56,513 nucleotides of DNA, taken from NCBI GenBank assembly GCA_004431415.1, contig QPMI01000331.1, positions 1 to 56,513 of the forward strand, in the 5' to 3' direction. The notes beneath the pieces were generated by a model. It was not told the origin of the DNA, made no database searches, and saw nothing but the letters and a program-made list of their open reading frames with translations. How positions within the stretch are numbered: position 1 is the first letter of the stretch; each line of letters starts with the position of its first letter. Both the position numbers and the translations under genes were made by a program. Positions 1 to 56,513 of this stretch are shown piece after piece. This DNA comes from Cyanophora paradoxa CCMP329. Its lineage: Eukaryota; Plantae; Glaucophyta.

Positions 1-189
1 CTGTTCGCCGCAGCCAGCTGCTCGGCGCGAGTCGGCCTGTCTCTCGCAGACAAGATCGGTGAGCTTACGTATGGTGCGAACCAGCGTCACGCGGGCGGAC
101 ACACGCCTCGTCTGATTGGCGACCCCCATGTCGCGGATCTCCCTGAACTCCCGGAAGCTGGCCAGCAGGCGAGGGTCGGCGTTTTGCAT
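1..189 (-). CDS. Small hypothetical ORF (MQNADPRLLASFREFREIRD...), runs off window edge
   Basis: Read by hand: ATG at 189 on minus strand, open to position 1, GC-rich third positions; divergent from ORF at 271 across a TATAAAAAAAA tract (~208-218). No homology recognised. Confidence 0.3.
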   Translation of the reverse strand, partial: MQNADPRLLASFREFREIRDMGVANQTRRVSARVTLVRTIRKLTDLVCERQADSRRAAGCGEQ

Positions 190-270
190 TGGCTTGTCGT
201 TTGGGGGTATAAAAAAAACAGCAGGGTACGGCGCAAATCTAGCTGGTCGCGGACCGGCCGGCGCGAGAAG

Positions 271-627
271 ATGGGCAACAGCAGCCGCCGCAGGCGCCGC
301 AGCTGCAGGCGCAGTAAGCCAACGCCCGAGGAGTACGCCCGCCGCGCCGCCAAGGGCCTGCACACGTGGAAGGAGCGCGAGGAGAGAGAACTCGCCCAGC
401 GCGAATCCAGGGCGTCCATTCGCGGCCTCATGATCAGCTCGCCCGACTACCCGGGCAACCCGCGCAACCGCGTCGCCCCGCCGGGGGCCGATGACGCGCT
501 GCAGCACAAGCTGGTTGTGCGCTGGCTCGAGAAGAACGAGCCCTTCGTGCGGGCCATCCACCTCGTCACCACTGCCTCGCACGCCAGTGCAAGCTCATCG
601 AGGGCTTCGTCTGGTCCTGGGGCCTGA
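271..627 (+). CDS. Small basic hypothetical protein (MGNSSRRRRRSC...)
   Basis: First ATG of ORF 184..627; strong G/C third-position bias, intronless; no recognised family. Confidence 0.4.
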   Translation: MGNSSRRRRRSCRRSKPTPEEYARRAAKGLHTWKEREERELAQRESRASIRGLMISSPDYPGNPRNRVAPPGADDALQHKLVVRWLEKNEPFVRAIHLVTTASHASASSSRASSGPGA

Positions 628-944
628 CCGACGACGAGGATGGCGGCGGCCCCGTCAACAGCAGCAGACCAGGTGCACGCCCCAGCCCGTGCCGCCCGTG
701 GCCCCCCCCTAGTCGTAGGGCGGGCAGGGTGTTAGTCTTATCTATGTGCGTACCGCGGCCCATCCCGCGACCTCCAGTTTGCGCGCTCACCGAAGTCGTA
801 GGGCGGGCATGCACCCCTCTTCCCCCCCCCCTCTCTCTCTGCCGATCCATGTGCGTACCGAAGATGTAGGACGGGTGCATCCACCCCTTGGTAGACTCTT
901 CACCGGGCCTGCCACCGCAATAAACGCGGTCTGCGGCACCGCCC

Positions 945-1157
945 TGCGGGGGCGCGGCGGCGGGGCGCGTGGGGCACGGCGGGGAGCGGGGAGAGCGGCG
1001 GGGAGCGGGGGGGGCTGAAGGGGCCCGGGGGGGCCCGGGGGAGCCCGGGGGAGCCCGGGGGAGCCCGGGGGGGGCGGGGGGGGCCTGGGGGGTCCTGGGG
1101 GGCCTGGGGGGGGGCTGGGAGGGTCCTGGGGGGCTAGGGGGGCCTGGGGGGGCCCCC
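945..1157 (+). repeat. G-rich low-complexity tandem (GGGGAGCCCGG / GGGGGCCTGG-like units), G-quadruplex-prone
   Basis: Directly visible runs of G4-G9 separated by 3-5 nt; second G-rich tract at 1352-1425. Confidence 0.8.
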
Positions 1158-1171
1158 TCGGAACTGTTGCG

Positions 1172-1348
1172 GCTCGCTGTGAGCTTAAACCGGTTACGCC
1201 CCGTGTAGCCTTTCCCAGCCCTTAGTGATGTACGGCGACCCACGGTGAGATGTCGGACATCCACAGCAAACTTGGCGGTTGTCTCTTAGGGCTGCGGATG
1301 CCTACGGAAGGCCCAACCGGTTCCCTGCTGTGAAAACGGATCACAGCG
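1172..1348. ncRNA. Candidate structured RNA/DNA element (nested stems)
   Basis: Nested complementary pairs: CGCTGTGA 1175-1182/TCACAGCG 1341-1348; AACCGGTT 1188-1195/1315-1322; CCGTGTAG/CTACGG; TCCCAGCCCT/AGGGCTGCGGA; inner GTGATGT/ACATCCAC. No family recognised. Confidence 0.3.
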
Positions 1349-1441
1349 GTTGGGGGGTGGGGGGCGGGGAGGGGGGGCGGGCCGGAGGAGTGCGGCGGGG
1401 CTGGGTGGGGCTGGGCGGGGGGCGGCAGGACTGGATGCTTT

Positions 1442-2215
1442 TAAATTCATGCGCCGGTAAAGAGTCTGACTTGGTATAGTAGAGCGAAGTTGAAAAATTA
1501 CGAACAGCGCACATGTGCACTGATTGAGGTACACACACAGCTATTTAGGGAATCGTCAAGCTTTGAGACCAGGCCGGCCGGCTGCTCAATTGGCCCACGA
1601 CCACGACCGCTCAATTGGACTGGCCCACGACCGCTCAATTGGAAGGACAGCTTGCTTCTATGAGTGTATTAGCACTCATGATCAGGGAGCATGACTTGCA
1701 AGGGCACGTCGCTTCCGGGACAAAAATTTGGTGAAGTACATTGAGGGCCTGGAAAGGCGGTGTTGGCAGAGAGAGTTAGGAAGCACCATCACGATGTCTG
1801 CAGATCTTGTCAGGCGGGGATGGTTTTTGGAGTGAGCAGCAACCGCACCTTCTGCTTCTGCCAGGGGACGCATCCAAGGCCAGGGGACATGATATTGCCT
1901 GGTATGGATGACACTATATTCATGCGTCGGTTAAGGGTCCAAGTTGACATAGTAGAAACGAATCTCACAGATTGCAGCTGACCTGATGAACCGCGCCTCT
2001 GCTACGTATACCAGCTCCCTCTCCTGGTATGATTTGTTATTTTTTTGGAGTACACTATATTCATGCATCGGTAAAGGGTCTTAGTTGACTAGTATAGAAG
2101 AGCGAGGATGACAAACCTCGTCGAGCCTCAGGGGGGGAGGGTCGAACTCGACGAAAGTTGTCTCAAAACTCTATACCTAGCGTGAGTTCGAGCGCTTTAC
2201 CGACGCATGAATTTA
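1442..2215. repeat. Segment bounded by 21-bp inverted repeats (TAAATTCATGCGYCGGTAAAG), with two internal direct copies
   Basis: 1442-1462 (+) vs 2195-2215 (-), one mismatch; related copies at ~1918-1935 and ~2059-2076. No TSD found. Confidence 0.5.
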
Positions 2216-2374
2216 GTGCACCCCACTGGGGTGGTTTAGCGTGTCCACCCCCTCCCCCCCCGACACAAGTCCGCCCCCGCGGTCACCCCCGTGCGCGTGG
2301 ACGCTTGCGGCGCCCGGCGGCGGCCTTCTGCTCCATCTCCGCGACGGCCGGCTCGAGTGTGCTCATCCGCTCCC

Positions 2375-3235
2375 TCAGACGCCTCTCCTCCCCGATCTGG
2401 ACGTGGGTCCTGCGCCACCTTTCTTCTCGGGCGTGGGGGCACGGGGGTCCTGGTCCTCGCGATCGGGGCGGGCGTTCGGACGGTCGCAGTAGTAGCTGGC
2501 GACAACGGGCCCGGTACCCAAGTCGCGGCGTTTGCCGTGGAGCTTGGCGGCGTCCATGCGGGCAAAGTGGCGGAGGGCGGTCAGGACGTGGGCGGGCTTG
2601 GGGTCCTCCTGGCGATGCAGGCGGGTGCTTTTGGCGTAGTAGGAGCCGAAGTTGGTGTACAGGAAGACAACAGGGCGCCCCAGCGTGGCCAGGCCCTGGT
2701 AGGTGCCCTCTTGCAGCTCGCAGAAGCTGGGGGGCTCGTCGCGGTGGCAGTTGGTGAGGATATCGAGGCAGATGATGGCGTGGGGGAGGGAGAAGACGAA
2801 GTCGGGGAGGTAGAGGGCGCCTTTGCCGGCGGAACAGGAGCCGCGCGCCGCGAAGACGAGGTCGGGTGAGACGGGGCGCCAGGCGGAGGGCGTGATGCCA
2901 TCCCCGACCGCCGCGACCTCCTTGGCGTGCCGCTCGGGGTCACCGAAGCGACTGGCCGCGCGGGCCCCGAGGCGGCAGGCGAGGCAGCATGCATCTGGGG
3001 CAGCGGGCTGGATCCAGTGCACGCCGCAGGCGGGGCAGGGGGGCTCCAGTGCCTCAGGGCCCGGCGGGGGCGCCCAGGCGCGCTCGGCAGCGCAGCGGGC
3101 TCGGCCGATGCACACGCGGCAGGCGTCGCTGGTCAGGGTGCTCTTCTTGACGCCGCAGCGGGCGCAGGGGGGGCGGGCGCAGCGGGGGCAGTCCTTGGGG
3201 CCAAGGAGCTTGCCGTTGCAACTGTCGCAGCGGTG
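2375..3235 (-). CDS. Cys-rich (multiple CxxC) protein with degenerate PD-(D/E)xK endonuclease-like domain, giant-virus type; 5' end cut by satellite
   Basis: ORF 2375..3115 extends upstream in frame (HRCDSCNGKLLGPKDCPRCARPPCARC...CRVC). YLPDFVFSLPHAIICLDILTNCHRD...CE...LGRPVVFLYTN resembles the RPDf...viiEvDEnqH...CE...pvvfIRfNPD pattern of NCLDV endonucleases (recalled, not searched). Confidence 0.5.
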   Translation of the reverse strand, partial: HRCDSCNGKLLGPKDCPRCARPPCARCGVKKSTLTSDACRVCIGRARCAAERAWAPPPGPEALEPPCPACGVHWIQPAAPDACCLACRLGARAASRFGDPERHAKEVAAVGDGITPSAWRPVSPDLVFAARGSCSAGKGALYLPDFVFSLPHAIICLDILTNCHRDEPPSFCELQEGTYQGLATLGRPVVFLYTNFGSYYAKSTRLHRQEDPKPAHVLTALRHFARMDAAKLHGKRRDLGTGPVVASYYCDRPNARPDREDQDPRAPTPEKKGGAGPTSRSGRRGV

Positions 3236-3343
3236 GGGTGGGTCATCTTCCTAAGGCTAGCGCCTTGTGCATATTCCCCCAGAGAGATTTGGGGTGCATC
3301 ATTCTTCTATTTTGTGGTGGATCGGAAATCTGGGGCCTTCGAC
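3235..3343 (-). repeat. Single inverted SatA monomer
   Basis: Reverse complement of SatA unit, followed by ~145-bp unrelated filler, then the forward array. Confidence 0.9.
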
Positions 3344-3489
3344 TGTGATGTGGAGTGTAGCTGGATCGGGTTCTGTGTCGTACTTTGCCCCCTACTTCGC
3401 CCCTCTTTCTCTTTCGGCATAGGATATTTGTATCCCCTTCGTGTGCCCCTGCACCCCAGTCTTGGTGTGTCCAATAATAAAGTGTCCAC

Positions 3490-6400
3490 GCTAGCCTTAG
3501 GCAGATGACCCACCCACCAGCAAGTCACTCAGTCAAAGGCCCCAGGTTTCCAATCTGCCAGAAAAAAGAAGAAAGATGCACCCCAAATCTCTCTGGGGGA
3601 ATATGCCCAAGGAGCTAGCCTTAGGCAGATGACCCACCCACCCACAAGTCACTAATTCAAAAGCCCCAGGTTTCCAATCTGCCAGAAAAAAGAAGAAAGA
3701 TGCACCCCAAATCTCTCTGGGGGAATATGCACAAGTTGCTAGCCTTAGGCAGATGACCCACCCACCCACAAGTCACTAAATCAAAAGCCCCAGGTTTCCA
3801 ACCTGCCAGAAAAAAGAAGAAAGATGCACCCCAAATCTCTCTGGGGGAATATGCCCAAGGCGCTAGCCTTAGGCAGATGACCCACCCACCCGCAAGTCAC
3901 TCAGTCAAAGGCCCCAGGTTTCCAATCTGCCAGAAAAAAGAAGAAAGATGCACCCCAAATCTCTCTGTGGGAATATGCCCAAGGCGCTAGCCTTAGGAAG
4001 ATGACCCGCCCACCCACAAGTCAATAAATCAAAAGCCCCAGGTTTCCAATCTGCCAGAAAAAAGAAGAAAGATGCACCCCAAATCTCTCTGGGGGAATAT
4101 GCACAAGGTGCTAGCCTTAGGCAGATGACCCACCCACCAGCAAGTCACTCAGTCGAAGGACCCAGGTTCAGGATCTGTGACAAAATCAAAGAGAGATGCA
4201 CCCCAAATCTCTCTGGGGGAATATGCACAAGGCGCTAGCATTAGGCAGATGACCCACCCACCAGCAAGTCACTCAGTCCAAGGCCCCAGGTTTTCAATCT
4301 GCCAGAAAAAAGAAGAAAGATGCACCCCAAATCTCTCTGGGGGAATATGCACAAGTTGCTAGCCTTACGCAGATGACCCACCCACCCGCAAGTCACTCAG
4401 TCAAAGGCCCCAGGTTTTCAATCTGCCAGAAAAAAGAAGAAAGATGCACCCCAAATCTCTCTGGGGGAATATGCACAAGGCGCTAGCCTTAGGCAGATGA
4501 CCCACCCACCAGCAAGTCACTCAGATGATGGACCCAGGTTCAGGATCTGTGACAAAATCAAAGAAAGATGCACCCCAAATCTCTCTGGGGGAATATGCAC
4601 AAGTTGCTAGCCTTAGGCAGATGACCCACCCAAAGCAAGTCATTCAGTCAAAGGCCCCAGGTTTTCAATCTGCCAGAAAAAAGAAGAAAGATGCACTTCA
4701 AATCTCTCTGGGGGAATATGCACAAGTTGCTAGCCCTAGGCAGATGACCCACCCAAAAGCAAGTCACTCAGTCAAAGGCCCCAGGTTTTCAATCTGCCAA
4801 AAAAAAGAAGAAAGATGCACCCCAAATCTCTCTGGGGGAATATGCACAAGGCGCTAGCCTTAGGCAGATGACCCACCCACCAGCAAGTCACTCAGTCAAA
4901 GGCCCCAGGTTTCCAATCTGCCAGAAAAAAGAAGAAAGATGCACCCCAAATCTCTCTGGGGAATATGCCAAGGCGCTAGCCTTAGGCAGATGACCCACCC
5001 ACCCACAAGTCACTAAATCAAAAGCCCCAGGTTTCCAATCTGCCAGAAAAAAGAAGAAAGATGCACCCCAAATCTCTCTGGGGGAATATGCACAAGTTGC
5101 TAGCCTTAGGCAGATGACCCACCCAAAGCAAGTCACTCAGTCAAAGGCCCCAGGTTTCCAATCTGCCAGAAAAAAGAAGAAAGATGCACCCCAAATCTCT
5201 CTGGGGGAATATGCCCAAGGCGCTAGCCTTAGGCAGATGACCCACCCACCCGCAAGTCACTCAGTCAAAGGCCCCAGGTTTCCAATCTGCCAGAAAAAAG
5301 AAGAAAGATGCACCCCAAATCTCTCTGGGGGAATATGCACAAGGTGCTAGCCTTAGGCAAATGACCCACCCACCAGCAAGTCACTCAGACGATGGACCCA
5401 GGTTCAGGATCTGTGACAAAATCAAAGAGAGATGCATCCCAAATCTCTCTGGGGGAATATGCACAAGGCGCTAGCCTTAGGCAGATGACCCACCCAAAAG
5501 CAAGTCATTCAGTCCAAGGCCCCAGGTTTTCAATCTGCCAGAAAAAAGAAGAAAGATGCACTTCAAATCTCTCTGGGGGAATATGCACAAGTTGCTAGCC
5601 CTAGGCAGATGACCCACCCAAAAGCAAGTCACTCAGTCAAAGGCCCCAGGTTTTCAATCTGCCAAAAAAAAGAAGAAAGATGCACCCCAAATCTCTCTGG
5701 GGGAATATGCACAAGGCGCTAGCCTTAGGCAGATGACCCACTCACCAGCAAGTCACTCAGTCAAAGGCCCCAGGTTTCCAATCTGCCAGAAAAAAGAAGA
5801 AAGATGCACCCCAAATCTCTCTGGGGGAATATGCCCAAGGCGCTAGCCTTAGGCAGATGACCCACCCACCCACAAGTCACTAATTCAAAAGCCCCAGGTT
5901 TCCAATCTGCCAGAAAAAAGAAGAAAGATGCACCCCAAATCTCTCTGGGGGAATATGCGCAAGTTGCTAGCCTTAGGCAGATGACCCACCCACCAGCAAG
6001 TCACTCAGTCAAAGGCCCCAGGTTTCCAATCTGCCAGAAAAAAGAAGAAAGATGCACCCCAAATCTCTCTGGGGGAATATGCACAAGGTGCTAGCCTTAG
6101 GCAGATGACCCACCCACCAGCAAGTCACTCAGTCGAAGGACCCAGGTTCAGGATCTGTGACAAAATCAAAGAGAGATGCACCCCAAATCTCTCTGGGGGA
6201 ATATGCACAAGTTGCTAGCCTTAGGCAGATGACCCACCCAAAAGCAAGTCACTCAGTCAAAGGCCCCAGGTTTTCAATCTGCCAGAAAAAAGAAGAAAGA
6301 TGCACCCCAAATCTCTCTGGGGGAATATGCACAAGGCGCTAGCCTTAGGCAGATGACCCACCCACCAGCAAGTCACTCAGTCGAAGGCCCCAGGTTTCCG

Positions 6401-9400
6401 ATCTGCCAGAAAATAGAAGAAAGATGCACCCCAAATCTCTCTGGGGGAATATGCACAAGGCGCTAGCCTTAGGCAAATGACCCACCCACCAGCAAGTCAC
6501 TCAGTTGATGGACCCAGGTTCAGATCTGTGACAAAATCAAAGAAAGATGCACCCCAAATCTCTCTGGGGAATATGCACAAGTTGCTAGCCTTAGGCAGAT
6601 GACCCACCCAAAGCAAGTCATTCAGTCAAAGGCCCCAGGTTTTCAATCTGCCAGAAAAAAGAAGAAAGATGCACTTCAAATCTCTCTGGGGGAATATGCA
6701 CAAGTTGCTAGCCTTAGGCAGATGACCCACCCAAAAGCAAGTCACTCAGTCAAAGGCCCCAGGTTTCCAATCTGCCAGAAAAAAGAAGAAAGATGCACCC
6801 CAAATCTCTCTGGGGGAATATGCCCAAGGCGCAAGCCTTAGGCAGATGACCCACCCACCCACAAGTCACTAATTCAAAAGCCCCAGGTTTCCAATCTGCC
6901 AGAAAAAAGAAGAAAGATGCACCCCAAATCTCTCTGGGGGAATATGCACAAGGTGCTAGCCTTAGGCAGATGACCCACCCACCAGCAAGTCACTCAGTCA
7001 AAGGCCCCAGGTTTCCAATCTGCCAGAAAAAAGAAGAAAGATGCACCCCAAATCTCTCTGGGGGAATATGCCCAAGGCGCTAGCCTTAGGCAGATGACCC
7101 ACCCACCAGCAAGTCACTCAGTCAAAGGCCCCAGGTTTCCAATCTGCCAGAAAAAAGAAGAAAGATGCACCCCAAATCTCTCTGGGGGAATATGCACAAG
7201 GCGCTAGCCTTAGGCAGATGACCCACCCACCAGCAAGTCACTCAGTCGAAGGACCCAGGTTCAGGATCTGTGACAAAATCAAAGAGAGATGCATCCCAAA
7301 TCTCTCTGGGGGAATATGCACAAGTTGCTAGCCTTAGGCAGATGACCCACCCAAAAGCAAGTCATTCAGTCAAAGGCCCCAGGTTTCAATCTGCCAAAAA
7401 AAAGAAGAAAGATGCACCCCAAATCTCTCTGGGGGAATATGCACAAGGCGCTAGCCTTAGGCAGATGACCCACCCACCAGCAAGTCACTCAGTCAAAGGC
7501 CCCAGGTTTCCAATCTGCCAGAAAAAAGAAGAAAGATGCACCCCAAATCTCTCTGGGGGAATATGCCCAAGGCGCTAGCCTTAGGCAGATGACCCACCCA
7601 AAAGCAAGTCACTCAGTCAAAGGCCCCAGGTTTTCAATCTGCCAGAAAAAAGAAGAAAGATGCACCCCAAATCTCTCTGGGGGAATATGCACAAGGCGCT
7701 AGCCTTAGGCAGATGACCCACCCACCAGCAAGTCACTCAGTCGAAGGCCCCAGATTTCCGATCTGCCAGAAAATAGAAGAAAGATGCACCCCAAATCTCT
7801 CTGGGGGAATATGCACAAGGTGCTAGCCTTAGGCAAATGACCCACCCACCAGCAAGTCACTCAGATGATGGACCCAGGTTCAGGATCTGTGACAAAATCA
7901 AAGAAAGATGCACCCCAAATCTCTCTGGGGGAATATGCACAAGTTGCTAGCCTTAGGCAGATGACCCACCCAAAAGCAAGTCATTCAGTCAAAGGCCCCA
8001 GGTTTTCAATCTGCCAAAAAAAAGAAGAAAGATGCACCCCAAATCTCTCTGGGGGAATATGCACAAGTAACTAGCCTTAGGCAGATGACCCACCCACCAG
8101 CAAGTCACTCAGTCAAAGGCCCCAGGTTTCCAATCTGCCAGAAAAAAGAAGAAAGATGCACCCCAAATCTCTCTGGGGGAATATGCACAAGGCGCTAGCC
8201 TTAGGCAGATGACCCACCCACCCACAAGTCACTTATTCAAAAGCCCCAGGTTTCCAATCTGCCAGAAAAAAGAAGAAAGATGCACCCCAAATCTCTCTGG
8301 GGGAATATGCACAAGGCGCTAGCCTTAGGCAGATGACCCACCCAAAAGCAAGTCACTCAGTCAAAGGCCCCAGGTTTTCAATCTGCCAGAAAAAAGAAGA
8401 AAGATGCACCCCAAATCTCTCTGGGGGAATATGCACAAGGCGCTAGCCTTAGGCAGATGACCCACCCACCAGCAAGTCACTCAGTCAAAGGCCCCAGGTT
8501 TCCAATCTGCCAGAAAAAAGAAGAAAGATGCACCCCAAATCTCTCTGGGGAATATGCACAAGGCGCTAGCCTTAGGCAGATGACCCACCCACCCACAAGT
8601 CACTAAATCAAAAGCCCCAGGTTTCCAATCTGCCAGAAAAAAGAAGAAAGATGCACCCCAAATCTCTCTGGGGGAATATGCCCAAGGCGCTAGCCTTAGG
8701 CAGATGACCCACCCAAAAGCAAGTCACTCAGTCAAAGGCCCCAGGTTTTCAATCTGCCAGAAAAAAGAAGAAAGATGCACCCCAAATCTCTCTGGGGGAA
8801 TATGCACAAGGCGCTAGCCTTAGGCAGATGACCCACCCACCAGCAAGTCACTCAGTCGAAGGCCCCAGATTTCCGATCTGCCAGAAAATAGAAGAAAGAT
8901 GCACCCCAAATCTCTCTGGGGGAATATGCACAAGGTGCTAACCTTAGGCAAATGACCCACCCACCAGCAAGTCACTCAGATGATGGACCCAGGTTCAGGA
9001 TCTGTGACAAAATCAAAGAAAGATGCACCCCAAATCTCTCTGGGGGAATATGCACAAGTTGCTAGCCTTAGGCAGATGACCCACCCAAAAGCAAGTCATT
9101 CAGTCAAAGGCCCCAGGTTTCCAATCTGCCAGAAAAAAGAAGAAAGATGCACCCCAAATCTCTCTGGGGGAATATGCACAAGGTGCTAGCCTTAGGCAAA
9201 TGACCCACCCACCAGCAAGTCACTCAGACGATGGACCCAGGTTCAGGATCTGTGACAAAATCAAAGAGAGATGCATCCCAAATCTCTCTGGGGGAATATG
9301 CACAAGTTGCTAGCCTTAGGCAGATGACCCACCCAAAAGCAAGTCATTCAGTCAAAGGCCCCAGGTTTTCAATCTGCCAAAAAAAAGAAGAAAGATGCAC

Positions 9401-10395
9401 CCCAAATCTCTCTGGGGGAATATGCACAAGTAACTAGCCTTAGGCAGATGACCCACCCACCAGCAAGTCACTCAGTCAAAGGCCCCAGGTTTCCAATCTG
9501 CCAGAAAAAAGAAGAAAGATGCACCCCAAATCTCTCTGGGGGAATATGCCCAAGGCGCTAGCCTTAGGCAGATGACCCACCCACCCACAAGTCACTTATT
9601 CAAAAGCCCCAGGTTTCCAATCTGCCAGAAAAAAGAAGAAAGATGCACCCCAAATCTCTCTGGGGGAATATGCCCAAGGCGCTAGCCTTAGGCAGATGAC
9701 CCACCCAAAAGCAAGTCACTCAGTCAAAGGCCCCAGGTTTTCAATCTGCCAGAAAAAAGAAGAAAGATGCACCCCAAATCTCTCTGGGGGAATATGCACA
9801 AGGCGCTAGCCTTAGGCAGATGACCCACCCACCAGCAAGTCACTCAGTCGAAGGCCCCAGATTTCCGATCTGCCAGAAAATAGAAGAAAGATGCACCCCA
9901 AATCTCTCTGGGGGAATATGCACAAGGTGCTAGCCTTAGGCAAATGACCCACCCACCAGCAAGTCACTCAGATGATGGACCCAGGTTCAGGATCTGTGAC
10001 AAAATCAAAGAAAGATGCACCCCAAATCTCTCTGGGGGAATATGCACAAGTTGCTAGCCTTAGGCAGATGACCCACCCAAAAGCAAGTCATTCAGTCAAA
10101 GGCCCCAGGTTTTCAATCTGCCAGAAAAAAGAAGAAAGATGCACTTCAAATCTCTCTGGGGGAATATGCACAAGTTGCTAGCCTTAGGCAGATGACCCAC
10201 CCAAAAGCAAGTCACTCAGTCAAAGGCCCCAGGTTTTCAATCTGCCAGAAAAAAGAAAAAAGATGCACCCCAAATCTCTCTGGGGGAATATGCACAAGGC
10301 GCTAGCCTTAGGCAGATGACCCACCCACCAGCAAGTCACTCAGTCAAAGGCCCCAGGTTTCCAATCTGCCAGAAAAAAGAAGAAAGATGCACCCC
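3490..10395 (+). repeat. Satellite A array, ~124-bp monomer, ~56 copies
   Basis: CTAGCCTTAG recurs at 3491 and 3615 (period 124); several recurring monomer variants. Confidence 0.98.
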
Positions 10396-10518
10396 TGATA
10401 GGTCAGTGGTCGAGCCCGTAGGCTGATATCCCCCCTCGGGGGGGGGAACGGACCCAGTCTTGGTAGACTTGTTTTTTCTGTCTTGTGTCTTTTTGTTTTG
10501 TTTGCGGTGCTACCACCA
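10396..10518 (+). repeat. 5' LTR (123 bp)
   Basis: TGATAGG...CTACCACCA; no difference seen versus 15046-15168. Confidence 0.95.
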
Positions 10519-10522
10519 TTTG

Positions 10523-10538
10523 TGGTAGCATCGGTAGG
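10523..10538 (+). promoter_or_regulatory. Primer-binding site, tRNA-iMet-like (TGGTAGCATCGGTAGG)
   Basis: Begins TGG 4 nt after the LTR; TGGTAGC start matches the complement of eukaryotic initiator tRNA 3' ends (...GCUACCA). The host tRNA is not in the window. Confidence 0.75.
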
Positions 10539-10586
10539 CTTTCCAATCTGAAACTAAGAAGTGGAAAATCGCTTGCCAGTGCAGTA

Positions 10587-12107
10587 ATGGAGGAGGTGGC
10601 CTCTGAAAACGTGGACAATAGTTTAGAGGACGAGGAACCTCAGGTAGAAATCGAGGAAATGGCAGAAGAAACTCTTGCTAGACAGAAGCTTGTTAATCTT
10701 TTAGAGAAAAAAGCCTCCAAATTTCAATTTTCTGGTGTGTGTCTTAACCCAGACGGGTTTTCTGGAGTTGATGACTTGAAAATAAAAATGGAAAATGTCA
10801 TTTTCAAGGGGGTACCCGGTCTCTCACAAGATGAAAAGTTTTCTGTTCTGCTAGCGGCTACAACGGGTGTTGCTCATGATTTTCTTTGTCAGCTTGACCA
10901 CCCAGAACCCTTGCCAGCAACTTTTTTTGATGATGTTGTTAATCAATTGAAAGCGCGATTCAATCCCAGTAAAGACGATGCTCGGGCGTATTTCTACAAT
11001 CTCAATCCATGGAAACCAGACCTCAGTTCAAACATCAATGGATTTATTGATACGTCCCTCAAGGTAGCCAGAGTTGCATTCCCAGGAGAGGTGGACAAAA
11101 ATCTGGCGGAGTATATTCTGAAGCTGGCATCATCGAAGCACTACAAATATTTTAACATGCTTGGAATCTCCTCTTTGAATGATTTCCGCACCAAATTAGA
11201 GCAGGCAGAGGCCCAGAGGTGTTACGATCCCCCTGATCCCAAATTGATTCAGTCTCTTTTTCGATCACAAGTGATGTCTCAAAATTCAGCAGCCACTGGA
11301 CAGTCTGGAAACAATCTAAATTTTCGGGTGACCGATCAGTCTGACAGATCGCGTCGCTATTGCACCCACTGCCATAAAACTGGACACACTGAACCGTATT
11401 GTCATGACAAATATCCGGAACAGAAACAAAAGATGTTTGCTAATTTGCGGCGAATGAATCCTCGCCCCAATCGAGTGCAGGTACTTATTAGGGGTGTGAA
11501 ATATGAAGGTAATGAGCTTGACGATGGATCTTATGCAGTAGATGTTCCTCTTGCACCTGTGGAAAATGCAAACAAGTCTGAGTACCTCATAGCTAAGCCA
11601 AAAAGGGTTTACCCAAGAGAGGTGTTGCTGGGGTACAGACAACAGGAACAGTGTCCAGCAGGCACTGTACCTGTGGCCATCAATGGAATTAAGACCAGAG
11701 CCATGCTTGACACAGGTGCAGACGTCTCCCTAGCAACTAAGAAAGTTACTGTCAAGGCTGGCTCAAACATATCTTCTGCTGGCCCATTGCTTTCTGGTTT
11801 TTCTAATGACACTATAAAGCCACTTGGAACAACAGTTGTGGATGTTAGCTTAGGGCCTCTTTCCACAAAAGAAAAGTTAGTGGTTCTCGAAGACATGTCA
11901 CATGATGTTATTCTTGGAAGAGACTATTGCATTAAACAAGAAATTGCATCCAAAGAATCTGATGTATTTCACTTTGCACTTTCAGGAGCAGGATGTATTG
12001 CACTTTCAGGATGTATCCATCCATTAAACAAGAAATTGCACTTTCAGGAGCAGGATGTATTATTTTTGACAACAAGAAATTGCATCCAAAGAATCTGTTT
12101 GGCATAA
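10587..12107 (+). CDS. gag: Gag-protease (real coding likely ends ~11930 at the scar)
   Basis: Zinc knuckle CTHCHKTGHTEPYC (CX2CX4HX4C); aspartic protease MLDTGAD and ILGRD; first ATG at 10587 in ORF 10485..12107. Confidence 0.9.
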   Translation: MEEVASENVDNSLEDEEPQVEIEEMAEETLARQKLVNLLEKKASKFQFSGVCLNPDGFSGVDDLKIKMENVIFKGVPGLSQDEKFSVLLAATTGVAHDFLCQLDHPEPLPATFFDDVVNQLKARFNPSKDDARAYFYNLNPWKPDLSSNINGFIDTSLKVARVAFPGEVDKNLAEYILKLASSKHYKYFNMLGISSLNDFRTKLEQAEAQRCYDPPDPKLIQSLFRSQVMSQNSAATGQSGNNLNFRVTDQSDRSRRYCTHCHKTGHTEPYCHDKYPEQKQKMFANLRRMNPRPNRVQVLIRGVKYEGNELDDGSYAVDVPLAPVENANKSEYLIAKPKRVYPREVLLGYRQQEQCPAGTVPVAINGIKTRAMLDTGADVSLATKKVTVKAGSNISSAGPLLSGFSNDTIKPLGTTVVDVSLGPLSTKEKLVVLEDMSHDVILGRDYCIKQEIASKESDVFHFALSGAGCIALSGCIHPLNKKLHFQEQDVLFLTTRNCIQRICLA

Positions 12108-15076
12108 ATGGCCAGACGGTGCCTGAAGGAAAAGATGTGTTTGCAATTGTTTTCAATGGTAGTGATAATGAGATGATGCTAAAGAAGGGTGATGTTCTGG
12201 CATCCTGGATCCAAGAAGCAAATTATGAAATTCTGTCACTCAATCTCCATAAAGGCAAAGAAAATGTAACATCAACAATTGATCCTTCTTTTGACAGAGC
12301 TTACTTTGATAGCATAGAGTCTCAACTAGATTTTGGTTTTTCTGGAGCAACTGTAGAACAGAAACAAATAATGAAAGAATTGTTTAGGAACAACTGTGAT
12401 ATTTTTGAGAACAAGTTCGTATTTTCTGAAGACAAGTGCTTGCCTGGAGAACACAGCATTGATACTGGTGATCATCCTCCTATCAAATCGAGGCCTTTAC
12501 ACCATTCTCCCAAGGACCGAGAATTGTTCAAAACGACTTTGGAAGACATGCTTGCTCGAAATTTAGCAGCACAGTCCCAGAGCTCTTGGTCTTCTCCAGC
12601 TTTCTTTGTCAGCAAGCATGATACGTCTGAAATGCGGCTCGTAGTTGATTACAGAAACCTGAATGCAGCAACCAAGAAAAATGTTTATCCATTGCCTAAT
12701 ATACAAGATATGTTGGACGCACTTCAGGGAAGTCGGTTCTTTTCGAATATGGATCTGGCCACTGGATTTTGGCAAGTTACGATGAAGCCATCTGACCGGG
12801 AGAAAACCGCCTTTAAAACCCCTTATGGCTTGTTTGAAATGAAGGTTATGCCCATGGGACTTACAAATGCTCCCCCCACATTTCAGGCCATCATGGAAAA
12901 TATTTTCAATGATTATCTCTGGATGTTTGTTCTCGTTTTCATTGATGATCTTATTACATATTCCAAGACTTTTGAAGAGCACTGCAGAGACTTGCAAAAT
13001 ACATTCAACAGGCTACGTGCCAACAACGCGAAGCTCAAGCCCAACAAGTGTCACTTCTTTAAAATGGAGCTCAAGTTTCTTGGTCACATTGTAGATAGAA
13101 ATGGCAGGCGCCCTGACCCTGCAAAACTGGAAGCAATTGAAAAAGTTCCGATTCCAGATAATGCTACTGAGCTGCGGTCATTTCTTGGTTCCTGTAACTA
13201 TTACAGAGATAATGTCGACAAGTTTTCTATTATAACTGCTCGTCTCTACGATTTAACACAGAAAGATGTTCCTTTTGTTTGGACAGAGGAGCATACCAGG
13301 GACTTCATCAATCTGAAGAAAGAATTGCTGAAGTCCATAATTCTCCACTATCCTGATTTCAACAAACCGTTTATTATTGAAACAGATGCCTGCGAGAAGG
13401 GTGCTTCTGGCATTCTCTCTCAGGAACAAGAAGGTGTTTTGAAGCCCGTTTGCTTTTACAGTCGCAAATGGAGAGGCTCCGAGAAACAGATGCCTCCTTC
13501 TGAAGGTGAATGTGCAGCACTTGTAGATTGTCTTACTCAGTGGAGCCACTATCTTCTAGGGGCACCAAAGTCAACAGTGTTTACAGATTGTGAAGCTTTG
13601 GAATGGTTGCTCAGCAGAAAACCTGGAAAGGGAAAACTTGCTCGATGGGCTGCATTGATTCAGCAATATGATATCACCATTAAACACAGGAAGGGTTCTT
13701 TGAACCGTGCTGATGGTTTTTCAAGAGTTCCAGTAGATCCATCTTCACATATTTATGCAGAAGATAAATACGAAATTCTGAACATTGCAATTTCCCTTTC
13801 TGACGACCGAGTGAAAGAACTGTCTAATGCACAGCGACAAGACAAGGACCTCATTGAATTGATTGAGTTGTTGGAAGGGAAGACAACCTCCAACGAAAAG
13901 CTCCAGCGCATGGCCAAGTTTTTCACCATGAACAGAAAAGGACTGCTTATGTTTTCGCCTTTGAGTGTTAATGCTCGCATTGTTATTCCATCATCTTTGC
14001 AGCGTGATCTCATCAAGGACGCTCATGATCATCCCCTTGCAGGTCATCGTGGAGCTGACAAGATTCTACACAACTTGAAGAAAAAGTACTTTTGGTCAAC
14101 TATGAATGATGACGTCAAGACATTTGTTCAGCAATGTCAAAAATGTCAATTTCGGAAACCTTTGACTGGTCGATCTCCTGCGCCTTCACAAACTGTACCA
14201 GCATCCCGGCCCTTTGAAGTTATTGAACTAGATTTTATTGGACCTTTGCCAACGACTTCTCGCGGCAATCGCTATGTTTGTACTGCCGTCTGTGTGTATT
14301 CTGGATATCCGGAAGCGAAGGCGTTTGCTTCTATGTCAGCGAAATCAGCAGCAGGTATGCTTTATGAGGAAATTGTTTGTAGACACGGAGTTCCTCGCAT
14401 GATCTACACTGATCGAGGCGGAGCATTTGCAAGCAATGTTACGAAGCGTCTCTGCAGCAAACTTGGCATCAAATCAGTACTCAACACAGGTTATCGGCCT
14501 ATGGCGACCGGAAAAGTTGAACGTTTGAACCAGTCTCTAAAGGACATTATTTATAACTACATTAATGAAGATGGCGACAACTGGGACAAGTTCATCAGTC
14601 CCGCATTGTTTGCCGTTCGAAGTCACGCGAACAAGACGACTGGAATGTCTCCATTCTTCATAGTTCATGGACGAGATCCAGAGTTTCCCTATGATTTATT
14701 GCTTTCGGAAGCGGAGGCTTCTCCGAACTACTTGCATCGAATGATTGGTGATTTGAATACTGCTCGTGCTGCGGTTGACAAGGTCTTCAACAAACGCTTG
14801 GACAGGATTGCCGAAGAAAATGCTAAGAACGATTGGACAGAGTTCAAGATTGACGACATGGTTCTTGTCCGTGATCTGGGATCATCTGGACTTCAACCTC
14901 GATTCAAAGGACCCTACGCAGTCCTAAAGCGGACTTCGGCGGTGAACTACCTTCTGTGGGATCCCGACAACCCCAAGTTTCCCTTCGTTACTCATGTGGA
15001 TCGGATGCGACCCTACGTGGCATCTCTCTCAACTGGAGAGGGGGTTGATAGGTCAGTGGTCGAGCCCGTAGGCTGA
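11993..15076 (+). CDS. pol: Pol: reverse transcriptase, RNase H, integrase (no chromodomain); stop lies inside the 3' LTR
   Basis: RT RLVVDYRNLN, MPMGLTNAP, FIDD; RH IETDAC; IN H-H-C-C, LDFIGP/TDRG/VERLN, GPY motif. Confidence 0.96.
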   Translation: MYCTFRMYPSIKQEIALSGAGCIIFDNKKLHPKNLFGINGQTVPEGKDVFAIVFNGSDNEMMLKKGDVLASWIQEANYEILSLNLHKGKENVTSTIDPSFDRAYFDSIESQLDFGFSGATVEQKQIMKELFRNNCDIFENKFVFSEDKCLPGEHSIDTGDHPPIKSRPLHHSPKDRELFKTTLEDMLARNLAAQSQSSWSSPAFFVSKHDTSEMRLVVDYRNLNAATKKNVYPLPNIQDMLDALQGSRFFSNMDLATGFWQVTMKPSDREKTAFKTPYGLFEMKVMPMGLTNAPPTFQAIMENIFNDYLWMFVLVFIDDLITYSKTFEEHCRDLQNTFNRLRANNAKLKPNKCHFFKMELKFLGHIVDRNGRRPDPAKLEAIEKVPIPDNATELRSFLGSCNYYRDNVDKFSIITARLYDLTQKDVPFVWTEEHTRDFINLKKELLKSIILHYPDFNKPFIIETDACEKGASGILSQEQEGVLKPVCFYSRKWRGSEKQMPPSEGECAALVDCLTQWSHYLLGAPKSTVFTDCEALEWLLSRKPGKGKLARWAALIQQYDITIKHRKGSLNRADGFSRVPVDPSSHIYAEDKYEILNIAISLSDDRVKELSNAQRQDKDLIELIELLEGKTTSNEKLQRMAKFFTMNRKGLLMFSPLSVNARIVIPSSLQRDLIKDAHDHPLAGHRGADKILHNLKKKYFWSTMNDDVKTFVQQCQKCQFRKPLTGRSPAPSQTVPASRPFEVIELDFIGPLPTTSRGNRYVCTAVCVYSGYPEAKAFASMSAKSAAGMLYEEIVCRHGVPRMIYTDRGGAFASNVTKRLCSKLGIKSVLNTGYRPMATGKVERLNQSLKDIIYNYINEDGDNWDKFISPALFAVRSHANKTTGMSPFFIVHGRDPEFPYDLLLSEAEASPNYLHRMIGDLNTARAAVDKVFNKRLDRIAEENAKNDWTEFKIDDMVLVRDLGSSGLQPRFKGPYAVLKRTSAVNYLLWDPDNPKFPFVTHVDRMRPYVASLSTGEGVDRSVVEPVG
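15035..15044 (+). promoter_or_regulatory. Polypurine tract
   Basis: GGAGAGGGGG one base before the 3' LTR. Confidence 0.9.
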
Positions 15077-15168
15077 TATCCCCCCTCGGGGGGGGGAACG
15101 GACCCAGTCTTGGTAGACTTGTTTTTTCTGTCTTGTGTCTTTTTGTTTTGTTTGCGGTGCTACCACCA
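15046..15168 (+). repeat. 3' LTR (123 bp)
   Basis: Identical to 5' LTR; followed by CCCCAAATCTCT (SatA resumes). Confidence 0.95.
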
Positions 15169-16620
15169 CCCCAAATCTCTCTGGGGGAATATGCCCAAGG
15201 CGCTAGCCTTAGGCAGATGCCCCACCCACCAGCAAGTCACTCAGTCAAAGGCCCCAGGTTTCCAATCTGCCAGAAAAAAGAAGAAACATGCACCCCAAAT
15301 CTCTCTGTGGGAATATGCCCAAGGCGCTAGCCTTAGGCAGATGACCCACCCACCAGCAAGTCACTCAGTCAAAGGCCCCAGGTTTCCAATCTGCCAGAAA
15401 ATAGAAGAAAGATGCACCCCAAATCTCTCTGGGGGAATATGCACAAGGTGCTAGCCTTAGGCAAATGACCCACCCACCAGCAAGTCACTCAGATGATGGA
15501 CCCAGGTTCAGGATCTGCCACAAAAAAGAAGAGAGATGCACCCCAAATCTCTCTGGGGGAATATGCACAAGTTGCTAGCCTTAGGCAGATGACCCAACCA
15601 AAAGCAAGTCATTCAGTCAAAGGCCCCAGGTTTTCAATCTGCCAGAAAAAAGAAGAAAGATGCACTTCAAATCTCTCTGGGGGAATATGCACAAGTTGCT
15701 AGCCTTGGGAAGATGACCCACCCACCAGCAAGTCGCCGAGTCGGAGGCCGCAGGTTTCTCATCTGCCACAAAATAGAAGAAAGATGCACCCCAAATCTCT
15801 CTGGGGGAATATGCACAAGGCGCTAGCCTTAGGCGGATGACCCACCCACCAGCAAGTCATTCAGTCAAAGGCCCCAGGTTTTCAATCTGCCAGAAAAAAG
15901 AAGAAAGATGCACTTCCAATCTCTCTGGGGGAATATGCACAAGTTGCTAGCCTTAGGCAGATGACCCACCCAAAAGCAAGTCACTCAGTCAAAGGCCCCA
16001 GGTTTTCAATCTGCCAGAAAAAAGAAGAAATATGCACCCCAAATCTCGCTGGGGGAATATGCACAAGGCGCTAGCCTTAGGCAGATGACCCACCCACCAG
16101 CAAGTCACTCAGTCAAAGGCCCCAGGTTTCCAATCTGCCAGAAAAAAGAAGAAAGATGCACCCCAAATCTCTCTGGGGGAATATGCACAAGGCGCTAGCC
16201 TTAGGCAGATGACCCACCCACCAGCAAGTCACTCAGTCAAAGGCCCCAGGTTTCCAATCTGCCAGAAAAAAGAAGAAACATGCACCCCAAATCTCTCTGT
16301 GGGAATATGCCCAAGGCGCTAGCCTTAGGAAGATGACCCACCTAAAAGCAAGTCACTCAGTCGAAGGCCCCAGGTTCAGGATCTGTGACAAAATCAAAGA
16401 GAGATGCACCCCAAATCTCTCTGGGGGAATATGCCCAAGGTGCTAGCCTTAGGCAGATGCCCCACCCACCAGCAAGTCACTCAGTCAAAGGCCCCAGGTT
16501 TTCAATCTGCCAGAAAAAAGAAGAAACATGCACCCCAAATCTCTCTGGGGGAATATGCCCAAGGTGCTAGCCTTAGGAAGATGACCCACCCACCAGCAAG
16601 TCACTCAGTCGAAGGCCCCA
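15169..16620 (+). repeat. Satellite A array (continuation)
   Basis: Same 124-bp monomer. Confidence 0.97.
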
Positions 16621-16624
16621 CCTA

Positions 16625-17012
16625 GGTCCCCCTGATGTACCCTAGACTAGCCTGATGTACGGGGGCTTGCCCCGGAGTTGGTGTGTTGGGTGGAAATACA
16701 GTGTGGTGTCCAGGAACTTGTCCTGGTACATCGGCGTGTGAACCCATAGTGTACTACGGGACACCGCTCTAAGGTACTCCCTGCTATTAAAGTACCCAAT
16801 GTGACTTCATAGATGGCCACTGGCGCGCAGCCTGCGATTAAGGTTTGGCCAAGTTCCTTTCATGGACTGTAGAAATGAGGTACATTCGGCCTTAGGCATT
16901 CCATGCTGCTGGGAGATTTGCCAAGTTCCACTTTGTTGAGACAAAGTATGCTGACCATGCTGAGGCCCAGAAGGTCTGCCAGCATCATCACCTAGTAGCA
17001 GCTAGTAGCAGA
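16625..17012. repeat. Dispersed non-coding repeat fragment
   Basis: 16628-16763 matches 45352-45489; a diverged inverted copy lies at ~31905-32005. Confidence 0.75.
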
Positions 17013-17015
17013 ATG

Positions 17016-17490
17016 CACCAGCAAGTCACTCAGTCGAGGGCTCCAGGTTTCCTATCCACCAGAAAATAGAAGAAAGATGCACCCCAAATCTCTCTGGGGG
17101 AATATGCACAAGGCTCTAGCCTTAGGCAGATGACCCACCCACCAGCAAGTCACTCAGTTGAAGGCCCCAGGGTTCTGATCCGCCACAAAATAGAAGAAAG
17201 ATGCACCCCAAATCTCTCTGGGGGAATATCCACAAGGCGCTAGCCTTAGGCAGAGGATCCACCTCCTCAAATCTCTCTGGGGGAATATGCAGTAGGCGCT
17301 AGCCTTAGGCAGATGACACAGGCACCAGCAAGTCACTCAGTCGAAGGCCCCAGATTTCCAATCTGCCACAAAATAGAAGAAAGATGCACCCCAAATCTCT
17401 CTGGGGAATATGCACAAGGCGTTAGCCTTTGGCAGGCACCGCATTTGTGTGGGTGGGGACCCCTGTGAGGTTTCAGGGGCCACTGGGGGA
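17016..17490 (+). repeat. Degenerate SatA monomers ending in a short SatC piece
   Basis: SatA units to ~17435, then GTGGGTGGGGACCCCTGTGAG (SatC) at ~17448. Confidence 0.85.
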
Positions 17491-17599
17491 ACAAGCCGCC
17501 CTTCCCAATAATTCTCAGAAAGGACATCCACAGGTCTCATCTCCAATGCGCATCATCACCCATGCAGGAGCAGGATTGCACCTCATTTGCAGGGCTCAC

Positions 17600-20237
17600 C
17601 ACACGTGAGTTTGGGCTTGTTGACACTAGGCAAGCTTATATATTTGGCCAACTCGAGAGCAGGAGTCTGTACTGAGATGTGGAGGTAGGGAGGTCCAAAG
17701 TTTGATAAAAAAGTCACTTGGTTAAATAGGAATGTCAAGGTTAATGCGTATCCATGAAATGAAAACTGATGGGTATGAAGTATCCATCCAGCGGGAATCT
17801 GACACAGCCTGACCAAAAAGTTGGAAAGTTCGAAAAAAGATTATTGTGATACCAGCATTCCCACCTTTTGAATGCTTTCCTTGAGCTCCTGCATGGACAT
17901 GTATGAGAGGTGTTCGTTGGGGTTCCAAATGTCCTGTGGGCAAAAGAAGGAGATGCCACAGGGTTTTTAAAGGTATGCGAGAGGGTTTCAGGAGGGAAGG
18001 AAATGCCACAGGAGCCTGGACAAGGACTTCAAACCTTGTAATTGAAGAATTTTGAGTGGACAAGGTGCGCTTGAGGCATGTCCATGACTAGTTCCCATGG
18101 CTGGTACTCGAACACACACTTGTTCACAATAAATGTTGAGTACACAATGCGGTGTAGCATCTGTAGAAGTCATTCAGATTTGCAAGCAAATAATGCTGCC
18201 AGGCACACTTGCTGTGCATAGAACCAATTGCTCCTATCCCGCGAGAAGTGAAAGATAGAGTGATCAAAGCCTGTTGTAGCCGCTGAACATCCATCTGCAG
18301 AGTGCACCCAAAGACGCGGCCTGTAGAAGGCCCGCACCTACTGGCAGTTAAGAAGTCATGCATTGGTCAAATGTTAGCAGGCATGCCCTCTGAAGGTAGT
18401 CGAGCCAATGGTCGTCACCAAGCTTGTAGAGGGCATTGCCATTTACATGAAAGTCCATCTGGGAGGACGGTTAAAGGGACACACAGGTTGGGTTGAAGGG
18501 GGAGTGCACATGGGCATAGTCGCCAGCACATTGGGAGACTGACCCCTTGACCCAAAAATCGTTTCTGTCGAAGGTCTCCTCGTAGATGGCATCCAGCCAG
18601 AAGCGCTTGATTGGTCGTACATCTGGCTCAAACAGAAAGAAGTACTTGTATGTGTGTGCCATCATTTGGTTCTGAAACAGGTGGTAAAACTGGAAACATG
18701 TTCCTGTTGCACGGATCAGAACCTACCACAGAGAGAAGTCTCAATCAGAGTGACATCCACCATCAGGGTGGCCATCCATGTCGTCACTGAGGTGCCCTGA
18801 GAGGAACTTGATTTCGCCAAAGCAGCGCCGGGACTAACACAAAGGTCCTATAAGTGGACAGAGAATACTGCAGTAATAGGAAGAACAAGCCTTTTGCAGT
18901 GCGTTGATGCCCTTCACAAGCTTCTGCACAAGATGGTGCATGGTGCTCGCCTCCAAGTCCTGTCTTATCGTGAGAGCCTGAAGAGAGGGTTATCATGTGA
19001 TTTTCTTGCCTTGTTAAAATAGTAAACAATGTCGACTAACTGCCCGTAGCCTTTAGTTACATCACAGGGGAAGAAGTGCTCCTCTTCGTAGGATTTCTGC
19101 ACCCAAAGCAGCAATTCAACCTGCTCAGGGATGAACGGCCTTACAAGTGCCAACTGCTTCTTTCTTCCTTCTGCTAAACGTGTATTCTCAGTACACATAT
19201 CAGTCTGTTGCAGCCCCTCGCAGCGCGCGACCATGAGCTGCTGGCATTTGTCGGTGCAGAACATGGTGTTGGAGCAATTTGCACACCTCTATGGAGGCGT
19301 AGATCTCCGGAGAGGGTTCTCCAGACGTGCTCTCAATTTCGAAGACAATTGAAGTCTGGGCATGCATGTCTGCGACATGCAAATACTTGGTCGCCGAACG
19401 CGATCCCACGCCTTCTGCCACCACGATCTTGATCCGTTCTGTTTCGTTGGCTGAGCAAACGCGCAGTATGATCAGGGACGTACCCATGCATCTGAAAGGT
19501 AAGTACTGGCTGCGTTCAAGTTGAACGACATGCCCGCCACTATGCGCCACTTGCAAGTGCTGCCCACATTCGAAATCGTTCCAGAGAGCCGATACCTGCC
19601 TGAAGAATGGGTGCAGCTACAAACAGGACATGAGTGCAGGTGTAAACGACAACCTTCCAGCAGTGTCAACGACATACAAGAAGGCAGCACGGCCGCCCTG
19701 CGAAAGGATGCCGGAACAGGATGAGCGTCGTGCGGAATAACGGAACAGGCCAGCCGCACGAGTGCAGAAACTTTCACTCCCGTCCCTGCGGGCGCCAAGT
19801 GGTCTGGTTTGTGATGTACTGAGCATGGCATTGGCGTTTTCCTGCTTGCAATGAGAGGAGAGCGCAACCGTTCTTTTTCAACCGTTTCGAGCGCACGTCT
19901 TTGGATCCTTACATTTGTCAGCTCCTCCTACCCAGTTCCCGTCAAGGCGCTCCGTGAGTAGCACATTCTTGACATGCTCTGGTGAGTTGATGCCCCAGTA
20001 CGAGGCCCAGCCAGCTGCGTATCGATTGATGGCGCTCTCGAAGTTCCGAACATTACTATAAACGAGTTTAAAAACTGCGTTTCGTTGTGTCTCGTTGTTG
20101 TTTTTGTTGTCGTTGTTTTTGTCGTCGCCGTCATCGTTGTTGTTGTCGTTTTCATTGTTGCTGTTGTTTCTAAAAACAAACAGGAAGACAACTGCTGCCA
20201 CAGCGATGCCTCGGCAGAAAGCTTGCAAGAAGCCCAT
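17600..20237 (-). CDS. Multi-exon host gene, type II membrane protein with glycosyltransferase-like domain (3' end approximate)
   Basis: ATG 20237, hydrophobic IAVAAVVFLFVF, N/D-rich stem; splicing a ~57-nt GT..AG intron joins RCFGEIKFLSGHLSDDMDGHPD to GTCFQFYHLFQNQMMAHTYKYFFLFEPDVRPIK...FWVKGS...HVNGNALY. Function and single-gene status are inferred. Confidence 0.5.
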
Positions 20238-20465
20238 TGCTCGTACTTTCGAGCAAGCCGTTCTCTTCTGTCTCTTAAACTGAGCGCAAGCGTAAGACCT
20301 TTGCAGGAAAGGTTTGCGGCCCCCTTGGGGCGGTTGCAGCCTCGAGCTCGAGCTACAGTGAGGGAGAGCATCAAGTTTTCCTGCCCCCTCGGGGCGGTGC
20401 GGCATCGGGTCGCAGGGGCTCCTGTTTGCAAGAAGCTAGCGCCATGTGCATATTCCCCCAGAGAG

Positions 20466-22229
20466 TTTATCGATGAGACCAAAAAGCTGCTTTCTCGCAA
20501 TCTTATTCGTCCCTCTCGCTCACCTTGGGCCGCTCGTGTGGTCCTTGTGCGCAAGAAGGATGGATCTCATCGATTTTGCATTGATTATCGCAAATTGAAT
20601 TCAGTTACTGCGGACGACGCTTATCCTCTGCCTAGAATTGATGATGCTCTCGAAGCTTTGACTGGAGCTATTTATATTACTGGTATGGATGCGCCTGATG
20701 GCTACTGGGGTGTTGAGATGGAGGAGGAGGACAAGGAGAAGACTGCTTTTCGGTCTCCCCTTGGACTTTTTGAGTGGAATGTTATGCCCCAAGGCCTGAA
20801 GATGGCCCCTGCCACTTTTCAGATGATGATGAACAGCGTTCTCGGCACTTATTTATGTGTATTCATTTTGGTATATTTGGATGATATATGTGTATTTTCG
20901 AAATCTCTGAAACAGCACTTGGCAGACCTTCAATGGGTCTTTGATGCTATGAGACGGGCAAACATCTTCTTTAAGCCCAAGAAATCGAAGTTTTTCAAGG
21001 CTGAATTGGAGTATCTTGGATTTGTAGTTACTAGACAGGGCATCAAGCCCTCTGCCACAAAGGTGGAGGCTGTTCGCAAGTTTGCGACCCCCAAATCTGT
21101 ATCAGAAGTTAGGACTCTTCTTGGAATGACTGGATATTATAGAATCTTTGTACCTTTATATGCAGTTCTTGCGGCGCCACTCCATGATCTTTGCGCCAAG
21201 AGTTCACATTTTCATTGGACTGCTCGAGAGGATCTGGCTTTTCGAAAATTAAAAGAGTTGCTTTGTTCTGCTCCCATTCTTTCGCTTCCTGATTTCTCTA
21301 AATCTTTCATTCTCAAAACTGATGCTTCTAAGACCGGAGTTGGTGCGGTCCTTTCTCAATTGGATGAATTTGGGAATAAAAAAGTTGTTTCCTTTGCCTC
21401 TCACAAATTCTCATCTCCTGAGAAGAAGTGGAATCGTGAAGTTGTTATCGAATATGCAGCTGAGTCCCTTTCTGATGAGCAGCAGAAGTGGACGGTCACG
21501 GAGCAAGAGTTGTATGCAATTTGGTGGGCTGTCACCAAGAAGTTCCCTCAGTATCTCCGTGGCAAGAAGTTCATTATCAAGTCTGATCACTCGGCTCTTC
21601 AATATTTGAAATCGGCTAAGAAGTTGCCCAGTGCTCTCATCACTCGCTGGATTATGGATATGCAGGAGTTTGACTTCGAGATCCAACACAAGCCTGGCAA
21701 GTCTAATGCCGATGCGGATGCTCTTTCTCGCCTTGTGCGAGTAGCAGTTCTTTCCTTGGAACGATGGAGTTTTCTTCTAATTTTTCGAGCGCTTTCTTGG
21801 ATGCAATTGAGTTGCAGTTGAGTTTGCCCCCGGCTCGAATTCGGGATGAGCAAATAAATGATGTTAATTTTGGCGGATATGATTAAGTATTTAGAATCAG
21901 ATATTACTATTGAACCACAAGGTGTCAACAAGGAGGCCGAACGCCAACTCAAGAGCGGCAAGTTTTCTGTGCAAGATGGCGTTCTCGTCCACACTCGGCC
22001 TTCGGACAAACTTGTGCGTATTTGCGTACCAGATCATCTTAAATCAACTATTCTGTCATCGGTACACCGCACGCTCGGACATCCTGGAGTCGGCAAAATG
22101 TACAATCATCTCAAGCGGCGGTACTACTGGCGGAGTATGTTTTCTGATGTCGCTGCATTTGTTTCGACATGTGCCGATTGTCAACGTGTCAAGAATTCCA
22201 AGACTGTACTTGACTTGTGTCAACCCTAA
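20466..22229 (+). mobile_element. pol: Gypsy (family 2) RT-RNase H-integrase N-terminal fragment, no LTRs
   Basis: RFCIDYRKLN, YLDD, KTDASKTG, NADADALSR; H-H-C-C zinc finger in ORF 21858..22229; frame-disrupted. Confidence 0.92.
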
Positions 22230-22427
22230 GTGTTTGACTTGGCTCTTGAATTGAGTTATGATCAAGATGGGAACGGCAAGTATGTGAAGGTCGACCGGCC
22301 TGGCGAGGCCTCGACACCTTCGACGTCAACATACTCTGCTCAGTACACTTGCGCAGAATCATTGCAAGTCAACTCTGCCGATGCCAAAAATGTTGACGAT
22401 TCTTTTGTGGAAATCGCGCCTCCAAAA
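22230..22427 (+). mobile_element. Out-of-order Gypsy pre-RT linker fragment
   Basis: LSYDQDGNG...YTCAESLQ resembles LGYDQYGNG...YSCADSVQ at ~27630-27725, which precedes RT there. Confidence 0.65.
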
Positions 22428-22601
22428 CGTGGATGGGCAGAGCCTCTTACAGGTTCTCTGCTGGGCAGGGTGCACCTGCCTAAGGCTAGCGCCTTGTGAA
22501 TGTTCCCCCTGGAAAGTTTTTGTGGGCACCCCACCTTGCTTAAGTGGGCCCGACGGGAATTCAAACTGACCAGCGCTAACAGGGAGTGAACCCAGGAAAC
22601 A
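22428..22601 (-). repeat. Inverted SatB monomer
   Basis: Reverse complement of the 206-bp unit. Confidence 0.9.
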
Positions 22602-23218
22602 CGTTGCGAAGCGTAGTTCCCTTCCCCTTTCGCCATAGCGAATGTACCATGTACGCTAGTGATACCCCGTCCCTCGTGTAGGGGTATGTCATTCAATCAT
22701 ACGCGGATATTACGCGTGTGTGCACGTGCGTCCCGGCACGGCACTGCGCCGTGTGCGGAAGTGGCTTAGAACCCATCGTATTGACTTTAGCAGCTTCTTT
22801 TCAGCTGGGCTGCCGCCGGAAGCCATTGTATTTCGTGGCAGCGGTGGAATGTTCGACGCAAAGTGTTCGACACAGCGGTCTCACAGCGTCTGCGCATCGT
22901 TCTTCTGATTGCGTATACGCTTACAGTGCATTCTGCAGCGATTTGCGCACAGCGACCTTTCGTTGTCGATTCCGCCATTCTGCGGAGAACATAAGCTTGT
23001 TGCATCACAATTCGCTCATGGATCTCATTTTCGAAGCTGTGTGCGCTCTTGGCCGGCTGGCCGAGGTCGTTTGCTTGTGATACCTCCGCTTTCCGTGGAA
23101 TCCCGCGAGTTTCCGGAGTTGTCTCTTTTCTCTCCTTTTGGAATCTCTCTTAATCTCTCTTTCTTTCTTTTGGAACGATCTGAAATGTTTTCTTGAACAC
23201 TGGCCTCGTCAAGCAACA
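22602..23218 (+). mobile_element. Probable solo/isolated LTR (~617 bp) of Gypsy family 2/3
   Basis: First ~200 bp match the LTR following a PPT at 45970; termini (C)GTTGC...GCAACA are inverted; no TSD or PBS seen. Confidence 0.65.
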
Positions 23219-23341
23219 CTATTCGAGCAGTGTACCGTCGTAGGCTTGGGCCCTTCCTCAGGACCTTAGTTAACGACTGTATTAATAAAGCTATCCTGCT
23301 CTCCGCACAGGCAGGAAGCCTGGCCGACGAGGACAACGTTT

Positions 23342-25080
23342 CTCCCTCTTAGCCCTGGTCAGTTTGAATTCCCGTCGGGCCCACAAAAGCAAGGTCAGGT
23401 GCACACAAAACCTTTCCAGGGGGAACATGCACAAGGCGCTAGCCTTAGGCAGGTGCACCCTGCCCAGCAGAGGACCTGTACGAGGCTCTGCCCATCCAAG
23501 TGGGATCCCTGCCGAGTGTTTGGGGACTTGAATGTTTCCCTGGTTCACTCCCTCTTAGCCCTGGTCAGTTTGAATTCCCGTCGGGCCCACAAAAGCAAGG
23601 TCAGGTGCACACAAAACCTTTCCAGGGGGAACATGCACAAGGCGCTAGCCTTAGGCAGGTGCACCCTGCCCAGCAGAGGCCCTGTACGAGGCTCTGCCCT
23701 TCCAAGTGGGAGCCCCCCAGTGTTTGGGGACTTGAATGTTTCCTGGGTTCACTCCCTCTTAGCCCTGGTCAGTTTGAATTCCCGTCGGGCCCACAAAAGC
23801 GAGGTCAGGTGCACACAAAACCTTTCCAGGGGGAACATGCACAAGGCGCTAGCCTTAGGCAGGTGCACCCTGCCCAGCAGAGGCCCTGTAAGAGGCTCTG
23901 CCCTTCCAAGTGGGAGCCCCCCAGTGTTTGGGGACTTGAATGTTTCCTGGGTTCACTCCCTGTTAGCCCTGGTCAGTTTGAATTCCCGTCGGGCCCACAA
24001 AAGCAAGGTCAGGTGCAGACAAAACCTTTCCAGGGGGGACATGCACAAGGCGCTAGCCTTAGGCAGGTGCACCCTGCCCAGCAGAGGACCTGTAAAAGGC
24101 TCTGCCCATCCAAGTGGGATCCCTGCCAAGTGTTTGGGGACTTGAATGTTTCCCTGGTTCACTCCCTCTTAGCGCTGGTCAGTTTGAATTCCCGTTGGGC
24201 CCACAAAAGCAAGGTCAGGTGCACACAAAACCTTTCCAGGGGGAACATGCACAAGGCGCTAGCCTTAGGCAGGTGCACCCTGCCCAGCAGAGGACCTGTA
24301 AGAGGCTCTGCCCATCCAAGTGGGATCCCTGCCGAGTGTTTGGGGACTTGAATGTTTCCCTGGTTTACTCCCTCTTAGCCCTGGTCAGTTTGAATTCCCG
24401 TCGGGCCCTCAAAAGCGAGGTCAGGTGCACACAAAACCTTTCCAGGGGAACCATGCACAAGGCGCTAGCCTTAGGCAGGTGCACCCTGCCCAGCAGAGGA
24501 CCTGTAAGAGGCTCTGCCCATCCAAGTGGGATCCCTGCCGAGTGTTTGGGGACTTGAATGTTTCCTGGGTTCACTCCCTCTTAGCCCTGGTCAGTTTGAA
24601 TTCCCGTCGGGCCCTCAAAAGCGAGGTCAGGTGCACACAAAACCTTTCCAGGGGAACCATGCACAAGGCGCTAGCCTTTGGCAGGTGCACCCTGCCCAGC
24701 AGAGGACCTGTAAGAGGCTCTGCCCATCCAAGTGGGATCCCTGCCGAGTGTTTGGGGACTTGAATGTTTCCTGGGTTCACTCCCTCTTAGCCCTGGTCAG
24801 TTTGAATTCCCGTTGGGCCCACAATAGCGAGGTCAGGTGCACACAAAACCTTTCCAGGGGGAGCATGCACAAGGCGCTTGCCTTAGGCAGGTGCACCCTG
24901 CCCAGCAGAGGCCCTGTAAGAGGCTCTGCCCTTCCAAGTGGGAGCCCCCCCAGTGTTTGGGGACTTGAATGTTTCCCTGGTTTACTCCCTCTTAGCGCTG
25001 GTCAGTTTGAATTCCCGTCGGGCCCACAAAAGCAAGGTCAGGTGCACACAAAACCTTTCCAGGGGGAACATGCACAAGGC
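23342..25080 (+). repeat. Satellite B array, ~206-bp monomer, ~8.5 copies
   Basis: CTCCCTCTTAGCC at 23342 and 23548 (period 206). Confidence 0.97.
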
Positions 25081-25749
25081 ACACCAGGTTCAATTTTAAC
25101 CTCCCTTGCAACCTCCAGAATATGAACGTGCTCCTTGGACACTCGGCGAGTGCTGGACTCGTCCGAGGGGTCAGATTCTGGTGTCTCCGGCGACAGAGAA
25201 CTCGGCTGCGTAGAGGTGCCAGGTAAGAAAGAGAGAATTCCACACTTAACTGGCTTGTCTGGGTGCTTGGCGAAGACCACAAATCGGTTGTCAGTGTCCT
25301 TTTTGCAATAGGTGACTCCATTATCAGAAAAGAAATCTTGGCCTAAGATGCCATCGAATGCGTATCCCGGGAAATCAACCACAAGAAAAGGAAAACTCCG
25401 GGTGAGGGGCCCAATAGTAGCAGCCACATGAACCTCACCAGGAACAGCCACCAGTGCAGAATTCGGGAGCTTGACAGAAGGAGTGTGAATAGTTCTAAAC
25501 ACCTTATTTTGAAGTCCAAAAGAAGAGATAGTAGAAGAAAGAATGAAAGAGACATCTGCCCCGCTGTCAAGAAGGAATTTGTGATGTTTGCCCAAGGACC
25601 GGAGCGAGGCTGGCCGCCGGCGGGAGGATGGGAGGAAAAGAAAAGAAAACAGACCAAGAGTGGAGACACCATGCCGGAGACCCAGTTTCCTGCGAGGAAG
25701 GTGTGGCATGAGAGGGTCGAGTTGGGGAGGCGGGCGGTGTGCAGGCGGA
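25081..25749 (-). mobile_element. Gypsy protease fragment inserted in SatB
   Basis: FLLDSGADVS...FDGILGQDFF in ORF 25038..25787; flanked by 17-bp direct repeat GGGAACATGCACAAGGC. Confidence 0.88.
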
Positions 25750-26831
25750 GGGAACATGCACAAGGCGCTAGCCTTCGGCAGGTGCACCCTGCCCAGCAGA
25801 GGCCCTGTACGAGGCTCTGCCCTTCCAAGTGGGATCCCTCGAGTGTTTGGGGACTTGAATGTTTCCTGGGTTCACTCCCTCTTAGCCCTGGTCAGTTTGA
25901 ATTCCCGTTGGGCCCACAATAGCGAGGTCAGGTGCACACAAAACCTTTCCAGGGGGAGCATGCACAAGGCGCTAGCCTTATGCAGGTGCACCCTGCCCAG
26001 CAGAGGACCTGTAGAGGCTCTGCCCATCCAAGTGGGATCCCTGCCGAGTGTTTGGGGACCCAAGTTGGGCTCACAGCAGGAGGTCAGGTGCAGTCACCCA
26101 GTCAAGAGGCTGCAGGTTTCCGATCTGCCACAAAATAGAAGAAAGATGCACCCCAAATCTTTCTGGGGGAATATGCACAAGGCGCTAGCCTTAGGCAGAT
26201 GAACCCACCCACCAGCAAGTCACTCAGTCGAAGGCCCCAGGTTTTCAATCTGCCACAAAATAGAAGAAAGATGCACCCCAAATCTCTCTGGGGGAATATG
26301 CACAAGGCGCTAGCCTTAGGCAGATGACCCACCCACCACCAAGTCACCCAGTCGGAGGCCCCAGGTTTCCGATTTGCCACAAAATAGAAGAAAGATACGC
26401 TTCACATCTCTCTGGGGGAATATGCACAAGGCGCTAGCCTTAGGCAGATGACCCACCCACCAGCAAGTCACTCAGTCGAAGGACCCAGGTCCAGGATCTG
26501 TGACAAAATCAAAGAGAGATGCACCCCAAATCTCTCTGGGGGAATATGCACAAGGCTCTAGCCTTAGGCAAATGACCCACCCGCCAGCAAGTCACTCAGT
26601 TGAAGGCCCCAGGTTTCCGATCCGCCACAAAATAGAAGAAAGATGCACTTCAAATTTCTCTGGGGGAATATGCACAAGGCGCTAGCCTTAGGCAGATGAC
26701 CCACCCACCAGCAAGTCACTCAGTCAAAGGCCCCAGGTTTCCAATCTGCCAGAAAAAAGAAGAAAGATGCACCCCAAATCTCTCTGGGGGAATATGCACA
26801 AGGCGCTAGCCTTAGGCAGATGACCCACCCA
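25750..26831 (+). repeat. SatB (to ~26060) grading directly into SatA (~26085-26831)
   Basis: Monomer sequences visible; same orientation of the shared core. Confidence 0.92.
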
Positions 26832-26834
26832 CTC

Positions 26835-28765
26835 GGTCTGTGGTTGATGTGTTGATCAATGGGTATCCTTTGAAGTTCCTACTTGATAGCGGAGCGGACC
26901 TGTCCATCATCGTATCCTCTGCTGTCAGCAAGTTGGGCCTACAAGACAAAGTCAGGAAGTGGACATGTACACCACAGATTAAACTTCCTGACCAGCGTAT
27001 GTACCAGCCTGGTGAACTTCATGTTACAGCAAGGATTGGTCCTTTTGAAGGACCCGTTCCATTGCTGGTGGTCGACTTCCCTGGATACTGTTTTGATGGT
27101 ATTCTTGGGCAGGATTTCATCAGCACCCATGGAGCAACTTATGATTGTAAGGATGAAGCTTATCCTCTCTGCTTTTCCAGAAGAGCCGATTCATCTGAAG
27201 AAGTTGAATCTCTTTGACAACAGTGCATCGACAGAAAAGGCACAAGACTGTGTTCCTCGTCAGGAATCTAGCAATTGCGAGGTTTCCTTGGAACCGCATG
27301 GACATGTGCTTGTTCTGGACGATGATGTTGAAGTTGCTGCTGGCGAACAGAGGAAAGTCGTGCTACGTGCGCTCCGATTTGTCGCAGATGGCGAAGGCTA
27401 CGTTGAGAATTATTGTCATTCTTCTACGAGTCCCGAAATACGGGTTGTCAACAGCTTGGTCGTGTGCCGCGGCGGACGGCTGTATACGCAGGTGGTGAAT
27501 CTCAGCAATCGCTTTGATTCGCCTCCAGTCGTGCTGCGCAGAGGAACGAAGATTGCTTGTTTCATCCCACGCATTGTCGGTGGGAAAACGCAGCAATTGT
27601 TCCCGGAAGTGTACGACTGCGGAGTTGTCTTAGGCTACGATCAATACGGAAATGGATCTTTTATACCAGATGCTTCTGATTCTAAAAGCAAAGGTGAGCC
27701 TTACAGTTGTGCGGATTCCGTCCAGGCACAGATGGCCCCAAGTTGTGTCACCACCCTCATACTCGGTTGAGAACCCCTTCTCCAACGATGCTTCTAAATA
27801 TTCTCGGTTTCACGGCGTCCCCATTTCGCAAATTCATGATATTATTTATCAAGAGATTGAACAGCGGTACGGCCCTGAAGTTGCCTCATTGTTGCGAGAA
27901 ATTAAAAAGATTGGAGATGAGAACAGCGGTACGGCCCTGAAGTTGCCTCATTGTTGCGAGAAATTAAAAAGATTGGAGATGAGAAAGAAGATCCTGAGAA
28001 ATATGCTGCTATGCATGATTTTATGCTTGGAAACCTTTCTGCTGCTAAACCCAGCATTCCTGATTACAGTCCTCTTGACCCTCACCCTCCTATTAAGCAT
28101 AATATCAATACTGGAGATGCCAAGCCTATTGCTCAGCCCCCACGGCGACATTCCCAACATGAGAACGACTTGATAATTAATGAGACCAGGAAGTTGTTGG
28201 AACGCAATTTTATCCGGCCTTCTTGGTCACCTTGGGCGGCTCCAGTTGTGCTTGTGAGGAAGAAGGATGGAACTCTTCGCTTCTGCATTGACTATAGGAA
28301 GCTGAATGCTGTTACGATTGATGATGCATACCCCCTTCCCAGAATTGATGATGCCCTCGAAGCAATGGGAAATTCTCTTTACATTTCTCCTATGGATTGC
28401 CCTGATGGATATTGGAATGTTGAGATGGCAGAGGAGGATAAACCCAAGACTGCCTTCCGTACTCCCCTTGGACTTTTTGAGTGGAATGTTATGCCACAAG
28501 GGCTGAAAACGGCCCCTGCCACGTTCCAAATGCTCATGAACAGTGTGCTTGGCACTTATGCTTTCATCTTCGTGCTAATGTATTTGGATGATGTTTGTGT
28601 TTTCAGCAAGTCGTTTGAACAGCATCTCAAGGATCTGCAATGGACGTCTGATGCCATGAAAAAGGCATACCTTTTCTTCAAGCCAAAGAAATCTTTGTTC
28701 TTCCAATGGAAGGCTGAATACCTTGGATTTGAGGTCACCAGGGAAGGTCTTCGTCCTTCCAAGGC
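26835..28765 (+). mobile_element. pol: Gypsy (family 2) protease-RT fragment, frameshifted, with a 62-bp tandem duplication
   Basis: LLDSGAD, ILGQDF, RFCIDYRKLN, YLDD; GAACAGCGGTACGG at 27859 and 27921. Confidence 0.92.
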
Positions 28766-29019
28766 CACACAATTGGCACCAATACCCAGACTCCCCACCA
28801 AGCATCCAACCAGACGTGACCATTAATGACCTAGTGGACAAATATGCCAACAAGGTACGAGAGGAAGGGCAAGGCTACCTTCCAGCCCCGATGTTCCTTC
28901 CAGGAGGATTCTCGGTAGAACTGTTTATGATCCAACGGGACCCACCAGGAACCAACTACGACCAGTACGCCGCGTGGCGCTGGGGAGCATATCAGATGAG
29001 AGCACTACAAGTAGAAGGT

Positions 29020-29192
29020 TTTGGGGCCTTCGACTGAGTGTCTTGCTGGTGGGTGGGTCATCTGCCTAAGGCTAGCGCCTTGTGCATGTTCCCCCTAGAA
29101 AGGTTTTGTGTGCACCTGACCTTGCTGTTGTGTGCATGTTCCCCCTGGAAAGTTTCTGTGTCTGTGACAAAGTAGAAGAAAGATGCACCCGA
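29020..29192. repeat. Scrambled SatA/SatB core pieces in both orientations
   Basis: Inverted SatA half joined through the core to SatB-type sequence, repeated core, then forward SatA piece. Confidence 0.8.
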
Positions 29193-29390
29193 AGTACTCT
29201 TCAGCACAACTCGCTCTGTAGTAAGAAAAGGCGACGTCCGAGGCGGCACTGCCCCTCTGGGGCAGGAAGTCCTGTCTGTGGGAGTCCCGGCAGGGTTGGG
29301 GGGATTTTTGTGGATTGAGAGTGTGAGAGAAGATATGGTGGTTCGCTTGCGCGGCAAGATGGGACGCAAGGTCCGAACAAACTCTTTCCT
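29193..29390 (-). mobile_element. Gypsy 3' UTR/PPT/LTR-start fragment
   Basis: 29195-29239 is the reverse complement of GGACGTCGCCTTTTCTTACTACAGAGCGAGTTG(A/T)GCTGAAG at ~45280-45320. Confidence 0.6.
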
Positions 29391-29452
29391 GCTAGCGCCT
29401 TGTCCCCCTCTTATCTTTATAAACATGTAAGCTCACTAATGAATTCTGAAAT

Positions 29453-31497
29453 TTAACATGTCAGCGCCTTTATGAATGAAATCAAAAAACCAGAAACTCT
29501 TATGTTCTGGTGTTTTATATCAACGAGAACTTGAAATGAATCTGGCAGCTGTGTTACACAACTGTTACCAGTGCCTGATAGAAGGTCTGCAAGAGTACGT
29601 GCAAACATTGACATAGGGTTCAGAAAAGGCTTTAAGTGCTCAACGACAGTATGCATGTGGTTGAGCTCTCTCAAAATACATTCACATGCATGGTGGACAT
29701 CTTGAAGAAATTTGATGAGCTCAACTCTATCTGAAAGAGGAAGCCTGCACTTGCCAGGGTTGTCATGAGTTTGAATTGAAGCTGCAAATTGAATGGTGTA
29801 CTTGCTTTCTGTTGGAAGCTTCCTGTAGATCAGCTCTTGGGAGGTTTGAGAAAAATATCACACATACCAGGTACACCAGTCTGTCATATATGGTAAGGTC
29901 AGTCGAGCAATGCCCACATGAAACAGGAATGTGACTTCCAGATATTGGCTCCAGAAGACCAAGAACAAGCTGGAGATGCTCTGTGGACTTAGCAAAGGAC
30001 TTCCCTGCAATTACTTGTAAAACACGCTGCCAAGATACCAAAGCTTCGCTTTGATCCCAATCATTCAAAATATCACACAACGTCATCGAAATGCTCTCAT
30101 TCAACAATCTTGCACTCTGAGTGAGAATTGTTAATAAAATAAAAAACGTGAGAGGACCGACTTACCAGGAGTTGGACTCTGGGCCAAATGCGATAGAAAA
30201 GATTTTCTTCAGTGACGAGCTCAGTCCTGTGGGAAAGTGGAGTCATAAGAAAGCAAATTCTGTGCATACGGTTGATATACCACATGCAGGCTTCCGCCCC
30301 TACCACATTGAGTGTATCTGAGGAAGTTGATCAGTCATATCTGTGGCAGGTTCCCCTCCTGTAGTGCATACTGGTGGACAGTTCGACTTCAAGCAGCTCC
30401 TTGGAAGAAACCAGATGGTCAAGATACAATCCATGCGATTGCACCAGGTATCCTCTTGATTTTTGTGCGATGTCTATCGTGTTTGGAAGTTCACGCCATG
30501 CTTGAGTTAAAAACTTTGGTGCATTCTCTGGCATCAAATGAATGACTTCGTCCCAAAACATTGCCTTGCGCCCTAAGGATCCAAGTAGATCGAGCCCCCA
30601 GTGGACTGTTTCACGCAGAATTACATGGCTCTGCCTGATATTGAGTTTTAGACGAACCAGACCTCCCACACAGCACAGAAAAACACACCGCTCCCTGCAC
30701 GATACTTCGTCCCCCCCAAGATGAAGGTACTTAGCAGGGAATATTGAAAGTAACGTCTCAATTACTTTCTTCAAGACGTGACGAGTGTGAAGTTTGCTTG
30801 CATCGATGCAATCATGGTGAGGGCCGTATTGGCGCTTCAACTGAGCGTTGAAATTTCCAAGTTGCGAGTCTCTGAGCAAATGTTAGTGGCAACGCAACCT
30901 ACTAAAATCACGAACCCTTCAAGAATTGCAGATGTGTGACCTGGAATGTCAAGCTCAGGAATCTGCCACAAATTAAAGAGGGAACAACCAATCACAAAAG
31001 GGAAGTTAAATTAATCTACCACATGAATCCCACTCCTATTAGCGTAGTCAACCACTTGCATGAGATCAGTGACTGAGTAGCTAAGGGAATCGAAACTTCG
31101 ATTCAGATGGAGCAAGCCGGGAATTTGAATCCGAAAAGCCTTCGAGGAAGTTACTGAAAATCCAAAAGCCTTCGCGGAAGGAAATGAAAAGCTTGCGTAC
31201 CTGATCGTCACTTAAATGTAAATGCAAGACATTCAACCGCGCTTCACGCAATACATCAATTACTTTCAGTAACGTGGGAATGCTGAAAAAATGCCGAGAT
31301 ACATCAAGCAACAAGCCTCGCCATTGATGCAAATCGACGATATCATCCAGTGATAGAATGGATGTAGCAGGTGAGCTTGGCTTACGCTCAAACTCCGGAA
31401 GGCCAACGGTTGGTCGCTGAGAGAAAAAAACCGAAAAACCGACACCAAACAGGAACAAAATTATAAAAGACCGTAGCACTCGTACTGGCAAATTCAT
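29453..31497 (-). CDS. Beta-N-acetylhexosaminidase, glycoside hydrolase family 20, multi-exon (3' end approximate)
   Basis: WRGLLLDVSRHFFS, NVLHLHLSDDQ, IPELDIPGH, catalytic HLGGDE, VGAEACMW; short GT..AG introns; N-terminal hydrophobic anchor. Confidence 0.9.
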
Positions 31498-31734
31498 CAC
31501 AGGAAAAAGCTCCCCCCAAAATTTCGAGCAAGCGGGGACCCCAATAAAAAAAACGGGGGCGGTCGCACTCCTTCTATATCTTTTTTGTCTGCTTTGAGAT
31601 GCTGGAGACCCCTGTGAGATTTCAATGTACCATTGGGGGGCCGAGAATCACTCGTTCACTGAGGCCCCCATTTGAAGTCAAGGGGCATGAAGTCGGAGGG
31701 GAAAATGCCAATCTAGCCTAATCCATCTGAATCC

Positions 31735-31863
31735 CAAAAACCTTTGTGGAAGGAAATGAAGAGCTTGCATACCTGATCGTCACTCAAGACATTCACCCAC
31801 GCTTCACGCAATACATCAATTACTTTCAGTAACGTGGGAATGCTGAAAAAATGCCGAGATACA
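31735..31863 (-). pseudogene. Partial duplicate of GH20 exon1/intron1
   Basis: Matches ~31170-31303 including intron sequence, with an ~11-bp deletion. Confidence 0.8.
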
Positions 31864-32024
31864 CCAAACACTCTCTCCCCGGAAAGTTTTTGTGTGTGTC
31901 CGGAGGTACACTATTGGTTCACACGCCATGTAAGCCTGAACACTATTGGTTCTATTGGTTCAAGTGCCTGGGCACCACACTATCTTTCCACCCAACACAC
32001 CAACTGACGGTCACGCCCTCTCGG

Positions 32025-32225
32025 CTGCAGCAGGGCTGGGTGCACCTGCCTAAGGCTAGCGCCTTGTGCGTGTTCCCCCTGGAAAGTTTTTGTGTGCACC
32101 TGACTCCCTGATATGGGCCCAACGGGAGTTCTAACTGACCAGGATGATGCAGAAGTGAATCCAGGAAACGTTCAAATCCCTAAACACTCATCCCATTTTG
32201 AATGGGTGAGCCTCTTAACCCTACT
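32025..32225 (-). repeat. Diverged inverted SatB monomer
   Basis: Core nearly intact, flanks diverged. Confidence 0.8.
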
Positions 32226-32232
32226 ACAATTA

Positions 32233-34235
32233 TGGTGGGTATGCTTACATGCAAGCGCAAGGGCTTATGCAGTGGTAGACTTTGGTTTTAATTATCAGAA
32301 CCCAAGATTAACTTCCCCCTACACCTCACATGTACTAGCAGCTGGGGGCTATCACCCCCTCTCCGCTAGTTCTGCGCTACGAAAGGGCGCAAACGATCAA
32401 CATGTGCGACGAAAGGATACTTTGGCCTCGACGGATCCCATAGAAGATAATTAACCGCCGAAGTCCGTTTGAATATCGCATATGGTCCCGTGAATCTCGG
32501 CTGAAAGCCAGACGAAGCCGGATCGCGCAAAAGGACCATGTCGTCAATTTTGAATTCAGTCCAATCATCCTTCGCATTTTCATCCGCAATTTTTGCAGCT
32601 CGTTTGTAATTGATGTAATCGACTTTCTCCATAGCGACAGTCAAGTTTTGCATCATAGAAGAAACGTAATCGGGAATTTTGTCGTAATTCTCCGGAAACA
32701 GAGACAAATCGTACGGCATCACAGGATCGCGACCATACGTCAGAAAGAACGGCAAAATGCCCGTCGTGCAGTTGACGTGACTTAGCACCGCAAACAAGGC
32801 AGGCGAGACGAACTTGTCCCAGTTGTCGTTGTCCTCATTGACGTAGTTGTAGATGATGTTCTTGAGGGTCTGATTGAAGCGCTCGACTTTTCCCGTTGCC
32901 ATGGGCCGGTAGCCAGAATTAAGGGTCGACTTGATGCCGAGTTTTGCCAACAACAGTCTTGTAACATTGCTTGTAAATGCACCGCCTTGGTCGGTGTAGA
33001 TCACGTGTGGTGCACCATGACGGCAGATAATTTGCTCGTAAATCATATTGCAAGCGGCCTTGGCTGACATGGATGGTGTTGCAACAGCCTCCGGATAACC
33101 TGTATATACGCAAATGGCAGTGCAAATGTACCGGTTCCGACGAGATGTAGTCGGAAGAGGTCCAATGAAATCCAGCTCGACAACTTTGAATGGCCGAGAA
33201 GCAGGAACCATTTGCTGAGGAGCTGGAGAGGGACCAGTTAATGGTTTGCGGAATTGGCACTTCTGGCACTGCTCCACGTTTTTCTTGACATGTTCAGCCA
33301 TTGTTTTCCAGTAGTATTTCTTGCGAAGATCGCCCAGAACCTTGTTAACTCCAAGGTGACCAGACAGAGGGCTGTCATGTGCCTCACGGATCAAATCCAG
33401 AGACATGGACAAAGGGATGACCATGTGTATCCTCCCGTGCGAAGGTGCAAAAAGGAGGATGCCATTCTTATCCAGCGTGTAGAATTCAGAAATTTTGTTG
33501 ACTTGGTCATCAGTGCTGGGATGGCCTTGCAACACATTAATAATAGCCTTGCAGAAACTGTCAGAACGTTGAGCCTCAAATAGAACAGAGAATTTGTCAT
33601 CGTGCATTAGAATTTCCAAGCTCGAGATTTCCTTCAAGTCGTCTACGTGTTCAACAGGGTACCTAGAAGGTCCATCTGCTCGATTGACAATTCCCCTTCT
33701 GTATTTAATGTCCAAATTGTACTGTTGAATAAGTGTTGCCCAACGTGCCAATTTCCCCTTGTCAGGCTTGAAGTTGAGAAGCCATTCGAGGGCTTTGCAA
33801 TCTGTATACAATGTAAATTTTGGAGCTCCTTTCAAATAATGGTCCCACTTGTGTAGACAATCAACCACTGTCGCACATTCAGCTTCAGTAGCCGGCATAT
33901 TCTTTTCCGAATTCTACCATTTCCTGCTGTAGAAATAAACTGGCTTGAGTATTCCATCATGCTCTTGTGACAATATTCCACCAATGCCTCTATCACTAGC
34001 ATCAGTTTCTAAAACGAAAGCTTTATTAAAATCTGGATAATGCAACATTGTTGCTGCTAATAAATCATTTTTGATTTTGTCAAAAGCTGACTGGTGAGCT
34101 GAAGTCCATTTCCAAGTAACATCTTTTTGAGTGAGATCATAAAGAATGGATGTGGATCCTGTAATAGTTGCATGTTCCAAGAAAAGATCGCATACTCGAA
34201 GCATTTGTTGGCAGAGGAAATTCTTTGATGGCCCC
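32233..34235 (-). mobile_element. pol: Gypsy family 1b: 3' half (RT end, RH, IN, PPT, ~122-bp LTR)
   Basis: ORFs 33914..34252 and 32366..33898 are close homologues of family-1 pol, with one stop and one small deletion; PPT GGAGAGGGGG (32355-32364); LTR TGATAG (32354)...CCACCA (32233, inferred). Confidence 0.9.
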
Positions 34236-37200
34236 TTAGGAAGATGACCCACCCACCATCAACTCACTCACTCAAAGTCCCCAGGTTTCGGATCTGCCAC
34301 AAAATCAAAGAAAGATGCACCCCAAATCTCTCTGGGGGAATATGCACAAGGCGCTAGCCTTAGGAAGATGACCCACCCACCAGCAAGTCACTCAGTCAAA
34401 GGCCCCGGGTTTCCGATCTGCCACAAAATAGAAGAAAGATGCACATCAAATCTCTCTGGGGGAATATGCACAAGGCGCTCCCAAAAGCAAGTCACTCAGT
34501 CGAAGGCCCCAGGTTTCCGATCTGCCACAAAAAAGAAGAAAGATGCACCCCAAATCTCTCTGGGGGAATATGCACAAGGCGCTAGCCTTAGGAAGATGAC
34601 CCACCCACCTGCAAGTCACTCAGTCAAAGGCCCCAGGTTTCCAATCTGCCAGAAAAAAGAAGAAAGATGCACCCCAAATCTCTCTGGGGGAATACGCACA
34701 AGGCGCTAGCCTTGGGAAGATGACCCACCCACCAGCAAGTCACCCAGTCGGAGGCCGCAAGTTTCTCATCTGCCACAAAATAGAAGAAAGATGCACCCCA
34801 GATCTCTCTGGGGGAATATGCACAAGGCGCTAGCCTTAGGAAGATGACCCACCCACCAGCAAGTCACTCAGTCAAAGGCCCCGGGTTTCCGATCTGCCAC
34901 AAAATAGAAGAAAGATGCGGGGGAATATGCACAAGGCGCTAGCCTTAGGCAGATGACTCTCCCAAAAGCAAGTCACTCAGTCGAAGGCCCCAGGTTTCCG
35001 ATCTGCCACAAAATAGAAGAAAGATGCACTCCAAATCTCTCTGGGGGAATATGCACAAGGCGCTAGCCTGAGGAAGATGACCCACCCACCTGCAAGTCAC
35101 TCAGTCAAAGGCCCCAGGTTTCCAATCTGCCAGAAAAAAAGAAGAAAGATGCACATCAAATCTCTCTGGGGGGATATGCATCAGGCGCTAGCCTTAGGCA
35201 GATGACCCACCCACCAGCAAGTCACTCAGTCGAAGGCCCCAGGTTTCCAATCTGCCACAAAAAAGAAGAAAGATGCACTTCACATCTCTCTGGGGGAATA
35301 TGCACAAGGTGCTAGCCTTAGGAAGATGACCCACCCACCTGCAAGTCACTCAGTCGAAGGCCCCAGGTTTCCAATCTGCCAGAAAAAAGAAGAAAAATGC
35401 ACCCCAAATCTCTCTGGGGGGATATCCATCAGGCGCTAGCCTTAGGCAGACGACCCACCCACCACCAAGTAACTCAGTCGAAGGCCCCACGTTTCCGATC
35501 TGTGGCAAAATAGAAGAAAGATGCACCCCAAATCTCTCTGGGGGGTTATGCACAAGGCGCTAGCCTTAGGCAGATGACCCACCCACCTGCGAGTCACTCA
35601 GTTCAACGCCCCAGGTTTCCGATCTGCCACAAAATAGAAGAATGATGCACCCCAAATCTCTCTGGGGGAATATGTACAAGGTGCTAGCCTTAGGCAGATG
35701 ACCCTCCCAAAAGCAAGTCACTCAGTCGAAGGCCCCAGGTTTCCGATCTGCCACAAAAAAGAAGAAAGATGCACTTCAAATCTCTCTGGGGGAATATGCA
35801 TAAGGCGCTAGCCTTGTGCAGATGACCCACCCACCAGCAAGACACTCAGTCAAAGGCCCCAGGTTTCCAATCTGCCACAAAATAGAAGAAAGATGCACTC
35901 CAAATCTCTCTGGGGGAATATGCACAAGGCGCTAGCCTGAGGAAGATGACCCACCCACCTGCAAGTCACTCAGTCAAAGGCCCCAGGTTTCCAATCTGCC
36001 AGAAAAAAAGAAGAAAGATGCACATCAAATCTCTCTGGGGGGATATGCATCAGGCGCTAGCCTTAGGCAGATGACCCACCCACCAGCAAGTCACTCAGTC
36101 GAAGGCCCCAGGTTTCCAATCTGCCACAAAAAAGAAGAAAGATGCACTTCACATCTCTCTGGGGGGATATCCATCAGGCGCTAGCCTTAGGCAGACGACC
36201 CACCCACCACCAAGTAACTCAGTCGAAGGCCCCACGTTTCCGATCTGTGGCAAAATAGAAGAAAGATGCACCCCAAATCTCTCTGGGGGGGTATGCACAA
36301 GGCGCTAGCCTTAGGCAGATGACCCACCCACCTGCGAGTCACTCAGTTCAACGCCCCAGGTTTCCGATCTTCCACAAAATAGAAGAATGATGCACCCCAA
36401 ATCTCTCTGGGGGAATATGTACAAGGTGCTAGCCTTAGGCAGATGACCCTCCCAAAAGCAAGTCACTCAGTCGAAGGCCCCAGGTTTCCGATCTGCCACA
36501 AAAAAGAAGAAAGATGCACTTCAAATCTCTCTGGGGGAATATGCATAAGGCGCTAGCCTTGTGCAGATGACCCACCCACCAGCAAGACACTCAGTCAAAG
36601 GCCCCAGGTTTCCAATCTGCCACAAAAAGAAGAAAGATGCACCCCAAATCTCTCTAGGGGAATATGCACAAGGTGCTAGCCTTAGGCAGATGACCCACCC
36701 ACCTGCAAGTCACTCAGTCGAAGGCCCCAGGTTTCCAATCTGCCACAAAAAAGAAGAAAGATGCACTTCACATCTCTCTGGGGGAATATGCACAAGGTGC
36801 TAGCCTTAGGAAGATGACCCACCCACCTGCAAGTCACTCAGTCGAAGGCCCCAGGTTTCCAATCTGCCAGAAAAAAGAAGAAAAATGCACCCCAAATCTC
36901 TCTGGGGGGATATCCATCAGGCGCTAGCCTTAGGCAGACGACCCACCCACCACCAAGTAACTCAGTCGAAGGCCCCACGTTTCCGATCTGTGGCAAAATA
37001 GAAGAAAGATGCACCCCAAATCTCTCTGGGGGGTATGCACAAGGCGCTAGCCTTAGGCAGATGACCCACCCACCTGCGAGTCACTCAGTTCAACGCCCCA
37101 GGTTTCCGATCTTCCACAAAATAGAAGAATGATGCACCCCAAATCTCTCTGGGGGAATATGTACAAGGTGCTAGCCTTAGGCAGATGACCCTCCCAAAAG

Positions 37201-37650
37201 CAAGTCACTCAGTCGAAGGCCCCAGGTTTCCGATCTGCCACAAAAAAGAAGAAAGATGCACTTCAAATCTCTCTGGGGGAATATGCATAAGGCGCTAGCC
37301 TTGTGCAGATGACCCACCCACCAGCAAGACACTCAGTCAAAGGCCCCAGGTTTCCAATCTGCCACAAAAAGAAGAAAGATGCACCCCAAATCTCTCTAGG
37401 GGAATATGCACAAGGTGCTAGCCTTAGGCAGACGACCCACCCACCACCAAGTAACTCAGTCGAAGGCCCCACGTTTCCGATCTGTGGCAAAATAGAAGAA
37501 AGATGCACCCCAAATCTCTCTGGGGGGGTATGCACAAGGCGCTAGCCTTAGGCAGATGACCCACCCACCTGCGAGTCACTCAGTTCAACGCCCCAGGTTT
37601 CCGATCTGCCACAAAATAGAAGAATGATGCACCCAAAATCTCTCTGGGGG
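34236..37650 (+). repeat. Satellite A array with higher-order structure
   Basis: Variant AAGTAACTCAGTCGAAGGCCCCACG recurs at ~35467, 36212, 36955, 37449 (about 6, 6 and 4 monomers apart). Confidence 0.95.
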
Positions 37651-37950
37651 ACTTGAATGTTTCCTGGGTTCACTCCCTCTTAGCGCTGGTCAGTTTGAAT
37701 TCCCGTTGGGCCCACAAAAGTGAGGTCAGGTGCACACAAAACCGTTCCAGGGGCAATATGCACAAGGTGCTAGCCTTAGGCAGGTGCACCCTGCCCAGCA
37801 CAGGGGTCCCCACCCACACGAAACAGCAGGCGGGGAGCGCTGGGATCCGCCAGAGCACTCTGGCAGGTTTGCATGATAGGGAGGGGTGTGAGTTTTCTAG
37901 TTTCGAGGTTGGGTGCGGGGCTGCCCCGATTGCCCCCTGAAATCTCACAG
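37651..37950. repeat. SatB partial monomer (+) joined to inverted SatC monomer
   Basis: SatB to ~37801, SatC reverse complement ~37800-37950. Confidence 0.85.
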
Positions 37951-38100
37951 TGTCCCTGTGACTCTGCAAAATTCTGCAATTTCTGGAAATGGATGTATCA
38001 TTTTCGAAGTCGATAACTTGCGATCACAAAACCTGTCAGGAATCAATGGCCAAAATGTTGCCGCAAATGGCCACGTTTTTGCAATTATTTTTAATTGTAG
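37951..38100 (+). mobile_element. Gypsy family-1-like post-protease fragment
   Basis: SAISGNGCIIFEVDNLRSQNLSGINGQ...VFAIIFN aligns with IALSGAGCIIFDNKKLHPKNLFGINGQ...VFAIVFN of the full element. Confidence 0.85.
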
Positions 38101-38980
38101 CGGGTGGGGACCCCTGTGAGATTTCGGGGGGCAATCGGGCAGCCCCGAACCCAACCTCGAAACTAGAAAACTAATACCCCTCCCTATTATGCAAACCTGC
38201 CAGAGTGCTCTGGTGAATCCCAGGGCTCCCTTCCTGCTGTTTTGTGTGGGTGGGGACCCCTCTGAGATTTCGGGGGGCGATCAGGGCAGCCCCAAACCCA
38301 ACCTCGAAAATAGAAAACTAACACCCCTCCCTATCATGCAAACCTGCCAGAGTGCTCTGGTGAATCCCAGGGCTCCCTTCCTGCTGTTTTGTGTGGGTGG
38401 GGACCACTGTGAGATTTCGGGGGGCGATTGGGGCAGCCCCGAACCCAACCTCGAAACTAGAAAAGTAACACCTCTCCCTACCATGCAAACCTGCCAGAGT
38501 GCTCTGGCAAATCCCAGCGCTCCCTGCCTGCTGTTTCGTGTGGGTGGGGACCCCTCTGAGATTTCAGGGGGCGATGGGGGCAGCCCCGAACCCATCCTTG
38601 AAACTAGAAATCTAACACCCCTCCCTATCATGCAAACCTGCCAGAGTGCTCTGGCGAATCCCAGCGCTCCCTGCCTGCTGTTTTCTGTGGGTGGGGACTC
38701 CTGTGAGATTTCGGGGGGCCATCGGGGCGGCCCGAACCCAACCTCGAAACTAGAAAACGAACACCCCTCCCTACCATGCAAACCTGCCAGAGTGCTCTGG
38801 CGAATCCCAGCGCTCCCTGCCTGCTGTTTCGTGTGGGTGGGGACCCCTGTGAGATTTCGGGGGGCGATGGGGGCAGCCCCAAACCCAACCTCGAAACAAG
38901 AAAACTAACACCCCTCCCTATCATGCAAACCCACCAGAGTGCTCTGGCGAATCCCAGCGCTCCCTGCCTGCTGTTTTGTG
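38101..38980 (+). repeat. Satellite C array, 147-bp monomer
   Basis: Period 147 (e.g. ATGCAAAC at 51653 and 51800); internal dyads GCCAGAG-TG-CTCTGGC, GGGGACCCC, GGGGCAGCCCC. Confidence 0.95.
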
Positions 38981-40026
38981 TTTCCTTTTGGGGTGCGCCT
39001 CATGATGCGGTGTCACCTAGAAAGTTGAGGCTGAGTGAGGTGCACCTGCCTAAGGCTAGCGCCTTGTGCAGTCTCCCCCCGAGAAACTTTTGTGTGCACC
39101 TGGCTTCGTTTTGGGGTGCGCCTCATGAACATACTCTCTATGTCGAGCCCTCCTATCCGGAGCAACTGCGCGACCAGCTGCATGCGCTCAATAATCGACT
39201 TGCGCAAGAGGTTTGGCGTTGTGGTAAAACTGCAGACTGGAAACACGAACCTGGAGGTCTCGCTATTGGCCCTTTCTCGAAACTTGCTGCTGAGCGCGTC
39301 TCGCTCCAGGGAGTAGCTCTCTGTCGCGTTCGCCTTCTTCCTGACACACAGCTCGCTTTCCATGAGATTGACGTGCCCTGCAATGTCTCGATTGACAGTC
39401 CCGTTGCCCTTCCCGATGTGCTTGCGATCCGGCCCGCGGCCCGTGCGATCGACTTCATTCCCGTGCCTGCGCATGCGCTTAGCCTTGTTAAGAACGCTTG
39501 CAAGTTGTCCTCCATGCCCGCACTCGTCCGGTTTCTGATGAACTCGTTGCAGCTTTCCGACCTTGCACTCCGTCCGCTGCCACCGTCGTCTTCCCGTACG
39601 TTTGCGTTCTACTCTGACCGCGAGAACATCAGCGATCGTTCAAAGGAAGAGCTGCGCCTCTCTAAGTCGGTTGCGTACAAGCTGCCTGCTGCCCCGTCGC
39701 GTTACACGGTTCACGACGTGTACAAGTACCTCTCCTCCCACGCTTTCATGGCGCCGACGACCGCTGAGACTAAGTGGCGTGCTGATCTCTCTCCAAAGTT
39801 CCTCTGGCCGCCGGGCTACGATGCGCGCACTGATCGCTTTCCCTGGTTCAACACGTCACCTAGAAAGTTGAGGCTGAGTGAGGTGCACCTGCCTACGGCT
39901 AGCGCCTTGTGCAGTCTCCCCCCGAGAAAAGTTTTTGTGCACCTGGCTTCCTTTTGGGGTGCGCCTCATGATGCAGTGTCACCTAGAAAGTTGAGGCTGA
40001 GTGAGGTGCACCTGCCTAAGGCTAGC
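38981..40026 (-). repeat. Satellite D (~123 bp) units at 38981-39128 and 39855-40026, split by a LINE fragment
   Basis: GGGGTGCG at 38990/39113; TAGAAAG at 39861/39984; carries the shared core. Confidence 0.85.
39129..39854 (+). mobile_element. Non-LTR (L1/Tx1-like) ORF2 C-terminal fragment
   Basis: Open frame with EPGGLAI (post-RT GGLG-like) and YTVHDVYKYL (FSVKSAY-like) motifs. Confidence 0.55.
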
Positions 40027-40840
40027 ATAAGTTGGGGCAAAAGCTGAAGCAGTCCCGCCAGCAGGAGGCGGCAGAGCATGGTTCACAAGATCATCAAGCT
40101 GGTGTGAAGTCATCGTTGTGTGAAGGTACGAGCGCTGCAGGGAATTAGGCTTTGGGGTGCGGTGATTCCAGTCTCCGATAAGAAGCATAGGCAAAGTGGC
40201 GGAGAGATACCCAGCCTGCACACAAGATTGCCACCACTCACGGCGATCCCTGCGCAATAGAGACCGAAATAAAACGTCCATCAGAGTCCTGACGAGCAAG
40301 TGTAACCTCGTGCTGTGCAGCGAAGAAGGGCGTGACCATTATGGCAACACCAGTGGAGCGGGATTGAGTCGGAGCAGAGTGGAAGAACAGGTCTCGCCAG
40401 GCAGCTGCAATCTTTTCAAGTTTTCCCAAAGGGTGACCAGCGTCATCAAATTCCCTCAGCTTCGTTTCCTGTAAGCAGAGGATGTCTATCTTGTGAGCAA
40501 CAGCAAACTTCCGGCAACGTTCCACAAATTTCTGCAGCTTGTTGGGACTGTTGAGCCCTCCCACATTTAATGATGCAATGTTAACCATATTTAATCAGGC
40601 CACGGGGGTGCACGCAGAGGCCGCGTCTGGTGTGGGGGGCGGGGTGCAGGAAGCATTCGGCCATCAATGAAAGTGCTTGACAAGGCAATGCAAAAGGCAA
40701 TGACGGGTGGGCTCAGCAAGTACTCGGTTGTAAGGCCAGAAAGACACTGGAGCAAGATAAGAAGGGAGCAAGGGACTACTGTGTCTGCTCAAAATTCTGC
40801 TTAGTGGGGGCTTCATAGTAGTTGCGTTGTTCAAGGCCAG
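40027..40840 (-). mobile_element. LINE APE endonuclease fragment with internal deletion, plus upstream sequence
   Basis: IASLNVGGLN, ILCLQET, STGVAI, DSDGR, LLIGDWN; ATG at 40588. Confidence 0.88.
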
Positions 40841-41020
40841 CCTGTGAGATTTCGGGGGGCGATCGGGGCAGCCCTGAACCCAACCTCGAACCTGGAAAAC
40901 TAACACCCCTCCCTATCATGCAAACCTGCCAGAGTGCTGGGGCGAATCCCAGGGCTCCGTTCCTGCTGTTTCGTGTGGGTGGGGACCCCTGTGAGATTTT
41001 GGGGGGCTATGGGGGCAGCC

Positions 41021-41319
41021 CTTGATTGTGTTCACTTCCAGGTTGCTCGTAAAAAGATTGCTCGCTGAAAGATCGTGGGCTATTTCAACCTTTGTCTTTC
41101 GATTTGATACACCAGCAATTAGGGTGCTATTATCCGAAATTCGAAGGGCTGCATTCTGGTGACCCGTTTCATCCTGGACAAAGAAATTCAATCGACCCCT
41201 ATCAAAGGACTTGGGTATGTTCCTTCGATTGTATTTAATTGTTTTGGGTATCTGGCGAGTTGCCTGGATGCTTGCAACCCTATTCCGCTCGTTATCATCG
41301 AGCAGAAAATCGATCCCCA
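41021..41319 (-). other. Intronless coding fragment of unknown, possibly viral, origin
   Basis: Open frame GIDFLLDDNERNRVASIQATRQ...GRLNFFVQDETG...NLEVNTIKG, both ends cut by SatC. Confidence 0.4.
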
Positions 41320-42298
41320 ATTTAGGGGGCGATTGGGGGCAGCCCCAAACCCAACCTCGAAACTAGAAAACTCACACCCCTCCCCATCATGCAAACCTGC
41401 CAGAGTGCTCTGGCGGATCCCAGCACTCCCTGCCTGCTGTTTCGTGTGGGTGGGGACCCCTGTGAGATGGGGACCCCTGTCAGATTTCGGGGGGCGATTG
41501 GTGCAGCCCCGAACCCAACCTCGAAACTAGAAAACTAACACCCCTCCCTATCATGCAAACCTGCCAGAGTGCTCTGGCGAATCCCAGCGCTCCCTCCCCA
41601 CCCACACGAAACAGCAGGCAGGGAGCGCTGGGATTCGCCAGAGCACCCTGGCAAATTTGCATGATAGGGAGGGGTGTTAGTTTTCTAGTTTCGGGGTTGG
41701 GTTCGGGGCTGCCCCCATCACCCCCTGAAATCTCACAGGAAATCTCACGGGGGTCCCCAGCCACACGAAAAAGCAGGCAGGGAGCGCTGGGATTCGCCAG
41801 AGCACTCTGGCAGGCTAACATGATAGGGAGGGGTGTTAGTTTTCTAGTTTTGAGGTTGGGTTCAGGGCTGCCTCGGGGCGATTGGGGCAGCCCCAAACCC
41901 AACCTCGAAACTAGAAAACTAACACCCCTCCCTATCATGCAAACCTGCCAGAGTGCTCTGGCGAATCCCAGCGCTCCCTGCCTGCTGTTTGGTGTGGGTG
42001 GGGACCCCTGTGAGATTTCGGGGGGCGATGGGGGCAGCCCCGCACCCAACCTTGAAACTAAAAAACTAACACCCCTTCCAATCATGCAAACCTGCCAGAG
42101 TGCTCTGGCGGATCCCAGCACTCCCCGCCTGCTGTTTCGTGTGGGTGGGGACCCCTGTGAGATTTCGGGGGGCGATTGGGGCAGCCCCAAACCCAACCTC
42201 GAAACTAGAAAACTCACACCCCTCCCCATCATGCAAACCTGCCAGAGTGCTCTGGCGAATCCCAGCGCTACCCGCCTGCTGTTTCGTGTGGGTGGGGA

Positions 42299-42595
42299 AC
42301 AATGGCACACTAGAGTTATCAGTGAGAGAAACAGAAACTGCTACATTTGGGTGTTTTGCAGAAGTTACTACACCTGTCGAGTGCGAGATATCAATTCCAT
42401 TTTTGATGCAATAATCGCGACCTAATATAACATCATGGGACATCTCATCAAGCACAACCAACTTCTCCTTTGTGCACAGAGGTCCTAAACTAACATCAAC
42501 AATTGCTGTCCCGAGGGGTTTGATCAATGTTTTTGAGAATCCAGCTAGTGCAGGACCATCAGAAGTTATGCTAGCATTAGCCGCATTTGGGTGGG
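42299..42595 (-). mobile_element. Gypsy family-1-like protease C-terminal fragment
   Basis: IKPLGTAIVDVSLGPLCTKEKLVVLDEMSHDVILGRDYCIK nearly matches the full element. Confidence 0.9.
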
Positions 42596-44151
42596 GACCC
42601 GTGGGTGGGGACCCCTGTGAGATTTCGAGGGGCCCCCCGAAATTTCACAGGGGTCCCCACCCACACAAAACAGCAGGCAGGGGGCGCTGGGATTCGCCAG
42701 AGCACTCTGGCAGGTTTGCATGATAGGGAGGGGTGTTAGTTTTCTAGTTTCGAGGTTGGGTTCGGGGCTGCCCCCATTGCCCCCCGAAATCCCACAGGGG
42801 TCCCTGTGAGATTTCAGGGGGCGATCGGGGCCACCCCGAACCCAACCTCGAACCTAGAAAACTAACACCCCTCCCTATCATGCAAACCTGCCAGAGTGCT
42901 CTGGCGGATCCCAGCGCTCCGTTCCTGCTGTTTCGTGTGGGTGGGGACCCCTGTGAAATTTCGGGGGGCGATCCAACAACTCAAGTAACGGCTTGTTGTA
43001 TGTGATCTTAATTTTTTCGGAATTGCTATCTTTCTCTCTGGCAATGATCTTGATGATATCCTCCTCGCTGTAAGCAAAGAAGCTGTTATCGTTGAACTGT
43101 GTTTTGATCCACCAAACAGCAGGCAGGGAGCGCTGGGATTCGCCAGAGCACTCTGGCAGATTTGCATGATAGGGAGGGGTGTTAGTTTTCTAGTTTCGAG
43201 GTTGGGTTCAGGGCTGCCCCCATCGCCCCCTGAGATCTTACAGGGGTCCCCACCCACACGAAACAGCAGGCAGGGAGTGCTGGGATTCGCCAGAGCACTC
43301 TGGCTGGTTTGCATGATAGGGGGGGTGTTGGTTTTCTAGTTTCAAGGTTGGGTTCGGGGCTGCCCCCATCACCCCCCAAAATCTCACAGGGGTCCCCACC
43401 CACACAAAACAGCAGGCAGGGAGCGCTGGGATTCGCCAGAGCACCCTGGCAAATTTGCATGATAGGGAGGGGTGTTAGTTTTCTAGTTTCGGGGTTGGGT
43501 TCGGGGCTGCCCCCATCACCCCCTGAAATCTCACAGGATGGGGGCAGCCCCGAACCCAACCCCGAAACTAGAAAACTAACACCCCTCCCTATCATGCAAA
43601 TTTGCCAGGGTGCTCTGGCGAATCCCAGCGCTCCCTGCCTGCTGTTTCGTGTGGGTGGGGACCCCTGTGAGATTTTGGGGGGCGATGGGGGCAGCCCCGA
43701 ACCCAACCTTGAAACTAGAAAACCAACACCCCTCCCTATCATGCAAACCTGCCAGAGTGCTCTGGCGAATCCCAGCACTCCCTGCCTGCTGTTTCGTGTG
43801 GGTGGGGACCCCTGTGAGATTTTGGGGGTGACTCAATGGGGGCAGCCCCGCACCCAACCTCGAAACTAGAAAACTAACACCCCTCCCTATCATGCAAAAC
43901 TGCCAGAGTGCTCTGGCGAATCCCAGCGCTCCCTGCCTGCTGTTTCGTGTGGGTGGGACCCCTGTGAGATTTGGGGGCGGCAATGGGGGCAGCCCCGAAC
44001 CCGACCTCGAAACTAGAAAACTAACACCCCTCCCTATCATGCAAAACTGCCAAAGTGCTCTGGCGAATCCCAGCACTCCCTGCCTGCCGGTTTATGTGGG
44101 TGGGGACCCCTGTGAGATTTTGGGGGGCAATGGGGGCAGCCCCAACCCAAC

Positions 44152-44372
44152 CATGGGCCTCATCTGCCCATCAAGCACGCTATTCAGACCGGTGACGCTC
44201 GTCCTATTGCTGAGCCCCCACGCAGGCATTCTCAGCAGGAGCGTGAACTGATTGTGCATGAGACTCGAAAATTGTTGGATCACAATTTAATTTGTCCCTC
44301 TCGGTCGCCTTGGGCTGCTCCTGTGGTCCTTGTGCGGAAGAAGGATGGAACTTTGAGATTTTGCATTGATTT
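44152..44372 (+). mobile_element. Gypsy family-2 RT N-terminal fragment
   Basis: SPWAAPVVLVRKKDGTLRFCID. Confidence 0.9.
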
Positions 44373-44590
44373 TGCGAATCCCAGCCCCCCCTGCCTGCTG
44401 TTTCGTGTGGGTGGGGACCCCTGTGAGATTTCGGGGGGCGATGGGGGCAGCCCCGAACCCAACCTCGAAACTAGAAATCTAACACCCCTCCCTATCATGC
44501 AAACCTGCCAGAGTGCTCTGGCGAATCCAAGCACTCCCTTCCTGCTGTTTCCTGTGGGTGGGGACCCCTGTGAGATTTCGGGGGGCGATT

Positions 44591-45350
44591 AAGATTTCAT
44601 CCGATCAAGGTGGTGAATTCGATAATTTTCTGCTAGCCGAGCTTGAGCGGCTCTTTAAAATAAAACATGTTCTTTCTTCGTCGTACCACCCGCAATCTCA
44701 GGGTGCGGTCGAAAAATTCAATGATGTTCTAGTCACTAGACTGCGTTTTTATATTGAGGACAATCCCAAGACTTGGGACAAACATTTGCCTTTCGCACTT
44801 CTCGCTGTGCGCAATTACAAGAACCCTACGGGTTATACACCTTTCGAAATGGTGTATGGACGGCCTTGTGTGTTGCCGACGGATTTGTTGGTGACTCCCC
44901 ACCTTGTTCTGGATCCTGCTGAGGCTGGTACATACCCGCAGCAGTTGGCTCGCAGATTTTCACGGATTTATTCTGATATCCAAGGAGTTAAAAATGACTA
45001 TTTGGCTACTCAAACGAATCTTAAGCAGTTGTACCTCCCTGGAGAATTTGTGAAGGTTCAAATCCCATCGACTTGTCGCTCTGACAAGTTGTCCCCTCGC
45101 TACACTGGACCTTGGATTATTTTGGAGGAAGTTTCTCATGGCAAAGGTGTTACTTTCCTTGTGGAGTATGTTGGACCTAAGGCTCGTGATGCGCCTAAAT
45201 TGAAATCTCGCATTATGGTTCATGCTTCTAGGATGGCGCCTTGGACTGAGTAGTTCCTTCTTTACTTATTGGCGAGCGAGGACGTCGCCTTTTCTTACTA
45301 CAGAGCGAGTTGAGCTGAAGCGTAGTTCGCCTAAGTCAGTGTGTCATAGT
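44591..45350 (+). mobile_element. pol: Gypsy integrase C-terminal fragment with PPT-like tract and LTR start
   Basis: SDQGGEF, YHPQSQGAVEKFN, TPFEMVYGR, YTGPW; stop 45253; AGAGCGAGT then TGAGCTGAAGCGTAG at ~45311. Confidence 0.88.
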
Positions 45351-45489
45351 ACCCCCTGATGTACCCTAGCCTAGTCTGATGTATGGGGGCTTGCCCTGGA
45401 GAGTTGGGGTGTTGGGTGGAAATACAGTGTGGTGTCCAGGAACTTGTCCTGGTACATCAGCGTGTGAACCCATAGTGTACTACGGGACA

Positions 45490-46172
45490 GGAGGCCTTGC
45501 ACTCTTCCTGTGGACTTGCTGGCTACTCCTGAAGTTCAAGTGACTACTTCAGAGCCTTCTAATTATCCAGCTACGCTGGCACGGCGTTTCTCTCGGATTT
45601 ACACTGATATTCAGCAAGCTAAGGAAGAATATCTTGCCAAGCAGCAGCAGCGGCCTTCTCAACCAGTTTTTATTCCTGGAGAAGTTGTTGCTGTGAAGAC
45701 CCCTTCCACTCGGCGGTCTGATAAGCTTTCCCATCGTTTCACTGGACCTTGGACTGTGCTTAAAGATGTTTCTCACGGCAAGGGAGTTACTTTCTTGCTG
45801 GAGTATTCTGGTCCTAAGGAGCGTGGTTCCCCTGCTGAGGGCTCGCGTCAAATGGTTCATGCCTCTCGGCTCAAGCCTTGGGAGGGACCCTGCTTGATCT
45901 CTTTCTTTTCTTTTCCTTCCTTGGGCTTGGCCAGCGCGGACGTGGCCTTTTTCTTACTTGGAGGAGAGTTGTTGCGAAGCGTAGTTCCCCTTCCCTTTTG
46001 CCGTAGCGAATGTAGCATGTACGCTAGTGATACCCCGTCCCTCGTGTAGGGGTATGTTATTCAATCATACGCGGATATTACGCGTGTGTGCACGTGCGTC
46101 CCGGCACGGCACTGCGCCGTGTGTGGAAGTGGCTTAGAACCTATCGTATAGACTTTAGCAGCTTCTTTTCAC
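45490..46172 (+). mobile_element. pol: Second Gypsy integrase 3' fragment, PPT (45960-45968) and truncated LTR (from 45970)
   Basis: DKLSHRFTGPW...VHASRLKPW, homologous to the preceding fragment; GGAGGAGAG-T-TGTTGCGAAG. Confidence 0.85.
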
Positions 46173-46800
46173 AAATCCATCAAAGTTCAGTTGAGCTAAT
46201 TTCTCATGGACTCTGCGGACATGGCTTTTTGCACCCTCATCAGGGAACGCTTTTGGAACAACATCACAGGCCAATGAAAGAAATCTCCGCAGATCAAGTT
46301 CATCTGATTCGGGGAGCTAAGGAAACATTGCGTTCCATTTACGTTGGAAATCGGTTTCCGATAAACCAAAATGATTTTCAAACTCTGTACAAATGGTTTC
46401 AATGAAGTTTGCAGGTGCAGGATTGGGGACGGCCATTTTTGCGACCAACTTTTTAGCTTCTTTGCGACAGGTGTGCAGAATAATACTGTACTTATCGGCT
46501 ACGGAATAATTCTGGCGTCCGAAATAATTTTGTAACGACATTTTATACGTTTCGAGATCACATATGCCATCAGCTTCCCCAGAGTATTGCAGGTTAGGAT
46601 CCTAGAGAAGGCCAACAATTGTTCGTTTGTAAGAGCATCACCCATTTCCGACAAATTGTATTCAGGAGAGTCTATTTCAACTACCGGTTCGCTACCTTTG
46701 TCGTCTGATTCAAGCTCTAGTCGCTGCAACCTATTCGCTATTCGCTCCCAACCAGCGAATCGTTTAGGACCCACTGTTAAATGAGGGAGGTTTGAACTAT
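46173..46800 (-). pseudogene. gag: Decayed gag fragment distantly related to family-1 Gag
   Basis: DKYSIIL...PNPAPANFIETI...FGLSETD...MFP*LPE...AFPDE aligns by eye to EKFSVLL...PEPLPATFFDDV...FNPSKDD...LNPWKPD...AFPGE (W replaced by stop). Confidence 0.65.
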
Positions 46801-46911
46801 GATTGCTACCAATCGACGGCTAACGTAAGCTCTATGATGAGAAACTGATGAATATGAGAAAAACAATACAAGAACCCAATCTAACTGCCGCCCCTCCTGT
46901 GGAGAACCTAA

Positions 46912-48705
46912 CAGGATTCGCCAGAGCCCTCTGGCAGGTTTGCATGAGAGGGCGGAGTGTTAGCTTTCTAGTTTCGAGGTTGGGGTCGGGGCCGCCCTGA
47001 TCACCCCCCGAAATCTCACAGGGGTCCCCACCCACACGAAACAGCCGGCAGGGAGCGCTGGGATTCGCCAGAGCACTCTGGCAGGTTTGCATGATAGGGA
47101 GGGGTGTTAGTTTTCTAGTTCCCATGCTAGTGAGGGGTGTTCATTCTCTTGTTTTGAGGTTGGGTTTGGGGCTTCCCCGATCGCCCCCCGAGATCTCACA
47201 GGGGTCCCCACCCACACGAAACAGCAGGCAGGGAGCGCAAGGATTCGCCAGAGCAGTCTGGTAAATATGCATGATAGGGGGGGTGTTAGTTTTCAAGTTT
47301 CAAGGTTGGGTTTGGAGCTGCCCTGATCGCCCCTGAAATCTCACAGGGACCCCTGTGAGATTTTGGGGGGTGATGGGGAAAGCCCCGAACCCAACCTCGA
47401 AACTAAAAAACTAACACCCCTCCCTATCATGCAAACCTGCAAGAGTAGCCCTGCTGGAGAATTTCTCTAGGAGAGTGGGAGTTGTCAGAGGGACTTTTTG
47501 TATGTGAAGTGCTTCTGCTATTTCCAACAATTTCAAGAGATTGTTTGCTCTTCGAAATTCCACCAAGTGATCCATAATGCTTTCTGGGAAACACAGAAGG
47601 AGACAAAGAAACCTTGCTAGGTTTGCATGATAGGGCGGGTTGTTAGCTTTCTAGTTTCGAGGTTGGGTTCGGGGCTGCCCCCATCGCCCCCTGAAATCTC
47701 ACAGGGGTTCCCACCCATACGATACAGCAGGCAGGGAGCGCTGGGATTCGCCAGAGAACTCTGGCAGGTTTGCATGATAGGGAGGGGTGTTAGTTTTCTA
47801 GTGTCGAGGTGGGGTCCCCACCCACATGAAACAGCAGGAAGGGAGGGCTGGGATTCGCCAGAGCACTCTGGCAGTTTTGCATGATAGGGAGGGGTGTTAG
47901 TTTTCTAGTTTCGAGGTTGGGTTCAGGGCTGCCCCGATTGCCCCCCGAAATCTCACAGAGGCGCACCCCAAAAGGAAGCCAGGTGCACACAAAAATTTCT
48001 GGGGGGAGAATGCACAAGGCGCTAGCCTTCAGCAGGTGCACCCCACCCAGCCTCAACTTTCTAGGTGACACTGCATCATGAGGCGCACCCCAAAAGGAAC
48101 TGCAGGCTCTCACATTTTGGATTGCATGGGGAATTTTGTAAGTGAAGTTTGTTGGGGTCCCATCATCTCGGTCCCTGGAATCAATATTTAGGTAATGACG
48201 CGTCATTCTGTTTAATAAAGCATTTTAAAAATTTCTTTTGGTATTTTAAACATAAGAGATGGCACTCGCCCCCCAAAATCTAACAGGGTCCCCACCCACA
48301 CGAAACAGCAGGAAGGGAGCGCTGGGATTCGCCAGAGCACTCTGGCAGGTTTGCATGATAGGGGGGTGTTAGTTTTCTAGTTTATGAGGTTAGGTTCGGG
48401 GCTGCCCCGATGGCCCCCGAACCCAACCTCGAAACTAGAAAACTCACACCCCTTCCAATCATGCAAACCTACCAGAGTGCTCTGGCGAATCCCAGTGCTC
48501 CCCGCCTGCTGTTTCATGTGGGTGGGGATTTCTGTGAGATTTGGGGGGGCGATGGGGGCAGCCCAGGCGCTAGCCTTAGGCAGGCACACCCCACCCAGCC
48601 TCAACTACCTTTTGCCTCACTGTATCATGAGGAGCACCCCAAAAGGAAGCCAGGTGCACACAAAACTTTCTTGGGGGAGACTGCACAAGGCACTAGCCTT
48701 AGGCA
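46912..48705. repeat. Mixed SatC (both strands) and SatD (47958-48098, 48565-48705) with inserts
   Basis: Monomers visible; inserts at ~47445-47615 and 48100-48265. Confidence 0.88.
48100..48206 (-). pseudogene. N-terminus of a viral minor capsid/penton-like protein
   Basis: MTRHYLNIDSRDRDDGTPTNFTYKIPHAIQNV fits the recalled IDSRxR...F.y.lp..i.nV N-terminal motif of NCLDV/Polinton-like penton proteins; AT-rich upstream spacer. Confidence 0.55.
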
Positions 48706-48729
48706 CCAAGTCATGCCGCCAGGCGGCCA

Positions 48730-48890
48730 TATATTGGTCGGTGGAGCTCGAGCTCCAGGTGAGATCTAGGGGGGAAATATATATATATATATATTGGTCG
48801 ATGGAGCTCAAGCTCGAGGTGAGCTTGAGATCTAGGGGGGAACTATATATATCTATTTCCCCCCTAGATCTCACCTGCAGCTCGAGCTCC
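48730..48890. repeat. Short direct plus inverted repeat cluster around (AT)n
   Basis: GGAGCTCGAGCTCCAGGTGAGATCTAGGGGGGAAATA (~48743-48779) inverted at ~48854-48890. Confidence 0.8.
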
Positions 48891-49019
48891 TCATCATTAA
48901 GGGGAGGAGCGAGGTTCCCGCGGCCAGGCGCATGCGTAGAGCTTGCGAATCTCTTGCAAAGTACCTCGAATGCATATACTATCAATGTGGGCGGCTGCGG
49001 AGGCGAGGGCACACGGAAA

Positions 49020-52000
49020 TATGTGGGTGGGGACCCCTGTGAAATTTCGGGGGGCGATGGGGGCAGCCCTGAACCCAACGCCGAAACTAGAAAACTCACA
49101 CCCCTCCCTTTCATGCAAACCTGCCAGAGTGCTCTGGCGGATCCCAGCACTCCCTGCCTGCTGTTTCGTGTGGGTCCCCACCCACACGAAACAGCAGGCA
49201 GGGAGCGCTGGGATTTGCCAGAGCACTCTGGCAGGTTTGCCTGATAGGGAGGGGTGTTAGTTTTCTAGTTTCCAGGTTGGGGTCGGGGCTGCCCCCATTG
49301 GGTCCCCACCCAAACGAAACAGCAGGCAGGGAGCGCTGGTATTCGCCAGAGCACTCTGGCAGGTTTGCATGATAGGGTGGTGTGTTAGTTTTCTAGTTTC
49401 TAGGTTGGGTTTGGGGCTGCCCCGATCGCCCCCCGAAATCTCACAGGGGTCCCCACCCACACCAAACAGCAGGCAGGGAGCGCTGGGATTCGCCAGAGCA
49501 CTCTGGCAGTTTTGTATGATAGGGAGGGGTGTTAGTTTTCTAGTTTCGAGGTTGGGTTCAGGGCTGCCCCCATCGCCCCCTGAGATCTTACAGGGGTCCC
49601 CACCCACATGAAACAGCAGGCAGCTGGGATTCGCCAGAGGACTCTGGCAGGTTTGCATGATAGGGGGGGGTGTTAGTTTTCTAGTTTCGAGGTTGGGTGC
49701 GGGGCTGCCCCGATTGCCCCCCAAATCTCACAGGGGTCCCCACCCACACGAAACAGCAGGCAGGGAGCGCTGGGATTCGCCAGAGCACCCTGGCAAATTT
49801 GCATGATAGGAAGGGGTTTTAGTTTTCTAGTTTCGAGGTTGGGTTCGGGGCTGCCCCCATCACCCCCTGAAATCTCACAGGGGTCCCCACCCACAGGAAA
49901 CAGCAGGCAGGGAGTGCTTGGATTTGCCAGAGCACTCTGGCAGGTTTGCATGATAAGGAGGGGTGTAAGTTTTCTAGTTTCGGGGTTGGGTTCGGGGCTG
50001 CCACCATCGCCCCCCGAAATCTCACAGGGGTCCCCACCCACACAAAACAGCAGGCAGGGAGCGCTGGGATTCGCCAGAGCACTCTGGCAGGTTTGCCTGA
50101 TAGGGAGGGGTGTTAGTTTTCTAGTTTCCAGGTTGGGGTCGGGGCTGCCCCCATTGGGTCCCCACCCACACAAAACAGCAGGCAGGGAGCGCTGGTATTC
50201 GCCAGAGCACTCTGGCAGGTTTGCATGATAGGGTGGTGTGTTAGTTTTCTAGTTTCTAGGTTGGGTTTGGGGCTGCCCCGATCGCCCCCCGAAATCTCAC
50301 AGGGGTCCCCACCCACACCAAACAGCAGGCAGGGAGCGCTGGGATTCGCCAGAGCACTCTTGCAGTTTTGTATGATAGGGAGGGGTGTTAGTTTTCTAGT
50401 TTCGAGGTTGGGTTCAGGGCTGCCCCCATCGCCCCCTGAGATCTTACAGGGGTCCCCACCCACATGAAACAGCAGGCAGCTGGGATTCGCCAGAGGACTC
50501 TGGCAGGTTTGCATGATAGGGGGGGGTGTTAGTTTTCTAGTTTCGAGGTTGGGTTCAGGGCTGCCCCCATCGTGCCGGAAATCTCAGAGGGGTCCCCACC
50601 CACACCAAACAGCAGGAAGGGGGCGCTGGGATTCGCCAGAGCACTCAGGCAGGTTTGCATGATAGGGCGGGGTGTTAGTTTTCTGGTTTTGAAGTTGGGT
50701 TGGGGGCTGCCCCCATCGCCCCCCGAAATTTCACAGGGGTCCCCACCCACACGAAACAGCAGGCAGGGAGAGCTGGGATTCGCCAGAGCACTTTGGCAGG
50801 TTTGCATGATAGGGAGGGGTGTTAGTTCTCTAGTTTCGAGGTTGGGTCAGATTTTGGGGGGCGATGGGGGCAGCCCCCAACCCAACCTTGAAACTAGGAA
50901 ACTAACATCCCTCCCTATCATGCAAACCTGCCAGAGTGCTCTGGCGAATCCCAGCGCTCCCTGCCGGCTGTTTGGTGTGGGTAGGGACCCCTGTGAGATT
51001 TCGGGGGGCGATCAGGGCTAGCCCCAAACCCAACCTCGAAACTAGAGAACTAACACCCCTCCCTATCATTCAAACCTGCCAGAGTGCTCTGGCGAATCCC
51101 AGCGCTCCCTGCCTGCTTTTTTAATGAGGGTGGGGACCCATGTCAGATTTTGGGGGGCGATGGGGGCAGCCCCCAACCCAACCTTGAAACTAGGAAACTA
51201 ACACCCCTCCCTATCATGCAAACCTGCCAGATTGCTCTGGTGAATCCCAGCGCTTCCTTCCTGCTGTTTGGTGTGGGTGGGGATCCCTGTGAGATTTCCG
51301 GGGGCGATCGGGGCAGCTCCGAACCCAACCTCGAAACTAAAAAACTAACACCCCTCCCTATCATGCAAACCTGCCAGAGTGCTCTGGCGAATCCCAGCGC
51401 TCCCTGCCTGCTGTTTCGTGTGGGTGGTGACCCCTGTGAGATATCCGGGGGCGATCGGGGCAGCCCCAAACCCAACCTCGAAACTAGAAACCTAACACCC
51501 CTCACTAGCATGGGAACTAGAAAACTAACACCCCGCCCTATCATGCAATCCCGCCAGAGTGCTCTGGCCAATCCCTGATGGATAAGCTTTCCCACGATGT
51601 GATTCTTGGAAGAGATTATTGTGAAAAGAATATGATCGACATTTCCCATTCCATGCAAACCTGCCAGAGTGCTCTGGCGAATCCCAGCGCCCCCTGCCTG
51701 CTGTTTCGTGTGGGTGGGGACCCCTGTGAAATTTCGGGGGGCAATCGGGGCAGCCCCGCACCCAACCTTGAAACTAGAAAACTAACACCCCTCCCTATCA
51801 TGCAAACCTGCCAGAGTGCTCTGGCGAATCCCAGCGCTCGGTTCCTGCTGTTTCGTGTGGGTGGGGACCCCTGTGAAATTTCGGGGGGCAATCGGGGCAG
51901 CCACGCACCCAACCTTGAAACTAGAAAACTAACACCCCTCCCTATCATGCAAACCTGCCAGAGTGCTGGGGCGAATCCCAGCGCCCCCTGCCTGCTGTTT

Positions 52001-54445
52001 TGTGTGGGTGGGGACCCCTGTGAGATTTCAGGGGGCGATCGGGGCCACCCCGAACCCAACCCCGAAACTAGAAAACTAACACCCCTCCCTATCATGCAAA
52101 CCTGCCAGAGTGCTCTGGCGAATCCCAGCGCTCCGTTCCTGCTGTTTTGTGTGGGTGGGGACCCCTGTGAGATTTCGGGGGGCGATGGGGGCAGCCCCGA
52201 ACCCAACCTCGAAACTAGAAATCTAACACCCCTCCCTATCATTCAAACCTGCCAGAGTGCTCTGGCGAATCCCAGTGCTCCCTGCCTGCTGTTTCATGTG
52301 GGTGGGGACCCCTGTGAGATTTCGGGGGGCGATGGGGGCAGCCCCGCACCCAACCTTGAAACTAGAAAACTAACACCCCTCCCTATCATGCAAAACTGCC
52401 AGAGTGCTCTGGCGAATCCCAGTGCTCCCTGCCTGCTGTTTCATGTGGGTGGGGACCCCTGTGAGATTTCGGGGGGCGATGGGGGCAGCCCCGAACCCAA
52501 CCTCAAAACTAGAAAACTCACACCCCTCCCTATCATGCAAACCTGCCAGAGTGCTCTGGCGGATCCCAGCGCCCCCTGCCTGCTGTTTCATGTAGGTGGG
52601 GACCCCTGTGAGATTTGGGGGGCGATCGGGGCAGCCCCAAACCCAACCTCGAAACTAGAAAACTAACACCCCTCCCTATCATGCAAACCTGCCAGAGTGC
52701 TCTGGCGAATCCCAGCGCCCCCTGCCTGCTGTTTCGTGTGGGTGGGGACCCCTGTGAGATTTCGGGGGGCAATCGGGGCAGCCCCGCACCCAACCTTGAA
52801 ACTAGAAAACTAACACCCCTCCCTATCATGCAAACCTGCCAGAGTGCTCTGGCGAATCCCAGCGCTCGTTCCTGCTGTTTCGTGTGGGTGGGGACCCCTG
52901 TGAGATTTCGGGGGGCGATCGGGGCAGCCCTGAACCCAACCTCGAACCTAGAAAACTAACACCCCTCCCTATCATGCAAACCTGCCAGAGTGCTCGGGCG
53001 AATCCCAGCGCTCCCTTCCTGCTGTTTCGTGTGGGTGGGGACCCCTGTGAGATTTCAGGGGGCGATGGGGGCAGCCCCAAACCCAACCTCGAAACTAGAA
53101 AACTAACACCCCTCCCTATCATGCAAACCTGCCAGAGTGCTCTGGCGAATCCCAGCGCTCCCTTCCTGCTGTTTTGTGTGGGTGGGGACCCCTGTGAGAT
53201 TTCGGGGGGCGATGGGGGCAGCCCCGAACCCAACCTCAAAACTAGAAAACTCACACCCCTCCCTATCATGCAAACCTGCCAGAGTGCTCTGGCAAATCCC
53301 AGCGCCCCCTGCCTGCTGTTTCGTGTGGGTGGGGACCCCTGTGAGATTTCAGGGGGCGATCGGGGCCACCCCGAACCCAACCCCGAAACTAGAAAACTAA
53401 CACCCCTCCCTATCATGCAAACCTGCCAGAGTGCTCTGGCGGATCCCAGCGCTCCCTTCCTTCTGTTTCGTGTGGGTGGGGACCCCTGTGAAATTTCGGG
53501 GGGCAATCGGGGCAGCCCCGCACCCAACCTTGAAACTAGAAAACTAACACCCCTCCCTATCATGCAAACCTGCCAGAGTGCTCTGGCGGATCCCAGCACT
53601 CCCTGCCTGCTGTTTCGTGTGGGTGGGGACCCCTGTGAGATTTCGGGGGGCGATGGGGGCAGCCCCAAACCCAACCTCGAACCTAGAAAACTAACACCCC
53701 TCCCTATCATGCAAACCTGCCAGAGTGCTCTGGCGAATCCCAGCGCCCCCTGCCTGCTGTTTCGTGTGGGTGGGGACCCAAACCAGCCAAGGTGCTCTGG
53801 CGAATCCCAGCGCTCCCTGCCTGCTGTTTCGTGTGGCTGGGGATGCCTGTGAGATTTCGGGGGGCGATCCGGGCCGCCCCCAACCCAACCTTGAAACGAG
53901 AGAACTAACACCCCTCCCTATCATGCAAACCTGCTAGAGTGCTCTGGCGAATCCCAGCGCTCCCTGCCTGCTGTTTTGTGTGGGTGGGGACCCCTGTGAG
54001 ATTTGGGGGGGCGATCGGGGCCGCCCCGAACCCAACCTCGAAACTAGAAAACTAACACCCCTCCCTATCATGTGAACCTGTGGGAGTGCTCTGGCGAATC
54101 CCAGCGCTCCCTGCCTGCAGTTTCGTGTGGGTGGGGACGCCTGTGAGATTTCGGGGGTCGATTGGGGCCGCCCGGAACACAACCTTGAAACTAGAAAACT
54201 AACACCCCTCCCTATCCTGCAAACCTGCCAGAGTGCTCTGGTGAATCCCAGCGCTCCCTGCCTGCTGTTTTGTGTGGGTGGGGACCCCTGTGAGATTTCA
54301 GGGGTCCCACCCACACAAAACAGCAGGAAGGGAGCGCTGGAATTGGCCAGAGCACTCTGGCAGGTTTGCATGATAGGGAGGGTGTTAGCTCTCTAGTTTC
54401 AAGGTTGGGTTCGGGGCTGCCCTCATCGCCCCCCGAAATCTCACA
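49020..54445. repeat. SatC arrays (minus ~49170-50845; plus ~50848-54300)
   Basis: 147-bp monomer; most homogeneous at 51652-53780; local ~856-bp duplication within ~49180-50560. Confidence 0.96.
51577..51651 (+). mobile_element. ~75-bp Gypsy protease fragment within SatC
   Basis: DKLSHDVILGRDYCEKNMIDISHS matches family-1-like protease end. Confidence 0.85.
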
Positions 54446-54772
54446 TGGGTGCTTTATTTCCGTCTCTATTGCATATAAGGCAGCTGGCTCATTCCCTGCT
54501 ACGAAAGTGCTCTTGGCTTGTGTTTATGCCCCCGCTAGTGACAACAGGGACCGCCGTGAGTGGTGGCAATCTTGTGTGCAGGCTGGGTATCTTTCTGCTA
54601 CTATGCCGATGCTTCTTATTGGGGACTGGAACCACCGCGCCCCTAAATCTGGTTCCTTGCAACGCTCTTACCTGTATGCGACGATGGCTTCACACCAACT
54701 TGATGATCTCGCGAACCATGCTCCACCGCCTCCTGCCGGCGAACCTGCAGCGGCATTTGCCCCGACTTATTG
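54446..54772 (+). mobile_element. LINE APE endonuclease fragment (second copy)
   Basis: CVYAP, LLIGDWN; homologous to 40027-40270. Confidence 0.85.
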
Positions 54773-55366
54773 CTCGGGCTTGAGACGCAGCTCCTTTGCT
54801 CGTTCGCACGTCAGGCGGGCCGCAGGTTGCGACGGCGGATCATCGCGACCCCGCTTCCCGTTGCTGCTCGAGCCGGAGGCCGCCGACGGGTTCCAAACAT
54901 CTGTACGGCTGGTCCAGGTTGCCGGCGCAATACCCGCGCGGTCCCGCAGGCGTACGGCCTCGAATACGGAGGGGACTACGAACGCCGCTTGCATGATCTG
55001 GCGACCTCGCAGGGGTTCGCAGGACGGAGGTGCTTGAGCAGGAAGTCGCTGCGCACCAAGCCCCAACAGCATACTGAGGGGTGGTTGAAATATGGGCCCC
55101 GGGTTTCAATATGGCGGACAGTGAGGATCTGAGCACCCATGCATGCAGTGTTCATGATGATCATGATTTGATCATGAGGCTTTGCAAAGACCCCGACCTT
55201 ATAACTGACTGGAGAGGTGTACCTGGGGTATTTCAAGGGATCTAGATTTGATTTTGATAGTGGCGAGCGCTGAAAGCGTGCTTGTACCTCGCCGGGCAAT
55301 AGTGGGCCCCTATTCACCAGCATGTCATTTGTGCCAGATCGCACAGCAGCACAGCCTCGGAACAGT

Positions 55367-56513
55367 CTGTGAGATTTCGGGGGGCGATGGGGGCAGCCCC
55401 GAACCCAACCTCGAAACTAGAGAACTACCACCCCCCCCTATCATGCAAACCTGCCAGAGTGCACAGGGGTCCCCACCCACACGAAACAGCAGGCAGGGAG
55501 CACTGGGATTCGCCAGAGCACTCTGGCAGGTTTGCATGAAAGGGAGGGGTGTTAGCTTTCTAGTTTCGAGGATGGGTTCAGGGCTGCCACCATCGCCCCC
55601 CGAAATCTCAAGTCCCCACCCACACGAAACAGAAGGAAGGGAGCGCTGGGATCCCCCAGAGCACTCTGGCAGGTTTGCATGATAGGGAGGGGTGTTAGTT
55701 TTTTAGTTTCAAGGTTGGGTTCGGGGCTGCCCCCATCGCCCCCCGAAATCTCACAGGGGTCCCCACCCACACGAAACAGCAGGCGGGGAGCGCTGGGATT
55801 CGCCAGAGCACTCTGGCAGGTTTGCATGATGGGGAGGGGTGTGAGTTTTCTAGTTTCGAGGTTGGGTTCGGGGCTGCCCTGACCGCCCCCTGAAATCTCA
55901 CAGGGGTCCCCACCTGTGAGAATTTGGGGGGCGATGGGGGGAGCCCTGAACCCAACCTCGAAACAGGAAAACTAACACCCCTCCCTATCATGCAAACCTG
56001 CCAGAGTGCTCTGGCGAATCCCAGCGCTCCCTTCCTGCTGTTTGGTGTGGGTGGGGTTCGGGGGGCGATGGGGGCAGCCCCGAACCCAACCTCGAAACTA
56101 GAAAACTAACACCCCTCCCTACCATGCAAACCTGCCAGAGTGCTCTGGCGAATCCCAGCGCTCCCTGCCTGCTGTTTCATGCACAGGGGTCCCCACCCAC
56201 ACGATACAGCAGGCAGGGAGCACTGGGATTCGCCAGAGCACTCTGGCAGGTTTGCATGATAGGGAGGGGTGTTGGTTTTCCAGTTTCGAGGTTGGGTTCG
56301 GGGCCCCCATTGCCCCGGGGGGGCGATGGGGCAGCCCCGAACCCAACCTCGAAACTAGAAACCTTACACCCCTCCCTTTCATACAAAACTGCCAGAGTGC
56401 TCTAGAGAATCCCAGCGCTCTCTTCCTGCTGTTTCATGTGGGTGGGGAACCCTGTGAGATTTCGGGGGGCGATGGGGGCAGCCCTGAACCCAACCTCGAA
56501 ACTAGAAACCTTA
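55367..56513. repeat. SatC with repeated orientation switches
   Basis: Switches at ~55462, ~55915, ~56180, ~56300-56320. Confidence 0.92.

Follow-up and report, generated by a model that had tools for sequence, protein, structure and literature searches.

An invariant 25-bp dyad block shared by three satellite families of the glaucophyte Cyanophora paradoxa

Introduction

Satellite DNA is organised in superfamilies, or a 'library', in which related families differ by insertions and deletions and by segments of unequal evolutionary rate. Higher-order repeats, intermingled arrays, and invasion by retrotransposons are part of the same picture. The CENP-B box, known from primate alpha satellite and from mouse minor satellite, is a 17-bp asymmetric site that is bound by a pogo-derived protein and belongs to a single satellite family. 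Only some of the units of a centromeric satellite contain it, and it is methylation-sensitive at its CpG sites. Because a functional box can be confined to a fraction of units, per-unit decay of such a motif is compatible with function. Centromeric satellites with dyad symmetry, associated with non-B DNA, were reportedly described by Kasinathan and Henikoff in 2018. Our literature search found nothing on centromere DNA in glaucophytes.

The closest precedent for the locus analysed here is the conserved Box 1/19-bp box of Meloidogyne satellites and CenH3-associated tandem repeats. In this genus, divergent tandem repeats have in common a GC-rich, dyad-forming box of 17-19 bp (PMC3694981, PMC8097292). 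There, one unit type gives way to another precisely at the box, and repeats that carry it show CenH3 ChIP enrichment and cross-species conservation (PMC3694981; PMC8097292).

The evidence presented here comes from one 56-kb window, that is, the whole of the 56,513 nucleotides of contig QPMI01000331.1 from C. paradoxa CCMP329. As in Meloidogyne, it contains several tandem-repeat families of low identity (at least two of them distinct tandem families in one genome) with a single short GC-rich dyad block, and the arrays are intermixed; the block is identical at 25 of 25 positions, against 55-77% around it. The likeness is one of box architecture, and satellites that share a box are a pattern already known from other organisms. 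Like the CENP-B box, the motif is short and intact in only part of the units; unlike it, the block is 25 bp long, is predicted to form a hairpin, and occurs in three families. Short dyads and predicted cruciforms or hairpins within the units recall the dyad-symmetry centromeric satellites. Nothing essential separates the three families, SatA, SatB, and SatD, from a satellite superfamily of the 'library' type, and this is the category to which they belong.

Organisation of the satellite arrays

SatA forms true arrays of a 124-bp unit, with about 98 units in five arrays. Several features are described relative to the 'core', a segment of about 60 bp (62-64 bp) that an earlier note on this DNA had singled out as conserved between the families.

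3489..10395, plus strand: SatA array of 55 units with a box in each (TRF period 124, 55.8 copies, 90% matches; unit mapping)
10396..15168, plus strand: young Ty3/gypsy element splitting the SatA array
15167..16620, plus strand: SatA array, continuing the 3489..10395 array beyond the gypsy insertion
17016..17435, plus strand: SatA remnant that runs to the core's 3' edge, where a SatC fragment adjoins it
26092..26832, plus strand: SatA array adjoining a SatB array
34234..37651, plus strand: SatA array with a higher-order period of 3-6 units and a perfect box in only about one per 4-6 units
3236..3345, minus strand: lone inverted SatA fragment with a box

Within the remnant at 17016..17435 lies a 'core-only' unit of 59 bp (about 17234-17312), the product of a deletion between the two AGATG(C)ACCC direct repeats on either side of the core.

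SatB is likewise a true array, with a 206-bp unit and about 10 units.

23342..25080, plus strand: SatB array, 8.5 copies, 95% matches
25750..26091, plus strand: SatB array resuming beyond a 669-bp insert and leading into a degenerate SatB-to-SatA junction
22427..22601, minus strand: inverted SatB fragment, 93% to the consensus
29022..29161, minus strand: SatB/SatA hybrid unit, 5' part SatB-type, then the box, 3' part SatA-type
32030..32217 (alignment to about 32270), minus strand: decayed SatB-like stretch, one box at 24/25 and a neighbouring box decayed
37652..37804, plus strand: lone SatB-type unit with SatA on one side and SatC on the other, the SatA-to-SatB join being at a GGGGA microhomology

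SatD had been described as a third satellite, and in the window it is represented by four pieces only, each of 141-172 bp (1.1-1.4 units), rather than by an array.

38982..39128, minus strand: SatD piece of 1.2 units, exact box at 39046-39070
39855..40026, minus strand: SatD piece of 1.4 units, beginning within the box at GCTAGCC
47962..48099, plus strand: SatD piece of 1.15 units with a microhomology join to SatC
48565..48705, plus strand: SatD piece of 1.15 units with a SatC join within the box (AGGCGCTAGCC)

The first two pieces are in phase and represent one 2.6-unit SatD array split by a 726-bp insert.

The shared 25-bp box

The strings that the earlier note had quoted as its core are exact matches to the DNA (a SatA 62-mer 16 times, a SatB 64-mer four times, and a SatD 64-mer once, on the minus strand), as are its dyad, AAGGC-GCTA-GCCTT, and its spaced TGCAC motifs. 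The shared core is real, but invariance covers only 25 bp of the proposed 60 or so, the remainder being 55-77% identical.

23634..23658, plus strand: exact box, representative copy (SatB), TGCACAAGGCGCTAGCCTTAGGCAG
8184-8208: exact box, SatA example

The consensus of this 25-mer is unchanged across SatA, SatB, and SatD (25/25 identical). The window has 120 matches to TGCACAAGGCGCTAGCCTTAGGCAG at three or fewer mismatches, where shuffled sequences lead one to expect none; 35 copies are exact, and all 120 sit within SatA, SatB, or SatD units. The box is an interrupted hairpin, in which the arms TGC and AAGGC, separated by AC, face GCCTT and GCA, separated by AG, across a central GCTA. This hairpin is predicted for the box of all three families. 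In comparison with shuffles, the folding of the core is significant in SatD alone (z=-5.0, against -1.5 for SatA and -1.75 for SatB); the complete SatD core is predicted to form a three-way junction, and 0 of 200 shuffles fold equally well.

An array of structured RNA genes (snoRNA, tRNA-derived, and so on) was considered and set aside, since Rfam scans gave no match to a curated RNA family: a scan of the full window at gathering thresholds gave no matches, and a permissive scan of 37400-40100 gave one chance-level miRNA match, outside the core. An exact 23-mer search found no match in metagenome or viral contig collections. A further candidate, an origin of the units from a sub-repeat of about 25 bp that starts with TGCAC, was examined by circular autocorrelation of four consensus units against shuffles and rejected; no lag clearly exceeds the shuffles, and only SatB touches the 95% null limit (lag 20).

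Relationship between the families

The monomers had been regarded as otherwise unrelated outside the core. This does not hold: about 92 columns are colinear in a three-way alignment of SatA, SatB, and SatD, 61 of them invariant, and homology continues beyond the core in all three families for about 25 bp on the 5' side and about 12 bp on the 3' side, so that some 37 bp around the core align in addition to it. At about 92 bp, the homology around the box is far longer than that in Meloidogyne. Between SatA and SatB the flanks also align; the SatA flank is colinear with SatB over its full length, with 45 of 60 aligned columns identical (z=3.6, p=0.0007) and two insertions specific to SatB, and from GGGGGAA to GGCAG the two families differ at one of 35 positions. 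SatA (124 bp) and SatD (123 bp) have units of nearly equal length, while that of SatB is 206 bp. The inner flanks (about 22-25 bp) show no significant similarity between SatA and SatD or between SatB and SatD; homology of SatD over its full length is suggested by unit length and the colinear anchors only. SatC (147 bp) was rejected as a relative of the core, its best p value being 0.016, uncorrected, in six tests.

Common descent of SatA, SatB, and SatD is very probable, and the segment of about 92-100 bp that is colinear in all three would then be shared because it was inherited. The families probably diverged from one ancestral unit of about 120 bp, with SatB having gained some 70-80 bp of additional sequence on a SatA-type unit. 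Flanks specific to a family have no other match in the window, in transposons or otherwise, and thus give no sign of captured foreign DNA.

Identity within the alignment differs by zone: the 25-mer stands at 100%, and the other core columns (55-77%) are no more alike than the 27 outer ones (59-67%). The longest invariant run of the 92 columns is 25 (permutation p=1.7e-4). Conservation across the families is thus significantly uneven.

One might ask whether the units are or derive from short non-autonomous mobile elements, for example of Helitron2/Helentron type or MITE-borne, with the block as their transposase-recognised end and with unrelated interiors. The hairpin and a CTAG within the block are in keeping with this, yet the box lies in the middle of the homology and not at its edge, and neither terminal inverted repeats nor regular target duplications were seen. 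The isolated pieces lack constant termini and end at scattered unit coordinates (their start/end core coordinates are 81/66, 137/105, 83/72, 97/120, 42/90, 101/120, and 38/55), and viral and metagenome collections and Rfam gave no match. Such an origin is very improbable.

Variation within families

The earlier note expected the core to vary less than the rest of the unit within each family. For the 25-bp box, mismatch in SatB is 1.6%, against 5.5% elsewhere; in SatA the figures are 5.9% for the 25-mer and 6.1% elsewhere in the unit. Within SatA, the 25-mer therefore has no per-unit protection. Exact boxes are found in 27 of about 103 SatA units, the AAGGC/GCCTT dyad is intact in 54 of 103, and the CpG of the box has decayed (GGCG to GGTG or GTTG) in 38 of 103, about a third; there is only one compensatory change in the dyad. 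Rare variants, which are the best proxy of recent mutation, number 1.31 per site in the 62-64-bp core and 1.35 in the flank. Nucleotide diversity (pi) in SatA is 0.066 in this core against 0.134 in the flank, the second lowest value among 124 circular windows, and the difference is significant at site level (Mann-Whitney p=0.007); however, the low value rests on a few intermediate-frequency variants linked to higher-order repeats, which are not independent events. The least variable 25-bp window overlaps the 3' half of the box in both SatA and SatB. In the decayed SatB stretch near 32000-32270 (minus strand), where the core of the unit at 32025-32225 had been reported as nearly intact, one core does match at 62 of 64 positions, while the adjacent box retains 18 of 22 aligned positions and is gapped.

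The uneven conservation across families, together with a dyad capable of forming a hairpin, gives the block the look of a constrained box. Counting against constraint are the SatA values above, that is, a box mismatch like that elsewhere, the low fraction of exact boxes, and equal rare variants in core and flank.

Exchange between families would offer an explanation that needs no function: gene conversion or unequal crossover through the longest stretch of shared identity would keep the block the same, with no protein reading it. Neighbouring, intermixed arrays and a SatA box without per-unit protection would suit such exchange. The minus-strand hybrid at 29022..29161 has its SatB/SatA crossover inside the box and is the sole homologous crossover there; the SatB-type unit at 37652..37804 has SatA-type letters (AATATG, GGTG) in its box region; and the near-identity of SatA and SatB over 35 positions points the same way. 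In SatA, the AG(G/A)TG repeats at the two core edges have undergone parallel changes, which points to conversion between the two. Against this, there is only one clear hybrid among about 115 units, and tracts of gene conversion should have made more than 25 bp uniform and left the run with less sharp edges. The SatD box is identical despite the presence of only four short pieces here. In public runs, contigs that look like hybrids (loose ends at 34919) are SatB contigs that cross-map through the shared 35 bases, and they were not counted. On balance, exchange without function is an unlikely explanation.

Our preferred reading, which we consider reasonably probable, is that of one satellite superfamily whose members are related by descent and contain a dyad box that evolves slowly under weak constraint. 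Weak constraint acting on the arrays and not on each unit would be the most likely reason for the unchanged 25-bp block; enough intact dyad boxes may be retained to serve some chromatin protein or non-B DNA structure, a role also proposed for the conserved boxes of other satellites. That constraint, rather than inter-family exchange, keeps the block identical is itself a tentative proposition, which we hold at somewhat less than even confidence.

Breakpoints and the origin of new families

It had also been proposed that selection maintains the core of about 60 bp as a protein-binding or recombination box, analogous to the CENP-B box, which founds new families by amplification of the core with unrelated flanks. 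The significance of the invariant 25-mer and the dyad symmetry of the box agree with this proposal, as does the precedent of the Meloidogyne boxes, which lie at unit junctions. Several SatC joins touch the core, and five array ends fall in the nine bases at the GCTAGC centre (core positions 38-46), where about 1.9 are expected, in a tally made post hoc.

Breakpoints are not enriched in the core as a whole, however. Of 29 array ends and family switches tallied, about 10 lie in the 62-64-bp core, where about 12.7 would be expected. In contrast to Meloidogyne, only one of about eight family switches falls inside the box; the others are at core coordinates 27, about 62, 77, and 120 and at flank positions, and proceed through short microhomologies at non-equivalent positions. 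Homology extends well past the core, SatA and SatB are colinear in their flanks, none of the family-specific flanks matches other DNA of the window, and the SatA box is unprotected within its family. Alignment of the flanks between families, which the earlier note had named as counting against its model, is observed for SatA-SatB and, over about 37 bp around the core, for all three. Since about 92-100 bp are shared, and SatA and SatB are colinear over the whole SatA unit, there is no need to invoke amplification of a core plus unrelated flank. The founding of families in this way is unsupported, and we regard the proposal as improbable overall.

Possible roles of the box

A protein-binding function of the candidate box is possible. 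A more specific version, in which the 25-bp dyad box would be an element read by a centromere or heterochromatin protein in glaucophyte algae and kept across satellite turnover on the analogy of the 19-bp box of Meloidogyne, is one that we consider improbable. If it were true, the box would be the first DNA sequence through which centromere identity could be approached in this early-branching lineage of photosynthetic organisms. If the box is constrained, it may provide a 25-bp probe for centromeric or heterochromatic arrays in a glaucophyte, and a bait for the protein that reads such arrays. The locus is a clean example of uneven evolution inside a satellite superfamily, and it illustrates that conservation at the consensus level can go together with an absence of per-unit protection.

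Insertions in the arrays

None of the inserts examined has terminal inverted repeats. Duplications of 30 bp and 17 bp are found beside the 395-bp and 669-bp inserts; as 'long target duplications', these are indistinguishable from 94- and 189-bp deletions in tandem arrays and were not accepted as such. For the Ty3/gypsy element at 10396..15168, a search with the exact Pol protein found no record. Its 123-bp LTRs are 100% identical, it is flanked by a CCCC target duplication, and its insertion point lies within the 62-64-bp core (AGATGCACCCC^AAATC).

Satellite and retrotransposon content

The window (56.5 kb) is a satellite block with invasions of Ty3/gypsy retrotransposons. Satellite families were defined with Tandem Repeats Finder and consensus mapping, and are distributed as follows.

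3489-10395, 15167-16620, 17016-17435, 26092-26832, 34234-37651: SatA arrays, 124-bp unit
23342-25080, 25750-26091: SatB arrays, 206-bp unit; SatB also occurs as fragments
37805 to window end: SatC, 147-bp unit, many orientation flips
38982-39128(-), 39855-40026(-), 47962-48099(+), 48565-48705(+): SatD, 123-bp unit, four short pieces
10485-15076, 20085-21821, 27951-28826, 32366-33898: Pol-type ORFs (Ty3/gypsy)

SatD, which the earlier note listed as a satellite, is present here only as pieces of 141-172 bp. The pieces 38982-39128(-) and 39855-40026(-), which a 726-bp insert separates, keep the same phase and so make up one array of 2.6 units. The insert that divides this mini-array (39129-39854) is non-satellite and is overlapped by an ORF of 423 aa, 38776-40047(+), without a Pfam match.

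In the SatC region (37805-56511) orientation switches more than 15 times, and some arms are near-perfect inverted repeats; 43319-43517 and 43537-43735 are 98% complementary, with 19 nt between them. The region resembles a satellite zone rich in foldbacks or palindromes. At the other end, the non-satellite stretch 1-3233 (61-65% GC) contains a GGGGCCCGGG-type 10-bp (and 40-bp) microsatellite at 1006-1155.

Public runs were read as assembled contigs only; those that contain this stretch come from a single organism. In its independent DNA data sets, SatA, SatB-type, SatC and SatD sequences all occur at very high abundance. Runs guessed to be RNA have comparatively few contigs of them. In these RNA-type runs the representation of the 726-bp insert is relatively good, and its contig depth in DNA runs is ~2000, versus ~150 for neighbouring single contigs. 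Summed DNA-run contig depth, which is not copy number and may include cross-mapping through the shared block, suggests that SatD-type sequence is abundant elsewhere.

Homology between families

The three core strings (62-64 bp) quoted in the earlier note for SatA, SatB and SatD occur exactly, 16, 4 and 1 times, respectively. The 25-mer at their centre, TGCACAAGGCGCTAGCCTTAGGCAG, has 120 matches in the window at ≤3 mismatches and none in shuffles, and every match falls within a SatA, SatB or SatD unit. The observation is real but over-described. In a three-way alignment, the consensus units are colinear over ~92 columns, from GCC(C)ACAAAA, ~25 bp 5' of the core, to CCAGCA, ~12 bp 3' of it. Pairwise identity is 100% in the 25-mer, 55-77% in the remainder of the core and 59-67% in the 27 outer columns; thus, the ~60-bp core is not a natural unit, and what stands out is a 25-bp invariant block within ordinary diverged homology. 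With 61 of the 92 columns invariant, an invariant run of 25 has a permutation probability of 1.7e-4. Judged from the consensus units, change is slowed within this block in all three lineages.

The remainders of the monomers had been said not to align by eye. The three-way homology exceeds the core on both sides, and the complete SatA flank is colinear with that of SatB (matches in 45 of 60 aligned columns; against shuffles, z=3.6 and p=0.0007). SatB has ~70-80 bp extra in two segments. Near-equal unit lengths and colinear anchors on both sides would fit full-length descent for SatA and SatD, with the innermost 22-25 bp short and highly diverged. Family-specific flanks have no match elsewhere in the window. 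Seeding of new families by the core from unrelated flanks, as proposed, is unsupported. Common descent within a single satellite superfamily is the best explanation of the sharing, with one 25-bp dyad block whose consensus evolves more slowly. The identity of this block may be kept by constraint at the level of arrays or by exchange between families.

Variability within families

To keep unit borders from biasing the profile, arrays were mapped whole onto a concatenated consensus. Among 98 SatA units, diversity in the core is 0.066, which ranks second lowest among 124 circular windows, versus 0.134 in the other half (site-level Mann-Whitney p=0.007). The core is in this respect less variable, as the earlier note expected, but the gap is due to variants of intermediate frequency that are linked to higher-order repeats. 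Core and flank have rare variants at equal frequency (1.31 versus 1.35 per site), and the 25-mer is not protected (5.9% mismatch versus 6.1% in the remaining unit). The exact box is found in only 27 of ~103 SatA units. The dyad AAGGC/GCCTT is intact in 54 of 103; its losses are chiefly CpG-type (GGCG to GGTG or GTTG), with one compensatory change. In SatB (10 units), box mismatch is 1.6% versus 5.5% elsewhere. In both families, the least variable 25-bp window reaches from the 3' half of the box into adjacent family-specific sequence. In the decayed SatB near 32000-32270(-), one core is indeed nearly intact (62/64), but the neighbouring box has decayed. Overall, the per-unit signal of selection is weak and mixed.

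Breakpoints and family switches

Each family switch was aligned to both consensus units, and each array end was placed in unit coordinates. A homologous crossover within the box accounts for one switch only, the SatB/SatA hybrid unit 29022-29161(-). At the remaining switches, non-equivalent positions are joined through microhomologies of 2-9 bp.

37651: SatA to SatB, SatA core position 27 joined to SatB flank position 126 via GGGGA
37804: SatB to SatC, 13 bp past the core
17435: SatA to SatC, 3' edge of the core
48564: SatC to SatD, within the box
47961: SatC to SatD, in the SatD flank
38981: SatD to SatC, in the SatD flank

The 17435 junction recurs in one run guessed to be RNA (joint 37060 to 38538, GCACCGCATTT). 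Approximately 10 of 29 breakpoints lie in the core, versus ~12.7 expected from its share of the units. A nine-base stretch around the GCTAGC centre contains five breakpoints versus ~1.9 expected, an excess that is marginal and post hoc. A 59-bp 'core-only' SatA unit at ~17234-17312 shows that recombination is possible between the direct repeats at the two borders of the core, AGATGCACCC and AGATGACCC.

Several SatA arrays end at shared unit coordinates (16620 and 29022 at position 95; 3236, 17016 and 26832 at positions 66-68). Inversions or insertions may have divided a single original array, leaving these as matched ends.

Predicted structure and known parallels

As single-stranded DNA, the box is predicted to fold in all three families as TGC-AC-AAGGC-GCTA-GCCTT-AG-GCA. 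For the whole SatD core the prediction is a three-way junction that AGGTGCAC/GTGCACCT close (z=-5.0); folds of the SatA and SatB cores are not significant (z=-1.5 and -1.75). Tests of other origins were negative: there is no Rfam match to a curated RNA family, sub-repeat periodicity is absent, SatC is unrelated to the core, and the pieces do not have the constant termini expected of mobile units. Metagenome and viral contig collections contain no exact box match.

The nearest precedent is Meloidogyne, where satellites that are only 32-64% identical have in common a 17-bp Box 1 located at unit transitions (PMC3694981), and CenH3-associated tandem repeats have a common 19-bp box that is GC-rich, dyad-forming and conserved across species (PMC8097292). 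At the Cyanophora locus, too, there are several families with intermixed arrays and a single conserved dyad block. However, its family transitions are not at the box, and the box is known from the sequence of this locus, unlike the CenH3-associated, cross-species box of Meloidogyne. No paper on satellites or centromeres of Cyanophora turned up in literature searches. Satellite architecture of this kind is known already, and the present case is of interest mainly for its source lineage.

Insertions in the arrays

The gypsy element at 10396-15168 is inserted inside the core, with 100% identical LTRs and a CCCC target duplication; it is apparently very young and intact, and this is an ordinary insertion. 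Its LTRs are unusually short (123 bp), and it encodes a gag-protease and a 1027-aa Pol (RT, RNase H, integrase), with no chromodomain reported by Pfam. Two further inserts, 16621-17015 (395 bp, in SatA) and 25081-25749 (669 bp, in SatB), have no detectable terminal inverted repeats. At their borders, 30 bp and 17 bp of the satellite unit, respectively, are repeated, a pattern that in a tandem array is indistinguishable from deletions of 94 and 189 bp. A perfect 62-bp tandem duplication (27859-27985; 2.0 copies, 100% identical) lies just 5' of the gypsy reverse-transcriptase ORF 27951-28826 and overlaps its start.
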